Virus record (IMG/VR): IMGVR_UViG_3300031836_000398
From: an uncultured virus (IMG/VR IMGVR_UViG_3300031836_000398)
Taxonomy: Duplodnaviria > Heunggongvirae > Uroviricota > Caudoviricetes > Herelleviridae
Length of the DNA: 56,783 nucleotides
Strand: one strand, 5' to 3'
Part shown: positions 1 to 56,783 of the stretch, piece after piece
Numbering within the stretch: the first letter of the stretch is position 1
Layout: each line of letters begins with the position of its first letter
Program-made: the position numbers and the translations under genes
Notes under the pieces: generated by a model
Databases searched by the model: none
What the model was told of the DNA's origin: nothing
Seen by the model: only the letters and a program-made list of their open reading frames with translations

Positions 1-185
1 ATCTGCGCAATCCGCAGAAGTGGCCCTTTCCTGCCCGTTAGCAGACCGGAACGCGCCCAGACATGGGCGGTGTTGCCGGGTTCGCTGCACTTTTACTGCT
101 CCCTGACCAGAAGTGGAACAAAAGAATCCCAAGATTGACCAAGATTGGGTCGCAACTGGCGCGTTATGTACATAATGTCGGGATA

Positions 186-201
186 TGCTTAGAAACGAGT
201 A
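186..201. promoter_or_regulatory. 16-bp palindromic box (par operon)
   Basis: TGCTTAGAAACGAGTA; TATAAT at 224-229. Confidence 0.6.
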
Positions 202-252
202 GAAAACACTCGGTAAGTACTTATATAATACTGATCACAGAAAGGATGCGTC

Positions 253-678
253 ATGACCAACTCCCTGAGAAATGAAGATGCGAACGCTTCGGCGGCATCG
301 TCTTCGAGCGCACCCACTTCAGTTGGCCCTCAGACCCAACGACTTCGATTTACGGTTCCCGCTGCCGATCTAGCGGTACAGGAATGGATCGACGCCCAGG
401 ACAAGTGGAACTTGTCTGTTCGGGGGTTGATTCGTGAGTCCATCGAGCGCGACGGCTTTGTTGATTTCATCAACCGCCCCGTGCGCCAACAGCCCCGCCG
501 TGGTCGCCCATCGGTTGCCGATGATGCCGACGAGCAGTTCGAGCAGCCCGAGGCACAGCGCGAAACGGCCCCGTTGGCACCAGCCCCTGTTGCTCACTCG
601 CAGCCCGAGTTTGAGCCGGAGCAGTCAGCCGCAGAACAGGTCGAGGTCTCCGACCTCTTCGGTTCGCTTCGTAACTAG
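253..678 (+). CDS. Putative ParR-like partition adaptor / DNA-binding protein
   Basis: AAAGGA RBS before ATG 253; RHH-like segment (LRFTV...LSVRGLIRESIER) and acidic tail; directly upstream of a ParM-like actin. Function inferred from position. Confidence 0.55.
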   Translation: MTNSLRNEDANASAASSSSAPTSVGPQTQRLRFTVPAADLAVQEWIDAQDKWNLSVRGLIRESIERDGFVDFINRPVRQQPRRGRPSVADDADEQFEQPEAQRETAPLAPAPVAHSQPEFEPEQSAAEQVEVSDLFGSLRN

Positions 679-729
679 CCCCACCCCTCCACTTCACACT
701 TCAAAACTTTCCTGAAAGGAAACCCACAC

Positions 730-2037
730 ATGACTACTTCGATTTCTCTCACCGGCGGCGTTGACGTTGGCAATGGCTACGTCAAGGGCATCATCCGTGC
801 TGCAGTCCAGTCGGTGTCTGTACCTGCTGACGAGGTCGACCTGCCCAGCGGTGTCGCACTGATCACTCGCTCCAACTCGCTGCCGATCGCTGACATTGAT
901 GCACCGGCTGTCGTTCTCGGCGATTTCTTCAACGCGCTGGACATTAGCTTTGCTTCGCCGCTCATCGGCGACCAGTACCGTCGTCTCTTCGGGACTCGCG
1001 CTCTCACGGCACAGGGTGCCTTTGACGAGTTCGACGTTGTCGGACACCGCAGCAAGGCTCAGCAGGAGCTCAGCAAGGTTCTGGTCATGGGTACGTTCGC
1101 GGCCAAGGCTCTGCGTGACTACGTGCGCCTCAACGGTGCGCTTCCTCCCGCTGACGAGGCTCTGAGCGTTTCGGTGCGTGTTGCACTGGCTCTGCCGATC
1201 AACGAGTACCTGCAGCACCGTACGGCCTACGCCGCTGAGTTCATGACCGGTACGCACACCGCGACCATTCACAACTTCGAGACCTCGGTGTCGATCAAGC
1301 TTCGCTTCATCGACGTTCAGGTCATCCCCGAGGGTGCATCGGCACAGTACGCGATCACCGCCAAGGGTGAGCCTTTGATGGACGCCATGATTGCTGACGT
1401 GCGCAAGCGCGGTGTTGCTCTTGAGGGCATCACCTCAGCAGACGTGCTCGCGGCCAAGAACACCATCGGTATCGACATCGGTGAAGGCACCGTGAACTTC
1501 CCGGTCTTCACTGCTGGCAACTTCAACGCTGATGCGTCGACGACGTACGCCAAGGGCTACGGCTCGGTTCTCACTGATGCTCTCAAGGCAATGGAAGACC
1601 GTGGCTTCGCTTCGGGCTTCACGTCGCGCAAGCAGCTCGCAGACTACCTCCAAGCTGGCCCCTCGCCACTGAAGAAGAACTTCTACGACAAGGTTGCGAG
1701 CTTCGTTGAGGAAGAAATGCGCTTCTTCGCCAAGGAGGTCGCTGAGCAGTTCGGTCGTGTGCTGGCTGTAGTCGGTGCCACCACTGAGGTTGCCTACGTT
1801 TACGGCGGCGGCTCTGGCCCGATCAAGCAGTACCTGTACCCGGCGCTGCTGGCAAAGGCCACCGAGATGAACTCGGTTGATGCGTTCCCGGTGCTGTACC
1901 TCGACTCGAGCTACTCGCGCCACCTCAACCGTGAAGGTCTCTACCTCGCGGTGGAGACCATCGAACGCAAGGCTCGCGCTGCGGCCTTGTCCAGTGAAAC
2001 GACTAACCCGAAGGCGTTTGCTGCGACGGCTGTATAA
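730..2037 (+). CDS. parM: ParM/StbA-family actin-like partition ATPase
   Basis: Actin-fold motifs GGVDVGNGYVK, VIPEGASA, IGIDIGEGTVN and VYGGGSG; GAAAGGA RBS. Confidence 0.88.
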   Translation: MTTSISLTGGVDVGNGYVKGIIRAAVQSVSVPADEVDLPSGVALITRSNSLPIADIDAPAVVLGDFFNALDISFASPLIGDQYRRLFGTRALTAQGAFDEFDVVGHRSKAQQELSKVLVMGTFAAKALRDYVRLNGALPPADEALSVSVRVALALPINEYLQHRTAYAAEFMTGTHTATIHNFETSVSIKLRFIDVQVIPEGASAQYAITAKGEPLMDAMIADVRKRGVALEGITSADVLAAKNTIGIDIGEGTVNFPVFTAGNFNADASTTYAKGYGSVLTDALKAMEDRGFASGFTSRKQLADYLQAGPSPLKKNFYDKVASFVEEEMRFFAKEVAEQFGRVLAVVGATTEVAYVYGGGSGPIKQYLYPALLAKATEMNSVDAFPVLYLDSSYSRHLNREGLYLAVETIERKARAAALSSETTNPKAFAATAV

Positions 2038-2090
2038 GCATCATCGCCGTCTTCATAAGCCAAACCCGAAACAAGCAGAAGAGGAAACAC

Positions 2091-5000
2091 ATGTCCAATA
2101 ACTCAGTAGTAGACGAGAACCCCAGCGGTTCTCGTCATGCGCGATGGGGCGAACAGCGCTCCAAGCGCAGGCTGCGTCGCTCAGTGGGCGTCCGCCTTAT
2201 CGCTACGGCCGCTGCGGCGGCAATCGCGATCACCGGTCTGGTAACCCCGACGGAGCCCGCTTCGGCGGCGACCATCGGTCGCGGTTACACGGAGTCCATT
2301 GGTTGGCTTACCGCGTGGAGCGTCAACGGCGTCATGACGTACTGCCTTCAGCCAACACTTGGCGACCCCACCGGTACCAGCGTGTCCCAGGGAAATCAGC
2401 AGTGGGCTGGCATGAGTGCCAATGACAACGCTCGCGTCAACTTCGCGGTCACCCAGTACGGTCAGCGTGCTAACGACAACTGGGCAGCAGCAACTGTGCT
2501 GTATGTCTGGTCGACGGCTGACCCCCAAGGCTACATTGACCACACCAATGGTTACGCTACCAATCGGTCTGAGGCTGATCTGTACTACATGGATCGTGTG
2601 CCCTCCGCGCAGCGTTCAACGGTCACGAGCTACCTCTCTACGATCCGTTCAGGGGCGTCAAGCGTCACCGCAGCATCTACTACCGCTGGCTCTGTGACGA
2701 TGTCTCTGTGGGCTGACCTTGCCAACAACTACGTTGGTGAACTGCGCATCTCGAATATGTCTCCGTCGAACGCCACGGGTACGGTCACTCTGACCAACGG
2801 TGTCTTTGCTTCCACTGGCTCCAACGTGATGTCCGGTGTTCGCAACAACATGAACCTTGACATCGTGGGCGTGGCCCCCGATGACACCAAGAGCTACAAG
2901 ATCTACGCCAACGGTGTATTTGAGGGAGCCAGCAGCAGCGGTTACGCCGGTCAGGTGCAGATTTTCTCGCACTCCGCTGGACAGCAGCAGACCGCAGGCC
3001 CCGGCCCACAGCCGCGCACTAGGTTCACACAGTGGGCAGAAGACCCGACCGACCGCACGACGACGTTCTTGCCGGTGGTTGGTACTCAGGTCAGCAGCAA
3101 GTTCGTTGGAATCGGTGAAGAGTTCAGCGACGAGCTGACCTTCGACACAACCGCCGACGCAGATGGTCTGAACAACCCCTGGTACAAGAACAGCGCCGGT
3201 CGCTACATTCCGATCATCGCAAAGGGAACTTTGTACGGCCCATCGTCAACTCCTTACACGGAGTCAGACCAAGCCCCCGCAGGTGCCGCTATTGCAGCTT
3301 CAGGCGTTACTGTCACCACGACGGCTGAAGATGGCCCGACTGTTGATTACACCGCTTCGAGCGGTGTTACCTCGAACGCTTCTGGGTATTACACCTGGGT
3401 GTGGGAAATCAAGCAGAGCGACCAGCCAAGCAGCAACCCGAACGTTCAGCAGTTCTTGCCTGACGGCTACGCGTTCACTGACCGTTTTGGTCAGGCTGTA
3501 GAGACTCACGTCACTCGATTCCAGCCCTCGGCTGAATCTAAGGTGACAGAGGCAATCGTTGACGTCGGAGACTCGATCACCGATGAGCTGACTGTATCGG
3601 CAAGTGCGGGAACCTGGCCCACGGGCGTAGACGTTCTCTTTGAGGGAACGGCATACGCTGTGGCCTCAGACACCAAACCGACTACAAGCTCAACTGTTCC
3701 CGCTGACGCTGTAGTAATCGGCACCTCTACGATCACCGCAGACGAGCCGGGTGCTTACACCTCACCCGCTGCAAGCGGAACCGTTCTGGCTGACGCTGGA
3801 TACGTTGTTTGGGTCTGGAAGGTCGACAAGAACAACCAGAGCAATAACGCAGAAGCGCTTATCTTGAACGACTGGGCTGACGACTTCGGCATCACGGCCG
3901 AAACCAGCACCGTTCGTTTTCAGCCGCGCGTAACGACCGAGGTTTCAACCAAGATCGTCAAGGTTGGCGAGGCATTTGCAGACACGATCACCTTCTCTGC
4001 TTCGCAGGGACAGTGGCATGAGGGAACCGTCATCACCGCTAATGCGACCTTGTACGGCCCGATGCTGCACGAACCTGAAGTGCTGACGGATGCGCCCTTC
4101 TATGCGCGCAACGCAGGTACCGTCACGGTTACTACGGATGAGCCCGGTACGAAGATCACACCGGACACGCTCGTTGCAGAAGAGACTGGTTTCTATACGT
4201 GGGTCGTCGAGATCGTCAAGAGCGAACAGGCTGCGGCAACTCAGCCGCTTATCGTTGATGGCTTCAAGGACAAGTTCGGTCTTGCCCCTGAGACTCACGT
4301 AAGCCCGTCGACGCTTGATGGAACATCGAAGGTTTCTGAAGAAGAAATCGCGCTTTCCGGTACTGTCTTCGACACACTGACGGTTTCGCTGGGTAAGTCG
4401 GGTGGCTGGCTCATGAAGGACTCTGAACGCATCACGGTCAACTTCCGTGCCACCGCGTACTTCGTTCCGGGTGAGACTGCCCCTGCTGTCTCGGGCACTG
4501 TTCCTGAGTCCGCAACAATGATCGAATCGTTCATTGTTCCGACCAACAAGGTTGGCGCAATCGTGACCCCGGCTATCACCGCTCCGGATGCGACTGCTGG
4601 ATACGTCAGCTGGGTCTGGGAAATCCTCGATGAGGATCAGCCAGAAGACGTGCGCGGCTACGTTGCTGAGTGGAACGACCAGTTTGGTCTTGTTGATGAA
4701 ACCACCAAGGTAGTTGCTCCTGAGGTAACAACCTCGGCCCAGCCCATCGGTGCATTCTTCGGAACCGCAACCGACACGGCAACCATCACGGGCACGATGC
4801 CTGCAACGCCGAGCACTTTGGCGTTCAGCCTCTACCTTGCCCCTGAGGGCGCTGAGATCACCGAGATCTGCACGGCTGACAACCTCGTCTACACGAATTT
4901 GGAAGACGGGCAGATCGTTACGGCAACTGGCGAGTACACCTCACCTGAGTTCCCGTTGGGTGGCTTCGGTACCTACGCGTGGGTCGAAACTCTTATCTCC

Positions 5001-6089
5001 GATAAGGGAAACGTCATTCACGAGGGCGCTTGTGGTATCACGAACGAGCTCACCACTGTCGAGGTTCCTGACGTCACGACGCTGGCGATGCCACTGGCAA
5101 CGGTGGTTGACCCCATCTTTGACACGGCAGTTGTCAACGGCTCTGTTCCTGACAACACCGTTCTCGAGTTCGAGCTTTACAAGAAACCAACGGCGCCTGA
5201 AGCGGGCGACTTCAAGTACGACGCTGATGGCAACGTCACCGACGTTGCCTGGACTCAGGAAGAAGTTGACGCTCAAAGCGACGAAGCAGTATGTGACGTT
5301 TCCAACCTCGTTGCGACGACTAGCCGCATTGCGGTTACCGCTGGTAGCAACGATTACGTCGAGTACGTTTCTCCTGACGTGAATGTCAGCGAGACCGGTA
5401 CCTACTGGTGGGTTGAACGCCTCATCGTCGAAACTCCTAGTGGTGACGTTGTTGTGCTGACCGGTGAATGTGGTCTTGCGACCGAAACCACTGAGGTCTC
5501 GGATCCGGTGGTTACGAGTAACGCTGTTGGTTCTGTTGAACTCGGCGAAGAGGCGCACGATGTCGCGACCGTCATTGGCCCGATCCCCGGTGAGAACTCG
5601 GGCGTCCGCGCCGAGCTCACCTTCGAGGCATTCGAGGCAGTTGAGGCAGTCGAATCGACAGACGCCACGGACTCCACGGAGCCTGCGGAGGTCTGTGCTG
5701 TAGACAACCGCGTGTTCAACCTTGATGAGCCAATCATCGTCACCGCAGCCGGCGACTACGCATCATCGTCGGTTGTCTTCCCGAAGACGGGCACGTACTA
5801 CTGGGTTGAAACCCTGGCGTACGTCAACATTGCAACCGATGAGCGCACTGTCGTTCATGTCGGTGAATGTGGTCTGCCTGAAGAGACGACGATCGTCACG
5901 GCTGTGCCAGTTGTACCTGGAACCTTGGCGTTCACGGGATCAAGTAGCATCGCGACGTTGCTGGTTTCCGGAAGCGTTGCGCTGCTGATTCTGGGAATCG
6001 GTCTGAGCTTTCTCGCGTGGCGCAACCGTCGCCGCAAGGCAACGACAACAACAACTACAACAGCACCTGTTGGGATCCTGGAAGCGTAA
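2091..6089 (+). CDS. Large sortase-anchored surface protein (putative mating adhesin)
   Basis: Signal peptide ending ...PASA; YCLQP motif in the N-terminal domain; seven repeats with a G-x-[YV]-x-W-V core; C-terminal LAFTG, hydrophobic helix and RNRRRK tail. Confidence 0.8.
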   Translation: MSNNSVVDENPSGSRHARWGEQRSKRRLRRSVGVRLIATAAAAAIAITGLVTPTEPASAATIGRGYTESIGWLTAWSVNGVMTYCLQPTLGDPTGTSVSQGNQQWAGMSANDNARVNFAVTQYGQRANDNWAAATVLYVWSTADPQGYIDHTNGYATNRSEADLYYMDRVPSAQRSTVTSYLSTIRSGASSVTAASTTAGSVTMSLWADLANNYVGELRISNMSPSNATGTVTLTNGVFASTGSNVMSGVRNNMNLDIVGVAPDDTKSYKIYANGVFEGASSSGYAGQVQIFSHSAGQQQTAGPGPQPRTRFTQWAEDPTDRTTTFLPVVGTQVSSKFVGIGEEFSDELTFDTTADADGLNNPWYKNSAGRYIPIIAKGTLYGPSSTPYTESDQAPAGAAIAASGVTVTTTAEDGPTVDYTASSGVTSNASGYYTWVWEIKQSDQPSSNPNVQQFLPDGYAFTDRFGQAVETHVTRFQPSAESKVTEAIVDVGDSITDELTVSASAGTWPTGVDVLFEGTAYAVASDTKPTTSSTVPADAVVIGTSTITADEPGAYTSPAASGTVLADAGYVVWVWKVDKNNQSNNAEALILNDWADDFGITAETSTVRFQPRVTTEVSTKIVKVGEAFADTITFSASQGQWHEGTVITANATLYGPMLHEPEVLTDAPFYARNAGTVTVTTDEPGTKITPDTLVAEETGFYTWVVEIVKSEQAAATQPLIVDGFKDKFGLAPETHVSPSTLDGTSKVSEEEIALSGTVFDTLTVSLGKSGGWLMKDSERITVNFRATAYFVPGETAPAVSGTVPESATMIESFIVPTNKVGAIVTPAITAPDATAGYVSWVWEILDEDQPEDVRGYVAEWNDQFGLVDETTKVVAPEVTTSAQPIGAFFGTATDTATITGTMPATPSTLAFSLYLAPEGAEITEICTADNLVYTNLEDGQIVTATGEYTSPEFPLGGFGTYAWVETLISDKGNVIHEGACGITNELTTVEVPDVTTLAMPLATVVDPIFDTAVVNGSVPDNTVLEFELYKKPTAPEAGDFKYDADGNVTDVAWTQEEVDAQSDEAVCDVSNLVATTSRIAVTAGSNDYVEYVSPDVNVSETGTYWWVERLIVETPSGDVVVLTGECGLATETTEVSDPVVTSNAVGSVELGEEAHDVATVIGPIPGENSGVRAELTFEAFEAVEAVESTDATDSTEPAEVCAVDNRVFNLDEPIIVTAAGDYASSSVVFPKTGTYYWVETLAYVNIATDERTVVHVGECGLPEETTIVTAVPVVPGTLAFTGSSSIATLLVSGSVALLILGIGLSFLAWRNRRRKATTTTTTTAPVGILEA

Positions 6090-6128
6090 GCGTTCAGCAT
6101 CACAACCCGAGCATCGAAGTTCGTAAAA

Positions 6129-6166
6129 AAAGAAGCCCCATCCGGGTAACCGGGTGGGGCTTCTTT
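6129..6166. terminator. Bidirectional intrinsic terminator
   Basis: AAAGAAGCCCCATCCGG-GTAA-CCGGGTGGGGCTTCTTT hairpin between convergent genes. Confidence 0.8.
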
Positions 6167-6320
6167 GGTGTGTACGAAATAGAAAATCCCGCGCGAGCTG
6201 CTTACGCAGTCGCTACGGGATTCTCCTATGGAGTTGTGTTGTTCATACACTCGCTGGTGCTCACGGCCGGGCGAGCGCCAACGAGAGTACGTGTGTGATC
6301 GCTGTGGCTGTGGCTGTGGC

Positions 6321-6782
6321 TTATGCCTGAGCCGCTGCGAACGGAGCGTCAGCTTCGTAGTCAGCGCTTTCGCCAGCCTGAGCTGCGGCAGGAGCCGAAG
6401 AGTCAGCTGCGCGTGCGGCAACGCGAGCCTGAGTCGTGGTGCGTGACTCGAGGAAGCGGATGTTGTCGATGACAACCTTCGGCGTCGGGTAGACGAGCTT
6501 GTTCGTCTTCTTGTCGACGTAGGGCATCTGCTCGATGTGCGAGGCAACTGCTACCTGGTCACCGGCGTGAACGTTGCCGAACGGGCCAAGGCCATCGACG
6601 GTGCTGGAGATGAAGGCTTCGAGGGAGATCTGGTCAGAGATCGTCTTGTTGTCTTGTCCGCGGTATGCGCGGTCAACGTAGAGCGTGATGAGAACCTTCT
6701 TGGAACCGTCAGCGTTATCGAAACGCTTGGGGTCTGAAGCGAGGCGGCCGATGAGGTTCGCGTTGTTGGTTGCGTTTGACAT
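6321..6782 (-). CDS. ssb: Single-stranded DNA-binding protein
   Basis: NNANLIGRLASDP OB-fold start and acidic ...YEADAPF tail; start placed at ATG 6782 behind a GGAGA RBS (153 aa). Confidence 0.88.
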   Translation of the reverse strand: MSNATNNANLIGRLASDPKRFDNADGSKKVLITLYVDRAYRGQDNKTISDQISLEAFISSTVDGLGPFGNVHAGDQVAVASHIEQMPYVDKKTNKLVYPTPKVVIDNIRFLESRTTTQARVAARAADSSAPAAAQAGESADYEADAPFAAAQA

Positions 6783-6899
6783 GGTGGTTTCTCCTGTGAT
6801 TTGAGGTATGACTCTGCTGGGCGGTTGCTCGGCGTGACGTGAGTCTGGATTGTTCAACTTCTTTCCCGAGACAGCTGGGCTGACTGGGTGTTGCGACAG

Positions 6900-7101
6900 T
6901 GTCGCTAGGCGGGGATTGAACCCGCCATCTGTGCCTGTGCCGGTTGTGTTGTAATCGCTGAGAATGGGAGACAGTACGGTTACTCAAGATTCTTCGTTCG
7001 GTTCACGCATAGTGATGTGTACGAAGAGTGGAATGAGTCCGCTACTGGCCTCTCAGTGATTCTTATTTCGGAGCACGGCTCTGCCGTTGAGCTATAGCGA
7101 C
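6900..7101 (-). ncRNA. tRNA-like RNA with a 136-nt hairpin replacing the anticodon loop
   Basis: Minus strand: acceptor GTCGCTA/TAGCGAC; T8A9; D arm GCTC-AACGGCA-GAGC; anticodon stem GTGCT/GGCAC; variable AGAT; T arm GGCGGG-TTCAATC-CCCGCC; discriminator A, no encoded CCA. The insert forms nested helices. Confidence 0.75.
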
Positions 7102-7319
7102 TTTGCCTCGTGCAGAGACTGTTTCGTGATGACTTATGGACGCGTGTTGACTGTCCAAACCAAGCCATCACGAGGCAGTGAGCTGCAGAGTGGGATCTCT
7201 TTGAATCCCTTGCATTTCTTCTCCCGAAGCAGCTGCGCTGCTCGGTTCTCCCGCTTGTGCTTGTGCTTTACGCCTTTGGCTTTTGCCGGGCTTCAGCCGA
7301 CCTCACATTCGGGCACTGG

Positions 7320-7886
7320 TTAGATCTCTTCGAGGTGATCGCTGTATGACACGAAGCTCTTGTTGGGATTGATCGTGGCGATCGGTCGGATGATGATGAC
7401 ACCGTTGGGCTCACCATCTTCGTGGTTGAGATTCCGGTAGAAAATCTCGACACCTTCTGTGCTCGCGATGTCGATGTCGTCGCCACGCTCGGTGGTGAGG
7501 ATTACCGCGCGCACTTGATGAATGCGTTCGATTAGCCCTCGGTCTGGTTCGAGCCATTGTGCTGGCATCTCATCACGTCTGCGGAGCTGAGCCGTAGGAA
7601 TCTCGTAGACCCACAGGCCGCCCCGGTGGGTGGAAACCCAAAAGCTGCCCAGGAGGGATGCTCGAATCTTGCCCAGGAACTTTTCGTCCCAGGAGTAGCC
7701 GCCGGCAACAGCTTTGATTTCGATGACCTCGCGGCCGAAACGGTCTAGCTTCGGTGCAGATATGCAAATATCGCCATAGGACAGGATCTTGCCAATCCAC
7801 GCAATAAAGTCGTTGAGGGTGCCGTAGAAGCCTTCGTGGAGAGCGTCAGATACTTCGGTTTCAGGGGCAAAGGCGTTGCTGTTCAT
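7320..7886 (-). CDS. Hypothetical protein (188 aa)
   Basis: ATG with purine-rich upstream sequence; globular composition; no motif recognised. Confidence 0.7.
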   Translation of the reverse strand: MNSNAFAPETEVSDALHEGFYGTLNDFIAWIGKILSYGDICISAPKLDRFGREVIEIKAVAGGYSWDEKFLGKIRASLLGSFWVSTHRGGLWVYEIPTAQLRRRDEMPAQWLEPDRGLIERIHQVRAVILTTERGDDIDIASTEGVEIFYRNLNHEDGEPNGVIIIRPIATINPNKSFVSYSDHLEEI

Positions 7887-7970
7887 GAGAGAGCTCTCTC
7901 TTTCTTTTGTTGGTGGGATCTGACCGGTCGGGTCGCCTCGTGATGAGACGACCCGATGGTGGGGGTGGCT

Positions 7971-8249
7971 TCAGCCGGCCTCGCCACGGACGAGATTGGC
8001 TAACGCCTGGGCGTAGGCGTGCTTTGTTCGTTCGACAAGCATTTGCTCGTTGAGGTCGTGCTGACCAGGGAGGTCATACGCGCTATCCATCGCCATGATT
8101 GCCGCGGCAAGATTTACGCGGGCTTCAGCTTCAGCTTTCCGCAGGTCAGGGTGGGCTTCGCGTGCGAACGCGAGACGCGCGATAGCGCTGACCTTGTGGA
8201 CTTCGTGCTCGACATCGACTGTGGTCTCCGGTGTTTCGGTGGTAGCCAT
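7971..8249 (-). CDS. Hypothetical helical protein
   Basis: GAAAGG RBS; start taken at MATTETP. Confidence 0.65.
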   Translation of the reverse strand: MATTETPETTVDVEHEVHKVSAIARLAFAREAHPDLRKAEAEARVNLAAAIMAMDSAYDLPGQHDLNEQMLVERTKHAYAQALANLVRGEAG

Positions 8250-8312
8250 GAGGTTCACAGCCTTTCTGCTGAGTAGTCAGCATTGATGGGTTCGACAAGT
8301 ACCCGCGGTGGG

Positions 8313-8813
8313 CTACTTTCTGTTCAGAGTCTCGATGAGCTCGGACTGACGAGTGATCTCGACCAGGCACGCGTCGAGTGTGTCCGCGAGCCGAGTCAAC
8401 GTCGCGCGGTGCGGCGTGTAGTTGTTCTCGGCGCTCCAACGAGTGCTGGAAATGACCTGCTCGATGTTGTGAGTATCGAATCGTGGTTGCGAGTTGACCG
8501 GTGTGGTGGTCAGCTCGGGCGCAGGATCTGCACGCACAGTCACGATCTGATCGAAGGCGTCTGCTGCCGCGAGCAACGCAGCGTGATCGCCTAGATGGAA
8601 GACCCGTTTGTAGCTGTCGCTGCTCACGAGTTGGGCACAGCGCGCTGTGCTGAACGCGACGAACTGGTGTTCTAGCTCGCTACAGCGGTGGCAGTGACTT
8701 GGGCCCTCATACGGGATGCAGTCGCACTCGAAGTGAGGCGGAAGTTGCATCCCTTGGAAGGGGCTCGCGGCAATGTTGACTTCGAGCTCGCGCATGTCGG
8801 TTGTACTGGTCAC
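8313..8813 (-). CDS. Hypothetical protein with Cys/His cluster
   Basis: GTG at 8813 behind AAGGA, overlapping the upstream stop (GTGA); CDC...HCHRC cluster may bind metal. Confidence 0.55.
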   Translation of the reverse strand: MTSTTDMRELEVNIAASPFQGMQLPPHFECDCIPYEGPSHCHRCSELEHQFVAFSTARCAQLVSSDSYKRVFHLGDHAALLAAADAFDQIVTVRADPAPELTTTPVNSQPRFDTHNIEQVISSTRWSAENNYTPHRATLTRLADTLDACLVEITRQSELIETLNRK

Positions 8814-9175
8814 GATGAGGATTTCCTTTGCTTGTGCGCGCGTAGCGCGTGGGCTCGAGTGGCGGTGGCGTCGGGACGGTTCCACGACATGACATAGGGC
8901 TCACGATGTGGTTGCTTGGTGAAGCCGCCGATGTCGCGGTTCTGCACCTTGCGTGCGATCCAGCTCGGCAGGCGCACCATCCACGCGGGGATGTGCGCCC
9001 AAGCCAGGGAGCCGACTTTGATCATCAGTGGGGAGTAGGTGCTGTTCTTGCCCAGGCGAAAGAAATACACGCTGGTTGCCCAGCTCGGGTAAATCGACGG
9101 CAGGGAGTAGGTGCTGATGTAGCCAGTTTTGCGACGAAGCGCGAACTGGATCAGTGGTTCACGGCGGTGAGCCAT
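8810..9175 (-). CDS. Hypothetical basic protein (121 aa)
   Basis: Start and stop overlap both neighbours, suggesting translational coupling. Confidence 0.5.
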   Translation of the reverse strand: MAHRREPLIQFALRRKTGYISTYSLPSIYPSWATSVYFFRLGKNSTYSPLMIKVGSLAWAHIPAWMVRLPSWIARKVQNRDIGGFTKQPHREPYVMSWNRPDATATRAHALRAHKQRKSSS

Positions 9176-9384
9176 TAGAGGCTTTCCGGTCGTGATTCGA
9201 GTGGGTTTTTCAGCCCCGCGACGAGACAGTTGACAGTAGTGACGAACTCCCGGAAGGTTTCAGCCTTGCCGTAGTTGCTGTCAGCCTCAGCGACAGCAAC
9301 GTTGGCGGCCAAGTAGAGGCGAAGCTTGTTGACGTCTTCAAAAGAGGCCGGCGTAGTGGTGAATGTTGCAGTGGGTGTAGCCAT
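9175..9384 (-). CDS. Hypothetical protein (69 aa)
   Basis: ATG 9384 (MATPTAT) behind an AAAGGGG RBS. Confidence 0.55.
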   Translation of the reverse strand: MATPTATFTTTPASFEDVNKLRLYLAANVAVAEADSNYGKAETFREFVTTVNCLVAGLKNPLESRPESL

Positions 9385-9475
9385 GATGATCCCCTTTCGA
9401 GGGTTGGTGAGTGATTGGGACAAAGAAGCAACCGCTCGGCCCGAGTGGGTCGAGCGGTTGCTGTCTGAGGTGACG

Positions 9476-9808
9476 CTAGACCAGCACGCGAACTTGGTAC
9501 GCGATGCTGTTGAATTGACCGAGGGTGTACTTGGCGACGATGCGCACGATCCCCATGTCAACGAGTGACTGGGTTAGACCGGAGTGTTCACTCCAGTCTT
9601 TGATCATGACGCAGCCGTCGATCGGCTCAAGACCGGCACTCTCGAGGTTGGTCGAGATAATCTCGCGCTCACCGTCTTTCTGGTCGATCAGAGCAAGGGC
9701 GCTCTGGCTCGGGTAGAAGATGATGTCGCCGGTCAGGGCAATAGCGCTGAACTGTGCGGTGATGTTTTCGCGCACCGTGATTGGTGTAGCGACGTTGCTT
9801 TCAGTCAT
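9476..9808 (-). CDS. Hypothetical protein (110 aa)
   Basis: AAAGG RBS; followed by a strong hairpin at about 9427-9462. Confidence 0.65.
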   Translation of the reverse strand: MTESNVATPITVRENITAQFSAIALTGDIIFYPSQSALALIDQKDGEREIISTNLESAGLEPIDGCVMIKDWSEHSGLTQSLVDMGIVRIVAKYTLGQFNSIAYQVRVLV

Positions 9809-9827
9809 GGGTGCTGCCTTTCAGTCT

Positions 9828-10184
9828 TTAGGCGTGAGCCAGTTCGGGTTTTGTGGCGGTGTCCAGCGTCACGATGACGTGCTGAAGCTTGCTGAGTTCG
9901 CGGCCTGAGTAGCTGTGGTTTCCCAGTAGCTCGGTCACGAGGGTGAGGACACTCTCATCGGCAACGTGCATGTTCAAGATCACGAGACCGGTGGCGTTTT
10001 GGCTCGTGTTCAGAGCCATGATGAAGCCGAAGTGGTCAGTGTCAACAGCGTCGATGAAGACGGTGTTCTGACCTTCAGTGATGAGATTGGTAACAGCGTC
10101 ACGGGCAGAGCACGCATCGGCAAGAACGATGGTGCTGCCATCGGTGCTGAGGGCTTCTTCGAGACGGGCGAATGTTTCCAACAT
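9828..10184 (-). CDS. Hypothetical protein (118 aa), possibly a degenerate P-loop fragment
   Basis: ATG 10184 behind AGAAAGAG; alternating alpha/beta pattern with no intact Walker motifs. Confidence 0.55.
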   Translation of the reverse strand: MLETFARLEEALSTDGSTIVLADACSARDAVTNLITEGQNTVFIDAVDTDHFGFIMALNTSQNATGLVILNMHVADESVLTLVTELLGNHSYSGRELSKLQHVIVTLDTATKPELAHA

Positions 10185-10367
10185 GGTGGCTCTTTCTGTT
10201 TTTTGGTGAGCGATTTGTGAGTGGAGAATGAACACCGGCAGTTGCCTGAGTTGTTCACGGCTTCTCCCGGTCACAGCTGTGCTGTCGACCCTTTTCTGTT
10301 CCATCGGCGAAGCGCGATGGGAAGCGAACACCCAGTGGCGAAGTGCCACTGGGTGTTCCAGAAGTTG

Positions 10368-10775
10368 TTATTTGCTGTGCTTTGGGCAGTCCGGGTTGAA
10401 CTCCATTGCGGAGCCCGGCTCGGTGATGCCGTAGTAAACGAAGTGATACTCGCGGGGTGTTTCCCAGCAGAGGCACGTTTCCTTCATCGAGTCAGGGACG
10501 AAGCGCACGTCGCCGGTGATCAGCCAAGTGCTGTTCACGTCGAGACTGGACGCAAAGAGCGTCAACTCGCCGGCGGTGGGGTTGGAGAGGAAGTACGTGT
10601 TGAGCCATTCAGCTGGGACGCTGTCGGGCGTACCCACCAGGGGAGCCGACAGCGATGCCTGGAAGCGTTGCTGGATCTCGGTGCGGCTGACACCCTGTTG
10701 GGCAAGTTCAGCCAAGACTGCATCAACGCGGTCGCTGAAAGCGCTGCGGTTGCTGATGTCGTGTGTCGTAGCCAT
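10368..10775 (-). CDS. Putative XRE-like HTH protein
   Basis: ELTLFASSLDVNSTWLITG resembles the last helices of XRE HTH domains; AAAAGG RBS before MATTHD. Confidence 0.55.
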   Translation of the reverse strand: MATTHDISNRSAFSDRVDAVLAELAQQGVSRTEIQQRFQASLSAPLVGTPDSVPAEWLNTYFLSNPTAGELTLFASSLDVNSTWLITGDVRFVPDSMKETCLCWETPREYHFVYYGITEPGSAMEFNPDCPKHSK

Positions 10776-10959
10776 GAGGAACCTTTTCTTCAAGAAGTCA
10801 TCCCGCCTTGAGGCGGCTTAGTTCCACCCCCGGCCATGGCCTGACATGGCGTTTGTTCGCGCTGCGGCTCGTCTTGTGAGCTGCTGCGTTATGGGACAAA
10901 AATCCCCCGCTACAGCCATGTGGCTGCACGGGGGATTCTGTTGTTGTTCGGTCTGCTGC

Positions 10960-11737
10960 TTACTGCGACGCGGTGGTCTCAGCGGTGTAGTAGTCGATGT
11001 TCCATCCGGTCGCGGTGTTGTATACCTCAACGCGAATGTTGATCTGGCCGTCACAGCTGAGCACGTCAACGGTCACTGAACGAGGAACCAGCTCATCCCC
11101 GAGGTACTCAGGGGTTGCTGCGTAATAGAGCGGGCAACTGTCTGCGTTGTTGGTGTCGAGGTAGTCCCGAGCAATCAACTCTGTGTAAGCCATGCCTCCC
11201 GAATACTGCCCATTGGTTCGCGTCGATCCAACGTTCTGGGTGCGAGTGCCCGAGACGAGATTTTCCAGTGTTGGGTCTCCGCCGAGGGAGTCTGCAACGA
11301 GATGTGACCTGTTCCAGAGCCAGCCGGAGTACGGCTGCGATCCGTCGATGTCGCTTCGAGCAGGAATGAGAACCTCACCGTTGTTCGCCGGCCAACCCGA
11401 AGGGTCTGCCGAGATGGATTCGCGTTCGCTTGCTTTCTCGTGCTCGCGAAGGGTGCTCGTGAGATTCCCGTAGGCGCATACTGCGCGATCGAGACTGTCC
11501 AAGAGACAGTACTCAACGACACCATCGCTGCTGGGGGAGTAGTCCTGTTCGGCTGTTCCGATGATCGTGAAGTAGTCATCCGGTGCAACCAGGGGCGCCT
11601 GGGCTGCCAGCGTCACCTCTGCTGACGTTGATCGCGTCGGGTGATGTGTTGATCAAGCCAAGCGCGATGAGTGCGATGGCGGCCAGCAACGTCGAAACGT
11701 AGAGGGCTGCTTTGGTGCTGCTGCGTCGAGCGGCCAT
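10960..11737 (-). pseudogene. Secreted DNA/RNA non-specific (beta-beta-alpha-Me) endonuclease with an apparent frameshift
   Basis: Catalytic ORF 10960-11616 has LDRA...NRSHLVADSLGG...NLVSGTRTQN. The signal/TM segment MAARRSSTKAALYVSTLLAAIALIALG starts at ATG 11737 (AGGAGA RBS) in a different frame. Confidence 0.7.
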
Positions 11738-11885
11738 TGGGTGTCTCCTGAAGATTGATGCGAGAGCGACAGATCTGTCGTGTGGACGAAGGGCCCCCCT
11801 TGAGGGCGGTTCCCGATCACCCCCGGCCATGGTTTTCCATGGCAAAGTCACCCGCTTGACTGCTGCACCTGATAAAGTAATTATC

Positions 11886-11901
11886 TACTCAAAAACCAGC
11901 A
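11886..11901. promoter_or_regulatory. 16-bp palindromic box (RHH gene)
   Basis: TACTCAAAAACCAGCA. Confidence 0.7.
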
Positions 11902-11913
11902 TAACTAAGGAAT

Positions 11914-12390
11914 GTGGACAGACGCATGGAAGAACTTTCTCCCGGAGTTGTAGATGAGCTTGTGGCATCCGACGACCTTGAAGCTCTTACTCGGAGAAGT
12001 ACTGAGCCGTTGAAGACCAGCCCCACGAAACCGGGAAAGAAACTCGCAACGACGAGTTCTGATCCGCGGGTGCGTGTCACGGTGCGGGTGGCGCCTGACC
12101 TGAGCCAACGAGTGTCGTACTGGGCAGACAAAGCAGGTATTTCGACGAACGAGTATGTGATCGAGGCGATTGAGTCCGCGATCCGTCGTGAGAACGCTGA
12201 CTATGACTTACCCACGCTGGAGATCGCACGATTGGAGCAACTGAAGGACGTCGTAGCCTCACTGTCTTCCGACGTGCAAAATCTCACTGCGATGACCCAG
12301 ACCGGCTTCGATTCCCTGGCGGGACTCACTCGTGGTGACAACTATCTGATGGACGACGAAGACGGCGAACTTGGAGGCGTATCAATATGA
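11914..12390 (+). CDS. Ribbon-helix-helix (CopG/Arc-like) DNA-binding protein
   Basis: VRVTVRVAPDLSQRVSYWADKAGISTNEYVIEAI RHH pattern followed by a coiled coil. Confidence 0.75.
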   Translation: MDRRMEELSPGVVDELVASDDLEALTRRSTEPLKTSPTKPGKKLATTSSDPRVRVTVRVAPDLSQRVSYWADKAGISTNEYVIEAIESAIRRENADYDLPTLEIARLEQLKDVVASLSSDVQNLTAMTQTGFDSLAGLTRGDNYLMDDEDGELGGVSI

Positions 12391-13295
12391 GTGGTTTCGA
12401 TTCGATTCTGGATGAGTTCAAGACCGCAACTGCGGACGACATCCATATATACGTTCCTGGTGTGGTCGGTGGCGACAAGAGCGCACCCGCCGGTAATCCT
12501 GGAACCAGTTCTGCAAACGCCGGCGGCTCGTCGGCCGCACACGCAGGCAACGCACCTGAACCTGCGCCGGAGCTTCCCGAGGGCAGCGATCCTGATGACC
12601 CGGCCGCTGTCGATGAGCCGGAAGAAGAAGACGTCACCCCGGTGGAACCAGATCCCGAACCAGAGCTTTCCGACACCACCACAACCGAAGACTTCCCCGA
12701 CCCAGAGCCTATTCAGCTCGGCGTCGATCAGACCCCGAGCCCTGAGTTCCCTGTTATCGACCGCAAGAACGCGGCGCTGAACTTTGGTGGTGACAGCTGC
12801 ACTCTGCGGCAGTTCCCGAAGGGTCTAGTCGAGACGATGCGTGAACTCTTGATTCCATCGCTCGGTAAAACGTTCGCCACCGACCTGTCACAAAACAGTG
12901 TCGTCGTGGCATTCGTGATCGCCTCTCTTGGCACCGACCTCGACACCGACGCCAACACAGCCCACGCTGTGAAGGCGTTCCGAGAAACAGATCCCAAGAC
13001 GGATCTCGTGGACAAGCGCACCAGAGAATTGCTGCAGCAACAGGTCAAAGTCGAAGCGGTGCTGAAGACGCTGACTAAGCACATCGGCGCTATGGCTTCA
13101 ACGACGTCGGTGTTGGAGATGGGCCAGGCATATCTGTTGGCTGATCGCACTGCCCAGATCGACAGCGCAGGCATTACGCCCGAGACGATCGACATCACGC
13201 AGAAGCGTGTTGTTGCTGCTCGCGACAACGTGCGCACACGAGTCGGAAAGCTCGACCGCGAGGAAACGATCCGCGCTGGTCGACCGGTTCGTTAG
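12387..13295 (+). CDS. Hypothetical protein (acidic Pro-rich N-terminus, helical C-terminus)
   Basis: ATGA overlap with the upstream gene; GGAGG RBS. Confidence 0.7.
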   Translation: MSGFDSILDEFKTATADDIHIYVPGVVGGDKSAPAGNPGTSSANAGGSSAAHAGNAPEPAPELPEGSDPDDPAAVDEPEEEDVTPVEPDPEPELSDTTTTEDFPDPEPIQLGVDQTPSPEFPVIDRKNAALNFGGDSCTLRQFPKGLVETMRELLIPSLGKTFATDLSQNSVVVAFVIASLGTDLDTDANTAHAVKAFRETDPKTDLVDKRTRELLQQQVKVEAVLKTLTKHIGAMASTTSVLEMGQAYLLADRTAQIDSAGITPETIDITQKRVVAARDNVRTRVGKLDREETIRAGRPVR

Positions 13296-13346
13296 CCCAG
13301 CTGTCGCTGATGGCTATCCAATACAACTAGCAAGGAGGTAACTCAC

Positions 13347-13904
13347 ATGGCTGAAACACATTTTCCGATTCGACAGCGATGCAAGAAGTGCGGCAAGGGC
13401 TTCGGCAACGGTGCGAGCGCTCAGGTGTACTTCGGACTGTTCTGCACGCCGAGGTGTGCCGGTATCGCTACACCGCCGACGCGAGCTGAGGATGCTCCGC
13501 GTGAGTGCAAGACCCAACGTGATGGAACAGCCTGGGTGTTCAAGCGCCGGTATCGCAGTGTGAGCGAGATCCCGTCGAAGCTGCGTGACGATCCCACGGT
13601 GAGCCATTACAGCTGTCAGTCGTGCGGTGGATGGCACATCGGCCATAGCCGCATTGACTTGACGCGCGAACAACACAGAGTGCTCGTCGATCGCAAGGAG
13701 GTCGCAGACCTACTGGTGAAGGCTCGCGGTCACGCGACGCACAGACAGGTCGCCGAGGTCGCGAAGGTGCGACCGATTCGGATCAAAGAGCTCGAGGATC
13801 CAGCGTTCGCTGATCCATCGCTGGCGGCACTGTTCGCCGTGCTGGCGGTGTACCGATTGAAGCTCGCGGCGGTGTTCCCGCAGGAACGAGCTGGGCGAAG
13901 GTAG
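13347..13904 (+). CDS. Zinc-finger plus XRE-like HTH protein
   Basis: CKKC, CTPRC and CQSCGGWH metal motifs; C-terminal THRQVAEVAKVRPIRIKELE HTH-like segment; AAGGAGG RBS. Confidence 0.7.
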   Translation: MAETHFPIRQRCKKCGKGFGNGASAQVYFGLFCTPRCAGIATPPTRAEDAPRECKTQRDGTAWVFKRRYRSVSEIPSKLRDDPTVSHYSCQSCGGWHIGHSRIDLTREQHRVLVDRKEVADLLVKARGHATHRQVAEVAKVRPIRIKELEDPAFADPSLAALFAVLAVYRLKLAAVFPQERAGRR

Positions 13905-13918
13905 CCCCACCAACGACT

Positions 13919-13959
13919 AGAACCCCGAGAGGCATTTCGCTTCTCGGGGTTCTTTTTTT
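13919..13959 (+). terminator. Intrinsic terminator (near-identical copy at 17552-17584)
   Basis: AGAACCCCGAGAGGC-ATTTC-GCTTCTCGGGGTTCT followed by a T run. Confidence 0.8.
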
Positions 13960-13987
13960 GATCACGCTGACTGTTGTGCGTAGTTTT

Positions 13988-14003
13988 TTCTCGTTTATGA
14001 GTA
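13988..14003. promoter_or_regulatory. 16-bp palindromic box (helicase gene)
   Basis: TTCTCGTTTATGAGTA. Confidence 0.65.
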
Positions 14004-14073
14004 ATTACCGCGCCTGTGTCTGTGTCTCGATGTAGACTGAGGGTTCGCAAACAAGCCACGGAGACCCATAGAT

Positions 14074-16038
14074 ATGTCGAGCACAACACACGCCCGGTCA
14101 GCAATGACCGTCATGATCGGTGGCATCGAGTTTCCGGTGATCCTTGCGGGCGGTCAGCGTGCGCAGCAAAGCCAGGGCTTTGTGCCCAGCGAGCTGAAGA
14201 CGACACCAACGGTGTCTCTGAGTGCGGAACAGCAGAAGCTGATCGACGTAGTGCGCGACGGCCACGATGCGATCGTCGACGCCACCGTTGGTGCAGGCAA
14301 GACCACCGCGATCCAGGCACTGTGCTCCGAGGCAGGGGAGAACAGCAACGTTCTCTACCTGACTTATAGCAAGCTGCTGAAGCTTGATGCTCAGCGTCGC
14401 GTGATGGGTGCGAAGGTGCAGAACTATCACGGCGTCGTTTACCCGTCGCTGTTGGCCGCTGGAATGAAGGTCGGTATCAGCGAGACGATCCGCAAGTTCA
14501 ACGCGGAGTTCAAGACGCTCTCGGCCACGTTCCCGAAGTACGACCTGTTGGTGGTCGACGAGTACCAAGACATCACCGAGGACTACGCCGAGCTGCTGCG
14601 CAACATCAAGTCGGTGAACCCGTTGATGCAGGTCGTCATGGTCGGCGACATGGCGCAGAAGGTTCGCTCGGACACGACACTGGACGCGCAGAGTTTCGCG
14701 CGCGAGTTCTGCGACAACCCCATTGAGGTTCCGTTCACGCAGTCTTTTCGCGTCGGCCCCGAGCTGGCAGGATTGCTCAGCGAAGCATGGAACAAACCCA
14801 TCGTGGGAGTCAACACGAACCAGAAAGTTCGCACGCTGTCGTACGACGAGGCTGTGAGCGTCATCCTTAGCCACAAACCAGGCGAGCTGCTGTGCCTGGG
14901 CAAGCGCAACGGCGCTATGAGCCGCGCACTCAACCAGATTGAAGCGATGCGACCAGAAGTGTTCAACAAGAACACTGTCTATGCGTCGATCCGCGACAGC
15001 GATACTTCCGTGAGCTACGGCGACGAAGCCGCAGTGTTCACCACCTTCGACGCAGCCAAGGGTCTCGAGCGCTCCGTAGCAATCGTCTTTGATTACGACG
15101 AGAAGCTGTGGGATATGCGCTGTAGCTTTCCTGACACCGACCCGATCGTGTTGCGCAACATTTTCCTGGTGGCCGCATCTCGTGGTAAAGACGAGGTCAT
15201 CTTCGTGCGCCCGCCAGATCAGCAGTCACGAGCCACCTTCGAGCACAGCATCGGTTCGATCCCGGTGGGTCGCTTCGTGACTCTGCCCAAGGTCGAGCGA
15301 CCGGTGTACAAGAAGCCGTGGTGGTGCTCGGACATGTTCGATTTCAAGTATGCCGAGAACATCGAGGCGTGCTTTGGGCTTCTGGAAACAGTACGTCTGG
15401 ATGACGGTACTGCAGAGCCGATCGAGATCGAGCGGGCCGAAGGATTGATCGACCTGTCACCAGTGGTCGGGCATTTCCAAGAGGCGGCATTCTTTGCCGA
15501 CTACGACGCTAAGCGCGAGCTGCTGAGCAACCCGTCTGCAAATGCAGGGATGCTCGTGGACGAGATCAAGGAGGATGACCCTTGGGGTAACTCGCTTGTG
15601 CTGACGGCCATGTCCACAGATCAGCTGCGGTATGTGGATCAGGTCAAGGGCACCGTGTCCGAGGCGACTCGCCAGGCGCTGGTTGATCGGCTGTCAACGC
15701 TGCTGCCGCGGGATTGCGAGAACCAGGTGACGCTGAAGATGGAGGGCCTGGCGGTGCATAGTCGCACCGAGCAAGCCCGGGTGGTTATCACCGGCGTCGT
15801 AGATGCGATCCACAACGATCAGATCTTCGAGCTGAAGTTCGTCTCAGAGCTGACGCATCCGATGTTCCTGCAGCTGGCGCTGTACCTAGTGCTCAGCGGC
15901 TACGAGTCCGGGGTTCTCTGGAACACCCGAACAGACGAGCGCTGGGAAGTACGCGTACCCGACCGGGAACGCTTCATGAACGCCGTGGTGCTGTGCGTGA
16001 CCAAGCAGCAGTACCGCGTCTTCCAGGAGGGGAAGTAG
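14074..16038 (+). CDS. SF1 (UvrD-like) helicase fused to a C-terminal PD-(D/E)xK nuclease
   Basis: VGAGKTT, VVDEYQD, VGDMAQ, SFR, AKGLER and VAASRGK helicase motifs; GVVD...FELKF...QLALY RecB/Cas4-like nuclease motif. Confidence 0.85.
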   Translation: MSSTTHARSAMTVMIGGIEFPVILAGGQRAQQSQGFVPSELKTTPTVSLSAEQQKLIDVVRDGHDAIVDATVGAGKTTAIQALCSEAGENSNVLYLTYSKLLKLDAQRRVMGAKVQNYHGVVYPSLLAAGMKVGISETIRKFNAEFKTLSATFPKYDLLVVDEYQDITEDYAELLRNIKSVNPLMQVVMVGDMAQKVRSDTTLDAQSFAREFCDNPIEVPFTQSFRVGPELAGLLSEAWNKPIVGVNTNQKVRTLSYDEAVSVILSHKPGELLCLGKRNGAMSRALNQIEAMRPEVFNKNTVYASIRDSDTSVSYGDEAAVFTTFDAAKGLERSVAIVFDYDEKLWDMRCSFPDTDPIVLRNIFLVAASRGKDEVIFVRPPDQQSRATFEHSIGSIPVGRFVTLPKVERPVYKKPWWCSDMFDFKYAENIEACFGLLETVRLDDGTAEPIEIERAEGLIDLSPVVGHFQEAAFFADYDAKRELLSNPSANAGMLVDEIKEDDPWGNSLVLTAMSTDQLRYVDQVKGTVSEATRQALVDRLSTLLPRDCENQVTLKMEGLAVHSRTEQARVVITGVVDAIHNDQIFELKFVSELTHPMFLQLALYLVLSGYESGVLWNTRTDERWEVRVPDRERFMNAVVLCVTKQQYRVFQEGK

Positions 16039-16042
16039 AGAT

Positions 16043-16375
16043 ATGAGACGAGTCATTCTGGAAAGCCCGTTCGCGCCGACCGAGACAGCGACAGTCGCCG
16101 ACAACGAGCTCTATGCTCGCCGAGCAGTGCGGGATGCGCTCTTGCGAGGCGAAGCCCCGCTGGCGTCACACCTGCTGTACACGCAGCCTGGTGTGCTGGT
16201 GGACACCGTGCCCGAAGAACGCAGACAGGGTATCGACGCCGGACATGCCTGGTTGGCATTTGCCGACGCGCTGGTCGTCTACGGCGACCTGGGTTTTTCT
16301 GCTGGCATGACGACAGGCATCGAGCGGGCACAGATGACGGGAATCCCCGTCGAGGTTCGCTTCTTGGATGCGTAG
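16043..16375 (+). CDS. Small nucleoside deoxyribosyltransferase-like (DUF4406-type) protein
   Basis: VILESPFA...EAPLASHLLY...ADALVVY...SAGM..GIERA...GIPV pattern. Confidence 0.65.
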   Translation: MRRVILESPFAPTETATVADNELYARRAVRDALLRGEAPLASHLLYTQPGVLVDTVPEERRQGIDAGHAWLAFADALVVYGDLGFSAGMTTGIERAQMTGIPVEVRFLDA

Positions 16376-16376
16376 C

Positions 16377-17054
16377 TCAGTGAACGGTGAGCCCGTATTC
16401 GCGAGCGGTGGTTTGTAGGGCGTCATTTGCTGTGCCGATGGGCATATCTACAGTGGGCACAATCAGCGCTCCCGAAAAGACTGCCCAACACTCGTGTGGG
16501 CCGAGGCGCGACTCGTAGCGCAGACCTCCAAAGAGGAACTCACCGTCTTCATCCTGAACGGTGTACGCCCACTCGGAAATAGCCCGGGTAAGCAACCGGT
16601 TGGGCCCACGCAGGGTGGCGATGTCCAGGTTGGCGATCCCGAGGGCATCGAGAGTCGGGGCCATCTGTGCAGTGAGGAACGTGTGGGTCGCAGGCTGATC
16701 GACGTCGAGAAATGGTAGTGGCTCGCTGAGAGAGAAACGAACCAGGCGACGGCAATCGCGCCACTCGGCCGGGATAGCACCGACATCCATGAGGTGTTCA
16801 CCGGGCTCGGCACGCATTAGCAACGAAGCAGCGGTGGGCCGGAACCGTGAGATGGTTTCGGCAAAGGCGCCCTCGGCGGTCGTGGCGGCGTACAGCACTT
16901 CACCGCCAGGCACGTCAAAGCGGTTGCCGCCGGTCGGGGCAGCAGCGTCTTCTGCTTGGATGCTTGAGAAACGCAGAGGGTTCGCTGTGCGACCTACTCG
17001 CCAGAGTTCTGATGAGCAGGTCGCGAGAGCCGGCTCGAGAATCGGATCAGGCAC
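16377..17054 (-). CDS. RES-domain toxin (NAD+-targeting family)
   Basis: R (LWRVGR), NRFD, VLYAA, E (AFAE) and S (YESRL) signature; overlaps the antitoxin gene. Confidence 0.85.
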   Translation of the reverse strand: MPDPILEPALATCSSELWRVGRTANPLRFSSIQAEDAAAPTGGNRFDVPGGEVLYAATTAEGAFAETISRFRPTAASLLMRAEPGEHLMDVGAIPAEWRDCRRLVRFSLSEPLPFLDVDQPATHTFLTAQMAPTLDALGIANLDIATLRGPNRLLTRAISEWAYTVQDEDGEFLFGGLRYESRLGPHECWAVFSGALIVPTVDMPIGTANDALQTTAREYGLTVH

Positions 17055-17433
17055 CGTTGATGAAGGCTCGGGCTGCCACCATCACATCGCGGGCGTTGCC
17101 ACCAGCGAGAGCTTCAGCGGGCGAGGCGTCTTCGAGCTGCGGGTTCATTCCCATGAACCAGGCGCGAATCGTGTGGTCGCCCTCTTCGGAAGAAAGCAGA
17201 GCGTAGACCTGGTACGCGTTGCGCAGGAGGCGCTCATCCTCAGTCGACGGCGATGCCTGATTGTTGACCCAGCGAAGTATCGTACGCGGACCCTTTCCCA
17301 CGATCGAGCCGAGTAGCTGGCGCCCGAGAACGCGCGTGAGAGTATCGCTGACTTCCTGCGCGCTGATCTGTGTCGAGCGGTTGTGCGCACTCGTGCGGGC
17401 ATGATTGCCCGTGTGCATAACGTTTGACATCAT
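17047..17433 (-). CDS. Xre/MbcA/ParS-type antitoxin
   Basis: HTH-like segment (PRTILRW) plus IRAWFMGMNPQLEDASPAEAL toxin-binding motif; GGGGAGG RBS. Confidence 0.85.
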   Translation of the reverse strand: MMSNVMHTGNHARTSAHNRSTQISAQEVSDTLTRVLGRQLLGSIVGKGPRTILRWVNNQASPSTEDERLLRNAYQVYALLSSEEGDHTIRAWFMGMNPQLEDASPAEALAGGNARDVMVAARAFINGA

Positions 17434-17550
17434 GCCTCCCCTTATTTATTGGACTCGTAACTGTCCGGCGTTCACGGGACTTCCCAATCCCGTATTTGTC
17501 ACTATATATGACGCGTATGTGTCACGACTGGACATTGGGCGCGAAAGATG

Positions 17551-17590
17551 AAACCCCGAGAAGCATTTCGCTTCACGGGGTTCTCTTTTC
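17551..17590. terminator. Intrinsic terminator hairpin
   Basis: AACCCCGAGAAGC-ATTTC-GCTTCACGGGGTT immediately after the stop of the 58-aa ORF. Confidence 0.7.
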
Positions 17591-17767
17591 TTAGCCCTGC
17601 TGGATGCGCTTGAGCCAGTGGTGTACCAGCACCATGGCAACGATCGAAAGAACGAAGCCGCTGCCGAAGCTCGCGATATTACTTAGTGCGAGCACAGCGC
17701 CAAGGAACAGACTCAGCAGCACGTAGGTCACGAGTAGCACGAGCATCTTGAAGTGGGTGTTGTTCAT
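17591..17767 (-). CDS. Small two-TM membrane protein (58 aa; absent from the ORF track)
   Basis: AGGAGA RBS; MNNTHFKMLVLLVTYVLLSLFLGAVLALSNIASFGSGFVLSIVAMVLVHHWLKRIQQG. Confidence 0.65.
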   Translation of the reverse strand: MNNTHFKMLVLLVTYVLLSLFLGAVLALSNIASFGSGFVLSIVAMVLVHHWLKRIQQG

Positions 17768-18081
17768 TTTTTTCTCCTGGTGGTTTCGGTAACGAATGGC
17801 ATGACCTTCCTCACTGCTTCTCTCGGAGCGGCTGAGCCGCTCAAACAGAACGCAGTCAGGATCGAGAAGAACCCATGCCGTGGCTCATCTCTTTTCTCTT
17901 TTCAATGTGCAGCGAAGCCGCGCATCTCTTGGTGAACATTTGGCGAAGCCGTAGCTCATCTCTCTTAGGGACATGCGGCGAAACCGCGCACGCCTTCCCG
18001 CTACCCCAGAACAGCCCGCCCGTCAACACTCCAGGGCGTCGAATCGCATCGTTTTAGCTGTGCTGACTCGTGAGCGAAAAA

Positions 18082-18109
18082 GCACAACATAATGTCCGTA
18101 ACGTTGTGC
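18082..18109. other. dif-like 11-6-11 tyrosine-recombinase core site
   Basis: GCACAACATAA-TGTCCG-TAACGTTGTGC, flanked by AAAA/TTTT, ending 19 bp before the recombinase start. Confidence 0.7.
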
Positions 18110-18128
18110 TTTTGTGAGAGCATGAAAT

Positions 18129-19049
18129 ATGGAGATCGCACATAGCACGGCACCGGTGGGAAATCTAGATCGTCACGCTCGAATCATCGCCGCGTGGCAG
18201 CTGGCACAGGTTTCACCGAGCACACTGTCGTCGTACACGCGAAATCTGTCTCGGTACTGTGCCTGGCTGGATAGCCACGGTTTGGACTTGCTCGACGTCA
18301 AGCGCGTTCACGTTGACGGATACCGTCACGCTCTCGTGGGCGCACCATCGAGTGCCGCGGGTGCTTTGTCCGCGATCTCTAGCTTCTACTCGTACGCGAT
18401 GGCAGAGGATGCTACCGATCGCAATCCTGCCCAGGCGGTTCGACGACCGAAGGTCGACGCTGATCACTCATCGACTCAGGGGCTGGATGTTGACCAGGCT
18501 CGGGCGTTGCTGACAGCAGCTCGAGCGGACGGCAAGCGCTCGTTCGCCCTGGTAAGTCTGCTGCTGTTCACCGGCGTCAGGATCTCCGAGGCGCTGAACG
18601 CGACCGAGGGTGATTATGCGCACGACAGTGGGCACCGTGTGCTGAAGATCACCCGCAAGGGTGGAGCACGCGGGAACGTGGTTGTGCCGGCTCCTGCGGT
18701 GGTGGCATTGAACGATTATTTGGGCACCAGCGGAGAAGAAATCATTCCTCTATATAGGGGTGCAAATACAACGCCTATTTTCACCACCCGCACGGGCTCC
18801 AAATGGCAGCGCTCAGAGGCATTCAGAGCGATCGTCAGACTGTCACGAAAAGCCGGAATCACCGGCACGATCAGTCCTCACAGCCTGAGACACACGTTCG
18901 CAACGATTGCGCTGGCGAATGGGACGTCGCTGCACCATCTGCAAGACAGTATGGGTCACGCTGATCCACGAACGACGCGTCGATACGACCGCTCGCGGAA
19001 CAACTTGGCTAAGTCAGCGGGCTACGACGTAGCCCGAGCGTTGGCGTAG
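18129..19049 (+). CDS. XerC/D-type tyrosine recombinase
   Basis: TGVRISE (R), TRKGG (K), HSLRH, MGH and TTRRY catalytic set; 306 aa with no arm-binding domain. Confidence 0.92.
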   Translation: MEIAHSTAPVGNLDRHARIIAAWQLAQVSPSTLSSYTRNLSRYCAWLDSHGLDLLDVKRVHVDGYRHALVGAPSSAAGALSAISSFYSYAMAEDATDRNPAQAVRRPKVDADHSSTQGLDVDQARALLTAARADGKRSFALVSLLLFTGVRISEALNATEGDYAHDSGHRVLKITRKGGARGNVVVPAPAVVALNDYLGTSGEEIIPLYRGANTTPIFTTRTGSKWQRSEAFRAIVRLSRKAGITGTISPHSLRHTFATIALANGTSLHHLQDSMGHADPRTTRRYDRSRNNLAKSAGYDVARALA

Positions 19050-19445
19050 TTACTGCTTCTCGAAGAAGTCAGTGTCAATGCGCACGCCACGAGTGCCGTT
19101 GATCTCGAAGAACAGATCGCTATCGCCGAGATTGGTGATGTTCGCGCGAGCTTCGTAGACGTCTTTACCGGCCGGGTAGAGGACGAGTTCTTCCATGTCG
19201 GGGCCGGTCTCTTCGATCGCCCAGACGATGTCGTAATCAGGCAACTTGACACCGGCGCTTGCTTCGATGCGCCCGGTGTTGTCGTCGTTGAGGATGATCG
19301 TGTCGCCGTTGCCGTAGCTGACGTACGTGCCTTCATAGCTGGGTGAGCCGCCAACGCACGCCACCAGGCTGGTGAAGACAAACGCGCCGAGAGCAAGGCT
19401 GGCGAGTGTACGTCGCACTGGTGAGGTCTTGGTTGCTGTGTTCAT
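19050..19445 (-). CDS. Putative lipoprotein
   Basis: Basic N-region, hydrophobic core, lipobox LVAC. Confidence 0.7.
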   Translation of the reverse strand: MNTATKTSPVRRTLASLALGAFVFTSLVACVGGSPSYEGTYVSYGNGDTIILNDDNTGRIEASAGVKLPDYDIVWAIEETGPDMEELVLYPAGKDVYEARANITNLGDSDLFFEINGTRGVRIDTDFFEKQ

Positions 19446-19600
19446 ACCTCAAGGCTATCGGTGTTTTTTCCTCATTTGTGAGCATCGGGGCTGTGTCGGG
19501 TTACTGAGTGTGGGGGTGCGGGGTGCTGGCAAGGCAGCGCCGTTTCTCCGGGGCTGCGTGCTGTTTTGGATTGGTGGAGTGTGTAGATAATTCCTGTTTC

Positions 19601-19616
19601 TACTCATGTATGAGTA
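19601..19616. promoter_or_regulatory. 16-bp palindromic box (topoisomerase gene)
   Basis: TACTCATGTATGAGTA; TATACT at 19627-19632. Confidence 0.75.
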
Positions 19617-19690
19617 AAAACATGGTTATACTAAATATACATACTTCCTACCCGTACAAAACCCTTAGACACAGAAAGCGTTGGTAACCG

Positions 19691-21898
19691 ATGACAATCG
19701 CATTGATTGCAGAGAAGCCATCTCAGGCGAAAAACTTCGCTGAAGCCCTTGGTGGCATGAAAGGCACTTATCAGGGTGACGACTACGTCATCGTGAGCGT
19801 GCGTGGGCATCTCTACGAGCTGGTCGACCCATCTCTGATGGTCGATCCCTCGCTGCTGAACAAGTACAAGTCCTGGGAGCTGGAGAATCTACCGTGGAAC
19901 GAGACCGATCTTGACTGGAAGCGCAAGCCCCGCGAAGGAGCAACAGCGCTGCTGAAAGAACTCAAAGTGGCGCTCAGTGCTGTAGACGACATCTGCATTG
20001 GTGTGGATCACGATCCCAGTGGTGAAGGTGACCTGCTCGCGTGGATGGTGCTTGACGAGCTCAAGCTGCACCACAAGAACTTCACCCGCATGGAATTCAC
20101 CGATGAGGCGCCGGCGTCGATCCAGAAGGCATTTGCTGCTCGCCGGCCGATCAAGTCGATGATGAGCGAACCCGCTTATCTGATGGCTGACTTCCGCAAC
20201 CGCTTCGATTTCCTGTCGATGCAATTCACGCGCATTGCAACGAAGGCTGCTGGTCAACGAGCCGTGCTGCGCCAGGGTCGACTGAAGTCGGCGATGCTCG
20301 TGCTCGTGGGCGACCAGCTCAAGGCGTACAACGACTACGTGAAGGTTCCGTTCTTCGAGAACCGATTCAAAGACGAGAACGGTGTTGTGTACAGCAACCC
20401 GAACGAGGCGAACTTTCCCGACCAGGCGTTGGTGCCGAATTCTTATGGCCCCTCGCCAGTCGTGCTCGACAGCTGCACCGACAAGCGCCAGGCACCGCCT
20501 CGGCTTCTCGACCTTGCTGGGTTGTCGTCGATTCTGTCGACGAAGGGCATCAAGGCAGCTCTCGTGCTGAAGACCTACCAGACGATGTACGAAGCGAAGA
20601 TCGTTTCGTACCCCCGTACTGAGGACAAGACCGTCACGAGCGAACAGTTCAACGAGCTGTTGCCATTGATCGACCAGATCGGTGCCGTGGTCGGCGCAGA
20701 CACGAGCCTGTTGACGCAGCGCACGCCGCGCAAGACTCACGTCAAGAACAGCGGCGCTCACGGTGCAAACCGTCCAGGGCCAGTTGTTCCGGTATCGCTG
20801 GATGCGCTCAAGGCGAAGTACGGCCCCGCCGCACCTCTTATCTACGAGACCCTGGCGAAGAACTACCTCGCAATGCTCGCTGAGGACTACCTCTACGAGC
20901 GTCAAGAGGGTCACGTCGAGAAGTACCCGACCTTCAAGGGTGCGGTCAACGTACCCAAGTCGCTGGGTTACAAGGCTGTGTTCAACGCAGCCGACGACGG
21001 TGACGACGACGAGAACACCGCAGGACTGGGCACCAACGCTGACCCGTTCGTGCATGAGGGCGTCAACAAGCGCCCGGAGCACCCGTCGATGAAGTGGCTC
21101 ATGAAGCAGTTGGAAAAGCGCGATGTGGGTACCGGTGCAACCCGCACCAGCACCTTCGCTGACGTGACCAACGAGAAGACCAAGTTCCCGCTGCTCAGCG
21201 AGACGCGGGGAAAGATCACGATGAGCGAATTCGGAGACATGGGTTACCTCATGCTCCCCGGTACGCGCATCGGTGACCTGGGAACGACCGAGTTCGTCCA
21301 AGCCGAGATGAAGGCTGTGGCAGCTGGCACAAAGACCGCCGATGAGGCACTCACGATCGTCGCGGAATGGGTTCGCGACGACATCAAGACAATGCAAACA
21401 AACGCAGCAGCAATGAGAAAGGAACTCAACGTGGCTGAGATCAAGACGAAGGAAAAGTTTCAGGGCCCGTGGTCGAAGAATGGCGAAGTAGTCAGCTTCA
21501 ACCGCGAGTGGGGCGCCAACGATCACTGGGGCGGACACCGCTTCGATGACGCCGAGTGCCAGAAGCTGCTCAGTGGGGCAGTGGTGTCATTCGACGCCGT
21601 CTCGAAGAAGAACAGCCCGTACACCGCGGTGGGCACGCTGGAAACCGGCGTGTTCAACGAACGCGAGTTCATCGGCTTCAAGCTCGACTTCGACAAGCAC
21701 GACCCGACAGCGTCGCCGGTGCCCAAGATCTTCCTGGGTCACACCTTCACCGATGACGAGCGTAAGGAGCTCGAAGGTGGTCAGAAGGTTCCCGTAGCGG
21801 GCTTGCGCTCGAGGAAGGGCAACGTCTTCAGCGCCACCATTTCGGTCGGCATCAAGGACGGCGAGACACGCGAATGCCTGATCCTCGAGTTCGGCTAG
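19691..21898 (+). CDS. Type IA DNA topoisomerase (plasmid TopB/TraE-like)
   Basis: IAEKPS, VRGH, DHDPSGEG (TOPRIM), QGRLKS, VSYPRTE (catalytic Tyr), GTGATR; C-terminal repeats. Confidence 0.93.
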   Translation: MTIALIAEKPSQAKNFAEALGGMKGTYQGDDYVIVSVRGHLYELVDPSLMVDPSLLNKYKSWELENLPWNETDLDWKRKPREGATALLKELKVALSAVDDICIGVDHDPSGEGDLLAWMVLDELKLHHKNFTRMEFTDEAPASIQKAFAARRPIKSMMSEPAYLMADFRNRFDFLSMQFTRIATKAAGQRAVLRQGRLKSAMLVLVGDQLKAYNDYVKVPFFENRFKDENGVVYSNPNEANFPDQALVPNSYGPSPVVLDSCTDKRQAPPRLLDLAGLSSILSTKGIKAALVLKTYQTMYEAKIVSYPRTEDKTVTSEQFNELLPLIDQIGAVVGADTSLLTQRTPRKTHVKNSGAHGANRPGPVVPVSLDALKAKYGPAAPLIYETLAKNYLAMLAEDYLYERQEGHVEKYPTFKGAVNVPKSLGYKAVFNAADDGDDDENTAGLGTNADPFVHEGVNKRPEHPSMKWLMKQLEKRDVGTGATRTSTFADVTNEKTKFPLLSETRGKITMSEFGDMGYLMLPGTRIGDLGTTEFVQAEMKAVAAGTKTADEALTIVAEWVRDDIKTMQTNAAAMRKELNVAEIKTKEKFQGPWSKNGEVVSFNREWGANDHWGGHRFDDAECQKLLSGAVVSFDAVSKKNSPYTAVGTLETGVFNEREFIGFKLDFDKHDPTASPVPKIFLGHTFTDDERKELEGGQKVPVAGLRSRKGNVFSATISVGIKDGETRECLILEFG

Positions 21899-21922
21899 AC
21901 CGGAAACGACCTAGCAACGTCA

Positions 21923-21958
21923 GGTAAGAGGTTGGTTCATTCGAGCCAACCTCTTACC
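21923..21958 (+). terminator. Hairpin downstream of the topoisomerase gene
   Basis: GGTAAGAGGTTGGTTC-ATTC-GAGCCAACCTCTTACC. Confidence 0.6.
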
Positions 21959-22012
21959 GCTTAGACGCCCATAAATCCCTTCACGCGACCCTCAGAAAGA
22001 ACGGAGCACTCG

Positions 22013-22882
22013 GTGCCCAAGAATGCTTACAAGATCCCGTCATCCATCAACCGCTCGTTTCTCGATCACGAGATCGGGCTCTCCGGGGGTGGCTTCCAAG
22101 CTAAGCCGGTTCCCATCAAGGTGATGCTTTTTTGGGCGGCGTCGATCCTGGGGTTGTTCTGGTTCGCCTCCAGCACGTTCGTGTCAAAGGCCAACTGGGG
22201 TTTGATCGCACTGGTCGTGATCTGGTGGCTGGTTGCCACCGCGTTCCTGGGGCAATACTCCAAGACCAAAGAGATGAAGTTCATGAGCGTTCCATCGCTG
22301 TTGAACTACATCCCGACATCAGCGCGACGAGTGGTCGCGCGCAGCTCGGCAGATCCGAGCGGCTTCTACTCGGTGGTTGGCATTGACACCATCAGCGATG
22401 ACGGTGTCATCAACTACTCCGACGGCACGGTGGGCCGGGAATATCTGGTCGTGGGTTCGGCGTCGATCCTGTTGTTTGATGACGATCGCAAAGCGATTCT
22501 CAATCGAGTGGACTCGTTCTGGCGCAAGATCGACACCTCGTGCGAGTTCACCGTGATGACCACCAAGGAGCCCCAACGGGTGTACCACCAGATTGCGAAC
22601 TTGGAGCGTCGCAATCTTGCGTTAGAAACGCGAGATCCTGACCTCAAGGAGCTCATGGATGAGCAGTACGAGATTCTGCACGATCACGTTGGAGATCAAT
22701 TCAAGTCGATCCACCAGTACCTGCTTCTCAAGGGAGACACCGCCGATGCTCTGCGTCGCGGACAGATGGTGCTGCAGAGCGAGGTCGAGAGTTCATCGCT
22801 GATGATCAAGGGCTGTGCGCAGCTCAACGGCCCCGAAGTGCTGGAGATGCTCTCGGTGTTCTATCGAGGCAAACAGAGCTGA
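22013..22882 (+). CDS. Conjugation-associated membrane protein (two TM plus cytoplasmic domain)
   Basis: Two N-terminal hydrophobic helices; first gene of the T4SS-like block, ahead of the VirB4-like gene. Role inferred from context. Confidence 0.55.
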   Translation: MPKNAYKIPSSINRSFLDHEIGLSGGGFQAKPVPIKVMLFWAASILGLFWFASSTFVSKANWGLIALVVIWWLVATAFLGQYSKTKEMKFMSVPSLLNYIPTSARRVVARSSADPSGFYSVVGIDTISDDGVINYSDGTVGREYLVVGSASILLFDDDRKAILNRVDSFWRKIDTSCEFTVMTTKEPQRVYHQIANLERRNLALETRDPDLKELMDEQYEILHDHVGDQFKSIHQYLLLKGDTADALRRGQMVLQSEVESSSLMIKGCAQLNGPEVLEMLSVFYRGKQS

Positions 22883-22900
22883 CTCGCAGCGCGTGTATGC

Positions 22901-22940
22901 AACAACCCCGACATGGATTCCGTGCCGGGGTTGTTCTTTT
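22901..22940 (+). terminator. Intrinsic terminator
   Basis: AACAACCCCG...CGGGGTTGTT followed by CTTTT. Confidence 0.7.
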
Positions 22941-22964
22941 ATGTGCGTTGAAATACGCCAAATC

Positions 22965-22980
22965 TACTCAAACATCAGCG
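22965..22980. promoter_or_regulatory. 16-bp palindromic box (virB4-like gene)
   Basis: TACTCAAACATCAGCG. Confidence 0.65.
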
Positions 22981-23065
22981 TATTCGTGCTCTTTGAGACA
23001 CGTCTACTGTAGTATTGAAAGTGGGTTGTATAAACCTACATAGATTCTTAGACCGGAAGGAATGA

Positions 23066-25240
23066 TTGGACATGAGCACACGAGCCAGCACTCGATTGCG
23101 ACGCACAGCCGCCAACGCGACCCCTGTGCCCAGCGAGCCAATAGAGCCTGCCGAGGTCAACGCTTTTACCGCAGCCCTTGCTGGGCTGAACGCTGCAGAT
23201 GCAGCGGTTGCTGCCGAGGCAGGAACTGAAGAGAACCCTCGACGCCTCACCCGCCAGGAACGCAAGGCTGCTAAGCAGCTGGAGGGTTCGTTCCAACAGC
23301 ACCCGCACCTTTTGGCGCTGAAGCCGAAGGAAAAGTACGTGTTCCGCTCGGACTTCTTCGAGGTCGATGACAGCTACGTCGCGTGCGTACTGGGCTTCTT
23401 CCACGATGAGGGCGCTCACGACGATTTCGGCGCGTTCTGGGGCATAAACCGCATCCCGGGCAACCTCGAAGACGGTGTGACCGTGGTTGTGATGGAGCAG
23501 GTGCGTCGCATGAGCGAAAAGTGGATTGACGACAACCTCAAGGTGTCGGAACGACTGGACAAGCTCGAAGAGGGCGAACAGTCCCAGTCGGGCACCATGC
23601 GTTCACGTCGTCGTGCCGCCAAGGTTGCCGATGACATGACGGTTATCGCCGGTGAGATCCAGGACGGTGCAAGCTACTTGCACGTTCACAATCGCCTGCT
23701 GATCAAGGCACCCAACGTCGAGGCGTTGGACGCGAGCATTGAGAAGATCGCACGGCTCTACATTGACCGGTTTACTACCGTGACAGTGGCGGCTTACCCC
23801 GGTGAGCAGCGCCAGGAGATGAGCAAGCTCATGTCCAAGAACGACAAGAAGCGCGGCAAGGGATTCCACTTCACTTCGGTGGAGTTCGCCGGCTCGCACT
23901 CACTGGTCACCAACGGCCTCAACGATCCCGCAGGGGAGTACGTCGGCTACATGGTTGGTGACGTCAACAACAGCGCTGTGGTGTTCGATGTGAACGACTA
24001 CAAGCACCACGTTGTGGTTGCAGACAGCAACATCAATGACTTCCTCGGTCGCTCGCATGTCTCCGACATGTGGGGATCGAAGATCAGCCAGTCGGCAATG
24101 TTGAACAACGGAAAGGTTGTTCACCTAGTCCTCAACGGGGCCGACCTGAACAAGTTGGGCCCGGAGTTTTCCGGTCTCAGCTCACGCGTAGACCTCAGCA
24201 CCGGTGACGTGAATATGCTCGAGCTGTTCGGTGACAAAGATGACGAACTCGGCATCTTCTCCGCTCACATGCAGAAGCTCGTGCTGATGGCTGAGCAGGC
24301 GTACGAGCCGACGGATAACGATCGCTCGATCATCCGAGGCGAGCTCGAAAAGACGGCCACACGCTTCTACGTTGACGAGCGCATGTGGTACCTCAATGCC
24401 AAGGAAAACCGCGATCGACTGCGTCTCGTGGATCTCCCGCATGACCAGGTGCCGCGGCTGCAGAAGTTCGTGACGTACCTCGACACTCAGTACAAGTCTC
24501 TGGCCAACGGCACGACCAACGACCAGGGAATGATCCAGGCGTACTCAATCCTGTCGTCCGTCTTTCAGAACCTGCTGAGCAACAACGGTGACCTCTTCAA
24601 CACCCACACGAGCCCTGCTGTGGACGGGGTTCGTGACTCGCGCCGAGTTGTTTACGACTTCAGCAAGCTGATGCGTCGCGGCAAGGGTATTGCGATGGCA
24701 CAACTGGTGAACATCATCAGTTTTGCCGTGGGAAACATCGGTCTCAACGACACGGTGGTCATCCACGGCACCGAGAACATCGACGCTGGTGTAAAACCCT
24801 TCATCGAGAGCCAGTTCGCACAACTCTTTGCTCGGGGCGGCCGCGTGGCGTACCTGTACGACGACGTGGACAAGATGCTCGCGGACACAGAGTTCAACCG
24901 CTTCGATGCTGCTGACTACACAGTTCTGGGCTCACTGCGTGAGAGCGCTGTGCAGCTGTACCAGAAGAAGTTGGCACGCGAGATCCCACCCGACCTCGAG
25001 GGTTTGATCACGCAGCACAACGAAGGATTCTCCTACCTGCGACGAGGGGTTACCAACGTCGTGTTCTTCACGGAACTGGCGCTGGGCGTTGACCCGAATC
25101 GGTCAAGCCATCGCGAGAAGGCATCGCTGGTGAGGCAGGCGCAGCACTCAGCGCGACAAACCCGTTCTCGGGCCAATCAGCGTCGACCAGGCAGCGACGA
25201 GACACGCGGAAAGGTTTTGGGCGCTTCGCCCGCTAGGTAG
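23066..25240 (+). CDS. VirB4-like conjugation protein with degenerate ATPase motifs
   Basis: Size, position and layout (GEYVG...VVFD...HVVV; VNMLE; RRVVYDFSKL) resemble Gram-positive VirB4, but no GxxxxGK[ST] or hhhhDE motif is present. Confidence 0.55.
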   Translation: MDMSTRASTRLRRTAANATPVPSEPIEPAEVNAFTAALAGLNAADAAVAAEAGTEENPRRLTRQERKAAKQLEGSFQQHPHLLALKPKEKYVFRSDFFEVDDSYVACVLGFFHDEGAHDDFGAFWGINRIPGNLEDGVTVVVMEQVRRMSEKWIDDNLKVSERLDKLEEGEQSQSGTMRSRRRAAKVADDMTVIAGEIQDGASYLHVHNRLLIKAPNVEALDASIEKIARLYIDRFTTVTVAAYPGEQRQEMSKLMSKNDKKRGKGFHFTSVEFAGSHSLVTNGLNDPAGEYVGYMVGDVNNSAVVFDVNDYKHHVVVADSNINDFLGRSHVSDMWGSKISQSAMLNNGKVVHLVLNGADLNKLGPEFSGLSSRVDLSTGDVNMLELFGDKDDELGIFSAHMQKLVLMAEQAYEPTDNDRSIIRGELEKTATRFYVDERMWYLNAKENRDRLRLVDLPHDQVPRLQKFVTYLDTQYKSLANGTTNDQGMIQAYSILSSVFQNLLSNNGDLFNTHTSPAVDGVRDSRRVVYDFSKLMRRGKGIAMAQLVNIISFAVGNIGLNDTVVIHGTENIDAGVKPFIESQFAQLFARGGRVAYLYDDVDKMLADTEFNRFDAADYTVLGSLRESAVQLYQKKLAREIPPDLEGLITQHNEGFSYLRRGVTNVVFFTELALGVDPNRSSHREKASLVRQAQHSARQTRSRANQRRPGSDETRGKVLGASPAR

Positions 25241-25252
25241 CTCACGACATGA

Positions 25253-28200
25253 ATGACGAATGGAAACGGAACTATGACAACTGCGATTTCGCGTAAGCCC
25301 TCAGGGCAGAAAAGGCTCCGGGGCGCGCGCCCGGGTTATTTCAAACGTCTACTGGCAGCAGTGCTGATGACGATGATGCTCAGCGGCGGAATGCTGGCTA
25401 CGGCGAGCCCCGCCACAGCTGCAGGCGAGTGCTCCGGGAACGATGAGAAGTCGTGCTCGGATAATTTCTCGTTTTATAAGCTGTCGAGCTCGTTGTCGGC
25501 ACACTTCTCGAACGCCCAGTCGCCGTCTGCGAACGCTCCTGACCTGAAGCAAACGTGGGACAACGTGACCACACACGCCGCCAATGGTGGCGCTCTGTTG
25601 GGTTACGTCGACCAGGACTTCAGCATTTCCTTCGACTACTTCACCTCACAGGTTTCGGGCAGCTCGGCAGCAGTCGGCTACGGAACATTGACCGAGGGCC
25701 AGCAGCAGTGGGGCAACGGTAACGACGTGGGCGGATCCTCGTCGTATCGCGGTCTGATCGACTACGCCCACTACGGCGCAGCGCTGAGCGGACTGGGCCT
25801 TGACAGTATGGGCACAGAGCTGTCGCTGAATTTCGGCTCGCTCATCGGCGGTGGGTTGATGATGTTGACGTATTCCCTTACCGGTAGCGTTGACGCGCTA
25901 TTCGTGGGAATGATCAACGCTTTGCAGTTCCTCAACCCGTTCACGTTCTTCTACGATGGCGTCAAGGCGGTCACCCCTGAGTTTGCTGAGGGCATGACCG
26001 GTGGAGAAACCCCGCCCGGCGCGATGGGTGATCTGGCCGCGTGGATTGGTGACTGGTACCAGGCGCTGAATGAGATCGCGTGGACGATTATCATCCCGCT
26101 GTTCGTTGCCACGTTGCTGTTGGCGATGTTGTTGATGAAGCGGATGGATCGCGGTTCGGCACTGAAGAAGCTTGTTGTGCGAGTGCTGTTTATCGGCCTT
26201 GGACTTCCTCTGTTGGGTTCGATGTACACCGCGTCATTGAGCCAGGTCGGCACGATTGCCGAAGGCGGTTCCTCTGGGTCAACTCAGGTCGTGCTGAGCA
26301 CCTACGTGGACTTCGAGAGCTGGGCACTTCAACAGCGTCTAGCTGTGCCAGAGGACGGTGTGATCGAGTGGAATGCAGGCGAGGGACAACCCGCGGCAAA
26401 CTCCTTCGCGAACACCCGCGCTACCACCCTGGCAATCAATCGCATGAGCAACCCTGTGTGGGCGAATGTGGTCTCCGGGGCGGGCGTGTCTGATGCCAGC
26501 TCAAGTTGGGCCGAGGCGGCACTAGCCGACAAGGATGAAGCCAACGGAGGTCTCGCGGCATACACCGCGACGATGGATCTTCTGGGCCGCTACGTTCTTT
26601 CCAAGAAGGTTTCCGCGGCTACTTTTGAGACGGCAGTTGCCGGCTCAATTAGTGGAACCCTGGCCTCGGGCGACGAGAGCATGCGAGAGGAAGCAAACGC
26701 TTGGTTCACCGAGTTCAACACGAACGCGGCAGTGGAGAAGATTACCGAGGAAGAGAACTCCCGAGCTGTGACCAACAACTCGTTGATCAGCGTTTCCGGA
26801 ACCTCGAGCTCGTCCAACGTTGGTTTGTACGCGACCTCGTCAGGCACGGCGTCGAACGGAATCAAGAAGTTCTTCAGCGAACGGGTTGACGTAAACAACC
26901 CGTGCGGCAGCGACGTCTCACGAGCTAACGGTGACCCCATTGGTTGCAACCTGAGCGCCTTGTCGATGTACAACTACTTGAACACCAGCTTCGGTTCTGA
27001 CTCGATGACGATGTACTCGTCACAGAAGGCAACCTCGGGCGCTTCGCGCGAGCTGCACAACACTGTCTCGCAATCAGGCAACGGAATCATGAAGTTCATC
27101 TACTGGTCGAACTCGATGGCCCTGCTGCTGTCGTTTGTCGTCATTGGCTTTGGCTACGCCCTGTCGATGCTGTTCTCGAACATGCGTCACGGTTTCGGTT
27201 TGATCGGTGCAATTCCGTTTGCAACGGTCGGATCGCTGGCGGCTATTTCCAAGGTGATTATCTACAGCATCGTGATGGTTCTTGAGATCATCGCGACCGT
27301 GTTCCTGTACAAGTTCGTGCAAACGTTCTTGATCTCGTTGCCGAAGATCATCGAGATGCCATTTATCGTGGCACTGAACGACCCCGAGACTCCTGAGGCG
27401 ATTCGCCAGATGGTGCTGGCTTACTTGCCTGCAATGATGGGCACGCTGTCGACGATCGCACTGATCGTCTTCACTGTGATGGCCTTGAAGGTGCGTAAGT
27501 CGGTCGTGAAGTCGATGAACGAAGCAGCGACGAAGATCGTTGACAAGTTTGTGGGGACTGAGACAGCGGCTCCTGCTGGCGGTAAAGCGATGGCTGCGAT
27601 GGCTGGCGCTGGCGCTGGTATGGCCGGTTCCGCATTGATGAACCGCAAGGGTGGCGGCGGCGGCGCTGCAAAGAAGGGTGCCGAGGCAGCCGAAAACGTC
27701 GGCCCAGCGGCGGCTGCAGCTGCAGCTGGTTCGAGTGATGGTTCTGGATCCTCAGGCGGATCAACGACGCCTGGCGGCGGTGGCGACAAGGGAACACCTC
27801 TTGGCGCACTACCCTCGGGTGGCTCAGCGTCTGAAGCGGGTGCTTTGACGGGTGGTAGCCGAACGGTTGACCAGCCGTTGGCTCAGTCCGTGGTCAAGCG
27901 GGGCGGATTGTCCGAACCGCAGGCACTGCCTTCGCGCGGCCCTCGTGCGGCTCTCGGTGCAGGTAGCACCGGAAAGAGCGGCAGCAACAGTGGCAGCAAC
28001 AGTGGCAGCAACAGTGGCAGCACTGTTCCGCCTCGAGTCAACCGCGTCCCGGCCAAGCCCGCTGCTGGGGCTCCCTCGACGGTCACGGTCAATGAAGCGG
28101 CTACGCCGAAGCAGAAGCCACAGACCACGACGTTGCGCGAGGTGCCTATGTCGGCACCGAAGCCGCAACAGGTGAAGGTAAAGCAGGTTCCGGTTGCAAC

Positions 28201-28273
28201 GCCCAAGCCAGAGACGGTGACGGTGAAGCCACCGAGGGCGCCCAAGCGCAAGCTGAACATCAAGGACTCGTAG
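25253..28273 (+). CDS. Polytopic membrane protein, VirB6/TrbL-like
   Basis: Signal peptide, multiple TM segments and a long Gly/Ser/Ala/Pro low-complexity tail. Confidence 0.65.
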   Translation: MTNGNGTMTTAISRKPSGQKRLRGARPGYFKRLLAAVLMTMMLSGGMLATASPATAAGECSGNDEKSCSDNFSFYKLSSSLSAHFSNAQSPSANAPDLKQTWDNVTTHAANGGALLGYVDQDFSISFDYFTSQVSGSSAAVGYGTLTEGQQQWGNGNDVGGSSSYRGLIDYAHYGAALSGLGLDSMGTELSLNFGSLIGGGLMMLTYSLTGSVDALFVGMINALQFLNPFTFFYDGVKAVTPEFAEGMTGGETPPGAMGDLAAWIGDWYQALNEIAWTIIIPLFVATLLLAMLLMKRMDRGSALKKLVVRVLFIGLGLPLLGSMYTASLSQVGTIAEGGSSGSTQVVLSTYVDFESWALQQRLAVPEDGVIEWNAGEGQPAANSFANTRATTLAINRMSNPVWANVVSGAGVSDASSSWAEAALADKDEANGGLAAYTATMDLLGRYVLSKKVSAATFETAVAGSISGTLASGDESMREEANAWFTEFNTNAAVEKITEEENSRAVTNNSLISVSGTSSSSNVGLYATSSGTASNGIKKFFSERVDVNNPCGSDVSRANGDPIGCNLSALSMYNYLNTSFGSDSMTMYSSQKATSGASRELHNTVSQSGNGIMKFIYWSNSMALLLSFVVIGFGYALSMLFSNMRHGFGLIGAIPFATVGSLAAISKVIIYSIVMVLEIIATVFLYKFVQTFLISLPKIIEMPFIVALNDPETPEAIRQMVLAYLPAMMGTLSTIALIVFTVMALKVRKSVVKSMNEAATKIVDKFVGTETAAPAGGKAMAAMAGAGAGMAGSALMNRKGGGGGAAKKGAEAAENVGPAAAAAAAGSSDGSGSSGGSTTPGGGGDKGTPLGALPSGGSASEAGALTGGSRTVDQPLAQSVVKRGGLSEPQALPSRGPRAALGAGSTGKSGSNSGSNSGSNSGSTVPPRVNRVPAKPAAGAPSTVTVNEAATPKQKPQTTTLREVPMSAPKPQQVKVKQVPVATPKPETVTVKPPRAPKRKLNIKDS
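27980..28022 (+). repeat. 12-bp tandem repeat GGCAGCAACAGT (about 3.6 copies)
   Basis: In frame; encodes GSNS repeats. Confidence 0.9.
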
Positions 28274-28296
28274 GGGGAGCTGCGAGTAAGTAGGCC

Positions 28297-28332
28297 AAAA
28301 GCCGCGTATGGGGAAACCGATACGCGGCTTTT
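28297..28332 (+). terminator. Intrinsic terminator
   Basis: AAAAGCCGCGTAT...ATACGCGGCTTTT. Confidence 0.75.
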
Positions 28333-28358
28333 GCATTGACGGGCATATCTGCCGGATA

Positions 28359-28374
28359 TGCTGATATTCGAGTA
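28359..28374. promoter_or_regulatory. 16-bp palindromic box (pilin-like gene)
   Basis: TGCTGATATTCGAGTA. Confidence 0.7.
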
Positions 28375-28490
28375 AAAAAGTAACGAACCAGACTTGCCCA
28401 TGTCTCTATCTATAAGTACTATTGTGCGTGAGGGTGTGACGTTTACTCCCCACAAACATTCAAAAACGAACACTTATATAGGAGGAAACC

Positions 28491-28886
28491 GTGAGCGCTC
28501 TCATGAGTTTAACTACACCAGCGGCTGCGCAAGCTTCCGCGAACACCCTTCCGACCGGCGCATGGTCTGTGCTGGAGGCTCTGGAAAACGGAGCAGCCTT
28601 CGTGAAAGAGGCCGGCGGTGGCGTGCTCATCCTTATGGGCCTGGTCGCGCTTGTCTGGGGCGGCGTGCTTGCCCTGAAAAAGCTGATGGCTGGCCAGGGC
28701 AACCAAACGTCGTGGGGCACGATCATCCTGCTGATCATCCTCGGCGGCGCGATTGCCGTGGGTGGTTTCGCACTGATCTTCGAGATTGGCTCGGGCGGTA
28801 AGCAGACCATCGAAGACATCGGTGGCGGAACGCTTCTGTTCAATCCGATCGCACCTATGACCGCCGCTCTAGGGCTGGGCTTCTAG
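28491..28886 (+). CDS. VirB2/TrbC pilin-like small membrane protein
   Basis: Two Gly-rich hydrophobic helices joined by a basic loop; AGGAGG RBS; own promoter region. Confidence 0.6.
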   Translation: MSALMSLTTPAAAQASANTLPTGAWSVLEALENGAAFVKEAGGGVLILMGLVALVWGGVLALKKLMAGQGNQTSWGTIILLIILGGAIAVGGFALIFEIGSGGKQTIEDIGGGTLLFNPIAPMTAALGLGF

Positions 28887-29018
28887 CCACATCTTAGGCG
28901 AAGAAATGGGCCAATCGTCACAGCGGCGGTTGGCCCGTTTTCGGTTGGCTCGGGTATTGCATCCGAGACGACCGACTCACCCCCAGCATCTACCCATCAC
29001 GCGAAAGGCTTCACGCTC

Positions 29019-30302
29019 ATGAGTATCAAGGACTCAGCAAAAACGTTCACCACCCGGTTCAAGCTCGATAGCCATCACGCTATTGAGCGCTTCGGGGTGT
29101 TCTTCGGCGCAATTGTGGTCACCGGCGCGCTGGTGTTTGGTCTCAGTGGAGCATCGGCGTTCACGAACACCCAGGCGACGCTGTCCAGCACAGCGCTGTA
29201 CACGCCTTCATTTACTACTTCCAAGACGCAAATCAGTGGCGACGTGTCCGGTGTCTACGTCAGCGACGATCGCACACGAGCGATGGTGTTCATGGAGTTC
29301 TCTGACACGGCTCAAATCAGTGCCAACGCCGAGGACTACCGTGCCTTCCTGACAGCCTCAACAACGGACATCACACGCGAAGATCTCAGATCGGAGGTGA
29401 CTGGCTCGGTCTATGTTTTCGGCTCGACTGGATACATGGGTGTGGTGCTGGAAAGCGGCACCGCGTTCCCCGCTCAGATCCTGGATCTGACGATGCGTGC
29501 AAACACCGAGCTCGTCTACAAAGAGGGTGAGCGAGTAAGCGACGTCACTGAGGGCGCCTCGTTCCGCGACTTTGACCAGTGGCGTCTGTTCTTCAATCCC
29601 GGTGGCTCAGAGGCCACTGTGAGCCCTGCACTGAGCACCGACACGATCGACGTCGGAGCGGTCTACAACGAGCTCGTCATTGCGGACAAGGAAGCCGAAG
29701 TACGCGCCGAGATGGACTCTCAGCTGAATCTGATGCTGACGGACTTGAACCGCGTCGCTGACGGCGAAGCGGAGCTGCTGCGCGCGACGGTTGACGGCGG
29801 CACTCTGCAGCTGATGGCCCCAGAGGTTCCCGCCCAGATCGCCAATGACAGGGTCACCGGCGACGCGGCAACCGACGACAGCGAATCGACGCTGGGGCTG
29901 CAGACGCAGTTCGTGATGCCCCTCGGCTACGAGTTTGACTGGCGCAACGGCAGCGTGGCGGATGGCTACCTCAAGGATCTGATTCCCACCGACTCGAACT
30001 ACATCACGTACCTCAAGAGCCGTGTTGATGAGAAGGCTGATTCTCTGTCGATCAACGACATGGAGTGGTTGCTCAACGACGGCACAGACCTCAAGCGCGA
30101 CTACACGACCTCGAGCGTGACGATGGAGCCGCTGTTCGAGATTATGAACAATCTCAGCTCCGCGTACCAGGACTACTACAACGACAAAGCGCAGTACCAA
30201 GTGGATCTCTACTCAGAGCTTCTTGATCTGGAAGTTGAGCTTCGCAGCGTCGAGGACAACGTGACCATCAACGACAACCCCGAAGCCCTGCTGACGTACT
30301 AG
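29019..30302 (+). CDS. Bitopic membrane protein, putative T4SS component
   Basis: One N-terminal TM and a large acidic domain; located in the transfer block. Confidence 0.6.
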   Translation: MSIKDSAKTFTTRFKLDSHHAIERFGVFFGAIVVTGALVFGLSGASAFTNTQATLSSTALYTPSFTTSKTQISGDVSGVYVSDDRTRAMVFMEFSDTAQISANAEDYRAFLTASTTDITREDLRSEVTGSVYVFGSTGYMGVVLESGTAFPAQILDLTMRANTELVYKEGERVSDVTEGASFRDFDQWRLFFNPGGSEATVSPALSTDTIDVGAVYNELVIADKEAEVRAEMDSQLNLMLTDLNRVADGEAELLRATVDGGTLQLMAPEVPAQIANDRVTGDAATDDSESTLGLQTQFVMPLGYEFDWRNGSVADGYLKDLIPTDSNYITYLKSRVDEKADSLSINDMEWLLNDGTDLKRDYTTSSVTMEPLFEIMNNLSSAYQDYYNDKAQYQVDLYSELLDLEVELRSVEDNVTINDNPEALLTY

Positions 30303-30335
30303 CAGCATCGCGCGACGAAGAGAAGGCAGAGACAC

Positions 30336-32144
30336 ATGAGCAAAGCAACAGGTGGTGGCGGTCTGGACAAGACCGCCCACATCGCCGAGGCGGCTGTCAA
30401 AAAGGTTGGTGGTGAACCAAAGTCCGACGCCGGTGCCGCTATCCAATCAGCGACCGCAGGCGCAGCCAGTGGTGCTATCAAGGGCGCGAGCAAGGGTGGT
30501 CTTCAAGGCGCCGCAGTCGGCGCTGTTGCGGGTGCAGGTAAGAACGTAGCCGCTGGCAAGCTGGGCGTCGGTGGCAGTTCGGCCGCGCGCACACCGACAG
30601 AGAATGATGGCTCGGTGGCCAAGGCAGGTGGGGGCAATGGTGCAGGTGCTACCGCAGCCGTGGCCGCAGTTCCCGTTGCCGTTGGAGCAGGCAAAGCCAT
30701 ACAGCTGATGATGCTCCTGAACTGGATGAAGACGATGTTCATGGCGGCTTTGGCCGCAGCGTCGAACATGGTCAACGCCGTAGTCGGAGCCATCTTGGCC
30801 GGGGCAAAGGCACTCCTGGGAGGTCTCGCAGCCGTTGGCGCATCGTTGTCAGCCGCTTTGGGAGGGGTGATCTCCGCAGGAGTCGCGACCGCGTCAGTGG
30901 TCACCGCTGCAGTAGCCGCAGTGGGTCTCGTTGCCGGTCTCATCGTGACCGGTCAAGCGGTGGACACCGCTCGTCGTGATGGCGCATTTGCCGAGTGCTC
31001 GGTGAATGTGAAGGCAGCATCGACCAGTGCCGACATAGACCCCACAGCCGATTCGATTCGTATCACCGCCAACGCCAAGTTGATCTACAGCGTTCTGAGC
31101 GCCTGGGGTATGCCCGATGAGAACATCGCGGGCATCCTGGGGAACTGGTCTGCTGAGTCGGGTGTTGACCCGACGCGCGTGCAGAACTCGGAGAACTCTC
31201 CGTACGTTGTGTCGGCGGTCGAGCAGACAGCTGCTGAGAACACCGACAACGGTATTGGTCTTGGTCAATGGACGTTCGGACGTAACCAAGCCCTTCGTGA
31301 CTACTCAGACGCTCGCACCACCAGCTGGGGCTCTATCTCTACTCAACTGGGATTCATGATCTCCGCTGATGAGGGAAGCAACGCCGAAGTCGTCAAGGGC
31401 ATGATCGACGAGTCACAGGGCAGCCCCGGTGGCGCAGCAGAATTCTTCCACGATGAGTGGGAGCGATCGGCAGACTCGTCGATGGATAAGCGACGTTCAG
31501 GTGCTGAGTCGTGGTTTGCCCAAATGGGTGGCTGGGAAGCCAATCAGACGCTGGCAAACTCGATTCTGAAGCAGTCTGACGTATCCCTCAATAACGCCAA
31601 CTCAGCGAGCGTGAAGAACGCCTATGACAACTGCCTGACAGCCGATTCCGTGGCGGGATTGCAGCAGGGCGGTATGAATCTTGAGCAAGCTCAGGCATTC
31701 ATGGAGAACTACAAGGTCGAGGGCGAAGCAAAGCTTGCAGCCGTCTTTGGCACGGGTGGCCCGGGAACGTGCTCTGGTGGAAAGGCTGACAACTGTGTTG
31801 GTTTCAGCTCGTACTTCATGTACGAATTCACGACGTTCAAGCAGTTCGCTCCGGGTAACGGCGTTGACACCGCCAGCTCTGCAGCCTCAATGAATGATCT
31901 CGAGACCACGCGCATTCCGACTGTGTACTCCGTGTTCTCGAAACCGACGAACGACAAGTACGGCCACACCGGGGTGATTCTCGGTATCGAGGGCGACATG
32001 GCAATCATCGGCGAAGCGGTCTGTGACAGCAATCACGGCAAGACGCGCGCCTACATGAAGCCCCTGGCTGACATTACGAACAACAGCGTCTGGGAGTTCG
32101 TCGACTTGTCGACGTTGCTCGTAGATCCCGAGATGGCTTCCTAG
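30336..32144 (+). CDS. VirB1-like cell-wall hydrolase (phage-tail-lysozyme plus CHAP)
   Basis: IAGILGNWSAESG...GIGLGQWT...STQLGF lysozyme motif; NCVGFS...YGHTGVI...IGEA CHAP Cys/His/Glu. Confidence 0.85.
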   Translation: MSKATGGGGLDKTAHIAEAAVKKVGGEPKSDAGAAIQSATAGAASGAIKGASKGGLQGAAVGAVAGAGKNVAAGKLGVGGSSAARTPTENDGSVAKAGGGNGAGATAAVAAVPVAVGAGKAIQLMMLLNWMKTMFMAALAAASNMVNAVVGAILAGAKALLGGLAAVGASLSAALGGVISAGVATASVVTAAVAAVGLVAGLIVTGQAVDTARRDGAFAECSVNVKAASTSADIDPTADSIRITANAKLIYSVLSAWGMPDENIAGILGNWSAESGVDPTRVQNSENSPYVVSAVEQTAAENTDNGIGLGQWTFGRNQALRDYSDARTTSWGSISTQLGFMISADEGSNAEVVKGMIDESQGSPGGAAEFFHDEWERSADSSMDKRRSGAESWFAQMGGWEANQTLANSILKQSDVSLNNANSASVKNAYDNCLTADSVAGLQQGGMNLEQAQAFMENYKVEGEAKLAAVFGTGGPGTCSGGKADNCVGFSSYFMYEFTTFKQFAPGNGVDTASSAASMNDLETTRIPTVYSVFSKPTNDKYGHTGVILGIEGDMAIIGEAVCDSNHGKTRAYMKPLADITNNSVWEFVDLSTLLVDPEMAS

Positions 32145-32175
32145 CCCCAAAACTTATGACGATGAAAGGTACGAC

Positions 32176-33135
32176 ATGTTTGAAGTAGACGGAGACCCCG
32201 CGGTCAAGCGGAGGCACCCCACTGAGGATTCGCCTGGCGAAAATCGTGAGCCGGTAGCTGAGAAGCCGACACCACGGCCCAAGCTGACAGCCGAAGATAT
32301 GGAAGCGAAGCTCACAGCAGCCAATGGCTCGTTCCGGACGTGGCGCCAGAGCGGTGCTCCCTCGCGCGGCATTGCTCGCGTGGCCCGGATAGCGGTGGCC
32401 TCAGTAGTTGGTGTCAGCATCATTGCGATGGGGCTGACGTTGAACGCAGCGGCACAGCTGTACGAGTCCGAGTTTGCGAACAACGAGTTCCAGCTGAAGG
32501 ATCTGGCAGCGACCATCGCCGAGATGAACCGGCACGCAGATGACGTTGCTTCTGGCGACCCGGCGGTAGACGTCGCCGGAGAGGATCTGGATGCGCAGCT
32601 CGCGGCAGCCCAGGTTCGAGCCAATGAGTTGGCTCAAGCGCAGCAGGAATTCGTGGTGATCGCTTTTGCGGGCAACACCGAAGTTAGCGCTGGGGCGGGA
32701 GTTCCTGACGCGTCTGGTCGTAAGACGGTGGAGCAGCGCAAGGCTCTGGTGGACTTCTTTGCTCCCTCGGCACTCGTGTTGCCCGATGACCTGATCTACA
32801 GCCCAGTAGGCGGTGGCGACGACATGGATGCAGGGACGATCGACCCGCGCATGGCGTGGTTCATCAAGTATAACGCTGACCGCACCGTTGCTGACCCCGC
32901 TGGTTCCGTGTGGGTGACGGGGGCTGTAGCGCCCTCGACGACACCTGGTATCAGCGACGTGATTTGGCTGAACAAGAACCCAGCAACGGATGACCTGTAC
33001 GCCTGGGCGAGCGGGGAGTACTCCCACGAGACCAACACGTTCAACTCCGTGCGGGTGACTCTGACCAGTTACGGCTCAGCAGCACGACAGTCACCGGTGT
33101 TGGCCGGCGATGGATCATCGACGGAGGTGGACTGA
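32176..33135 (+). CDS. Bitopic membrane protein with coiled coil
   Basis: Single TM followed by a coiled coil; in the transfer block. Confidence 0.6.
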   Translation: MFEVDGDPAVKRRHPTEDSPGENREPVAEKPTPRPKLTAEDMEAKLTAANGSFRTWRQSGAPSRGIARVARIAVASVVGVSIIAMGLTLNAAAQLYESEFANNEFQLKDLAATIAEMNRHADDVASGDPAVDVAGEDLDAQLAAAQVRANELAQAQQEFVVIAFAGNTEVSAGAGVPDASGRKTVEQRKALVDFFAPSALVLPDDLIYSPVGGGDDMDAGTIDPRMAWFIKYNADRTVADPAGSVWVTGAVAPSTTPGISDVIWLNKNPATDDLYAWASGEYSHETNTFNSVRVTLTSYGSAARQSPVLAGDGSSTEVD

Positions 33136-33782
33136 TGAACACATTTTTCGCACGCAACGTGGCACTGCTCCTAGGCATTGGCGTGCTCGTAGCGCTGGCC
33201 GCTGTCTACGTTTCGACGTCGACAAGCAACGACCAGACACTCACGGAGCAGCAGCAGCAGATCAGTGATCTGGAGGCGCAGCTCGCGGCCGACAGCGACG
33301 AGGTCAGAGTTGCTCAACAGGTGATTTTCGATGAAGTGATGGGCAGCAGCCAGGCTCGCATCGACAGCGATACCGAAGCGCTACAGAGCTTCGTGAACCG
33401 TGTCGCCAACTGGGACAGCGGTGAGAGCTACGAAGAAGCGCGGACTTCGGTGATTCGCAAGTACGCGCTGGATGAGAACGCACAGTTCATGCGCGACTTC
33501 TTCACCGAGCCGGTCTACAACACCGATCCCTCGGGCAAGCGCTACTACGTGATCGACACCGACCGGTTGAATTCTTCCTTGGGTCAGATGGACGCCCGAG
33601 TGCTCAGCGTTTCGGGAACCGAGTACCGCTACATGGTGCTGGCGGACTTCACCTCGGTATCCAATGACGGCGGCACCAGCTCTAGCCAAACCTCGACCAT
33701 CTTCGTGACGGTCGATGGTGAAGGGGTGCTCAGCGATGTCACCGGGTACACATCCGTGGAAGGAGCAAAAAGCTCGAACTAG
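33135..33782 (+). CDS. Membrane-anchored protein, possibly VirB8/TcpC-like
   Basis: N-terminal TM, coiled coil, alpha+beta C-terminal domain; TGATG coupling to the upstream gene. Confidence 0.55.
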   Translation: MNTFFARNVALLLGIGVLVALAAVYVSTSTSNDQTLTEQQQQISDLEAQLAADSDEVRVAQQVIFDEVMGSSQARIDSDTEALQSFVNRVANWDSGESYEEARTSVIRKYALDENAQFMRDFFTEPVYNTDPSGKRYYVIDTDRLNSSLGQMDARVLSVSGTEYRYMVLADFTSVSNDGGTSSSQTSTIFVTVDGEGVLSDVTGYTSVEGAKSSN

Positions 33783-33870
33783 GGCCGGTTCTTCCCGGCA
33801 TGAATATGGCAACAAACAGCGACTGCATCGGTTACATCGGTGCAGTCGTTCTGTTTATCCGGTAGGATTA

Positions 33871-33886
33871 TGCACATATACGAGTA
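33871..33886. promoter_or_regulatory. 16-bp palindromic box (33946 operon)
   Basis: TGCACATATACGAGTA, right after TAGGAT. Confidence 0.6.
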
Positions 33887-33945
33887 GATTATTGGATGAC
33901 CAATTCTACACACTTCACAACGCGAGTCCGGAAAGGACACTCCCC

Positions 33946-34353
33946 ATGAGCACTACCAAGACTTCCTCCCACAAGACAACACAACCCGCTACGAAAGCGA
34001 TTGCCGGCGAAAAGCAGCCCGGCAAGACTCGTTACCTTCTCAACGGCGGCCTATCGGTGATCGTCACCGTTCTGATCGCAGCCGCAGTGCTTTTGATCGA
34101 CTACGTCGTGGCAATCTACACCGCAGTCAGCATCGTGCCGAACATCGCAGCGATGATCCAGCAGGCCACCGGTGTGACAACGGGAATGAGCTTTGACGTT
34201 GTGGTCGCCGGTTGGTTGCTGCCAGTGATTTTCCTGACGGCACTGATCTTTGCTGCAGAAGTTTTCCTCATGCGGGCACTGTGGCGTGCCTCGCGTCGAG
34301 TGAATACGTCGCTGAAGCGACGGTTTGGCCTCAATCTGAACGCGCTCGGGTAG
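33946..34353 (+). CDS. Two-TM membrane protein
   Basis: ATG 33946 behind GAAAGGA; two hydrophobic segments. Confidence 0.65.
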   Translation: MSTTKTSSHKTTQPATKAIAGEKQPGKTRYLLNGGLSVIVTVLIAAAVLLIDYVVAIYTAVSIVPNIAAMIQQATGVTTGMSFDVVVAGWLLPVIFLTALIFAAEVFLMRALWRASRRVNTSLKRRFGLNLNALG

Positions 34354-34398
34354 CGACCTGAGAACCACGCGATCGTCAACAAACAAAAGGAGCAGCAA

Positions 34399-35469
34399 AT
34401 GAAAGTAGCCGGAATCCCCATGAGTGATCCATGGGCAACGCGGTCGCAACGAACACCGGGTGTGGTGAGTGAGCTCGTGACACAGGTGCCCGTGGAAGCT
34501 GTGGTGCAGGTAGAGCGCGTCTACTTCTCACACCAGGGCCCGGAGAAGAACTACCGACCAATCGTCCGTCTCAGCGGTGAGCTACGTGAGCTAGTTCCGC
34601 AGGGTGTGACGCTGCCCTATGGCGTTGACGCGGTGACGTTCCGACCTGGCCTTGGGCCAATCGTTGATGCTCGCTACGAGTTCAACGATGCTCAGTTGGT
34701 TGAGCTTGTCGGGAAGGGTTACTTCACCGAAGGTTTCGAGCCACCGGTGAAGATGACGGGCATCCCGTGGGAGCTACCCACGACGATCGACGCGCTCGTG
34801 CTCGCCCCGGTGAACGACGAGGACGTACCCGTCGTGTTTACCAAGGTTCACAGCCAGTCTGATCTTGCACTGAATGCGTACAACAGTGGCTACGACTTGG
34901 CCGAGTATTTCGACAACCAGCTAACCGACGAGAAGATCGAGAAGGCTGCTGTCGAGCGTGCAGCGACTGTCATGCCCACGCGAGCCGGAGAACTCGACGA
35001 TCTCTTCGGTAGCGAGGTCTTCGGCGCAGACAATGCGCAGGCGGCTGAAAAGGCTCCGCTGGTCACCGCTGACGGTTACCCGGTCATCGAGGACAGCGTC
35101 TTTGCTGGGCTGCTCACTGACGTTCGGGAACGCCAGGCTGCCGAGGCTGCTGACCGAGCTGCTCAGACCCCGAGCTATCCACTTGGTTCGGCTAAGGACG
35201 TCTACCAGAAGCGCATTGCGCCGCCGGTAAGTGCTGCATCGGTTGCACTACCGGTATCGGTGCCAGTGCCTGCCTCACACGATGGCTTGCTGGATCTGGA
35301 CACCGAGGGCGATCTGGAATTTGAGCCTTTGGTGACCACACCAACACCGGAACGCCGACGACTGGTCACCGCGTCGACGGCTCCACGGGTGTTGCGCAAC
35401 CCGCGGCACCAGCTCGCTGTTGACATCGACGAGACCGGCACCGCCGAGTCTGAGTCCGAGCTCGAATAA
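34399..35469 (+). CDS. Hypothetical protein upstream of the relaxase
   Basis: AAGGAG RBS; 356-aa ORF. Confidence 0.7.
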   Translation: MKVAGIPMSDPWATRSQRTPGVVSELVTQVPVEAVVQVERVYFSHQGPEKNYRPIVRLSGELRELVPQGVTLPYGVDAVTFRPGLGPIVDARYEFNDAQLVELVGKGYFTEGFEPPVKMTGIPWELPTTIDALVLAPVNDEDVPVVFTKVHSQSDLALNAYNSGYDLAEYFDNQLTDEKIEKAAVERAATVMPTRAGELDDLFGSEVFGADNAQAAEKAPLVTADGYPVIEDSVFAGLLTDVRERQAAEAADRAAQTPSYPLGSAKDVYQKRIAPPVSAASVALPVSVPVPASHDGLLDLDTEGDLEFEPLVTTPTPERRRLVTASTAPRVLRNPRHQLAVDIDETGTAESESELE

Positions 35470-35576
35470 GCCAGCCAGAAGATCTTGACCGAGACAGGGG
35501 CTGTGCTCGCCAGAAGCGGCACAGCCTTTGTCTCCATAAATTTAGCCACTGACCATCCACCGGAAGCGAGAATCTC

Positions 35577-37835
35577 ATGGGTCTGAAGCAGTCAATCGTC
35601 ATCGTCAACGAGTACACCGTGAAGTCTCCGACGACGAACAAGGCGAGCCGAGGGGCTACCCCCGGCGACTACGTGACTCGTTACATGGCTCGTGAGCTGG
35701 CGACCGAGACAGTGGCCCCGATCAAGCAGGATCGCCTGGATCATTTCGTGCTGCGCTACATGGCCAGGGCCAGCGCAACCGAGACCGCTCAGAGCCGACC
35801 AGGGCTCAAGCAGAAGATGAAGCGCGACCAAGGGTCGGCAGGAGTCTCGTTCGGATATGGCGAAGTCAGTCTGTCCCAGGCGAAGCTCAACAGCGCGAGC
35901 CGGGACATCCAGAATTGGTTCGACCAAGGCCACACCGTCATGAAGACGGTGCTGAGCTTTGATGAAGAGTACCTGCGTAAGCACGGGCTCATCCCTGCAG
36001 ACTTCGTCTGCAAGAAAAAGGGGGACTACCGGGGCCAGCTGGATCAGATGAAGCTGCGGATGGCTGTGATGCGCGGTATGGAGCGCATGGGCGGCACGTT
36101 GTACGACGACCTGCGTTACGTGGGCGTCATTCAGGTTGATACTGAGCACGTTCACGCTCACCTGGCGATCGTCGATGCAGGCGAGGGCAATCTGACACCC
36201 GATGGCACTCAGCGAGGCAAGATCCTTGACCGAGCTAAGAGCCTGTTGCGTCGTGGTATTGACGGGTATTTGGACGAGAAGCAGAGCGTCAAGCACATGA
36301 GCTCAGCGGTGGGCTACGAGCGCCGCAATGTCACCACGTTTGTGAAGCGGTGGGCTCACCAGCAAATGCTGCGTGAGTCTCTGCCACAGTTCTTGCTGTC
36401 GTGCTTGCCAGAGGATCGACGTCTCTGGCGCTCGAGCACAAACCATGCCTCCATGAAGAAGGCCAACCGGATCGTTCACGAGCTGGTGGAAGACGTGTTG
36501 TCGCGACCAGGCTCACCGTTGCCGGCGGCCATGGCGAAGGTTCATGCCTATGCGAAGCAGCGTCGACAAGCGGAAGGTTTGACCCGTGGCCAGTGGAAGC
36601 ATCTCGTGGACAATGGCCGTGCTCAGATCATCGAGCGCGGTGTCAACGGTGTCTACGGTTTGCTGCGGGCACTGCCCGAGAACGCGCTAGAGGTGCGTAC
36701 TCCGGTGTTGGATGCCATGAGCATGGACTACGAAGAACTGGCCGTGCGAGCGAGCCAGACCAGCCACTTGAACGAGAGCAATGACCTGGCAAGCTTCGGC
36801 TTCCGTCTGCGTAGCTACTCTGCTCGTCGGGATAGTCACCGAGAGAAGCGCAAGTTTTATCACCAGAGCGCGCGGGCGTGGGAACAGTCAGAGAAGGCCG
36901 GTATTGCCTCTGAGGCATCACGGGCTCTCTACGAGTTCTATCTCGAAGAAGAGGCATACCACTCGCGTTGTGCGGCGAAATATCAGAAGTTCCTGACGTT
37001 CGCTGATCGTGACCAGGCGAACTGGAACACGAAGTGGCAGGCGGTCGCAGAGTACGGCGAGCGGATGACGTCGCTGACGATGCTGCGCAAGGATGCCTCG
37101 CTGCGCAAGATGAAAGACGCCAACGAGGCTGAGACGCTCGGCCGTGAGATCTACGGTCAATCGGGTGGTGGTTTGCTGACGATCACCGGCCCCGCGGGTA
37201 CGAAGGTTCTCGACGAACGCCTGACAAAGATGCGAGCCAACTATGTGGAGCAGGTTGCTGATCTGCGAAGCGATCTTGCCGCGTCGGGGTTGAAGCTGAC
37301 GATCAAACGTGACCCCAGTGGCAGCACCGCTGATGAAGGGATCATCTCACCCGGCGCCGAGTACGACTTTGCCGACGTCAAGGGAATGGATCTGCACCAC
37401 ATGCGTTACGACTTCTCCACGGACGTGAAGGTCGGTAAGCGAGCTCGTACCCAGTTTGTCGACTGGGCACGTTCACGGATGGAGCACTTGGCCAAAGCGG
37501 TGCGGTATCTGAAGCTGTCGCGTCAGCACAGCGCCATTGAGAGCCTGCCTGTGGCCGACATCGAGTCGATGGTCGTACTGGCGGACAATCTTGAGGCACA
37601 GAGCGCTCAGGGCAACGCAGAGATCGTGTTGCCGAGCGAGGTAGCTGCGCTGGTCAAAAAGAACCAGACGCTGCGCCGTTCACGCACCGTGACGCTCGAC
37701 GCGAATCTGGCCAAAGAGCTCGAGAGCAAAGTCGACGAAGCCGCTATCGAAGCTGCCGGTATTGATCCATTCATTCTGCCGGAAATGAGCGAAAAAGAGA
37801 CGGAAGTGTCACGCATATCTCACGGTTTGGAATAG
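35577..37835 (+). CDS. mobL: MobL-type conjugative relaxase
   Basis: SIVIVNEY...PGDYVTRYMAR (candidate catalytic Tyr), KTVLSF, and YVGVIQVDTEHVHAHL HUH motif. Confidence 0.8.
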   Translation: MGLKQSIVIVNEYTVKSPTTNKASRGATPGDYVTRYMARELATETVAPIKQDRLDHFVLRYMARASATETAQSRPGLKQKMKRDQGSAGVSFGYGEVSLSQAKLNSASRDIQNWFDQGHTVMKTVLSFDEEYLRKHGLIPADFVCKKKGDYRGQLDQMKLRMAVMRGMERMGGTLYDDLRYVGVIQVDTEHVHAHLAIVDAGEGNLTPDGTQRGKILDRAKSLLRRGIDGYLDEKQSVKHMSSAVGYERRNVTTFVKRWAHQQMLRESLPQFLLSCLPEDRRLWRSSTNHASMKKANRIVHELVEDVLSRPGSPLPAAMAKVHAYAKQRRQAEGLTRGQWKHLVDNGRAQIIERGVNGVYGLLRALPENALEVRTPVLDAMSMDYEELAVRASQTSHLNESNDLASFGFRLRSYSARRDSHREKRKFYHQSARAWEQSEKAGIASEASRALYEFYLEEEAYHSRCAAKYQKFLTFADRDQANWNTKWQAVAEYGERMTSLTMLRKDASLRKMKDANEAETLGREIYGQSGGGLLTITGPAGTKVLDERLTKMRANYVEQVADLRSDLAASGLKLTIKRDPSGSTADEGIISPGAEYDFADVKGMDLHHMRYDFSTDVKVGKRARTQFVDWARSRMEHLAKAVRYLKLSRQHSAIESLPVADIESMVVLADNLEAQSAQGNAEIVLPSEVAALVKKNQTLRRSRTVTLDANLAKELESKVDEAAIEAAGIDPFILPEMSEKETEVSRISHGLE

Positions 37836-37841
37836 TGTGTA

Positions 37842-37857
37842 TGCTGATTTATCAGCA
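37842..37857. promoter_or_regulatory. 16-bp palindromic box (37976 gene)
   Basis: TGCTGATTTATCAGCA. Confidence 0.75.
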
Positions 37858-37975
37858 TATAAAAACACAACTTGCCCTTTTAGGGTCTGTATGTATTAGT
37901 ATGTAACTGTCTCGTCCAGCACACGCCGGAGATTACGGGACGCCCGGTAAGTACTAGATGCAAGGAGCAACACAC

Positions 37976-38548
37976 ATGGCAAACCTCAAAGGCACCGGTT
38001 CGATGAAGGCAGTTCCTCTCGTTGGCGTTTTCTACGACAACGGTGTAGCCAAGGACAAAGACGGAAACGACCAGACTCGTTTCATCGACTTCCAGGTTGA
38101 CCACCGCGATTCCCGTGGTGCTGAACAGACCAACGCTCACCTTTCCACCCAGCACACCAAGGACAAGAACGACAAGCGCCGCATCAATAACGGCGTTGGT
38201 TATTCGGCCAAGGAAAACGCCGAGAAGCCCAGCCAGTTCGCTGGGATCATCGAAGCCGCTGGCAAGAACCACTTCTACGACAAGAAGACCGGCAAGCACA
38301 CCATCACCGTGACGGCAGATGTCATGCCGTCCAGCAAGGGTGACGGTCTCGTCGTGAACACGAAGACCCTCGAGGGTTCAGAGTTCACCGCGACCAAGAC
38401 CACTGCTGACAAGCAGTTCGAGGCTGGCGCCAAGGCGCGCTCCGCTGCCGCAGCCGAGCGCGAAGCCGCTGTTGAAGCTGCTCCGATTGCGGGTGCTCCG
38501 GCTGCCGAAGCTGTTGAAGCAACAGCTGACGAGCCTGCTCTCGGTTAG
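37976..38548 (+). CDS. Hypothetical protein, probably well expressed
   Basis: AAGGAG RBS, own promoter region, and a hairpin at about 38565-38602. Confidence 0.7.
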   Translation: MANLKGTGSMKAVPLVGVFYDNGVAKDKDGNDQTRFIDFQVDHRDSRGAEQTNAHLSTQHTKDKNDKRRINNGVGYSAKENAEKPSQFAGIIEAAGKNHFYDKKTGKHTITVTADVMPSSKGDGLVVNTKTLEGSEFTATKTTADKQFEAGAKARSAAAAEREAAVEAAPIAGAPAAEAVEATADEPALG

Positions 38549-38647
38549 TCACCACGAAGTAGCGGAAAGCCTGCGTTGGGATTCGTCTCGACGCAGGCTT
38601 TCGCTCTTTCACGACACACACATCACCAGAACAAGGGGGTAACCAAT

Positions 38648-39154
38648 ATGACAACCAGTCAAAAAGAATTCTCGTCACAATCAGGGCTCGGAACGTATGC
38701 GGGTGGACGAGTAAAGGTGCTGCCGACGGCAGTGCCTCCAGGCGAACCTGGCTCGGTGTTCAATCCGGTCGTCGTTGGTCGCGAAGAACAAGCAGCCCGT
38801 CGCGCTAACAGCGAGGAAGCGGGTCTGACAGGCATCGAACTGCGACAGCGTCAGCTGGCAAAGGGGCGTGAAGGTCGGCCGGCAAAGTCGGGTCAGCGTT
38901 CGCTGAACGACAGGTTCAATCCGAACCGAGCGCACCAGCAAAGCCCGTTGGAGCAAGCTCTCGAGAAGCTCGATCGAGAAGACCAGAGTGAACCCGAGGT
39001 CGTCGTTGAGTCGATGAAGGGCTTTGGTAAGGGTCTGGTCGAGGGGCACCGCAATCGGGTCACGATGAACCCGTCTCATTCCGCCAGTGTCGAGACGATC
39101 GACTCGAACGCTGCAGAGGCGCAGAAGGAGGGTTCCGACAGCTACGGCCGTTGA
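38648..39154 (+). CDS. Hypothetical low-complexity protein
   Basis: AAGGGGG RBS before ATG 38648; terminator hairpin at 39179-39218. Confidence 0.6.
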   Translation: MTTSQKEFSSQSGLGTYAGGRVKVLPTAVPPGEPGSVFNPVVVGREEQAARRANSEEAGLTGIELRQRQLAKGREGRPAKSGQRSLNDRFNPNRAHQQSPLEQALEKLDREDQSEPEVVVESMKGFGKGLVEGHRNRVTMNPSHSASVETIDSNAAEAQKEGSDSYGR

Positions 39155-39261
39155 CGCTCAGTGACTGCGTGTCACACGAAGGGCGGCTGCTTTCCCGAGG
39201 GAAGGTGGTCGCCCTTTTGCGGTCTTAGCGGGGTTTGTGTGATGGTGCTGTGTTAGAATTA

Positions 39262-39277
39262 TGCTCGAATACGAGCA
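39262..39277. promoter_or_regulatory. 16-bp palindromic box (Clp ATPase gene)
   Basis: TGCTCGAATACGAGCA, right after the extended -10 TGTTAGAAT. Confidence 0.75.
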
Positions 39278-39307
39278 AAAACAAGATATTTAGACAGAGG
39301 CGGCGGA

Positions 39308-41074
39308 ATGTTCGACCAGAGTGATATGAATGAGAAGTACCCGATCCTTTCGGCGTACTCCGACCCGATCAAAGCGCCTGAGCGCGAGATCGTTGGTCGC
39401 GACCATGAGGTCAATCAGCTCATGGCGTCAATGTCACGTCCGGAGCTGTGTAACGCGCTCTTGTTGGGCCCCGCAGGTTCCGGAAAGTCGGCGTTGGTGC
39501 AGGCGACAATGCTCAGCGACTCCGGGCGGCTCTACATGGAAGTAGACCTGGCTCGGATGATCATAGGTTTGGCGAGTATCGAAGAACTCGCGGGAACGCT
39601 GAAGGCGTTCTTCGATGACGCCGAGAAGTTCGCCCGAGATGAGAAGCAGCAACTCGTGCTGTTCATGGACGAGTTCCACCAGATCGTGCAACTGTCTGTG
39701 GCTGCCGTGGAGGCTCTCAAGCCGATCCTGGCGGCATCCGGTGTGCGCGGTCTGCGCATCATCGCCGCTACGACGTACGACGAGTTCAAGGCGCACATTG
39801 CCGCGAACCTGCCGTTGGTCGAGCGCCTACAGCGCATCAACCTGACCCCAACGGACAAGAAGACGACGATCTCGATTCTGCGCGGCATGGCCGTGCGGTA
39901 CGGGGTGTCAGAGATGTTCTACGACGATCACCTGTTGGAACTGATCTACGACTACACCGAGCGCTTTGTCCCGGCGTCGTCACAGCCGCGAAAGTCGATC
40001 CTCGTGCTGGACTCGATGGTGGGTTGGCACCGCTTTACGAAGCGCGGCATGGATCGCGCGCTGTTGGCTGACGTGTTGTTGGAGTCGATCAACGTCAACG
40101 TGACGTTCCAGATGGACGCCGTCAAGATCAAAGAGCAACTCGATGCCAAGGTGTTCAGCCAGGATTACGCCACGGCAGCAGTAGCCCGACGGCTGCAGCT
40201 GTGTGTGGCTGACCTGCACGATAAGACGAAGCCACTGAGCTCCTTTCTCTTCACTGGCTCGACCGGTGTCGGAAAGTCTGAGCTCACCAAGCAGCTCTCG
40301 CTGCTGCTGTTCGGAGATGACCAGCGCAGACTGATCCGTTTCGATATGACGGAGTACGCAGCAGAATCATCCTTGGCTGCGTTCAAGTCTGAGTTGGCAG
40401 CCCAGGTGTGGCAGCTCGGTCACGCGGTGATTCTTTTTGACGAGGTCGAGAAGGCCGCGCCGACAGTGATTCGGCTCTTGCTTCAGGTGCTCGATGACGC
40501 CCGTTTGACGGACGACAACAATCGCGAGGTCTCGTTCCTGAACACGTACATCATTCTGACGACGAACGCCGGCTCGGAGATCTACTCAACGATTGCTCAG
40601 TACGAGGTCGACGACACCGGCTCGGGGGAGAAGCTCAAGGAGTACTCCAAGCAGATCCGAAACTCGATCACGAACACGCAGGGTGAGAATCGGTTCCCGC
40701 CAGAACTGCTGGGCCGTATCGACGCCATCGTGCCGTTCCAGCCGCTGTCGCTGGAAACCCAGCGCAAGATCGTGTTCTCCAAGCTGCACCAGATGACGAA
40801 GGAGGTGCTGACCAAGCACAACGTTCGCGTCCAGGTCGACGGCAAGGTGTTGCAGTATTTGATCGACGACAAGGGCGACACCGAGGCGGATGCCGGTGGT
40901 GCTCGTGCAGCGATCAGCAAGATGACCGAAGAAGTGGTCACTGAGGTTGCCGCATTCATCAACGCCCACCCGTTCGAGCGCACGATTCGTATTGACGTGG
41001 ATGGGGATCTGGTGAGTGAGCACAAACAGATGTTGAAGTCAGATGCGCATATCGTTGTGTCTGCATCACAATAA
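39308..41074 (+). CDS. ClpA/ClpB-like tandem AAA+ ATPase lacking N- and M-domains
   Basis: NBD1 GPAGSGKS / LFMDEFH / IAATT; NBD2 GSTGVGKS / RFDMTEY / LFDEVEKA / FPPELLGRID / GAR. Confidence 0.9.
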   Translation: MFDQSDMNEKYPILSAYSDPIKAPEREIVGRDHEVNQLMASMSRPELCNALLLGPAGSGKSALVQATMLSDSGRLYMEVDLARMIIGLASIEELAGTLKAFFDDAEKFARDEKQQLVLFMDEFHQIVQLSVAAVEALKPILAASGVRGLRIIAATTYDEFKAHIAANLPLVERLQRINLTPTDKKTTISILRGMAVRYGVSEMFYDDHLLELIYDYTERFVPASSQPRKSILVLDSMVGWHRFTKRGMDRALLADVLLESINVNVTFQMDAVKIKEQLDAKVFSQDYATAAVARRLQLCVADLHDKTKPLSSFLFTGSTGVGKSELTKQLSLLLFGDDQRRLIRFDMTEYAAESSLAAFKSELAAQVWQLGHAVILFDEVEKAAPTVIRLLLQVLDDARLTDDNNREVSFLNTYIILTTNAGSEIYSTIAQYEVDDTGSGEKLKEYSKQIRNSITNTQGENRFPPELLGRIDAIVPFQPLSLETQRKIVFSKLHQMTKEVLTKHNVRVQVDGKVLQYLIDDKGDTEADAGGARAAISKMTEEVVTEVAAFINAHPFERTIRIDVDGDLVSEHKQMLKSDAHIVVSASQ

Positions 41075-41081
41075 GGCATTA

Positions 41082-41097
41082 GACTGATAAACGAGGG
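41082..41097. promoter_or_regulatory. 16-bp box, degenerate (41184 gene)
   Basis: GACTGATAAACGAGGG. Confidence 0.55.
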
Positions 41098-41183
41098 AAA
41101 ACAGAGATTTAGAGCACACCTCCAAAGTTTGAATACACCGAATTAGCCCAGCAGGGCATAAGCGAGAAGATGGAAGGACGATC

Positions 41184-43481
41184 ATGGTTATGAAGTTAGG
41201 GAAGGGAGCCGCGAATTTGCTCGACAATAAAGCAAAGGATGGGTCTGAGCAAGGCGCTGATGGCGCCGCGCTGACGGCAACGCCCGTGGTCAAGAAGCGC
41301 AAGGCGGATGAACTGTTGTCCAGCGTGGTCGGGGAATCGACAGTTGGTTCAGCCATTGGGCTGATGCGCAAGAACGCTGCATTTATCCTGCCCGACGAAA
41401 AGTCCTGGGTAGTTCTTGGTCTCCAGGTCAGCGACATCGGCGGCCTGAGCATGAAGCAGAAGAATGACGAAGCCAAAGGCTCGTTGATTCAGCTCATCAC
41501 GGCAGACCAGATCACCACGGTGACCACTGCCGACATGCTTTCGGCTGAGGTGCTGGGCATTATTCCCAACGAGGAATCGCTGTCTCGGATGGACGAGTTC
41601 GGCCTTCTGCGTAACGCACCATATCTTTGGATCGTTGTGCGACAAAAGAGCGATGGTTCGCTGGACGCAGGCCCCGTTTCGGACGCCGGCCTTCGTGCGA
41701 GTTTCGAGGATGTCGTAGCTGTCTCATCGGGGGAGCTGAGCCTTGCGAGTCTTCTTCCTGATGTCTGGACTGCCGCAGGTGGTTCCGATGAAGATCTCAC
41801 CACGACGGCTGTTAGTGAAGTTTCCGCTGACGAGCCGGAGCCTGAAGCAGTGAGTTCGTCACGTTCTGACGAACCCCTGGCGGCTCCCGCTGACGGTTTC
41901 GTCGACGACGACAGCCCCTTTGGGGATGAGCCCGTCGATTACGACGCCTTGGATTCCGCTGATGACGAGCTGCCAATCGAAGATGCTCTGGCTGACGAAG
42001 CCGAAGATGCAGACGACGCTGAAGACGAAGACGAAGCTGATGCGAATGATGACGACGACGCTGACTTCGGTGATCCCGAACCTGCCGCGGAGTCTGAAAC
42101 CGTTGAAGAGGCCGTGGCGAGCGCTCCTGCGACGCCGGTCGATGACCGTATCGTCAATGAGGCCGAGGTTCAGGATTCGATTGCCCGTCGCTTCTTGACG
42201 AGTGATCTTGATCTCGAAGTAGACCTGGGACAGTTCGAGTCGAACTTCATTGTTCGCACGAACCCGATCGCCTTCGATTTCGGTGTCACTCTGACTGAGA
42301 CGGGAACTGATTCGGACTGGCTTAGCCAGCAGGTGAAGCAGTTGTCGTTGCAGGCGAACGTGCAGCTGGAGCAACTGCACGATAACCACAAGGCATCATT
42401 GCGTGAGTACTACGTGTCATTGATGTCGGCACACATCGAGCAGGTTATTACCGATGTGTCTCTCGATAACGAAGGCTCCTACTACTACCGCTTGTCTAGG
42501 GCGGCGAAGGCCGACTTCACGCAGCGTCAACGACAGAGCCCCGAAGAGGTCTCCGCACTGCGCCGAGAGCTCAACGAGCGCTATGACGGCGAAGCCGATG
42601 CTCGTGCTGCCCAGGCTGCAGAGGCAGCCCGGTTGCGCTACAAGGAGCAGAATCGTGCGCGACACGAACGTGACCTCGCGGAGATCGCTCTTGAGAACGA
42701 ACGTGCTTCTGAGTCGATGTTTGCCGGCGCACGTCAGGTCATCCTGGAAACCCGTCGCAAGGATGCCCTGAGTCGGATCGACCTGGGCGCCACGAAGATC
42801 TTCGATGTTCTGGTGGAGCGTCAGGTTGAGAACCGCGCAGCCGAAGAGACGATGCTCAAGGAGTGGAGCGATCGGATGGCTCTGCTCATCGACGAGAACC
42901 GCAAGAGTGACCTTGCGCGAAGTGAAGCTTTGGCTGAACAGCTTTCGCGCATCAATCAAGTCGAGGAACTCAAGGCGGAACACTCGGCGCGGGTAGCCGA
43001 GTTGCGTCAAGAGCAGGTTGCTCGGGTTTCCGATATGTCGGCAGACCTCGAGCGTGCTCGTGAAGAGGCGTTTGCGGAGCTGACTACTCAAAGCACCGCG
43101 TGGAACAACTCGCTTGCCGAAGAACGTCAGAAGACGGACGCCGCCCAGGGTCAAATCAAGACTCTGCTGGCTGAGTTCGATCAACTGGGCCCGACGTTGG
43201 AGAGCCACTACAAGAACCAGATCGAATCGGCGCGTGTAGAGGCTGATTCGTACTCGCTGGCTCTTGAGCGTTCAGGGAAGGTGCAGTCGCGTGCGAACAA
43301 GACGATGGTCGGTTTGATCGTTGTTCTGGCACTGGCATCCCTGGCTGTGGGCTTCATCGCTGGCTTCATCGTTGTTGGGCAGTTCGGTGTCACCCTCGGC
43401 GATGTGTTCGCGCCAGGCGTCTCCGAGCAGACCAGCGAGAGCACCCCGCTTGGTGATGTTGCGGAGCTGCCGGGGCAGTAA
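41184..43481 (+). CDS. Coiled-coil protein with acidic linker and C-terminal TM
   Basis: Asp/Glu-rich tract, long heptad region, hydrophobic helix near the C-terminus. Confidence 0.7.
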   Translation: MVMKLGKGAANLLDNKAKDGSEQGADGAALTATPVVKKRKADELLSSVVGESTVGSAIGLMRKNAAFILPDEKSWVVLGLQVSDIGGLSMKQKNDEAKGSLIQLITADQITTVTTADMLSAEVLGIIPNEESLSRMDEFGLLRNAPYLWIVVRQKSDGSLDAGPVSDAGLRASFEDVVAVSSGELSLASLLPDVWTAAGGSDEDLTTTAVSEVSADEPEPEAVSSSRSDEPLAAPADGFVDDDSPFGDEPVDYDALDSADDELPIEDALADEAEDADDAEDEDEADANDDDDADFGDPEPAAESETVEEAVASAPATPVDDRIVNEAEVQDSIARRFLTSDLDLEVDLGQFESNFIVRTNPIAFDFGVTLTETGTDSDWLSQQVKQLSLQANVQLEQLHDNHKASLREYYVSLMSAHIEQVITDVSLDNEGSYYYRLSRAAKADFTQRQRQSPEEVSALRRELNERYDGEADARAAQAAEAARLRYKEQNRARHERDLAEIALENERASESMFAGARQVILETRRKDALSRIDLGATKIFDVLVERQVENRAAEETMLKEWSDRMALLIDENRKSDLARSEALAEQLSRINQVEELKAEHSARVAELRQEQVARVSDMSADLERAREEAFAELTTQSTAWNNSLAEERQKTDAAQGQIKTLLAEFDQLGPTLESHYKNQIESARVEADSYSLALERSGKVQSRANKTMVGLIVVLALASLAVGFIAGFIVVGQFGVTLGDVFAPGVSEQTSESTPLGDVAELPGQ

Positions 43482-43503
43482 TAGCTCGGAACAAAACAAC
43501 TGG

Positions 43504-43550
43504 CGAAGGGTGTCAGGTTTCTACCAAGAAGCCTGACACCCTTCGTTTTT
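43504..43550 (+). terminator. Intrinsic terminator
   Basis: CGAAGGGTGTCAGG...CCTGACACCCTTCG followed by TTTTT. Confidence 0.8.
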
Positions 43551-43574
43551 GCATGTAAGCTGAATGAAATAATT

Positions 43575-43590
43575 CACTGATAAACGAGCA
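43575..43590. promoter_or_regulatory. 16-bp palindromic box (virD4-N)
   Basis: CACTGATAAACGAGCA. Confidence 0.7.
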
Positions 43591-43610
43591 AATAACGCAG
43601 GAGAGCACCG

Positions 43611-46600
43611 ATGACGAATAGCAACGGTCAGGGCCCCAAGCCCAAGACCAGCAACTGGGACAAGATTTCCTCGCGCGATCACAGCGAGACTCTTGCCAAC
43701 CGCGATGTCTATGAGGATCAACAGCTCGACCGATCTCGCATCCAGGGCTTGCAGTCAAAGGTCAGCCGCATCTGGCTAGCCGCTATCGCGGGCTCCCTGG
43801 TGTCTGGGCTGGCATGGTTTGCCTTCTCCCTTGTGGCGTTGGTGTTTGTCTGGGCTGGCCCGGCGCTGAACGGTCTGGGATCGACCGGCGGCGACGACGC
43901 TGTGGCGATACCGGACTATTACGAATCGGTGATCTTGACCCCGGGTGAAGCTCAGATGTTGGGGGTGGCGAATCCCGAAGGTGGCGTGATGAGCTGCTAC
44001 CTCGCGACAGACGCTTCCGGACAGACGGTGGGAACGACCTGCTACGAAGAGGTCGAGGACGTTCCTGTTCCCCAGTGGTACATCGACCTGCAAGCAGCCG
44101 CGGGAGTGGATGTAACGCAGGAGAGCGCTCCGGTCGAAGAGGTCGCGTTTAGCGGTCTGCTCACGGAGCAGATGCTCACCTTCTCGCTCTGGAAGTTGCT
44201 ATTCGCGCTCGTGGCTGGAATGCTGACATACGGGATGCTCTACCCGTTCCTCATGCGCAACCTCGAAGCTCAGAACCTGATGAACGACACCACGGACATC
44301 AACCAGTACAACAACGACCAGCACATCGCTTTGCCTGAAGAGATTCAGCGTAAGTTCGACTGGTTCCCCGATGTTGGCGCGCATAGCTCGGTGCAGCTGA
44401 GTTCGATGATCAGTCACATGATGATCACAAACAAGGGACTCAAGACGATTCCCGTCTCGCAGCGCGCGGCGAAAGACGTGCTCGACGAAGACGGTGAGAT
44501 CGAGTACCTCAAGGGTGAGATTCTCCACGACGCGGCCGGTGAGCCGATCGTGAAGCCAATGGCCATGATTGACGAGAAGTTCGGTCACGCTCTCTTCGAG
44601 GCGTCCGGGCTTCCTGAGCCGTTGCGTAAGTTCTACGACGTCAACAAGATCCCGTACAATCCGGGCAACGAGAGCATGGACAAGCTCAAGGGCTACGACA
44701 CTGTCGGAGACCTCATCAACGAGGATTGGACGTTCCCTGACTACGAGGTTCAGCGACCAGGCGGCGCGTACATCGTTGACACCGCACCGGTGAACACGAT
44801 GGTGCTGGCGATGACCCGAGCCGGTAAGGGCCAGACGTACATTGAGCCTGTCATCGACATGTGGATGCGCGAGAAGCGCCCCAACAACATGGTCATCAAC
44901 GACCCAAAGGGCGAGCTGCTCGTCAAGAACTACGTTCGAGCAAGCCTGCGCGGTTTTCAGGTTGTTCAGTTCAACCTGATCAACGCGATGAAGACAGACA
45001 TTTACAACCCGTTGGGAATGGCTGCTGACGCTGCTCGTGAGGGTGACGCCACCAAGTGCGCCATCTATGTCGAGAACATCGCTGACGTGTTCTTCCCGAC
45101 CGATGGTGGAGAAGATCCTGTCTGGCCGAACGCAGCAAACAACGCGTTCAAGCGTGCTGCTTACGGTCTGATTGATTTCTACCTAGAAGAAGAACGCGAG
45201 CTTCGTTCTCGTGCTGCTCGGATCAACATGGATCCTCAGCAGCTCGAGGTTGAGCTGGACACAATGTGGGGCAAGGTCACGCTGTACAACTGCTACCAGC
45301 TGTTCGTGCAGCTCACGTCCAAGAAGATGAAGAACCCGGAGAAAGAGCTTGAGGCGCGCTTCAAGGCCGGAGTCTTCGAGAACATGGAGAACGGTCAAGA
45401 GGTTTACAACGCCGAGTACGAAGTTGCGGCACGCAAGGCGATCCTTTGGGAAGACCAGGCTGACCGCGACATGCTCACGCTCTACTTCAACGCCACCGAG
45501 GTGTTGCCGCAGAACACGATGCGTACGTTGATTGGCAACGCCAACAACGCGCTGAAGGCAATGGCCGGCGCCGAAAAGATGCTCGCTTCCGTATACGGAA
45601 TTGCGATCACAGCGATGAGCTTCTTCACCGACCCGACGATCTCGACGTTGACCTCTGGCGCTCCGAGCCAGAACACCGACCTTGGTGGTTTGAGCTTCCC
45701 GCGACGCATGGGTGTGCGCTTTGGTATGAACTACCTCAAGCGCGACAACCTCATTGGTGCTCAGGTCAAGTGGGATGCGTTCGACGACGAGCTGTTCACG
45801 CAGCCTCTCGGTGACGAGTTCGGCCACGAAGACATTGTGTCTCGTGAAGGCTGGGCTCGGTACTACTTCGAGGGCAAGTTCCCGACCGACAACGGCTACC
45901 TACGCCTTCGCTTGGTGAACCCTCAGACGCAGATGCTGATTCGCACGATGTACTTCCATTTCAAGAAGGATTACCAGACTTCGCTCAATGGACGTCGCTA
46001 CATCACTGACCCAGTAACGGGCCGGAAGATCGTCAAGAACGGCATCCTCCGTGAGCTGATTCCAGAGTTCGGTGTGGGCGACGAAGCCAACCAGATCGTG
46101 CGGATTGAGCGGGGTCACACTATGTACCCCCAGACACGACTCGATTTGTCCTTGCACACGCCAGAGATGGTGATGGACAAGGCGCAGGCGATCGTTTCAA
46201 CGATGGTGCGTTATTCAGAGTCACCCAAGATGGTGTTCCTGGTGACGCCGCCTCACCTGATGAAGTACGCGAAGCTGATCCTGATTTTGGTGAAGCAGCT
46301 TGTCGACTTGAACTTCGACAAGTCGTACATGACCAAGAGCAACCAGAAGCCGCTCTACAAGACGCGCTTCATGCTCGATGAGCTCGGTAACTTGCAGTCC
46401 GAGGGTCACGGTATCTCCGGATTCGAGACGATGCTCTCTATCGGTCTCGGGCAAGAGCAGCAGTTCACGTTGATCTTGCAGACGCTGCAGCAGCTGCGAG
46501 ACGTCTATGGGGAATCGGTGGACAAGATCGTGCAGGGCAACGCGCAGCCGCTCGACGCCAAGATCGCGACGCCTACTGGTTGGAAGCCGATGGGCGAGAT

Positions 46601-46775
46601 AGTCACCGGCGATGAAGTGCTCACGCCGGCTGGTGGAACCACAGAGGTCACGGGTGTCTTTCCTCGAGGAAAGCGTCCGGTGTACCGAGTCACGCGACGT
46701 GATGGCTCGACCACGGAGGTCTGCAACGAGCACCTCTGGGAAGTAGTAGTGAAGCCGAAGGGCAGCCGTCGATGA
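43611..46775 (+). CDS. virD4: VirD4/TraG coupling protein N-extein (aa 1-977) fused to split-intein N-fragment
   Basis: Two TM segments; Walker A-like AMTRAGKGQT; NDPKGEL; Walker B FMLDELGNL; ILQTLQQLRDVYG; ends with AQPLDAKIATPTGW...CNEHLWEV. Confidence 0.9.
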   Translation: MTNSNGQGPKPKTSNWDKISSRDHSETLANRDVYEDQQLDRSRIQGLQSKVSRIWLAAIAGSLVSGLAWFAFSLVALVFVWAGPALNGLGSTGGDDAVAIPDYYESVILTPGEAQMLGVANPEGGVMSCYLATDASGQTVGTTCYEEVEDVPVPQWYIDLQAAAGVDVTQESAPVEEVAFSGLLTEQMLTFSLWKLLFALVAGMLTYGMLYPFLMRNLEAQNLMNDTTDINQYNNDQHIALPEEIQRKFDWFPDVGAHSSVQLSSMISHMMITNKGLKTIPVSQRAAKDVLDEDGEIEYLKGEILHDAAGEPIVKPMAMIDEKFGHALFEASGLPEPLRKFYDVNKIPYNPGNESMDKLKGYDTVGDLINEDWTFPDYEVQRPGGAYIVDTAPVNTMVLAMTRAGKGQTYIEPVIDMWMREKRPNNMVINDPKGELLVKNYVRASLRGFQVVQFNLINAMKTDIYNPLGMAADAAREGDATKCAIYVENIADVFFPTDGGEDPVWPNAANNAFKRAAYGLIDFYLEEERELRSRAARINMDPQQLEVELDTMWGKVTLYNCYQLFVQLTSKKMKNPEKELEARFKAGVFENMENGQEVYNAEYEVAARKAILWEDQADRDMLTLYFNATEVLPQNTMRTLIGNANNALKAMAGAEKMLASVYGIAITAMSFFTDPTISTLTSGAPSQNTDLGGLSFPRRMGVRFGMNYLKRDNLIGAQVKWDAFDDELFTQPLGDEFGHEDIVSREGWARYYFEGKFPTDNGYLRLRLVNPQTQMLIRTMYFHFKKDYQTSLNGRRYITDPVTGRKIVKNGILRELIPEFGVGDEANQIVRIERGHTMYPQTRLDLSLHTPEMVMDKAQAIVSTMVRYSESPKMVFLVTPPHLMKYAKLILILVKQLVDLNFDKSYMTKSNQKPLYKTRFMLDELGNLQSEGHGISGFETMLSIGLGQEQQFTLILQTLQQLRDVYGESVDKIVQGNAQPLDAKIATPTGWKPMGEIVTGDEVLTPAGGTTEVTGVFPRGKRPVYRVTRRDGSTTEVCNEHLWEVVVKPKGSRR
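46542..46772 (+). other. Split intein N-fragment (77 aa, Ala1, blocks A and B)
   Basis: AQPLDAKIATPTGWKPMGEIVTGDEVL...VYRV...DG...CNEHLW is a Hint-domain N-terminus. Confidence 0.9.
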
Positions 46776-47182
46776 GCCCCACCGTTCCCTCCGATCAGCG
46801 CTCGATGCCGAGCGTGGATCTTATCGTCGCCCACTGGAAGTCTGTCGGGGTTGACTGGGTGCAGCATCACGGCTGGGGTGAGCCATTCTGCTTTGGTTGC
46901 GGTTGGTTGCCCCCGGTCACGGATCGCCGGGCGATGAGTTGGCGCTGGGCCGGGCCCTGGCTCGATCGAGCGCACCTACAAGACCATTGGGTCGAAGGGG
47001 ATGATTCGGTTGAAAACTTGGTGATGCTGTGCCATTTATGCCACGCACAGATGCCGCAGGACTTCGAGGATCGCGCGGAGGCGTTGCTCTGGGTTCAACA
47101 GGTCGAGCGGTGCTCGGGGTGGTGGCAGTTGTACACCGACTTGATCTGCGAGGCGAGAGGTATGAGGGGCTCCGAGCAGTAG
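46772..47182 (+). CDS. HNH endonuclease-like protein
   Basis: CFGC...LDRAHL...NLVMLCHLCH; ATGA overlap with the virD4-N stop. Confidence 0.8.
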   Translation: MSPTVPSDQRSMPSVDLIVAHWKSVGVDWVQHHGWGEPFCFGCGWLPPVTDRRAMSWRWAGPWLDRAHLQDHWVEGDDSVENLVMLCHLCHAQMPQDFEDRAEALLWVQQVERCSGWWQLYTDLICEARGMRGSEQ

Positions 47183-47287
47183 GCACACTCTGCTCAAGCT
47201 GAAAAATGCGTACTTACTCTTGGAAATTGAGTCCTTACAGCAAGCAGCTGCGCAAGTGACCAAACCAGTAGTTAGGGGGTGAACATT

Positions 47288-47419
47288 ATGGATATTGAGA
47301 TGGCTGATTCTTCAGGACAGCTCTACGACAATTCGAGGCGGGGTTTGTGTAGAGTGCATGGAATTCCGCTGGACGACGGTTTCTGTGACGCCTGTCATAT
47401 CGAGAACAACGACGATTGA
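47288..47419 (+). CDS. 43-aa zinc-finger microprotein (absent from the ORF track)
   Basis: GGGGGTG RBS; MDIEMADSSGQLYDNSRRGLCRVHGIPLDDGFCDACHIENNDD (C-x2-H-x8-C-x2-C); ends just before a terminator. Confidence 0.5.
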   Translation: MDIEMADSSGQLYDNSRRGLCRVHGIPLDDGFCDACHIENNDD

Positions 47420-47422
47420 AGT

Positions 47423-47460
47423 AAAAGAAGCCCCTGCGCATGATGCGCAGGGGCTTCTTT
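47423..47460. terminator. Bidirectional intrinsic terminator inside the split virD4 locus
   Basis: AAAGAAGCCCCTGCGCAT-G-ATGCGCAGGGGCTTCTTT. Confidence 0.85.
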
Positions 47461-47465
47461 GTCGC

Positions 47466-49445
47466 TTACACAGGCTTCACCCAGCGCGTCTTCCCAGAGT
47501 CCCAGATTCGGTAGAGCTTGTTGGCGGCGGCCGCTTCGCGTTCGGTCCAACCTTCTTGGTAGACCAGAGCATCGTCGGTGCGAAATCGCTTCAGCTGGAA
47601 GGCTTCCTTGGGCTGGCGATTGCCACGCAGGGCACCACCTGCATACCAGTACGACGGACGGATCGTTCCTGCTGAGGTGAAGCCAGAAGCAGCGTAGAGC
47701 TGCCCGTCCGACCATTCATCGGCAGACAATGTCACCCAACTTTCAAGGGCTTCACCTTGACTTATGAGGGTGCGTTCGGCGTAGGCCAGCAGCCGCGAAA
47801 AGCCTCCCGGGACCAGACCGCGCGTTGCGTAGCGTTGGATCTCCCACTGACCGGCGGACCGGCGAGCTCGAGCGTTGTGGCGAGGGCTGCGTAGACCGAG
47901 GACGGCACGAGGGAGGCCCTGTTGATCTACCAGAGCGAACGACTGCGAAAGCGTCACTTCGCCCTGAACATGGTTATGGCGGAAGAACTCGGCTGAGTCT
48001 GGACCGGAGAGCTCCACCAATGTGAGTGAGCGTGCGCCAACACGTTGAACCAACGTCGGATCAGAGTCAACTTTGAGACCCGCGGCGATCAGAGCTGCGT
48101 GCAGGTTCTCGGGTCGCTTGAGCTTGTGTGCAAAGGTTCGCACGAGAACGGCGCGCTTTATTGGGTCAGCCCAGTCGTCTTCCCACGCGGTGATAAGCGA
48201 GAGACCGGCCTCATGAACGGCTCTTAGCTTGGCGACGTGGCTCTTCTGGTCACGACCACCAGCTTCAGAGTGCCAGAAAACGCCGTTGAACTCGAAGCCG
48301 ATTGTCCCAGCGATGACGTCGACTTCGACGCGCTTACCCTGTGCGTCGGTGATCTTGGCTCGGTGTTGAGCCCGCGGTTCGAGAGCCAGCAGCGCCGCGA
48401 GCATTTCTTGCTCGCCGTAGGACGAACCGACGGGGCAGCACGTAGGGCACCCATTGCCAGCAACTCGGGCATACACTGCCGCGGGCCAAGTGTGGTTGTC
48501 TTTGCAGCGCCATTCAGTAACGACCATAGAGCCATGGCTGAGGGTGGTTGCCAACGAAGGGTCAGCCAGCTCGGCCGAGAGGTCGGGGTGGGTGGTAGCG
48601 AGATCGTTGACGCCGACAAGGATCTGAACGCCGGCGTGTACGGGGCAGCTCTGACCGCGAAGTTTGTGGCGAACGCTCATCGCGTACGTGTGAGCGCTGG
48701 AGCACTTGTCGCAACGCCATTCAACGACACGACCGGAGCCGAGGCTCAGCGTCGCTGCGTGATCGCGATCCACTGCCTCATCCAGCACAGGAGAGTTGAT
48801 GTCGCCGAGCGTTTGGTGCCGCCGCGCTGGCCGGTCTGTGCGACCGATGCAGTGAGGGCAACCAGTGATCTTGGAGCTACCAAATCCTGATCGGTTGCGC
48901 ACGGGAGCCGTCCAGGTGTGAGTGGGCTCAACCGAGCATCGCCAGTGAAGTTTCTTCCCTGAACCCGCACCTAGACCCTTGGCCTCGTCGGGGTCGATTA
49001 GCTCGAGTACAAGATTCGGGTGCGTGGTCGCAAGATCGCTGATACCGCTAACCGACATTCGACCGGAGCAGTATGGGCAACCAGATCCGAGTCGCACCCT
49101 GGATACAACGGATGCCTCCCAACGATGCGACTGCGTTGTGGTGCAGACCCAAAGGAACTTCTTGTGTGACCCGCCGTGAGTTATCAGAGCGTCAGCGTGG
49201 TCAACAAGCTGGGTGGCGAGATCTGGCTCGGTCGTTGCGAGGTCGTTGATGCCCGGAATGATTATCTTGTTTGTGCAGACGGAACACCCCGAACCCCGCT
49301 TTCGCGTATTTGGGCTAGATGTCCAGATGTGGCGCGAATCCTTGACGCAGCGCCATTGAACGCGGGTGTTTGATCCAGCAGACAATGTTGCGTTGGTCGG
49401 GTCGACCAGCTGGGCCGCAAGTTTGGGTGTCGTCATCTTTTGCAT
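47466..49445 (-). CDS. Free-standing homing-endonuclease-like protein (zinc-ribbon repeats, Vsr-like nuclease, GNAT/Mom-like C-terminal domain)
   Basis: Five W-x-C...H...C-x-x-[CH] repeats (DUF4379-like); EVD...FEFNGVFWHS...WEDDW; WEIQRY...GGFSRLL...GQLYAASGF...RIWDSG. Confidence 0.8.
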   Translation of the reverse strand: MQKMTTPKLAAQLVDPTNATLSAGSNTRVQWRCVKDSRHIWTSSPNTRKRGSGCSVCTNKIIIPGINDLATTEPDLATQLVDHADALITHGGSHKKFLWVCTTTQSHRWEASVVSRVRLGSGCPYCSGRMSVSGISDLATTHPNLVLELIDPDEAKGLGAGSGKKLHWRCSVEPTHTWTAPVRNRSGFGSSKITGCPHCIGRTDRPARRHQTLGDINSPVLDEAVDRDHAATLSLGSGRVVEWRCDKCSSAHTYAMSVRHKLRGQSCPVHAGVQILVGVNDLATTHPDLSAELADPSLATTLSHGSMVVTEWRCKDNHTWPAAVYARVAGNGCPTCCPVGSSYGEQEMLAALLALEPRAQHRAKITDAQGKRVEVDVIAGTIGFEFNGVFWHSEAGGRDQKSHVAKLRAVHEAGLSLITAWEDDWADPIKRAVLVRTFAHKLKRPENLHAALIAAGLKVDSDPTLVQRVGARSLTLVELSGPDSAEFFRHNHVQGEVTLSQSFALVDQQGLPRAVLGLRSPRHNARARRSAGQWEIQRYATRGLVPGGFSRLLAYAERTLISQGEALESWVTLSADEWSDGQLYAASGFTSAGTIRPSYWYAGGALRGNRQPKEAFQLKRFRTDDALVYQEGWTEREAAAANKLYRIWDSGKTRWVKPV

Positions 49446-49499
49446 AACACTAGTTTACACTGATATTACATCCCGTATCAAGCTCATTTGGTGGTTATT

Positions 49500-49515
49500 T
49501 GCTGATAAAGGAGGA
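49500..49515. promoter_or_regulatory. 16-bp box (virD4-C / divergent endonuclease gene)
   Basis: TGCTGATAAAGGAGGA. Confidence 0.55.
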
Positions 49516-49569
49516 TAAACGTATAGACTGGTGGTTGGATAAACAATCGAGAGAGAAGAGATATTGCAT

Positions 49570-49857
49570 ATGTCTGATTTGCTCATGGTGCCAGCCGGGG
49601 AAAGACGCGTTGTCACAACGGACGAACTCAGGGCGATGCTTGCTCGCGGGGAACAGGTGTTCCTGCCTGAGGCGACAGTCACGGACGAGAGCATCTTGTC
49701 AGAATACGCCGCTGCCGATCGTGCGCGTTTGGACGTAGACGCAGCTGACAATGACATCGTCAGCATCGAGTACGTGCGTGACGACGAGGTTCAGTGCATC
49801 GAGGTTGCTGACGACCGTCACCTGTACATCACGGATGACTTCATTCCGACACACAAC
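49570..49857 (+). other. Split intein C-fragment (about 96 aa, blocks F and G, ends His-Asn; Thr+1 at 49858)
   Basis: Cys at position F4 (VQCIEV); PTHN/T terminus. Confidence 0.9.
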
Positions 49858-51003
49858 ACGAGCAACATTGTGTTCCTCAAGAGCACTGATGACTCGATGA
49901 TTGACACGCTGCAGAAGATGTCCGGTGTTCGGCACCGCGCGTACACCGACTCTAAGACGGTGACCAAGGACATGGAGCGTTTGTTCCTCCAGACCGAGGG
50001 CAAGGTGTCGTACACGATGGCTGTGAAGGAAGAACCCGTCATCAGCTATAACGACATGGCCTTCATCTCAGAGCGCAACAGCATGGTCTTCAGTGCCGGT
50101 AACTCACCGGTGTGGAACCGCAACGAGACGATCCTGCCGATGAGCTGGCGCTTGTTCAAGGACACGATCGTTCATGCGGGTCACGAGTACTCGCTGCAGA
50201 CGATCCCCACGCTGTCATCAGCGTTGGACTTCGATGTGCGGCTCAATCAGCCTGACTTCACCAAGATGCTCGCCAAGCGCATGGCGCAGGCAGAGCGTGC
50301 CGCTGAGGCCAAGGAGCTGTACCAGACGGCGTACAACTACTCGGATTACGACGTCTCGCGACTGGATCCCGACCTGTACTCAGACGAGGTCATGGGTTTG
50401 ATCGAGTCGATGGCGTGGGAGGCAATGGGTATTGACCCTGACGACATGAAGGACGGAGATCACGAGGCTCTTGAGGCTCAGTATGTGATGAACGACGAGG
50501 ACTACGAAGTAAACACCGAGCAGCTCGAGGAAACAGCCCGACGACAGGAGACGAGGGATCGGATGGGACACAAGATCTATGCGGGAGCTACGGTCAGCCG
50601 CGAAATGCTGGTCAACCCCGACGGCAGTGCATTGAAGCACACGCTCGATGCTGAGATTGTGGCAGCGTACAAGGTAGCCAGGCCGCACCTGGAGCGCGAC
50701 ATGGAGTACTTCCGCCTGGGCGCCGATGGTTCGCTGCTCAGCGGTGACGGCACCGAGGCGTACATCTCGAAGCTTGATGAGTCCGACGCCCTGGCCGACG
50801 CTCAGGTAGCTGCCACGGACGCCAACACGCGAGTGTTTGCGGAAGACAACGTGACTGAGAATGCTCATGGTTTGTCGACGTTCGAGGTACACGGGGCGTT
50901 CTACCGGTTCCTGGCGTCGCTGGACACCTGGCAGGGTCTGGCGCAGGGCGAATTTGACCGCGAGATGGTCAAACAGATGCACGTAAAGGACGCCACGATT
51001 TGA
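49570..51003 (+). CDS. virD4: Split-intein C-fragment fused to VirD4 C-extein
   Basis: IVSIEYV...VQCIEV...HLYITDDFIPTHN then TSNIVFLKSTDDSMIDTLQKMSG, which continues the VirD4 C-terminal motif. Confidence 0.88.
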   Translation: MSDLLMVPAGERRVVTTDELRAMLARGEQVFLPEATVTDESILSEYAAADRARLDVDAADNDIVSIEYVRDDEVQCIEVADDRHLYITDDFIPTHNTSNIVFLKSTDDSMIDTLQKMSGVRHRAYTDSKTVTKDMERLFLQTEGKVSYTMAVKEEPVISYNDMAFISERNSMVFSAGNSPVWNRNETILPMSWRLFKDTIVHAGHEYSLQTIPTLSSALDFDVRLNQPDFTKMLAKRMAQAERAAEAKELYQTAYNYSDYDVSRLDPDLYSDEVMGLIESMAWEAMGIDPDDMKDGDHEALEAQYVMNDEDYEVNTEQLEETARRQETRDRMGHKIYAGATVSREMLVNPDGSALKHTLDAEIVAAYKVARPHLERDMEYFRLGADGSLLSGDGTEAYISKLDESDALADAQVAATDANTRVFAEDNVTENAHGLSTFEVHGAFYRFLASLDTWQGLAQGEFDREMVKQMHVKDATI

Positions 51004-51026
51004 GTATGACCGGATAACTACGAATG

Positions 51027-51042
51027 TGCTGGTTTATCAGCA
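51027..51042. promoter_or_regulatory. 16-bp palindromic box (upstream of the RNAP gene)
   Basis: TGCTGGTTTATCAGCA. Confidence 0.7.
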
Positions 51043-51043
51043 C

Positions 51044-51084
51044 AAAAAGAGCCACTTCAACATGCCCGTTGGAGTGGCTCTTTT
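51044..51084 (+). terminator. Intrinsic terminator after virD4-C
   Basis: AAAAGAGCCACTTCAAC...GTTGGAGTGGCTCTTTT. Confidence 0.8.
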
Positions 51085-51161
51085 GCGTTCTAGGTGCGAT
51101 ACTTGATATGTATTCACAAAGCCGAAGCGATTCTTAATCGCTCATATATCAAGGGAAAAGT

Positions 51162-54100
51162 ATGAAAAGTAGCTCAACTGGTTTGCGAAGTTATCTATAC
51201 GAGTACATGTTCTTTCGGACTATCGAGCGAACGCAGCAGAACCTCAGTGAAACGATCCTTATCTCGGAGGCTCGTCGCCTTCGTGATCTGGTGGGCGAGA
51301 AGCTCACCAACCAGGGGTTGTCGATGACCGATAGCGGTCTGAAGGTCACACCGGTACTGCGAGCGATCGAAGAGACCATGCGAGCTGAGGTTCCGGGTTA
51401 CCGGGATCTGTTCTCACAGGCCAAAGACGACGGTGTTCCGTTCTCGGTTGATTCGTTGGGTTACGCCCAACTCAGCCGCGAGTTCATGCGCACGGCAGGT
51501 CTGTCCACGGAACCCTCGGGTGCTGCTGGGCCACGCCTGCCGATTAGCCCCTACGATCCTCGCTGGGCTGTGCGAAGCACGGTCAAGCAGGCTGGTTCCA
51601 ACTTGCTCAACGTTCCCGATCACTTGATCGAAGAAGTTGTGGCTGGAGAGGTCGGTGATCTGGAAAGTTCAGATAGCGAAGCTCTCTATCTCTACGGTTC
51701 CGACCAGGACGACAAGAACGTTGAATTCGGTCGGGCGATGAGCGCCGACGACATGAGCGGCATGGCTGAGCTCATGGGGTTGATGAGCACCCGCGAATAC
51801 AACGATGTTCGACAGTGGATGATCGACGGTGGCCTCGACGGCAACGGTCAGATCGACCACCGCCGTTACATGGGCCCCGACGCCCTCGCGCGTTCGGTTG
51901 CCATCCTCCGCGAACTCGGTGAACAGGGCACGCCCTACACCGTTACTCGCGACCTCAACCCTGGCCAGATCCGGGCCAACATTGAGGGTACAAAGATCGG
52001 CGTTCGCCTGAGCGATACTCGCGACAATGACGACTTTGTCGGGCGGGTCTACGACAACGGGGTAGTCACTCGGTACACCACGAACCGCAAGGTCGCCGGA
52101 ACCGACCGCGTCATGGGCTATACGCCCACCACGGCAGAGAGCGTTGACCTTCTGCGCATGGCACAGGGTCTTCCTGTGCAGCGTTCAGACGGCAAGGGCA
52201 TCATCGGAGCGGTAAACACTCGCTCCGAGCTGGTGTGGGACAAGGCCGTAGGCGACAACATCTACACCGAGATCCAAGACAGCTACCACAGCGCCGGTTC
52301 GGCGATGTTCGTAGTTGGCAATCCGCCAACCGAAGATTTCAACGAGGGTCAGACGTCGCAGGTATTCGTGCGTCGCGACGGCACTCAGCGCAGCGTCAGC
52401 TCGAAGTTCTTTGTTGACCAAGACTCGGCAGCGGCGTACCTCACGTACGGCGTAGAGACTGCTCGCGAGAACTTCATGGATGCCTTGCGTGTCGAGGCGC
52501 TGATTGCGGCTGCTCAAGAGCACGCCGTGGAGGCAGCCGAGGGGGAGTGGTTCCCTGAGTTCGACGGAGACCCCGAAGTTGCGGCTATTCAGCGCAGCTA
52601 CTGGGATGTGTTGCGTGGTGCGCAAGACAACCTTCTTCGTCCCGGCGCAACCGAGGATGCTTACCGCGACAAGGTAGACATCATCGGTGAACTCAGCGTT
52701 GACAACGAGCTGGGTGAAAGCGTCCACGAGTACATCGTTGGCGACATTGCCTACGTCGGTAGCCCCGAAGATCAGATCCGTGCTCACTCCGCTGATGCAC
52801 TGGATTACGTCATCGGTCAGTACGAGCAGCACGAGGTTCCCGACGCCGAGGGGCACTGGCAGTCACAGCGTTTCGACCCGGTACGCCTGGCGAAGTTCAT
52901 GGACAGCGAATACGGCACCTGGCGCAATAACGATGACATCGTGGCTGCGCTTCGGGCCAGTGGTATTCCTGCTGAGGAACTCATGGGTGACAGCTTCTAC
53001 ACGAACACCATCAAGGATCGCCTCATCAAGTTCGACGCGGCTTCGGCTCAGTCGATCGGCGAGATTGAAGACCCGTTCGTGCAGGGTATGGCTGAAACCG
53101 TGCGGGATGCGATTGAACGCAACGGAGCTGCCGTCAATGACGTTGCCGTTGATGCCAACGGCATCGTGTCGTGGAGTGCCGAACGCCAAAGTGGTTTCAA
53201 GGGTAAGACCGAGACGGTCACTGGCCAGATCGGTCAGATCTTCACCCGCGGCGAGTACGGCGAGATCGTGACGAAGTTCGCCGGCGGCGACAACTACCTG
53301 TTCGTTCCGGGCTATGAAGCCGGTATCGCTGTCCAGAAGGTTGGCGAGAACAAGACGGTCGAAGAACGCAGCAAGTTGCGCGGCTACGATCAGATTCTGC
53401 GTGATCAGATCCAGTACCAGGTGTCGTCAGAGATCCTCAGCCAGCGCACCGATCTTGGTGAGCCGACGAGCCTCAACAGCGTGTACCGCCGTCTCTACGA
53501 CGTACGTCACGATGTGGACTTCATCGAGCGCAGCGCAGAAGAAGGTCTCACTCCTGAGTGGCGTGACGCGATTCTCAGCACTGAGGGGCGCCGTGTGCGT
53601 TACCCCAACGCGGTGCGTGATGGTTCGACCATCAACGCCGAGTACCAGGCTGATAAGGGTCGCGGATTGTCGGCAAGCGATCCCGCTAACGACAACACGT
53701 TGGATCCGTGGATTCTCACGGGTCAGCGCAACATGGCGATCATGGGCGAAGAGAGCGATGGCTACTTCGACCCAATGGTGACGTCAGGTTCGATCAACCA
53801 GGGCGTTACGCGCTACTTGGTTGAGGGTGCAGTTGTTTCCGCTGACGGCACGATCGTTCCTGGCGACAAGGACGACCGCACACCGTTGATGAAGCACCCT
53901 GACACCGCTTCGATGCGCTACAACCCCTTCGATCGTCAGCAGATGACCGCAAGCAACCTCATGCGGGCTGCAGCGGTAACTGAGCCGGTTGCAACCGCGA
54001 TGATGACCTTCGGTGGTTGGACGGCAGACGACCCAATGGTGGTCAGCCGTGACTTCGCTCAGAAGCACCAGATTCGTGGCGCCGAGGGCACCATGCGCGA

Positions 54101-56783
54101 TCTGGTTGTGGGCGACAAGCTCAGCGACCTTCACGGCAACAAGGGAGTCATCTCACTGGTTGTCGATCGCGAGATGGATCTCGCGGATGCTCGTGAGCTG
54201 GGTCTCGAGAAAGAGGTCGCGTGGTTCAAGAAGAACAACATCGACGTCATCATGAGCCCGTTCTCGGCTGTATCTCGCTTCAACGGAGGTACTGCTCGTG
54301 AACTCATGGAAAGCGACGCACAGCCGCTTCACCACCCGTTCGTTGATGCGAACGGTGAGACTCGGGAGCCTCTGCATGGTGCTCAGGGTGAGATGCGATT
54401 CGTCGTGACTCACATGGCGGTTGACTCGAAGACGAAGGTCTACGACGACGCTGCTCTGGCTGAGGGACGCGGCCGCAAGGCATCGTCACAGCTGGCGTGG
54501 GCACTTGGGTCGCAGAACTGCGAGAAGGTCATGGCAGAGTGCTATGGCCCCAACAGCACCGCGGTGAGCAACTTCCGCGAGACGTTGATCGCAATGGGCT
54601 TGGACATGGAAGCTGACGGCACTTTGCGCGTCGGATTCGACGACATGGACGAAGCTTCGGAGCGCCGTTTGTTCCCGATGCCTGAGCTGATCCGTACGGA
54701 ACAGCGCAAGTCCATCAACGGTCGCCCACCGGCTCGCCCCGGTTTGAACTTGCGGCTGATGAAGCGTGAGTTCGGAGCGCAGATCGGCAACAAGGGTGGA
54801 GACCTCGAGCTGCCATTCTCGCTGAAGATGCCGTCGGGCTTGCCGACACCTCAGGCAACTGATGCGTCATGGAAGCTGCCGGTGCTCAGTTCGCACCTGC
54901 GCTCGGGTCAAGATCTCGATGATGGTTCCAGCACGGTTCACGATTACACGAACCACTACTTGGCCATCCACGAGCAGTCGTTGAAGTTCCGCTTTGCCCA
55001 GGAGGAATTGAAGGACGAGGCGTTGAGTGCTGAACAGCACAAGCGCCACACTCAGACCCTCACGGAAGCTCCGCGTCTGGCACAGTCTGCCTACGACCGG
55101 ATCACCGAGAGCTTGAAGAGTCGTCGTTTCTCTGGAAAGAGCAACATCTTCAAGGAAGGTCTGATGGCTTCCCGCTTGCCTCACTCGGCTACCGCCGTGT
55201 GGACAAGCGACCCGCGTCTGGACATCGACCAGGTTGCAATGGGCCCGGCTATGGCCGAGGCACTGGGTTTCAAGGAGAACGACCACGCGCTGATCTGGCG
55301 TGACCCGGTTCTGCGTGATGGTGGCGTGCGCTATATGCGCGTTGCGATCGACTCGCGACTGACCGGTGTTGCCATCAACCCGGTAATGGATGCTTGCTTC
55401 GACGGCGACTTCGACGGCGATGCTGTTGCTGTTGTTCGCCTGACCAGTGACGCAGCCAAGCTCGAAGCGATGCAGAAGCTGAGCGTTGAGTCGAACCTGT
55501 TGGACTTGGGCAGCACGCTCGAAGACGGTTCGTACTCGCTGTCAATGCAGGACTCGCTCGACACGAAGGTGTCGCAGCACGTTGACCCTGAGCTGACGGA
55601 ACGCTTCGAGGCGCTACGGATGCGTGCCAACGACGCGAAGTTCGACCTCGACGAAGGCGAGATCGACCAGGCTGCCGCGTGGGACGCGAACAGCGAGATT
55701 CTGGGTGAGCTGAGCGACTACTACCGCGATGCTCTGTCAGGCCAGTTCGGTGATGCCGCGCTGAGCTTTGACGATGTGCCGTCGCACTTGCGGTCGGTCA
55801 TGAGCGCGTGTGTCGAGACCGGCGCTAAGGGTTCAGCCAAGAAGGTGCGCGACTACGCGCGCTACCTTGGCGCTGACCCGGACACGTTTGCTGATCTTGG
55901 TGAGAGCCAGGCTACGCAGGACGACCACGAGGGTGTCATGTACGCCACCGCGATCAAGTCGTTCGGTACTGGTGTCGCCGGCATGTTCTCGCAGCGCGGT
56001 GTGAAGGCACTTCGCAACGAAGAACTGAAGGCCGTACTGGAACTCACCTACCCGGTGACGCAGTCGATTCTGCAGTCAAAGCACGACCCCGCTGAAGCTC
56101 GTCAGAAGTACGAGATGTTGATGGGGCCTGCTCGGGCGCACTGGAAGGGTCGCAAGCTCGACGCCACCGTTGGTGACAACGGTGCTCGTGTCTGGAAGGT
56201 TGCCACCGATGGCAAGGGCAAGGAGATCCAAGCTGACACGGAGACGTGGAAGCGCCAGTTCCAGGAGCTGTACACCGCTGCAGACGGACTCAATGTTCGC
56301 GTCAATGACGAGAACATCGACAAGGTCGCCGCAGCGCTGTCCAAGGACGGCATGGTCATCGACATCGAGGACAAGACCTCGCACGCAGTCGATGCTCCCA
56401 AGCTCGGTTCGACGATGGATCGCCTGGCTTATGGCGGAACGTTTGACGACGTTCTGGCAGCGGCTGCTGAGCGAGAGAACGTCTTCTCGGGAGTGCAGAA
56501 CAGTGGTTTTGCACCTCACGTCATCAAGAAGAACCAGCAGGCCATTGCTGAGTACGACGAGCAGGTCACGGCAGGTTTCGATGCCGAGCTACCTGAGCTG
56601 AGCCCTTTGGTGAAGCGCGACGTTCTGGCTGACCACAACGAACTGAGCCGCGTCAGCGGTGGTGCTGAGGCACCAAGTCCGTTCGTGACAGCCATAGCAG
56701 CACGGCCACGTACGCGGGTTATCCCCGCGCACTCGCCGTCAGTCGTCGATGAGAAAAGCGAGGTCGACGCGCTCTCGCTTTAG
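51162..56783 (+). CDS. Single-polypeptide two-barrel (beta/beta'-like) RNA polymerase
   Basis: Beta-like: RQQMTASNLMRA, GWTADDPMVVS, VGDKLSDLHGNKGVIS, IDVIMSPFSAVSRFNGG, GRKASSQLAWAL. Beta'-like: SGKSNIFKEGLMASR, LIWRDPVLR, AINPVMDACFDGDFDGDAVAV, TGAKGS, YPVTQSILQSKH. Confidence 0.9.
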   Translation: MKSSSTGLRSYLYEYMFFRTIERTQQNLSETILISEARRLRDLVGEKLTNQGLSMTDSGLKVTPVLRAIEETMRAEVPGYRDLFSQAKDDGVPFSVDSLGYAQLSREFMRTAGLSTEPSGAAGPRLPISPYDPRWAVRSTVKQAGSNLLNVPDHLIEEVVAGEVGDLESSDSEALYLYGSDQDDKNVEFGRAMSADDMSGMAELMGLMSTREYNDVRQWMIDGGLDGNGQIDHRRYMGPDALARSVAILRELGEQGTPYTVTRDLNPGQIRANIEGTKIGVRLSDTRDNDDFVGRVYDNGVVTRYTTNRKVAGTDRVMGYTPTTAESVDLLRMAQGLPVQRSDGKGIIGAVNTRSELVWDKAVGDNIYTEIQDSYHSAGSAMFVVGNPPTEDFNEGQTSQVFVRRDGTQRSVSSKFFVDQDSAAAYLTYGVETARENFMDALRVEALIAAAQEHAVEAAEGEWFPEFDGDPEVAAIQRSYWDVLRGAQDNLLRPGATEDAYRDKVDIIGELSVDNELGESVHEYIVGDIAYVGSPEDQIRAHSADALDYVIGQYEQHEVPDAEGHWQSQRFDPVRLAKFMDSEYGTWRNNDDIVAALRASGIPAEELMGDSFYTNTIKDRLIKFDAASAQSIGEIEDPFVQGMAETVRDAIERNGAAVNDVAVDANGIVSWSAERQSGFKGKTETVTGQIGQIFTRGEYGEIVTKFAGGDNYLFVPGYEAGIAVQKVGENKTVEERSKLRGYDQILRDQIQYQVSSEILSQRTDLGEPTSLNSVYRRLYDVRHDVDFIERSAEEGLTPEWRDAILSTEGRRVRYPNAVRDGSTINAEYQADKGRGLSASDPANDNTLDPWILTGQRNMAIMGEESDGYFDPMVTSGSINQGVTRYLVEGAVVSADGTIVPGDKDDRTPLMKHPDTASMRYNPFDRQQMTASNLMRAAAVTEPVATAMMTFGGWTADDPMVVSRDFAQKHQIRGAEGTMRDLVVGDKLSDLHGNKGVISLVVDREMDLADARELGLEKEVAWFKKNNIDVIMSPFSAVSRFNGGTARELMESDAQPLHHPFVDANGETREPLHGAQGEMRFVVTHMAVDSKTKVYDDAALAEGRGRKASSQLAWALGSQNCEKVMAECYGPNSTAVSNFRETLIAMGLDMEADGTLRVGFDDMDEASERRLFPMPELIRTEQRKSINGRPPARPGLNLRLMKREFGAQIGNKGGDLELPFSLKMPSGLPTPQATDASWKLPVLSSHLRSGQDLDDGSSTVHDYTNHYLAIHEQSLKFRFAQEELKDEALSAEQHKRHTQTLTEAPRLAQSAYDRITESLKSRRFSGKSNIFKEGLMASRLPHSATAVWTSDPRLDIDQVAMGPAMAEALGFKENDHALIWRDPVLRDGGVRYMRVAIDSRLTGVAINPVMDACFDGDFDGDAVAVVRLTSDAAKLEAMQKLSVESNLLDLGSTLEDGSYSLSMQDSLDTKVSQHVDPELTERFEALRMRANDAKFDLDEGEIDQAAAWDANSEILGELSDYYRDALSGQFGDAALSFDDVPSHLRSVMSACVETGAKGSAKKVRDYARYLGADPDTFADLGESQATQDDHEGVMYATAIKSFGTGVAGMFSQRGVKALRNEELKAVLELTYPVTQSILQSKHDPAEARQKYEMLMGPARAHWKGRKLDATVGDNGARVWKVATDGKGKEIQADTETWKRQFQELYTAADGLNVRVNDENIDKVAAALSKDGMVIDIEDKTSHAVDAPKLGSTMDRLAYGGTFDDVLAAAAERENVFSGVQNSGFAPHVIKKNQQAIAEYDEQVTAGFDAELPELSPLVKRDVLADHNELSRVSGGAEAPSPFVTAIAARPRTRVIPAHSPSVVDEKSEVDALSL

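Follow-up and report, generated by a model that had tools for sequence, protein, structure and literature searches.

An RNA polymerase gene kept beside the coupling protein gene in an actinobacterial conjugation module

Introduction

Why would a conjugative element keep the gene for a full RNA polymerase (RNAP) next to its export motor, and in which cell would the enzyme act? Conjugation is thought to restart the transferred strand by means of host RNA polymerase or of small primases encoded by the element. The question is raised by a window of 56,783 nucleotides (the whole stretch of DNA that was analysed), in which positions 35577-56783 hold genes for a MobL relaxase, a Clp-type ATPase, a tail-anchored coiled-coil protein, a VirD4-type coupling protein (T4CP) and a single-chain RNAP. 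A preliminary description of this DNA had speculated that the ATPase unfolds or refolds large substrates of the type IV secretion system (T4SS) and that the RNAP is delivered to recipient cells. Conjugation is known to transfer primases, and the virion RNAPs of N4-type phages are injected (PMC5512222), as is the two-barrel RNAP of P23-45, gp96, which is fused to the tape measure protein (PMC10770324). Here, we examine what the genes, their order and their upstream sequences suggest for the role of the RNAP.

Results

Profile searches confirmed the existence of the genes named in the preliminary description, i.e., those for MobL, two small proteins without a family, the Clp-like ATPase, the coiled-coil protein, the T4CP and the RNAP, all on the + strand. 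The co-orientation that it reported holds for these genes and breaks at the gene of a 659-aa homing endonuclease, which lies on the - strand (47466-49445) between the two halves of the T4CP. The relaxase (35577-37835, + strand, 752 aa) belongs to the MobL family (MOBP-type) and matches Pfam PF18555 over residues 5-397 at E 7e-75 (252.8 bits, cut-off 28.5), with an NCBIfam MobP2 match (3e-16) that falls under its cut-off; relaxase homologues are found upstream in related loci. Next to it, a 196-aa protein (37958-38548, + strand) has no match in Pfam, NCBIfam or PHROG and is a conserved neighbour of MobL, tblastn finding a homologue in 38/84 loci, wherever the flank is long enough. The 192-aa ORF that follows (38576-39154, + strand) matches no Pfam or NCBIfam family and has homologues in 0/84 related loci. 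The same region encodes a cell-wall hydrolase (lysozyme plus CHAP) and a topoisomerase, and a 724-aa protein has one weak VirB4-like NCBIfam match (E 0.0045) and no PDB match. A 126-aa ORF (47295-47675) was rejected as a gene, as nothing matches it and the endonuclease gene overlaps it on the opposite strand.

These genes are one half, for DNA processing and coupling, of a conjugative element of Gram-positive type from a brine actinobacterium. We found no near-identical plasmid DNA; the closest named relatives of the RNAP are from Arthrobacter and other Micrococcaceae, and the element family occurs in many actinobacterial genera, both as plasmids and within chromosomes. With the Gram-positive MobL/CD1115 systems (pLS20-type relaxase, Clostridioides CD1115 T4CP) the element shares MobL, a CD1115-family T4CP, a wall hydrolase and a topoisomerase. 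It differs from them in a T4CP of about twice the usual size with a conserved C-terminal extension, and in the addition of the RNAP, the Clp-like ATPase and the coiled-coil protein.

The RNAP gene (51162-56783, + strand) is complete, with its stop codon at the window end. Pfam, a family profile and a structure model identify the product as a single-chain beta::beta' two-barrel RNAP of 1873 aa, made up of ~650 aa at the N-terminus, a barrel of beta type (GDKLSDLHGNKGV), a second of beta' type (DFDGD) and a disordered tail at the C-terminus. The Pfam model Rpb2_6 reaches 26.9 bits and so passes its cut-off of 23.4, and Rpb1_2, at 23.6 bits, stays below its cut-off of 25.3. Eight residues have been listed as universal for two-barrel RNAPs (PMC2919709). 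Placed on the window RNAP by motif mapping, they correspond to D1416/D1418/D1420 (DFDGD, 1416-1420), R1380 and P1382 on the beta' side and to K986, K994 and D957 on the beta side, and all eight are invariant in 26 diverse family members. The family profile matched both beta' and beta chains in the PDB (beta chains at E 7e-5), and P23-45 gp96 (8h2n, E 2e-7) came out on top among the PDB sequences matching the beta' barrel. A model of residues 640-1700 (pLDDT 71.5) matched bacterial beta' chains in Foldseek (E 2e-9, ~600 columns), the best 50 rows being beta' or Rpb1 chains of cellular RNAPs, and no PHROG matched the protein. Judged from its sequence, the RNAP appears to be catalytically intact, cell-type and single-chain, RNA synthesis itself being a prediction.

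The two ends of the protein are less telling. The N-terminal 650 aa (one model, pLDDT 85.5) gave 0 Foldseek matches at E <= 0.001, and the best VIA-align hits, the NrdR ATP-cone on residues 4-92 (Z 6.3) and the T4 MotA DNA-binding domain on residues 228-338 (Z 5.2), are at noise level. In the family, a basic patch in the tail is conserved, as is an acidic-aromatic C-terminus (KRDV..ARxRGxxRRSxHAV..DDYGMG), a motif that has diverged in the window RNAP (...ARPRTRVIP...VDALSL). An "RRS" triplet common to the relaxase and RNAP tails was discarded as too short to count. Complex prediction with the T4CP's C-terminal part and the C-terminal 174 aa of the RNAP returned a score of 0.00, which is evidence neither way. 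The 20 longest RNAP variants (2327-2884 aa; among the 150 matches listed) contain no informative extra Pfam domain, one of them having a YpsA/SLOG domain.

The family has already been seen in silico, and Iyer, Koonin and Aravind in 2003 and Iyer and Aravind in 2012 are said to be the primary papers on such fused RNAPs, called NCgl1702-like. Their type is a 2169-aa Corynebacterium glutamicum protein with fused beta and beta' parts (PMC2919709, PMC7824862), and ten cluster representatives among the relatives of the window RNAP are of that size (2128-2181 aa). By description, the NCgl1702-like RNAPs and the window enzyme are alike in being giant single polypeptides with beta-type and beta'-type barrels, actinobacterial, and attributed to a phage or mobile element. 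As far as the available text of these two sources goes, neither enzyme has been studied experimentally, and the NCgl1702-like RNAPs are described there with no T4CP adjacency, Clp-like ATPase or box (PMC2919709, PMC7824862). Our own literature search found no experiment on the family of the window RNAP.

The preliminary description had linked its proposal to the conservation of the gene order. Our synteny survey found that Actinomycetota preserve the order Clp-like ATPase, coiled-coil protein, T4CP and RNAP, as do Staphylococcus plasmids, though less strictly. Among 84 loci anchored on the RNAP, 79 have the T4CP upstream and in the same orientation, 78 the Clp-like gene and 78 the coiled-coil gene. 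When metagenome loci were anchored on the T4CP, the RNAP was found downstream in 40 of the 42 with at least 5 kb after the T4CP end, and the Clp-like gene in 52 of the 55 with enough upstream room. Plasmid records agree, as 12 of the 13 with the T4CP fall among the 13 with the RNAP, and three module genes co-occur on plasmids of Streptomyces, Gordonia, Rhodococcus, Staphylococcus and Lactococcus. On the Staphylococcus plasmid SAP020A the order is relaxase, Clp-like ATPase, coiled-coil protein, T4CP, two genes, RNAP and topoisomerase III. The Lactococcus megaplasmid pJM1A has an RNAP-like gene on the opposite strand, outside the T4SS gene block. In this T4SS lineage the RNAP gene almost always follows the coupling protein gene directly, and the conserved order therefore makes it a fixed part of the conjugation system, as expected of a co-transferred enzyme. 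Linkage to the T4CP would be equally expected, however, for any gene needed in the donor. In the literature searched there was no printed account of a fixed place of the RNAP in a type IV secretion module, and nothing relevant was found on plasmid SAP020A or on cg1995 with CGP3.

The VirD4 gene of the preliminary description is indeed present; it comes in two ORFs split by an intein, and the ORF that had been set down as a 479-aa unknown is the T4CP's C-terminal part. The first ORF (43611-46775, + strand; Pfam and NCBIfam) starts with the N-extein (43611-46541), residues 1-977 ending ...VDKIVQGN, which Pfam, NCBIfam and alignment identify as VirD4-type (T4SS-DNA_transf, E 1.4e-16; TraG-D_C, 1.5e-6; NCBIfam CD1115 family, 6e-35, below its cut-off) and which aligns with residues 1-977 of the single-ORF T4CPs of relatives. 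Two TM segments (54-72 and 188-206) form its N-terminal membrane anchor. The rest of this ORF (46542-46775, + strand) is an N-terminal intein fragment of 77 aa with Ala first and blocks A and B (...NEHLW, then the stop), which phmmer matches to the gp41-1 intein (E 3e-9) and to DnaB inteins (8e-7). The second ORF opens with a C-terminal intein fragment of 98 aa ending ...EVQCIEVADDRHLYITDDFIPTHN (49564-49857, + strand), supported by alignment to DnaB inteins and by NCBIfam intein_Cterm (18.4 bits, cut-off 15.6), in which blocks F and G are present (...VQCIEV...FIPTHN|T), with His-Asn followed by the nucleophile. It continues into the C-extein, which starts TSNIVFLKSTDD... (49858-51003, + strand), is contiguous with the N-terminal part in relatives and supplies the final strands of the ATPase domain together with a C-terminal extension of ~270 aa. 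The ATPase domain of the window T4CP is thus not encoded as one polypeptide and is split at ...IVQGN | TSNIVFLK, whereas the T4CP of relatives is a single ORF, of 1349 aa in one locus (L005) and of 1706 aa with an intact intein at the same site in another (L025).

Two endonuclease genes lie between the halves. In another frame, a free-standing 136-aa protein with an HNH motif (46772-47182, + strand; Pfam HNH 0.004, a weak match) has homologues of 41-52% identity in the T4CP-RNAP gap of other loci. The free-standing homing endonuclease on the other strand consists of five DUF4379 zinc-ribbon repeats (Pfam, 1e-46) and a nuclease part, with PHROG matches to HNH/homing endonucleases at 2.6e-48 and 1e-42. 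Split inteins of "fractured genes" with a free-standing endonuclease between the halves were reportedly described by Dassa et al. in 2009, and the window arrangement has in common with them an intein at a conserved ATPase site, two ORFs and endonuclease genes in between. It differs from known split inteins in its break between block B and the next block, which leaves N- and C-fragments of 77 and 98 aa. The intein is a candidate for class 3, to which the mycobacterial DnaB intein belongs: its first residue is Ala, a Trp follows block B, block F has a Cys and Thr precedes His-Asn. As the sequence is read here, the window T4CP must be rejoined by split-intein trans-splicing, or else be non-functional.

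This split also bears on whether the RNAP has any transfer role at all. The T4CP-RNAP gap is an insertion hot spot, ranging from 123 bp to 6.4 kb and holding homing endonucleases and other genes; the RNAP could be a selfish or cargo gene in such a permissive spot, or this copy of the element could be decaying, as its T4CP in two ORFs would fit. We consider this very unlikely. A cargo gene would hardly be kept in 95% of T4CP-anchored loci with catalytic residues invariant across Actinomycetota and Staphylococcus. What speaks against decay is that every ORF of the window module is open, that both intein halves keep their splice motifs and that the split junction is seen without differences in contigs of four further runs. 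An RNAP carried as cargo might serve, e.g., in conflict with other elements or hosts.

Upstream of the T4CP, the Clp/Hsp100-type double AAA+ ATPase (39308-41074, + strand, 588 aa; NCBIfam ClpA 1e-70) is, as the preliminary description had it, reduced to its two rings: positions 187-714 of the 734 in the ClpA model align, i.e., D1 and D2 only, and both N-domain and M-domain are missing. Like ClpC, ClpA, ClpB and ClpV, it has two AAA+ modules in ClpA order with intact Walker A and B motifs (GPAGSGKS and FMDEF in D1, GSTGVGKS and LFDEVE in D2). It differs from all four in the absent N- and M-domains and in its pore loops, the positions of which were set by alignment to ClpC (6em9) and then counted family-wide. 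The D1 pore-loop Tyr of ClpC (KYR) aligns to T-LK, a position at which 114 of the 115 homologues have L/I/V and one has Phe. At the D2 loop (GAPPGYVG) the window protein has an 11-residue deletion relative to ClpC; GYVG is deleted in 132/132 homologues, with an insertion or a G[YFW]VG motif in its place in 0/132.

With both canonical pore-loop motifs missing from the family, the earlier proposal of an ATPase that unfolds or refolds large substrates, the RNAP among them, for T4SS export is weakened. Substrates of a T4SS need to be unfolded, the Walker motifs of both rings are kept and the Clp-like gene is a constant neighbour of T4CP and RNAP, all of which would suit an export role. Set against the altered pore loops and the missing substrate-binding N-domain, this role seems to us highly improbable, and the protein probably uses its ATPase to remodel or assemble the coupling complex instead of threading and unfolding substrates. 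Its downstream neighbour, a 765-aa tail-anchored protein (41184-43481, + strand; sequence feature prediction), consists of an N-terminal globular part, an acidic linker, a long helical region and a C-terminal TM segment at residues 712-730. It has no family match in Pfam, NCBIfam or PHROG, and a homologue stands between the Clp-like gene and the T4CP in 78/84 loci.

A repeated box, CTSRWWWWBSAG, links the module genes at the DNA level. The window has 19 matches at 10 sites, compared with a mean of 1.84 and a maximum of 7 in 100 shuffles, and a near-match at 19603 brings the sites to 11. Ten of these 11 lie 14-121 nt upstream of + strand ORF starts (11914, 14074, 19691, 28394, 37958, 39308, 41184, 43611, 49564 and 51162), and each of the ten has A-rich sequence on the side facing the gene; the remaining site (35314) falls inside a gene and has no AT-rich flanks. 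Within the module, motif search places boxes on the + strand before the 196-aa gene (CTGATTTATCAG, 37844-37855, 102 nt away), before the Clp-like gene (CTCGAATACGAG, 39264-39275, 32 nt away and just after TAGAAT), before the coiled-coil gene (CTGATAAACGAG, 41084-41095), before the T4CP (the same letters, 43577-43588, 22 nt away), before the second T4CP ORF (CTGATAAAGGAG, 49502-49513, 50 nt away) and before the RNAP gene (CTGGTTTATCAG, 51029-51040, 121 nt away, followed by a terminator-like hairpin). The operator box that the preliminary description ascribed to most genes thus stands ahead of most of them, MobL and the 192-aa gene having none of their own. Terminator-like hairpins separate co-oriented genes, e.g., a hairpin of 20 pairs with a T run between the coiled-coil gene and the T4CP (43503-43546, + strand; hairpin search).

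In relatives the box precedes the coiled-coil gene in 37/69 cases and the Clp-like gene in 18/60, against ~1% expected per window, and it is rare before the RNAP gene (4/80) and nearly absent before the T4CP (1/78). It is an inverted repeat of a degenerate half-site (CTSR-N4-YSAG) that overlaps or abuts host-type -10-like hexamers, e.g., TAGAAT, TATGCT and TAGACT. We also considered a DNA or RNA hairpin and rejected it, as several copies (CTGATAAACGAG) cannot pair; two degenerate half-sites fit instead. By sequence the box looks like the operator of a putative element-encoded dimeric regulator, conserved across genera.

The same box could be read as a promoter at which the RNAP itself starts. 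The enzyme would then stay in the donor for private transcription of the transfer genes, starting at the box and reading through the hairpin terminators while host RNAP is held back. The place of the box just upstream of 10 transfer-region genes agrees with this, as do the hairpins, and conservation across genera implies an element-encoded reader. There is also a precedent in YonO of the Bacillus prophage SPbeta, like the window enzyme a single-chain two-barrel RNAP of a mobile element, which is active and processive and transcribes a private gene set, the SPbeta late genes (PMC5467207). YonO, however, is a phage late-gene enzyme of ~100 kDa with few residues like those of cellular RNAP (PMC5467207), whereas the window RNAP has retained long motifs like those of beta and beta' and is part of a conjugation module. 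Moreover, a degenerate inverted repeat over -10-like hexamers is the pattern of a dimeric repressor operator, unlike known phage-RNAP promoters; relatives rarely have a box of their own before the RNAP gene or the T4CP, and the RNAP would need to transcribe its own operon. Donor-side transcription is accordingly possible in our view, and rather unlikely.

Discussion

A near-constant RNAP beside the export motor suggests that the element's own RNA synthesis is part of DNA transfer. Taking the evidence as a whole, the best explanation, held tentatively and well short of even chances, is that the RNAP is made in the donor, exported by the T4SS and synthesizes RNA on the transferred strand. The donor would make the RNAP together with the transfer apparatus; the coupling protein would recruit it, and the T4SS would carry it into the recipient as a protein substrate. 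On the new single strand it would then prime the complementary strand and/or make the first transcripts, under control of the element, in a role comparable to that of Sog and TraC in IncI/IncP plasmids and of the virion RNAPs in N4, crAss-like and P23-45 phages. The primase gene of RP4, traC, shares an operon with the genes for relaxase and T4CP.

Transfer of the RNAP into recipients is plausible, at clearly less than even chances, by analogy with the conjugative primases and the virion RNAPs. Sog (R64) and TraC (RP4) are likewise RNA-synthesising enzymes encoded with transfer genes, and they are exported to the recipient, where they prime the complementary strand (PMC5512222). They are Toprim primases that make short primers, whereas the window enzyme is a two-barrel RNAP of ~205 kDa. 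Thermus phage P23-45 gp96, crAss-like phage phi14:2 gp66 and coliphage N4 vRNAP share with it the position of an element-encoded RNAP gene among DNA-delivery genes, and they are delivered with the DNA and make the first transcripts. These, in turn, are phage proteins packed in virions, whereas the putative delivery machine of the window RNAP is a conjugative T4SS; the window RNAP also looks closer to cellular RNAP than they do, its top folds being bacterial beta' and no PHROG matching it. In the available text of a polyvalent-protein survey, conjugative elements are listed with primases and N4-like RNAPs only, with no two-barrel RNAPs (PMC5512222).

Several points speak against export. The RNAP is large, and the sole candidate unfoldase has no pore loops; the RNAP-like gene of pJM1A lies outside the T4SS block, and the tail of the window RNAP has diverged. 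The more specific proposal of a T4SS lineage, found throughout Actinomycetota and extending to Staphylococcus and Lactococcus plasmids, in which the RNAP is a core part exported with the DNA, its C-terminal tail being the export or docking signal, is doubtful on these data. As an observation in its own right, the disordered tail of the RNAP is a possible docking signal. A role in priming alone is countered by the consideration that a processive RNAP would exceed what priming needs, its bridge-helix/trigger-loop resemblance being a reading of motifs. The primase families Toprim_2, DNAG_N, Toprim_3 and DNA_primase_S are found in 0/4 complete plasmid records of the RNAP type, and Prim-Pol gives sub-threshold matches in 2/4. 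This absence is weak evidence, because many conjugative plasmids have no primase and rely on host enzymes.

The RNAP might also act in the recipient with no protein transfer, being made anew there from host-read promoters and serving establishment or replication. It would do so by priming, or by transcription independent of host sigma factors in the new host. An enzyme that looks intact fits such a function, as does the wide range of actinobacterial genera, in which host-independent expression would help; a gene for an HU-type DNA-binding protein follows the RNAP in 3/4 relatives scanned and in the annotation of a further locus (L001). This leaves unexplained the tight linkage to the T4CP and the box shared with the transfer apparatus. 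Since the incoming strand is single-stranded, host enzymes must also prime and transcribe it before any RNAP exists, and we rate the idea as quite unlikely.

That a full cell-type RNAP stands beside the export motor in two phyla suggests another way of restarting the transferred strand, one that does not depend on the host. If the RNAP is indeed exported, priming and/or transcription of the single strand that enters would need nothing from the new host's own enzymes for RNA synthesis. The module also offers tractable material, i.e., an uncharacterised RNAP family, a Clp-type ATPase without pore loops and a candidate natural split intein of class-3 type. For large actinobacterial plasmids and integrative elements, the RNAP would be a likely determinant of host range.

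Gene content of the element

ORF listing and profile scans identify the window as a conjugative element of Gram-positive type, with a G+C content of about 58%. At 35577-56783 it carries a MobL relaxase (35577-37835, E 7e-75), two small proteins without a family (37958-38548 and 38576-39154), a 588-aa Clp-type ATPase (39308-41074) whose alignment to ClpA residues 187-714 of 734 covers D1 and D2 only, a 765-aa protein with one C-terminal transmembrane segment and a long helical part (41184-43481, the coiled-coil gene), the first ORF of a VirD4-type coupling protein (T4CP; 43611-46775, profile matches) and a complete RNA polymerase (RNAP) of 1873 aa, the stop codon of which is the window end (51162-56783). 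All genes named in the preliminary description, namely MobL, two unknowns, a two-ring Clp ATPase, the coiled-coil gene, VirD4 and RNAP, were thus recovered by ORF and profile scans. Upstream are genes for an actin-like partition protein (ALP_N), an SF1 helicase, a tyrosine recombinase, a type IA topoisomerase, several membrane proteins, a lysozyme and CHAP cell-wall hydrolase and a 1332-aa surface-type protein. The last lies directly after the partition gene (both within 730-6089), has N-terminal and C-terminal transmembrane segments and a weak match to a LAETG-type sortase signal, and may be a surface adhesin that serves mating contact. A 38-nt terminator-like hairpin (AACCCCGAGA..TCTCGGGGTTCTTTT) occurs in two copies, 92% identical and in direct orientation (13921-13958 and 17552-17589), 3.6 kb apart on either side of the helicase and DUF7768 genes. 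DNA of window 37800-44000 is also present in eight runs from several studies labelled brine or seawater metagenome (74-100% of sampled words), so the element recurs in saline habitats; the runs listed included no RNA run.

A two-barrel RNA polymerase

Pfam matches of the RNAP to Rpb2 domain 6 and Rpb1 domain 2 are weak, and they were borne out by family alignment, profile search and structure model. More specifically, alignment of 26 family members with identities down to 27% retains the beta-type motif GDKLSDxHGNKGV and the beta'-type motif WRDPxLR...FDGDFDGD. Invariant in these relatives are K986, K994, D957, R1380, P1382 and D1416/1418/1420, which by our own mapping correspond to the eight residues universal to two-barrel RNAPs in the list of Ruprich-Robert and Thuriaux (PMC2919709). 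The family profile matches beta' and beta chains of solved RNAPs, the best match being the RNAP of Thermus phage P23-45, which is fused to the tape measure protein and injected. Residues 640-1700 were modelled with pLDDT 71.5 and pTM 0.54, and the predicted structure resembles bacterial beta' chains (E ~2e-9 over ~600 columns). Residues 1-650 (51162-53111) are conserved with a confident predicted fold (pLDDT 85.5), for which structure searches returned no fold match above noise; residues 4-92 resemble an ATP-cone and residues 228-338 the T4 MotA DNA-binding domain, in both cases at noise level.

The C-terminal 70 residues form a low-complexity tail bearing a conserved motif. In window 56560-56780 and the C-termini of related loci L005-L080, this comprises KRDV, a basic ARxRGxxRRSxHAV patch and an acidic-aromatic end (DDYGMG, DGFEL, DGFQP), with the window's own tail a diverged form of the pattern. 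This disordered tail may serve as a docking or export signal.

The family is large, with 536 cluster representatives matched at E <= 0.001 (query residues 700-1600). Among the matches listed, named relatives come from actinobacterial genera or bear a generic label, most being "hypothetical", with the sole exception of a MAG labelled Candidatus Lumbricidophila. Giant beta::beta' fusions of the type of C. glutamicum NCgl1702 have been described in silico and termed "RNAPs of mobile elements" (PMC2919709 and PMC7824862), and the P23-45 authors mention "plasmid single subunit RNAPs" in a dendrogram (PMC10770324). The literature searched contained no experiment on the beta::beta' RNAP family and nothing on the constant position that it holds within a T4SS module.

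Conservation of gene order

In the three full-length plasmid relatives, which come from Streptomyces, Gordonia and Rhodococcus, the genes run MobL ... AAA ATPase, hypothetical protein, T4CP, RNAP. We then compared the window proteins by script with 84 RNAP-anchored loci, of which 4 are plasmid stretches and 80 are genome loci retrieved by means of the RNAP alignment. The T4CP was found upstream and on the same strand in 79 of 84, and the Clp-like and coiled-coil genes in 78 of 84 each. Among the five loci that lack a T4CP are two contigs of 5.5 kb and three distant relatives, at 32-37% identity, from MAGs labelled Muribaculaceae, Saccharofermentans and Lachnospiraceae. For the reverse test, metagenome contigs were searched with the T4CP ATPase domain and 80 of 412 relatives were kept. 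RNAP follows downstream on the same strand in 40/42 loci with at least 5 kb past the T4CP end (34/35 with at least 7 kb), and the Clp-like gene precedes the T4CP in 52/55 loci with enough room. Within the plasmid collection, 13 records carry the T4CP and 13 the RNAP, 12 being common to both, and the best Clp-like matches fall in the same plasmids. Staphylococcus plasmid SAP020A has the order relaxase, small gene, Clp-like, coiled-coil, ..., T4CP, two genes, RNAP, ..., topoisomerase III. In Lactococcus pJM1A the RNAP-like gene, of 2382 aa, has the opposite orientation and lies a few kb beyond the T4SS block. The gene order is thus conserved, and the lack of conservation that the preliminary description named as a refutation of its proposal is not seen. 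Set beside these counts, an RNAP without any role in transfer appears quite improbable.

Downstream of RNAP, beyond the window end, relatives carry genes for an uncharacterised protein of ~450-730 aa, a small protein and a DNA-binding protein of the HU family (L013 17765-18181, L025 17808-18194, L009 20078-20431 and L001 27814-28212, the last a Streptomyces plasmid).

A repeated box upstream of transfer genes

The box CTSRWWWWBSAG occurs at 10 window sites, against an expectation of 1.84 matches. Once a near-match is counted, 10 of the 11 sites precede + strand ORFs by 14-121 nt and are spread over the whole transfer region, in agreement with the earlier view that most module genes share it. 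The genes so preceded are those for the helicase, topoisomerase, a membrane protein, a 196-aa protein, the Clp-like and coiled-coil proteins, both T4CP ORFs and RNAP. Both halves fit the degenerate half-site CTSR, and -10-like hexamers, TAGAAT and TATGCT among them, adjoin the box. A hairpin was excluded, copies such as CTGATAAACGAG being unable to pair. Searching 230 nt upstream in relatives for the strict box (background 0.046 per kb, or ~1% per window), we found it before the coiled-coil gene in 37/69 and the Clp-like gene in 18/60, and in just 4/80 before RNAP and 1/78 before the T4CP. The pattern is consistent with an operator for an element-encoded dimeric regulator, as previously proposed; we think it less likely that the element's own RNAP uses it as a promoter. 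Private transcription by the RNAP in the donor is a doubtful though conceivable function. Arthrobacter plasmids are reported to have a syntenic T4SS with conserved DNA repeats, which may be this box or another repeat (Mihasan and Brandsch 2016, as cited in PMC6305408 and PMC10494377).

Inteins in the coupling protein and the ATPase

The VirD4 gene of the preliminary description is present, and it is not a single gene: an intein splits it into two ORFs, and the supposed 479-aa unknown matches the C-terminal portion of what is a single long T4CP ORF in relatives. In related locus L005 the T4CP is one ORF of 1349 aa containing ...VDKIVQGNTSNIVFLKSTDD.... The first window ORF continues for 77 residues beyond ...IVQGN to a stop codon, and this fragment matches the gp41-1 intein (E 3e-9) and DnaB inteins. 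The second opens with 98 residues ending ...VQCIEVADDRHLYITDDFIPTHN, followed by TSNIVFLK, and the NCBIfam intein C-terminal model matches its start with a score that exceeds the cut-off. The split intein spans 46542-49857, and between the halves are a 136-aa HNH-motif gene and, on the reverse strand, a 659-aa homing endonuclease (PHROG 2.6e-48). Contigs of four other runs cover the junctions with zero differences, which excludes an assembly error. The intein resembles those of class 3 in having Ala as its first residue, Trp following block B, Cys within block F and Thr ahead of His-Asn, and its halves might splice in trans. Streptomyces relative L025 has an uninterrupted intein at the same site within a single 1706-aa ORF, its GALIGDGH and GLMDTDGT motifs suggesting a LAGLIDADG endonuclease.

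The P-loops of the Clp-like ATPase also hold inteins in some relatives (L001 9114-13409, L011, L025 and L029), where HSPs stop at GSGK| and restart after ...THNT, which accounts for the length of the Streptomyces plasmid's 1431-aa "AAA ATPase". ATPases of the conjugation module seem frequently intein-bearing. The T4CP-RNAP gap is an insertion hot spot of 123 bp to 6.4 kb (L009, L010, L042, L053, L065, L090-L109), often occupied by opposite-strand genes, namely a DUF4379-type homing endonuclease, the small HNH gene and one related to that of the 1332-aa protein in the window.

The Clp-like ATPase lacks canonical pore loops

Walker A and B motifs are intact in both rings of the Clp-like ATPase. 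In alignment with ClpC, however, the D1 pore-loop KYR becomes -LK and the D2 loop GAPPGYVG falls within an 11-residue deletion. Homologues from genome and metagenome loci were counted where HSPs reached at least 40% identity: 114 of 115 carry L/I/V at the D1 position and the remaining one Phe, and none of 132 has an insertion or GYVG-like motif at the D2 site. The Staphylococcus homologue has the same pattern. The unfoldase idea has at its core that substrates are threaded through a tyrosine-lined pore, and this is therefore not supported. The full earlier scenario, in which the ATPase unfolds or refolds large substrates for transfer, is very unlikely, and a role in ATP-driven remodelling or assembly is possible.

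Possible role of the RNA polymerase in transfer

The RNAP gene stands beside the coupling protein and within the transfer regulon, not among regulators. Virion RNAP genes, which sit among phage structural genes, and the primase genes of IncP and IncI plasmids follow the same pattern, and their products depart with the DNA (PMC5512222 and PMC10770324). In four complete plasmids of this type, none of five Pfam primase models scored above cut-off, and Prim-Pol gave sub-threshold matches in two of the four. On placement and the primase result we tentatively favour an RNAP that the T4SS would export and that would make RNA on the incoming strand. Against this reading stand the mass of the protein (~205 kDa), the fact that a processive RNAP would exceed what priming requires, the loose arrangement in pJM1A and the diverged tail motif of the window RNAP. 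Expression de novo in the transconjugant we consider unlikely. By analogy with virion RNAPs and plasmid primases, we hold the favoured reading possible rather than probable: the RNA made by the exported enzyme would serve as primer, as first transcripts or as both.

Follow-up and report, generated by a model that had tools for sequence, protein, structure and literature searches.

According to earlier reports, natural split inteins break either near the N-terminus or at the endonuclease loop, and a 2026 paper gives natural splits at S0, S1 and S2 only. Many artificial split sites can work (PMC11078102, PMC8044194, bioRxiv 2023.01.30.526203), and the class 3 intein DnaBi1 of M. smegmatis has been split artificially only, at the endonuclease loop (PMC10559147). 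So far, the only natural split intein of class 3 to be characterised is AceL NrdHF, the first of its kind, which was shown to splice; that report found none of 1701 class 3 inteins in nr to be split (PMC7891396). AceL NrdHF corrects one point of the original prediction on the DNA studied here, according to which the known natural split inteins are class 1. In the fractured genes of Dassa et al. 2009, the host is carried by two ORFs with an intein half on each and endonuclease genes between them, and the model proposed there accommodates a re-fused or endonuclease-free form (PMC2677866). As for hosts, the accessible part of an intein-host listing contains VirB4 and VirB11 but not VirD4 (PMC4760082), and our literature search found no paper on cis class 3 inteins at the VirD4 site. 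A class 3 split alone is thus already published; the position of the split, the size of the family and the host are what is new in the locus described below.

The window, i.e. the whole 56,783-nt stretch of DNA analysed, carries virD4 as two separate plus-strand ORFs, read as 43611-46775 (1054 aa) and 49564-51003. ATG 49570 is a more probable start for the C-half than TTG 49564, because the resulting 96-aa IntC then equals the IntC length in the two closest relatives. The features of the locus are as follows.

43577..43584, plus strand: CTGATAAA motif, 34 nt ahead of the virD4-N start, a candidate promoter or regulator site
43611..46541, plus strand: N-extein of VirD4/T4CP, 977 aa, containing Walker A, Walker B and hydrophobic segments
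46542..46775 (46542-46772 without the stop), plus strand: IntN, 77 aa plus stop, with Ala1, block A and block B
46772..47182, plus strand: HNH-like zinc-finger ORF, 136 aa, its start overlapping the IntN stop (ATGA)
47424..47460, no strand assigned: inverted repeat of 18 bp without mismatch, ending in runs of A and T, between the two convergent genes of the gap
47466..49445, minus strand: DUF4379 gene, 659 aa, with five treble-clef zinc fingers and a nuclease-like C-terminal part (EFNGVFWH)
49502..49509, plus strand: CTGATAAA motif, 68 nt ahead of the C-half start
49570..49857, plus strand: IntC, 96 aa, with motif N4 (49612-49668), block F and block G
49858..51003, plus strand: VirD4 C-extein, 381 aa, with Thr+1 as its first residue, completing the ATPase domain

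The exteins have the features of a VirD4/TraG coupling protein, including a membrane anchor, Walker A and B and a T4SS-DNA_transf domain, and intact homologues are annotated as such. The N-extein matched PF02534 (E 1.4e-16, above the cut-off), PF12696, PF10412 and, under the cut-off, NF045973 (E 6e-35). It is 55-62% identical to intact plasmid VirD4s, and the C-extein is 45-56% identical to their C-terminal part. As originally predicted, the exteins sum to 977 + 381 = 1358 aa, close to the 1333-1346 aa of the scanned intact homologues, and neither half alone would make up a complete coupling protein: in the N-half, the Pfam TraG-D_C match ends at position 59 of the 126-position profile, compared with position 120 in intact alleles, so the break cuts through the VirD4 ATPase domain. 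The same element encodes a MobL relaxase (35577-37835, E 7e-75) and a VirB4-like neighbour (23066-25240) with a weak match only (E 0.0045). Judged by these sequences, it is probably a large bacterial conjugative element, with a predicted role for VirD4 in transfer.

Each ORF is an extein half in frame with an intein part, and the two complementary parts jointly hold every splicing motif. IntN begins after KIVQGN with AQPL and contains His B10 and Trp B12 (46737-46739) in block B; its chain stops 11 residues past Trp, ahead of motif N4. Aligned to cis alleles over their residues 2-68, it shows 49-58% identity. IntC, which matches TIGR01443 above the cut-off, has a short acidic linker without an endonuclease, Cys F4 at 49795-49797 and Thr-His-Asn in block G, and ends at FIPTHN/TSNIVFLKSTD; its residues 9-96 align to two cis mini-inteins directly after their block B. 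The class 3 signature claimed originally was fully recovered: position 1 is Ala and not a nucleophile, the WCT triplet is complete (Trp B12, N3:12; Cys F4, C2:4; Thr G5, C1:5), and the final Asn is followed by one of C/S/T at +1 (His-Asn/Thr). The net charges are +3 for IntN and -15 for IntC, and across the family this complementarity is lopsided, with means of -0.4 and -12.5, respectively, when relatedness is ignored. Prediction of the IntN-IntC complex scored 0.59 against 0.00 for the best control, with at least 90% contact agreement between runs and partner pLDDT of at least 68. This supports pairing weakly. The mark used was reached by 116/157 solved pairs and 2/215 mismatched pairs, but with a score of 0.60 or lower by just 18/157 solved pairs and both mismatched pairs. 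The score may also reflect likeness to solved HINT folds. The cis allele L004 gave a confident predicted fold matching intein structures.

The break lies directly past block B, between N3 and N4, and not, as in the canonical S0 split, between N4 and C2 at the usual endonuclease site. Indeed, N4 is carried by IntC in 78/84 C-half clusters and by IntN in 0/67 N-half clusters; it comes after block B in 63/66 cis alleles and ahead of the LAGLIDADG domain in the L004 model. The N-half ends 5-6 residues past Trp B12 in 32/67 clusters, and the halves range from 71 to 129 aa (mostly 71-80) for IntN and from 82 to 128 aa for IntC. We found no natural precedent for a split after block B in the literature. 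That IntC starts with motif N4, and hence that the split site is atypical, was absent from the original prediction.

The natural split itself, also claimed there, recurs in a family of predicted proteins, mostly from metagenome assemblies. Among 230 proteins, 84 clusters of stand-alone C-halves and 67 of N-halves, 41-70% identical to the window sequence, were found together with 66 cis proteins, 13 proteins being unclassified and outside these counts. The C-halves retain Cys F4 (84/84), the final Asn (84/84), THN (80/84) and Thr G5 (80/84), and the N-halves retain Ala1 (66/67) and Trp B12 (65/67). Thr+1 occurs in 84/84 split C-halves under a pattern that demanded C/S/T at +1, with no further stand-alone C-half among the 120 matches listed; intein-free VirD4 accepts Val at +1 in three lineages. 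The majority fraction is 0.78 in blocks F-G and 0.77 in the ATPase extein, against 0.43 in the linker. With 84 C-half and 67 N-half clusters of the same anatomy, the split is not a matter of chance. It is found in many assemblies on contigs of up to 896 kb, and reading by eye revealed 8 N/C pairs whose longest contigs are of equal size, one of just 6650 nt. One contig of an independent sediment run carries an IntN that is 95% identical and has a different tail before the stop; this run has no coverage over the gap genes and is uninformative on their absence. Among the best 150 of 162 matches from 1.84 billion representatives searched, the stand-alone IntC type occurs only on VirD4 C-halves. 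A second split locus was not seen as full DNA in 18 GTDB loci (pattern scan), 3 PLSDB plasmid matches, 802 (401 + 401) sampled genomes, or, among the loci listed, 28 from JGI and 108 (80 and 28) from IMG/VR.

The 2.8-kb gap between the halves contains two genes. The HNH-like ORF matched Pfam HNH under the cut-off (E 0.0042), and its homologues, 41-52% identical, lie downstream of intact virD4 in 7/28 IMG/VR loci. The DUF4379 gene contains five copies of PF14311 (E 1.2e-46) and matched phrog_559 'HNH endonuclease' (E 2.6e-48) and phrog_3339 'homing endonuclease' (E 1e-42); it putatively encodes a free-standing homing endonuclease, whose C-terminal part matched no nameable family in the ESM Atlas and a Mom-like fold in one row. 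Its homologues, 34-42% identical, lie directly downstream of intact virD4. Val+1 occurs in 21/22 intein-free loci with a DUF4379 neighbour versus 0/14 without one, an association that reduces to 2 independent pairs (p = 1) and is a lead only. The inverted repeat between the two genes is likely a two-way terminator; it does not appear in our terminator scan, which demands a loop of 3-8 nt. The window holds 6 copies of CTGATAAA, a motif picked after viewing the sequence, against 0.37 expected, and 0/100 shuffles reach 6. The copy upstream of the C-half suggests that this half has its own expression signal. No sigma-70-like promoter was found for the C-half, the search returning 1 site, on the minus strand, against 2.4 expected.

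Comparison with intein-free or contiguous virD4 alleles, which the original prediction had proposed as a check, was possible in 18 GTDB loci. Thirteen of them are intein-free and read through the junction, bearing out the seamless VirD4 join that had been claimed; 2 are intein-free at the junction yet interrupted just beyond it, 3 have a contiguous intein at the exact same site, and none is split. The cis class 3 LAGLIDADG inteins (L004, L007 and L014; 66 cis proteins) share the VirD4 site, a close sequence and WCT with the window, but they are contiguous, with 309-403 aa including the endonuclease domain, or 166 aa in one mini form. In the intein tree, which rests on 70 columns only, they form a separate starred branch, and P0160, a cis mini-intein with the same linker, nests among the split alleles. 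The trees were dereplicated at 90% within class, and partial N-exteins below 850 aa were omitted. Because split alleles group on the intein tree but scatter on the extein trees, where intein-free, cis and split alleles are interleaved, the sequences hint that the intein cassette moves among virD4 alleles. Among split alleles, IntN and extein identities correlate (Spearman 0.36), indicating that much inheritance is vertical. A single origin of split and mini inteins was not rejected by the AU test (p 0.399), a result that does not demonstrate it. No LAGLIDADG remnant was found in the 2.8-kb gap. In both extein trees, the closest extein relative is a cis allele labelled Arthrobacter sp. MWB30.

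Taken together, the two halves of this type IV coupling protein are quite likely joined by trans-splicing through a class 3 mini-intein that is naturally split. The halves would be expressed separately, given the terminator-like hairpin in the gap and the C-half's own upstream motif. IntN (blocks A and B) and IntC (N4, F and G) would then form one HINT domain, to which the complex model lends weak support, with the chain break taking the place of a surface hairpin after block B where cis alleles have a variable insertion. By class 3 chemistry (PMC7891396), Cys F4 would attack the Asn-Ala1 bond, the N-extein would be transferred to Thr+1, and cyclisation of the last Asn would give the 1358-aa VirD4. 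Could ligation be dispensable, with the halves held together by their intein parts, cleaved or not, as a two-chain, non-covalent VirD4? Genes that were fractured by an endonuclease but lack inteins can function as two chains, as Aeh1 NrdA does (cited in PMC2677866), but Cys F4, His-Asn and Thr+1 are retained in 84 clusters although VirD4 accepts Val at +1, and a 170-aa domain remaining within the ATPase fold would probably be costly; we consider this unlikely. Still less credible is a dead relic, in which a cis intein was disrupted by an insertion and the element has lost the ability to transfer. The gap genes do look mobile and are found near virD4 elsewhere, but the two halves stay open and conserved across 67 and 84 divergent clusters, which share a single break point, making decay very improbable.

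Equally improbable is a gene rejoined at the RNA or DNA level, or a split produced by assembly. Group II introns occur in virD4 relatives (4/9 loci scanned), and no single contig spans the whole gap; however, Rfam introns were detected neither in the window, at gathering score, nor within 43000-52000, at E up to 1, no direct repeat links the IntN end to the IntC start (20 largest repeat families shown), and the split recurs in many assemblies. Moreover, four runs showed no joints, two of them covering all 30 bins, mostly at 99% identity or more. The intron and excision models were rejected, and the assembly artefact or DNA-level excision named in advance as refuting the split was not borne out. 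A regulated switch gating conjugation on top of splicing, whether it responds to redox or metal or works through transcribing the halves separately, is compatible with trans-splicing; its redox or metal form was part of the original prediction. The halves appear to be transcribed separately, the class 3 cis intein M. smegmatis DnaBi1 has been called conditionally regulated (PMC10559147), and 64/67 IntN have a second Cys at block B position 7. This Cys is equally common in cis alleles (61/66), leaving a redox or metal switch unsupported; the same CTGATAAA motif upstream of both halves points to co-expression, and the interleaving of intein-free, cis and split alleles on the extein trees indicates that the element does not need the split. 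Such a switch seems rather unlikely, and under the trans-splicing reading we infer that the cassette is a selfish element which is tolerated, and not an established switch.

As to origin, a cis intein at the VirD4 site may have lost its LAGLIDADG domain and then been broken up by a gene for a free-standing endonuclease; selection would since have retained the cassette, which probably passed between virD4 alleles by homing or recombination. A broader proposal, which we offer tentatively and think rather doubtful as a whole, is that this is a third natural intein split, mid-domain after block B and fixed once; that split class 3 intein and free-standing endonuclease form a widespread mobile cassette that homes as one into virD4 on large conjugative elements in several bacterial groups; that the DUF4379 nuclease cuts the insertion site, which alleles escape via the intein or a Thr-to-Val change at +1; and that transfer depends on trans-splicing between two separately transcribed genes. 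With intein-free, cis-endonuclease, cis-mini and split alleles at one site, models of split-intein origin, spread and re-fusion become directly testable, and the family offers a test of HINT-domain assembly from halves of nearly equal size. About 150 divergent half-sequences, presumably fitted by natural selection to a break in mid-domain with every nucleophile on the C-half, are raw material for new, possibly orthogonal ligation tools. Annotation pipelines would label such elements transfer-dead pseudogenes.

Compared with known systems, the window shares with AceL NrdHF Ala1, an internal Cys nucleophile on the C-half and a fractured gene with an endonuclease gene between the halves. In contrast, AceL NrdHF has the typical endonuclease-site split (98/48 aa) and a deviant MCT, and is known from one phage-like metagenomic locus in a ribonucleotide reductase (PMC7891396), whereas the intein of the window is split after block B (77/96 aa), has canonical WCT, and belongs to dozens of clusters in a conjugative coupling ATPase. 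AceL TerL, GOS TerL, VidaL and PolB16 are likewise split away from the endonuclease site, but near the N-terminus (S1, S2; IntN 15-37 aa) rather than mid-domain (PMC13014065). Profile and fold matches were obtained to two class 3 inteins of solved structure, DnaB1 from M. chimaera (6RIX) and DnaBi1 from M. smegmatis (6BS8), yet these are cis inteins in replicative helicases. The window resembles the fractured genes of Dassa et al. 2009 in its two host ORFs with an intein half on each and a free-standing endonuclease gene between them, as indicated by the weak Pfam match of the HNH-like ORF and the PHROG matches of DUF4379. The inteins described there have Cys1 and, except in one terminase case, break between N4 and C2, with all ORFs on one strand (PMC2677866), whereas the window breaks between N3 and N4 and has one gap gene, DUF4379, antisense. 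Their hosts are phage DNA-metabolism enzymes, so that VirD4 extends fractured genes to a conjugation motor.

Reading of the ORFs together with domain and intein profiles confirmed the coordinates and motifs originally predicted for both halves of virD4, which are arranged with their neighbours in the window as follows.

43611-46775: N-half of VirD4, an ORF of 977 VirD4-type coupling protein residues followed by 77 intein residues (IntN)
gap between the halves: HNH-like ORF, coupled to the IntN stop
gap: hairpin of 18 bp, perfectly paired, with runs of A and T
gap, antisense: DUF4379 gene, 659 aa, carrying five DUF4379 zinc fingers and matching endonuclease families in PHROG
49570-51003: C-half of VirD4, an ORF of 96 intein residues (IntC) up to Thr-His-Asn (THN), followed by Thr and 380 VirD4 residues
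11869, 37848, 41084 and 51033: copies of the octamer CTGATAAA outside long ORFs
other gene products: MobL relaxase, topoisomerase, lysozyme/CHAP protein, Clp-like AAA protein and tyrosine integrase

IntN begins with Ala and stops 11 residues past the block B Trp, and the C-half likely starts at ATG 49570, since IntC comprises 96 residues in the two closest relatives. The break cuts the ATPase domain, with Pfam TraG-D_C positions 3-59 matched in the N-half vs 3-120 in intact alleles. Of the homologous alleles at 18 GTDB loci, retrieved with the C-extein as query, 13 are continuous across the junction, three contain a contiguous (cis) intein at the same site, and two have no intein there but an interruption just after. 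Every class 3 sequence feature tested was found, and by all of them the intein belongs to class 3, as predicted.

Cis alleles carry, after block B, first a variable insertion, next a strand-helix-Gly-strand motif (N4 in Pietrokovski's scheme) and then a LAGLIDADG domain. The AlphaFold model of one such allele, at locus L004 (pLDDT 90.9, pTM 0.88), places a strand (65-73), a hairpin insertion (74-91), a second strand (92-100), a helix (101-109) and a third strand (114-116) ahead of the endonuclease, and the strand order suggests that strand 65-73 pairs with strand 92-100. In split alleles, IntN stops at the first strand and IntC starts at the second. Among the matches listed, IntN ends 5-6 residues past the Trp in 32 of 67 N-halves, and the N4 pattern occurs in 78 of 84 IntC and in no IntN tail (0 of 67); in 63 of 66 cis alleles it follows block B. 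IntC residues 9-96 align directly after block B of two cis mini-inteins, P0160 in VirD4 (51%) and P0278 (45%), whose host is a PhoH-like protein by reading of its sequence. The N4 distribution and this alignment argue that the endonuclease domain was lost at the usual site and that the chain was broken elsewhere, at an insertion-tolerant loop; this loop accepts insertions throughout the intein clade of the window.

Residues 1-140 of the C-half matched 358 of 930 candidates and the IntN region 148 of 483, with 120 matches listed for each. Among the matches listed, 230 distinct proteins comprised 84 stand-alone IntC-VirD4C, 67 VirD4N-IntN ending at a stop (both counts including the window's own clusters), 66 cis and 13 unclassified proteins. 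The split alleles form a family, the full DNA of a split locus coming from the window alone. Cys F4, the final Asn and Thr+1, the first C-extein residue, were each present in all 84 stand-alone C-halves listed and THN in 80, while Ala1 and Trp B12 were present in 66 and 65, respectively, of the 67 split N-halves listed. Despite these near-fixed catalytic residues, C-halves aligned to that of the window at merely 41-70% identity. Three lineages of VirD4 without the intein tolerate Val at +1, so the fixed Thr+1 of split alleles points to selection on splicing. For eight N/C pairs, the longest contigs were of identical size when matched by eye, which suggests that both halves lie on one contig. 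The sequence after IntN differs between strains, since one contig (depth 5.6) from a sediment run of another study was 95% identical over IntN and then diverged, with an in-frame stop five codons on. At the same site, Cys1 accompanies the full triplet of Trp B12, Cys F4 and Thr G5 in some cis alleles, and others begin with Pro or Gly; these alleles (L014 8957-10000; P0206, P0214, P0219, P0222, P0229) are possible class 1/class 3 intermediates.

Quite probably, the two halves would be produced separately, IntN and IntC would assemble into one HINT domain, and class 3 trans-splicing would yield a 1358-aa VirD4 on which transfer may depend. Complex prediction lends weak support to assembly of IntN with IntC: the score was 0.59 (best control 0.00). 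Of 157 solved pairs, 116 reached the mark, as did 2 of 215 mismatched ones, but only 18 of the 157 and both mismatches did so at 0.60 or under, and halves of known fold can pass through likeness to solved structures. Contacts agreed by at least 90% between runs, with partner pLDDT of at least 68. That the halves work as a non-covalent two-chain VirD4 is distinctly improbable alongside the invariant Thr+1. A regulated switch added to splicing is compatible with trans-splicing and somewhat less improbable, but the extra block B Cys is as common in cis alleles as in split ones. That the locus is a relic is hardly credible beside the conservation of both halves.

Rejoining of the halves at the RNA or DNA level, or an artefact, is likewise very improbable: Rfam found no intron in the window, no direct repeats were seen flanking the gap among the 20 largest repeat families, and no joints were seen in four sequencing runs, none of whose contigs crosses the whole gap. 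Of nine loci from relatives, four did give Rfam hits to group II introns, and with group II introns, cis inteins and split inteins all occurring in it, virD4 is a hot spot of self-splicing elements. In gut relatives L016, L022, L130 and L131, virD4 is broken by group II introns, three or more in L016. DUF4379 homologues lie directly downstream of intact virD4 at loci L002, L008, L017 and L132-L150, as do HNH-gene homologues at seven IMG/VR loci of the L132-L150 set, in which both genes differ in presence and completeness. Val+1 occurred in 21 of 22 intein-free alleles beside a DUF4379 gene vs 0 of 14 without one, an association that reduced to two independent pairs and was not significant; a DUF4379 nuclease aimed at the insertion site would fit it.

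On the IntN tree (70 columns), 39 endonuclease-bearing cis inteins group in a single starred branch, which also takes in one outgroup row, and 4 changes of the split label are required; a single origin of split and mini inteins was not rejected (p-AU 0.399), nor thereby shown. The label changes 24 times on the C-extein tree and 15 times on the N-extein tree, at least 12 and 10 of these, respectively, forced by starred branches. Few changes on the IntN tree and many on the extein trees fit either a split cassette that moves from one virD4 allele to another or an old split allele that intein-free and cis alleles have repeatedly replaced, and counts on unrooted trees do not separate the two. IntN and extein identities were correlated (Spearman 0.36). 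P0160, contiguous and 166 aa long, is the single cis mini-intein at this site; both trees nest it among split alleles, which makes it a possible natural re-fusion, and it is an ideal cis control.

Gene order around virD4 is that of a Streptomyces plasmid. Further genes in the window encode an actin-like protein (730-2037), the tyrosine integrase (18129-19049), and HicB-like (11914-12390) and RES-domain (16377-17054) proteins, probably bacterial toxin-antitoxin parts. At 51162-56783 (+), running past the window end, a protein of 1873+ aa with DFDGD at residue 1416 weakly matches the catalytic regions of both RNA polymerase beta and beta-prime and is judged to be a putative fused single-chain RNA polymerase-like protein. 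Its gene directly follows virD4 in most relatives. The L132-L150 contigs (67-126 kb, filed as viral) may be conjugative elements because they carry the same virD4 and RNA polymerase-like module. CTGATAAA, picked after the sequence was seen, occurs six times vs 0.37 expected, including 34 nt ahead of the N-half and 68 nt ahead of the C-half. Of 21 relatives examined, 5 (two of them near-identical) have it ahead of virD4 or of the gene before virD4; it could be tied to the RNA polymerase-like gene. The copy at 37848 lies within the palindrome CTGAT-AA-ATCAG. Matches to related intein N-termini occur within or close to the upstream Clp-like AAA gene in many relatives, at L002 (2076-2264), L007 (1800-1994), L014 (669-869), L019 (two, 5545-7959) and L132-L150; the AAA gene of the window (39308-41074) is without one.

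The original prediction held known natural split inteins to be class 1, but the available text of PMC7891396 already describes a first natural split class 3 intein (AceL NrdHF), none of the 1701 class 3 inteins in nr being split there, and that of PMC11766414 gives it as its example of a class 3 split intein. The main texts covered, which include few subscription papers, on split inteins in VirD4, coupling proteins or conjugation or on unusual natural split sites hold no account of this family or site; the accessible part of an actinophage survey (10.1101/2025.01.02.630785) mentions one split intein. By its sequence, the window intein would work like the split intein of a fractured gene, as defined in PMC2677866, and the canonical split-site feature was not found in it. 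In the text available, that paper, which also employs the name N4, places natural breaks between N4 and C2 apart from a single N-terminal case, whereas here the break lies ahead of N4 and N4 is on IntC. Likewise, PMC13014065 (2026) and PMC12707363, as far as available, give no positions for natural splits other than the endonuclease site and the region near the N-terminus, in contrast to the present mid-domain break after block B. AceL NrdHF is likewise a natural split class 3 intein but is broken at the typical site; what is new here is that the natural split is mid-domain, that the family is large and that the host protein belongs to conjugation.

Follow-up and report, generated by a model that had tools for sequence, protein, structure and literature searches.

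The window, that is the whole stretch of 56,783 nucleotides that was analyzed, ends with a gene at 51162..56783 on the + strand, with ATG at 51162 and a stop at 56781-56783 as the last codon of the window. The ORF is intact and encodes a protein of 1873 amino acids, which we describe here as a single-chain beta::beta' two-barrel RNA polymerase of the NCgl1702-like family. All transfer genes from 19691 to 56783 are on the + strand, and the block has the order MobL relaxase, Clp-like ATPase, 765-aa protein, coupling protein and polymerase. The relaxase is located at 35577..37835 (+; Pfam MobL, E 7e-75), the Clp/Hsp100-type double AAA+ ATPase at 39308-41074 (+; ClpC, E 4.5e-53) and the 765-aa protein, a conserved upstream partner, at 41184-43481 (+); the ATPase was found in 60 of 80 loci and the 765-aa protein in 74. 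The window also encodes a lysozyme/CHAP protein, a topoisomerase, a recombinase and a partition gene. No alpha or sigma gene was detected at the Pfam level in the 34 + 50 window ORFs, as the first-pass annotation of this DNA had noted. The 10 runs listed as containing the sequence are metagenome DNA from brine, seawater or sediment, with no RNA run among them.

The VirD4-like coupling protein is apparently encoded in two pieces. The N-terminal piece (43611..46775, +) matches Pfam T4SS-DNA_transf and TraG-D_C as well as NCBIfam conju_CD1115 (E 6e-35), and ends in an N-intein-like stretch. The ORF at 49564..51003 (+) starts with a C-intein-like stretch (TIGR01443 intein_Cterm at residues 75-99), matches residues 996-1411 of a one-piece coupling protein of Gordonia, against which the split junction was also mapped, and has a homologue in 77 of the 80 loci. 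Judged from these matches, the coupling-protein gene is split by an intein-like insertion, with ORF 49564-51003 as its C-terminal piece. The earlier statement that the polymerase lies directly behind the coupling protein stands when this ORF is counted as part of the coupling protein, and fails otherwise. A coupling-protein gene is just upstream in 77 of the 80 loci, which are not 77 independent events since the loci belong mostly to one element family; the remaining loci are two contigs of 5.5 kb and one Muribaculaceae MAG. MobL was present in 5/5 host genomes tested and was also matched in the C. glutamicum control genome; in the two genomes for which the arrangement was resolved, a single MobL gene precedes the polymerase gene by 12-14 kb. 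Relatives were found on plasmids, and an equivalent gene set is carried by Gordonia pGKT2 and by a 55.5-kb S. aureus plasmid.

The 1873-aa ORF had been described as carrying beta-type and then beta'-type motifs, and all nine of them were recovered, each once and where it had been placed. The beta-like motifs are GWTADDPMVVS (residues 952-962), VGDKLSDLHGNKGVIS (residues 983-998; nt 54108-54155, +), IDVIMSPFSAVSRFNGG (residues 1027-1043) and GRKASSQLAWAL (residues 1104-1115). The second of these has the form GDK...HGNKG, contains the catalytic lysines K986 and K994, and is invariant in 61/61 aligned relatives. On the beta' side, the motifs are LIWRDPVLR (residues 1377-1385), DFDGD with the metal-binding triad D1416/D1418/D1420 (residues 1416-1420; nt 55407-55421, +), TGAKGS (residues 1553-1558), the bridge-helix-like TAIKSFGTG (residues 1596-1604) and the trigger-loop-like YPVTQSILQSKH (residues 1630-1641). 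These matches to RNA polymerase exceed chance. Pfam RNA_pol_Rpb2_6 matched residues 977-1064 (E 3.4e-6, 26.9 bits, cut-off 23.4), and RNA_pol_Rpb1_2 matched residues 1371-1438 slightly below its cut-off (E 6.8e-5, 23.6 bits against 25.3). The best matches of a profile of 38 relatives in the PDB were bacterial beta' chains, with an E of 4.1e-17. Scores against the NCBIfam RpoB and RpoC equivalogs were 11-17 bits overall for cut-offs of 800-5400, and the best, 17.4 and 16.4 bits, did not reach the cellular cut-offs of 819 and 896. The polymerase could work like a conjugative primase, but no Toprim or AEP/PrimPol catalytic domain was matched in it by Pfam, and it does not fall into the Toprim/PrimPol primases.

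An AlphaFold2 model of residues 850-1873 (mean pLDDT 88.4, pTM 0.86) aligned with the largest RNA polymerase subunits at Z 15.7-12.3 and with the second-largest subunits at Z 12.8-12.2; coordinates given below as model follow the numbering within it. Residues 850-1131 (53709..54554, +) are predicted to form a module like the C-terminal half of beta/Rpb2 with the first double-psi barrel, as indicated by the model alignment and Pfam Rpb2_6. Model 1-279 aligned with bacterial beta 6j9e_C 562-1333 (Z 12.8, rmsd 3.1, 254 aligned) and with Pol I A135 (Z 12.3). The flap (SBHM) insert is absent from this barrel: 28 residues separate D957 from K986, and with 254 residues aligned over 562-1333, about 500 residues of the span of cellular beta have no counterpart here. 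Residues 1151-1789 (54612..56528, +) form a predicted beta'/Rpb1-like module with clamp core, second barrel, funnel, bridge helix and trigger loop, based on the model, Foldseek and the profile. Model 302-940 aligned with 7ob9_A (Pol I A190) at Z 15.7, with 509 residues aligned over chain residues 13-1705, with 7eu0_A, 2pmz_A, 9mu7_A and 6rfl_A at Z 15.5-15.2, and with Mtb beta' 6edt_D at Z 12.3. The best 50 Foldseek matches were beta' chains throughout (E 5.6e-13 to 3.5e-11). The bridge-helix-like element is a 52-residue helix (residues 1586-1637, model helix H737-788), which together with the trigger-loop-like motif (residues 1630-1641) covers 55917..56084 (+).

The beta' barrel (model 492-578) superposed on designed and natural DPBB domains (Z 11-12, rmsd 1.6-1.9), and the beta-barrel region aligned with beta/Rpb2 chains. 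Both double-psi barrels, on whose presence the first reading had staked the polymerase assignment, are thus found in the predicted structure, where a beta-like module (about residues 637-1131) precedes a beta'-like module (1151-1789). As modeled, the beta module is reduced and the beta' module is fairly complete, with clamp, bridge helix and trigger loop.

The N-terminal part that had been called unrecognized, about 850 amino acids, is shorter than thought, about 636 amino acids, since residues 637-816/858 weakly but repeatedly matched N-terminal lobes of beta/Rpb2. This weakly lobe-like domain (residues 637-849; 53070..53708, +) was aligned by VIA-align with 6j9e_C residues 37-565 (Z 5.5, 152 aligned), and further lobe matches were AR9 7s00_c, vaccinia 6rfl_B, phiKZ 7ogp_E, Mtb beta B1/B2 4kbj_A, Pol I 4c2m_B and ASFV 8q3b_B, at Z 5.5-3.5. 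The family-specific region in front of it (residues 1-636; 51162..53069, +) is confidently folded in an AlphaFold2 model of residues 1-858 (pLDDT 90.2). For these 636 residues there was no Pfam or NCBIfam match, nothing at E <= 1e-3 in Foldseek against pdb, only Z <= 4 in a wide VIA-align search, and no usable match in an Atlas search; since the region was folded only within the longer model of residues 1-858, the absence of fold matches is not taken as a new fold. A PHROGs search gave only a weak beta-subunit match, located in the polymerase core. The N-terminal region is conserved together with the core in 79 of the 80 loci.

Eight residues are invariant in all two-barrel polymerases (PMC2919709, section 8): D, K and K of the beta barrel, and R, P and DxDxD of the beta' barrel. 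Their counterparts, assigned by motif, are D957, K986, K994, R1380, P1382, D1416, D1418 and D1420, and all are invariant in the 61 aligned relatives, which share 33-53% identity. The TGAKG motif and trigger-loop K1640 are likewise invariant, and in the trigger-loop-like TQSxLQxKH motif T, Q, L, Q and H are each at least 90% conserved. Our literature search found no experiment or report of biochemical activity for any member of the NCgl1702-like family, as might be expected of a catalytically dead or structural polymerase relic retained for a scaffolding role in the transfer machinery. Such a relic would drift, yet in relatives with as little as 33% identity, conservation of the catalytic residues and of the trigger-loop and bridge-helix motifs is complete or at least 90%, and we consider it very improbable. 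Sequence, profile and predicted fold together support the original proposal that this conjugative element encodes a two-barrel RNA polymerase with beta and then beta' in a single chain, and it is highly likely that the protein is an active DNA-dependent RNA polymerase belonging to the transfer module.

The link to the NCgl1702-like group, which the first-pass annotation had suggested, was borne out: the NCgl1702 rows in Supplementary file 1 of PMC2919709 match the protein over long family-specific stretches. Six rows (five distinct regions) were compared by eye as printed fragments of NCgl1702, and 16/22 and 15/23 residues were identical around the WRDP and DFDGD rows. Common to both are the switch-2 row, the WRDPV...DGDFDGD row, the ETGAKGS row and the GDKLSD.HGNK...SRFNGGTARE row. 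Both are also single chains with beta then beta', with a long unrelated N-terminal part, without the flap (SBHM) insert and in a mobile-element context, and they differ in length (2169 residues for NCgl1702, 1873 here). The missing SBHM insert in the beta barrel is described for NCgl1702-like enzymes in PMC7824862 (in excerpt). By sequence, the protein is a member of this family, which has been published since 2003 (Iyer, Koonin, Aravind 2003, as cited in PMC2919709 and in the excerpt of PMC7824862). Whereas PMC2919709 called NCgl1702 an orphan without relatives, the family found here comprises 553 clusters at 50% identity, with relatives of about 1850 amino acids that retain the architecture and range from Streptomyces to Staphylococcus plasmids. 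A search of 400 further genomes, drawn evenly from the same class, gave no match at E <= 1e-20, and the family was not found among those searched.

Cellular beta/beta' (rpoB/rpoC) have the same module order, catalytic residues, bridge helix and trigger loop, whereas alpha, omega and sigma are missing here. Natural beta::beta' fusions tabulated in PMC2919709 include those of Helicobacter and Orf6 of the killer plasmid pGKL2. YonO of the Bacillus prophage SPbeta is likewise a single-chain two-barrel DNA-dependent RNA polymerase on a mobile element (PMC5467207, in excerpt) and likewise lacks the flap (PMC7824862, in excerpt), but it is about 100 kDa, half the size of this protein, phage-borne and outside any conjugation block. 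When the core was compared by tblastn with 50,697 phage records to look for YonO-type proteins, one weak match at E <= 1e-3 emerged, which was a jumbo-phage beta subunit and not YonO-like. The best single-sequence match in the PDB was gp96 of P23-45, a tape-measure-fused virion RNAP (PDB 8h2n/8h2m; PMC10770324; E 9.9e-6 around the DFDGD barrel), and its structures aligned with the model at Z 11.4 and 10.9. In gp96, a polymerase is joined to a large non-polymerase portion, and the protein is delivered together with the DNA. According to PMC10770324, gp96 is flat and without a clamp, whereas the model here aligns with clamp-bearing largest subunits from their residue 13.

QDE-1 aligned with the model at Z 13.0 over 370 residues, and no replication initiator was recognized among the window ORFs. 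Both observations would suit an enzyme that makes RNA for another use, namely primers for vegetative replication of a plasmid or an excised element, R-loops at oriT, or QDE-1-like synthesis on an RNA template. However, the QDE-1 match is shorter and weaker than the matches to largest subunits, the plasmid of the S. aureus relative carries its own RepA, and RNA-dependent enzymes lack the switch 2 and funnel elements, which NCgl1702 has (PMC2919709, section 7). Another use of this kind is therefore improbable.

The intergenic region in front of the polymerase gene (51045..51153, +) consists of a terminator-like hairpin with a T-run (51045-51084) and an AT-rich palindrome (51102-51153) abutting the ribosome-binding site. 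Its DNA fold has an energy of -31.8 kcal/mol (z -6.0), which was equaled by 0 of 200 shuffles. In the relatives, a hairpin and then a TAnnnT box precede the polymerase gene, and the conserved box is unique to that position within 23 kb (14 loci; one chance match elsewhere). We read it as a TAnnnT -10-like element of host type. RNAalifold on 14 relatives gave 0 pairs, and the hairpin was rejected as a conserved structure. A repeat search of the whole window for an element-specific promoter gave chance-like families and one terminator-like hairpin pair, with no repeated promoter-like motif.

The polymerase probably starts RNA chains without a host sigma factor. One possibility, which we consider plausible but somewhat doubtful, is that the active enzyme serves in the donor to transcribe the element, as a dedicated polymerase independent of sigma. 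The host polymerase would make it from its own promoter, and it would then read the one-directional transfer block (~19.7-56.8 kb) or other element genes, so that transfer would be uncoupled from host sigma factors and silencers. The precedent is YonO, the sole characterized bacterial single-chain relative, which reads late genes of the element that encodes it, within the producing cell (PMC5467207, as far as excerpted). The beta' module with its clamp, bridge helix and trigger loop, the uniform + strand orientation of the transfer genes, and the position of the gene behind a terminator-like hairpin with a site-specific TAnnnT box in the relatives are all consistent with such a role. However, the window yielded no repeated promoter-like motif, and the polymerase gene is at the far end of the block that would need to be switched on. 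Such a role would also leave unexplained why the gene strictly follows the coupling protein, why the protein has 636 extra residues and why its tail tip is conserved.

We infer that the polymerase serves conjugation itself, and our tentative preference is that it acts in the recipient on the transferred strand, where it may prime the complementary strand and/or make the first element transcripts. It would enter the recipient as a protein passed by the coupling protein, or arise there as an early product, and would work on the transferred strand. The RNA made there would prime complementary-strand synthesis and/or constitute the first transcripts of the element, the task for which other conjugative elements have Toprim or PrimPol primases. 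No rival priming enzyme was found in the window, on the S. aureus plasmid or near the element in five genomes, which is in favor of this preferred reading. Specifically, Pfam found no Toprim-primase or PrimPol domain in the 84 window ORFs, no priming enzyme is annotated on the complete S. aureus plasmid, and Toprim_2, Toprim_3 and Prim-Pol gave nothing over cut-off near the element in 5/5 genomes; a sub-threshold Prim-Pol match (21.4 bits) lies 23 kb off in genome G004. Many Gram-positive elements depend on host enzymes for priming, and the absence of a primase is therefore weak evidence. Against action in the recipient, the clamp, bridge helix and trigger loop exceed the needs of a primer-maker and are typical of processive transcription, YonO acts in the producing cell, and the host-type TAnnnT box behind a terminator-like hairpin fits ordinary expression in the donor equally well.

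The C-terminus (residues 1826-1873; 56637..56780, +) is a disordered tail (pLDDT < 50) with an acidic-then-hydrophobic tip (...SEVDALSL). Among 253 non-redundant relatives, the net charge of the last 15 residues is -2 or lower in 209, and the residues at positions -3 and -1 are hydrophobic in 58% and 53%, respectively, compared to a background of 29.5%. The acidic-hydrophobic tip was found in the polymerases of 73 of 75 loci, but in only 4 of 67 coupling proteins. At the C-terminus of the relaxase, which is certain to be transferred, the tip is lacking in five genomes and three other records (the window, Gordonia and S. aureus). A secretion signal shared by the two proteins was accordingly rejected, and this observation counts against the recipient-side reading.

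Hints of a hand-over may be seen in the Clp/Hsp100-type unfoldase of the block, the family-wide disordered tail with its conserved tip, and the large N-terminal region. The polymerase itself could then be cargo of conjugation, a counterpart of the injected virion RNAPs of N4, crAss-like phages and P23-45, which we regard as unlikely. The Clp/Hsp100-type ATPase of the block would unfold the polymerase and the coupling protein would hand it on, with recognition perhaps via the acidic-hydrophobic tail tip or the 636-residue N-terminal region. After refolding in the recipient, it would begin sigma-free RNA synthesis on the incoming single strand, in place of the Toprim/PrimPol primases of other elements. 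A predicted complex of the C-part of the coupling protein (residues 99-479 of ORF 49564-51003) with polymerase residues 1-615 scored 0.00, which weighs neither way. Functional analogues are TraC1 (RP4), Sog (R64) and the N4 virion RNAP, which are large element-encoded RNA-synthesizing proteins tied to DNA entry (PMC5512222, in excerpt), although their folds (Toprim, T7-like) are unrelated to the two-barrel fold. According to the same excerpt, the primases TraC1 and Sog are transferred together with DNA, and phage virion RNAPs are injected, as PMC10770324 also states. The RNAPs given in the excerpt of PMC5512222 are N4-like and from phages only, and a two-barrel enzyme on conjugative elements is not mentioned in it.

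The existence and nature of the enzyme were already known; sequence analysis had led to the prediction of the family twenty years ago. As far as the literature was searched, the size of the family, the fixed place after the coupling protein, the putative beta-lobe remnant at residues 637-849 and the conserved tail tip are new. Two-barrel RNA polymerases carry out all cellular transcription, and the single-chain forms offer a rare view of what a minimal enzyme needs. The single-chain enzyme of crAss-like phages reportedly yielded surprises, the YonO and P23-45 enzymes each did likewise, and the NCgl1702-like family is at least as large. This family is welded to a conjugation module. Establishing its function would add a new class of enzyme to the conjugation toolbox, and a 200-kDa sigma-free polymerase would then serve structural and applied work.

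The polymerase gene (51162-56783) has an open frame of 1873 codons and closes with a stop at the very end of the 56.8-kb window, which has a G+C content of 56-60% and whose sampled words were all present in DNA runs labelled brine metagenome. The first-pass annotation had read this ORF as a single-chain, cellular-type RNA polymerase, and each of the nine motifs it named was found once and where it had been placed. The Pfam domain RNA_pol_Rpb2_6 was matched above cut-off at residues 977-1064 (E 3.4e-6), and RNA_pol_Rpb1_2 at residues 1371-1438 (E 6.8e-5) scored 23.6 bits against a cut-off of 25.3. The NCBIfam rpoB and rpoC models gave weak matches of 11-17 bits, far under their cut-offs of 800-5400, and therefore the protein is no ordinary β or β′ subunit. 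The best single-sequence match in the PDB was P23-45 gp96 (E 9.9e-6), and the family profile matched β′ with an E value of 4.1e-17 at profile positions 1198-1412.

Conservation was examined in an alignment of 61 family members, which were 33-53% identical to the polymerase. The invariant residues included D957, K986 and K994 of the β barrel, R1380 and P1382, D1416, D1418 and D1420 of the β′ barrel, K1556 and G1557 of the TGAKG motif, and K1640 of the trigger-loop motif. Ruprich-Robert and Thuriaux listed eight residues that are invariant in every two-barrel polymerase (PMC2919709), and D957, K986, K994, R1380, P1382, D1416, D1418 and D1420 are their counterparts. Since only 28 residues lie between D957 and K986, there is no space for a flap in the β barrel. 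PMC2919709 also describes NCgl1702 of C. glutamicum, credited there to Iyer et al. 2003, as a protein whose two barrels, switch 2 and funnel hold about 40 conserved residues and which had no relatives at that time. When the six rows printed in Supplementary file 1 of PMC2919709 were compared by eye, NCgl1702 and the polymerase agreed far past the universal residues, sharing the entire run after switch 2, the WRDPV.RDGGVRY.RV stretch, ETGAKGS and the GDKLSD.HGNK...SRFNGGTARE stretch. These long family-specific stretches bear out the link to the NCgl1702-like group that the first-pass annotation had drawn, and the polymerase was assigned to that family on their basis. The enzyme type, the family and its mobile-element habitat are already published, and the polymerase is a further member. 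In the literature searched, we found neither a biochemical study of the family nor a publication tying two-barrel polymerases to conjugation.

An AlphaFold2 model of residues 850-1873 (model residue 1 is residue 850), built with 38 sequences, had a mean pLDDT of 88.4 and a pTM of 0.86. The best 50 PDB matches in a Foldseek search were all bacterial β′ chains (E 5.6e-13 to 3.5e-11), with TM-scores of 0.23-0.37 that are low, as expected, because the polymerase is a fusion. The model was also compared with 48,161 chains by VIA-align. Model residues 302-940 matched the largest subunit of Pol I with a Z of 15.7 (509 residues aligned, from chain residue 13 to 1705), the largest subunits of Pol IV, archaeal A′, Pol II and vaccinia with Z of 15.5-15.2, and Mtb β′ with Z 12.3. 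Model residues 1-282 matched residues 562-1333 of bacterial β (Z 12.8, 254 aligned) and the second-largest Pol I subunit, A135 (Z 12.3). Other matches to the C-terminal model were QDE-1 (Z 13.0, 370 aligned), the phiKZ and AR9 phage enzymes (Z 12.9 and 12.2) and P23-45 gp96 (Z 11.4 and 10.9). The β′ barrel (model 492-578) fitted isolated DPBB domains with an rmsd of 1.6-1.9, and together with the β-like module it agrees with the two-barrel fold claimed at first. In a second model (residues 1-858, pLDDT 90.2), residues 637-816/858 weakly matched the N-terminal lobes of β/Rpb2 from bacteria, plastids, AR9, vaccinia, phiKZ, Pol I and ASFV (Z 5.5-3.5, 120-178 aligned), and no structural partner was found for residues 1-636 by VIA-align, by Foldseek against the PDB or in the Atlas. 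The view that the first ~850 residues are unrecognised thus holds for residues 1-636 but not for the region that follows. The predicted structure has an intact two-barrel active site with a bridge helix and trigger loop, a β′ module bearing the clamp, and a cut-down β module lacking the flap.

At least 426 relatives were matched among 8000 scored candidates in a word-indexed protein search, and the best 120 of the 426 were 1389-2327 aa long and 47-100% identical, most of them annotated as hypothetical. The matches listed came from Arthrobacter, Microbacterium, Plantibacter, Nocardiopsis, Actinomadura, Streptomyces and others; the closest named relatives among them, from Arthrobacter and a Micrococcaceae bacterium (71% identity), point to a host probably in the Micrococcaceae. 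An exhaustive HMMER search with residues 850-1873 against cluster representatives at 50% identity gave 553 proteins at E ≤ 1e-3, of which 377 reached E ≤ 1e-30, and in nearly all full-length matches the core was preceded by 800-1500 other residues. Of 531 pattern matches in a set holding a single genome for each species, 110 encoded a relative, and the family had no match in 400 further genomes drawn evenly from the class. The distribution is sporadic. A single one of 50,697 phage records matched, weakly. There were matches in 13 of 72,556 plasmids; those from Streptomyces, Gordonia and Rhodococcus were full-length, and remote ones (24-28% identity) were carried by five plasmids of Staphylococcus and five of Lactococcus. 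One Lactococcus cremoris plasmid, pJM4A, encodes a 2382-aa hypothetical protein (8920-16068 of its locus) with a remote polymerase-like region, 24% identical over query residues 858-1266, near a CHAP-domain gene and a Y-family polymerase gene. Seventy-eight genomic loci were kept, from 39 Streptomyces, 13 Arthrobacter/Pseudarthrobacter, 24 other actinobacteria, one Clostridia MAG and one Muribaculaceae MAG. The two MAG bins hold full-length-type relatives (42% and 36% identity, respectively), the latter without a coupling-protein homologue upstream, and reflect either spread beyond Actinobacteria or binning error.

The window bears a transfer set of Gram-positive type. Pfam and NCBIfam searches identified an SSB, a tyrosine recombinase, a topoisomerase IA, a lysozyme/CHAP protein and a VirD4-like coupling protein in two pieces (43611-51003), and the set also includes a MobL relaxase (E 7e-75). 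The window opens with an actin-like partition protein (730-2037, Pfam ALP_N); C. glutamicum, the home of NCgl1702, has an element-borne actin-like protein too. The adjoining 1332-aa protein (2091-6089) had no Pfam match; its C-terminus scored weakly for a LAETG-type sortase signal (E 0.0063), and the protein is a candidate surface adhesin of the element. Two terminator-like hairpins with T-runs (13921-13958 and 17552-17589), 92% identical, flank 3.6 kb holding an SF1 helicase, a DUF7768 ORF (16043-16372, E 9e-26) and an opposite-strand RES-domain ORF. The double AAA+ ATPase (39308-41074) is of the Clp/Hsp100 class (ClpC, E 4.5e-53; ClpA residues 188-657 aligned), lacks the N and middle domains, and is a conserved block member between relaxase and coupling protein, also on the Gordonia and S. 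aureus plasmids. To our knowledge, an unfoldase within a conjugation module is unusual.

A tblastn search for the proteins encoded next to the polymerase in the window covered 80 loci, made up of the 78 genomic ones plus Gordonia pGKT2 and an S. aureus plasmid. Homologues of the coupling protein and of ORF 49564-51003 were each found in 77, of the 765-aa protein (41184-43481) in 74, and of the AAA+ ATPase in 60, many loci beginning inside the ATPase gene. Their order was kept, upstream of the polymerase gene, and the three loci without the coupling protein were two 5.5-kb contigs and the Muribaculaceae MAG. All five host genomes tested had one MobL gene each, and in the two for which the distance was worked out it lay 12-14 kb upstream of the polymerase gene; the C. 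glutamicum control genome also had a MobL match. Synteny with virD4 and mobL, which had been proposed as a check, was seen for virD4 in these loci and for mobL in the two genomes worked out. The 55.5-kb S. aureus plasmid carries MobL, an AAA ATPase, an unknown gene, a 1292-aa coupling protein, two genes and a 1787-aa polymerase homologue, as well as a topoisomerase and a lysozyme, with no primase among its annotations. No fixed downstream neighbour was common to six relatives, three of which had an HU-like gene about 2 kb away on that side. In silico, the polymerase is a fixed member of the transfer block. In agreement with the earlier remark that no alpha or sigma gene is visible, no sigma, alpha, Toprim-primase or PrimPol domain was found among 84 ORFs of the window, 34 of them large and 50 small. 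Near the element in five host genomes, no Toprim_2, Toprim_3 or Prim-Pol match was above cut-off; the nearest was a sub-threshold Prim-Pol (21.4 bits) 23 kb downstream in one genome.

Relatives encode the coupling protein and the counterpart of ORF 49564-51003 as a single ORF of 1342-1427 codons, or of about 1713 codons in some with a LAGLIDADG intein. The gene is split in the window (43611-51003). The N piece overruns the junction with one-piece relatives by about 70 N-intein-like residues, and the first ~98 residues of the C piece end in THN before TSN and match TIGR01443 intein_Cterm. A 136-aa ORF with a weak HNH-like match and an opposite-strand DUF4379 gene lie in between. In the 1712-1713-aa relatives, the LAGLIDADG domain comes after TraG-D_C, roughly where the window's gene is split. 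The two pieces may carry a natural split intein.

The DNA that separates the coupling-protein piece from the polymerase gene holds a strong hairpin of terminator type with a T-run, as well as an AT-rich palindrome (z -6.0). About 50 nt before the start codon, 14 relatives (L014:7438, L041:7439, L064:7404 and 11 more loci) carry a box, TA[TC][GA][AC]TCTAT[AG], that fits TAnnnT and is accompanied by a conserved leader ending in GGAGG. Elsewhere in their 23-kb loci the box had one chance match only, and no consensus structure or hairpin was supported at it. The hairpin and the box suggest that the gene has its own host-type promoter. Such a promoter, like the processive-looking architecture, would fit a YonO-like transcriptase serving the one-directional 37-kb transfer block in the donor at least as well as it would fit action in the recipient, and a donor-side role is nearly as likely as the recipient-side one that we prefer.

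The last 48 residues of the polymerase are disordered in the model. Tails were compared across a non-redundant set of 253 relatives, each 1750 aa or longer and taken from the word-indexed and HMMER searches, after one duplicate tail was dropped. Positions -8 to -4 were acidic in 30-42% versus 15% overall, basic residues were almost absent at the tip (2-7% versus 13%), hydrophobic residues reached 58% at -3 and 53% at -1 versus 29.5% overall, and glycine was common at -4 and -2. The stretch before the acidic tip is net positive, and the net charge of the last 15 residues was -2 or lower in 209 of the 253. Among the loci, such a tail charge was found in 73 of 75 polymerases, versus 4 of 67 coupling proteins and 0 of 67 homologues of the 765-aa protein, and the tip pattern was not found in relaxase tails. 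SSB proteins have acidic tips, which the polymerase tip appears to resemble.

The polymerase would be expected to polymerise NTPs on DNA and to start without host sigma. We tentatively and slightly prefer the recipient as its site of action, where it would make primers or first transcripts on the entering strand, because its gene is fixed beside the coupling protein, no primase was found, an unfoldase is conserved in the block, the protein has an extra N-terminal region and the tail tip, and there are precedents in conjugative primases that are transferred (PMC5512222) and phage polymerases that are injected (PMC10770324). Other roles and a catalytically dead relic jointly take what probability these two readings leave and are each unlikely. 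Although the type of polymerase will not surprise specialists, it is a widespread, experimentally tractable and uncharacterised enzyme at a defined place in conjugation.
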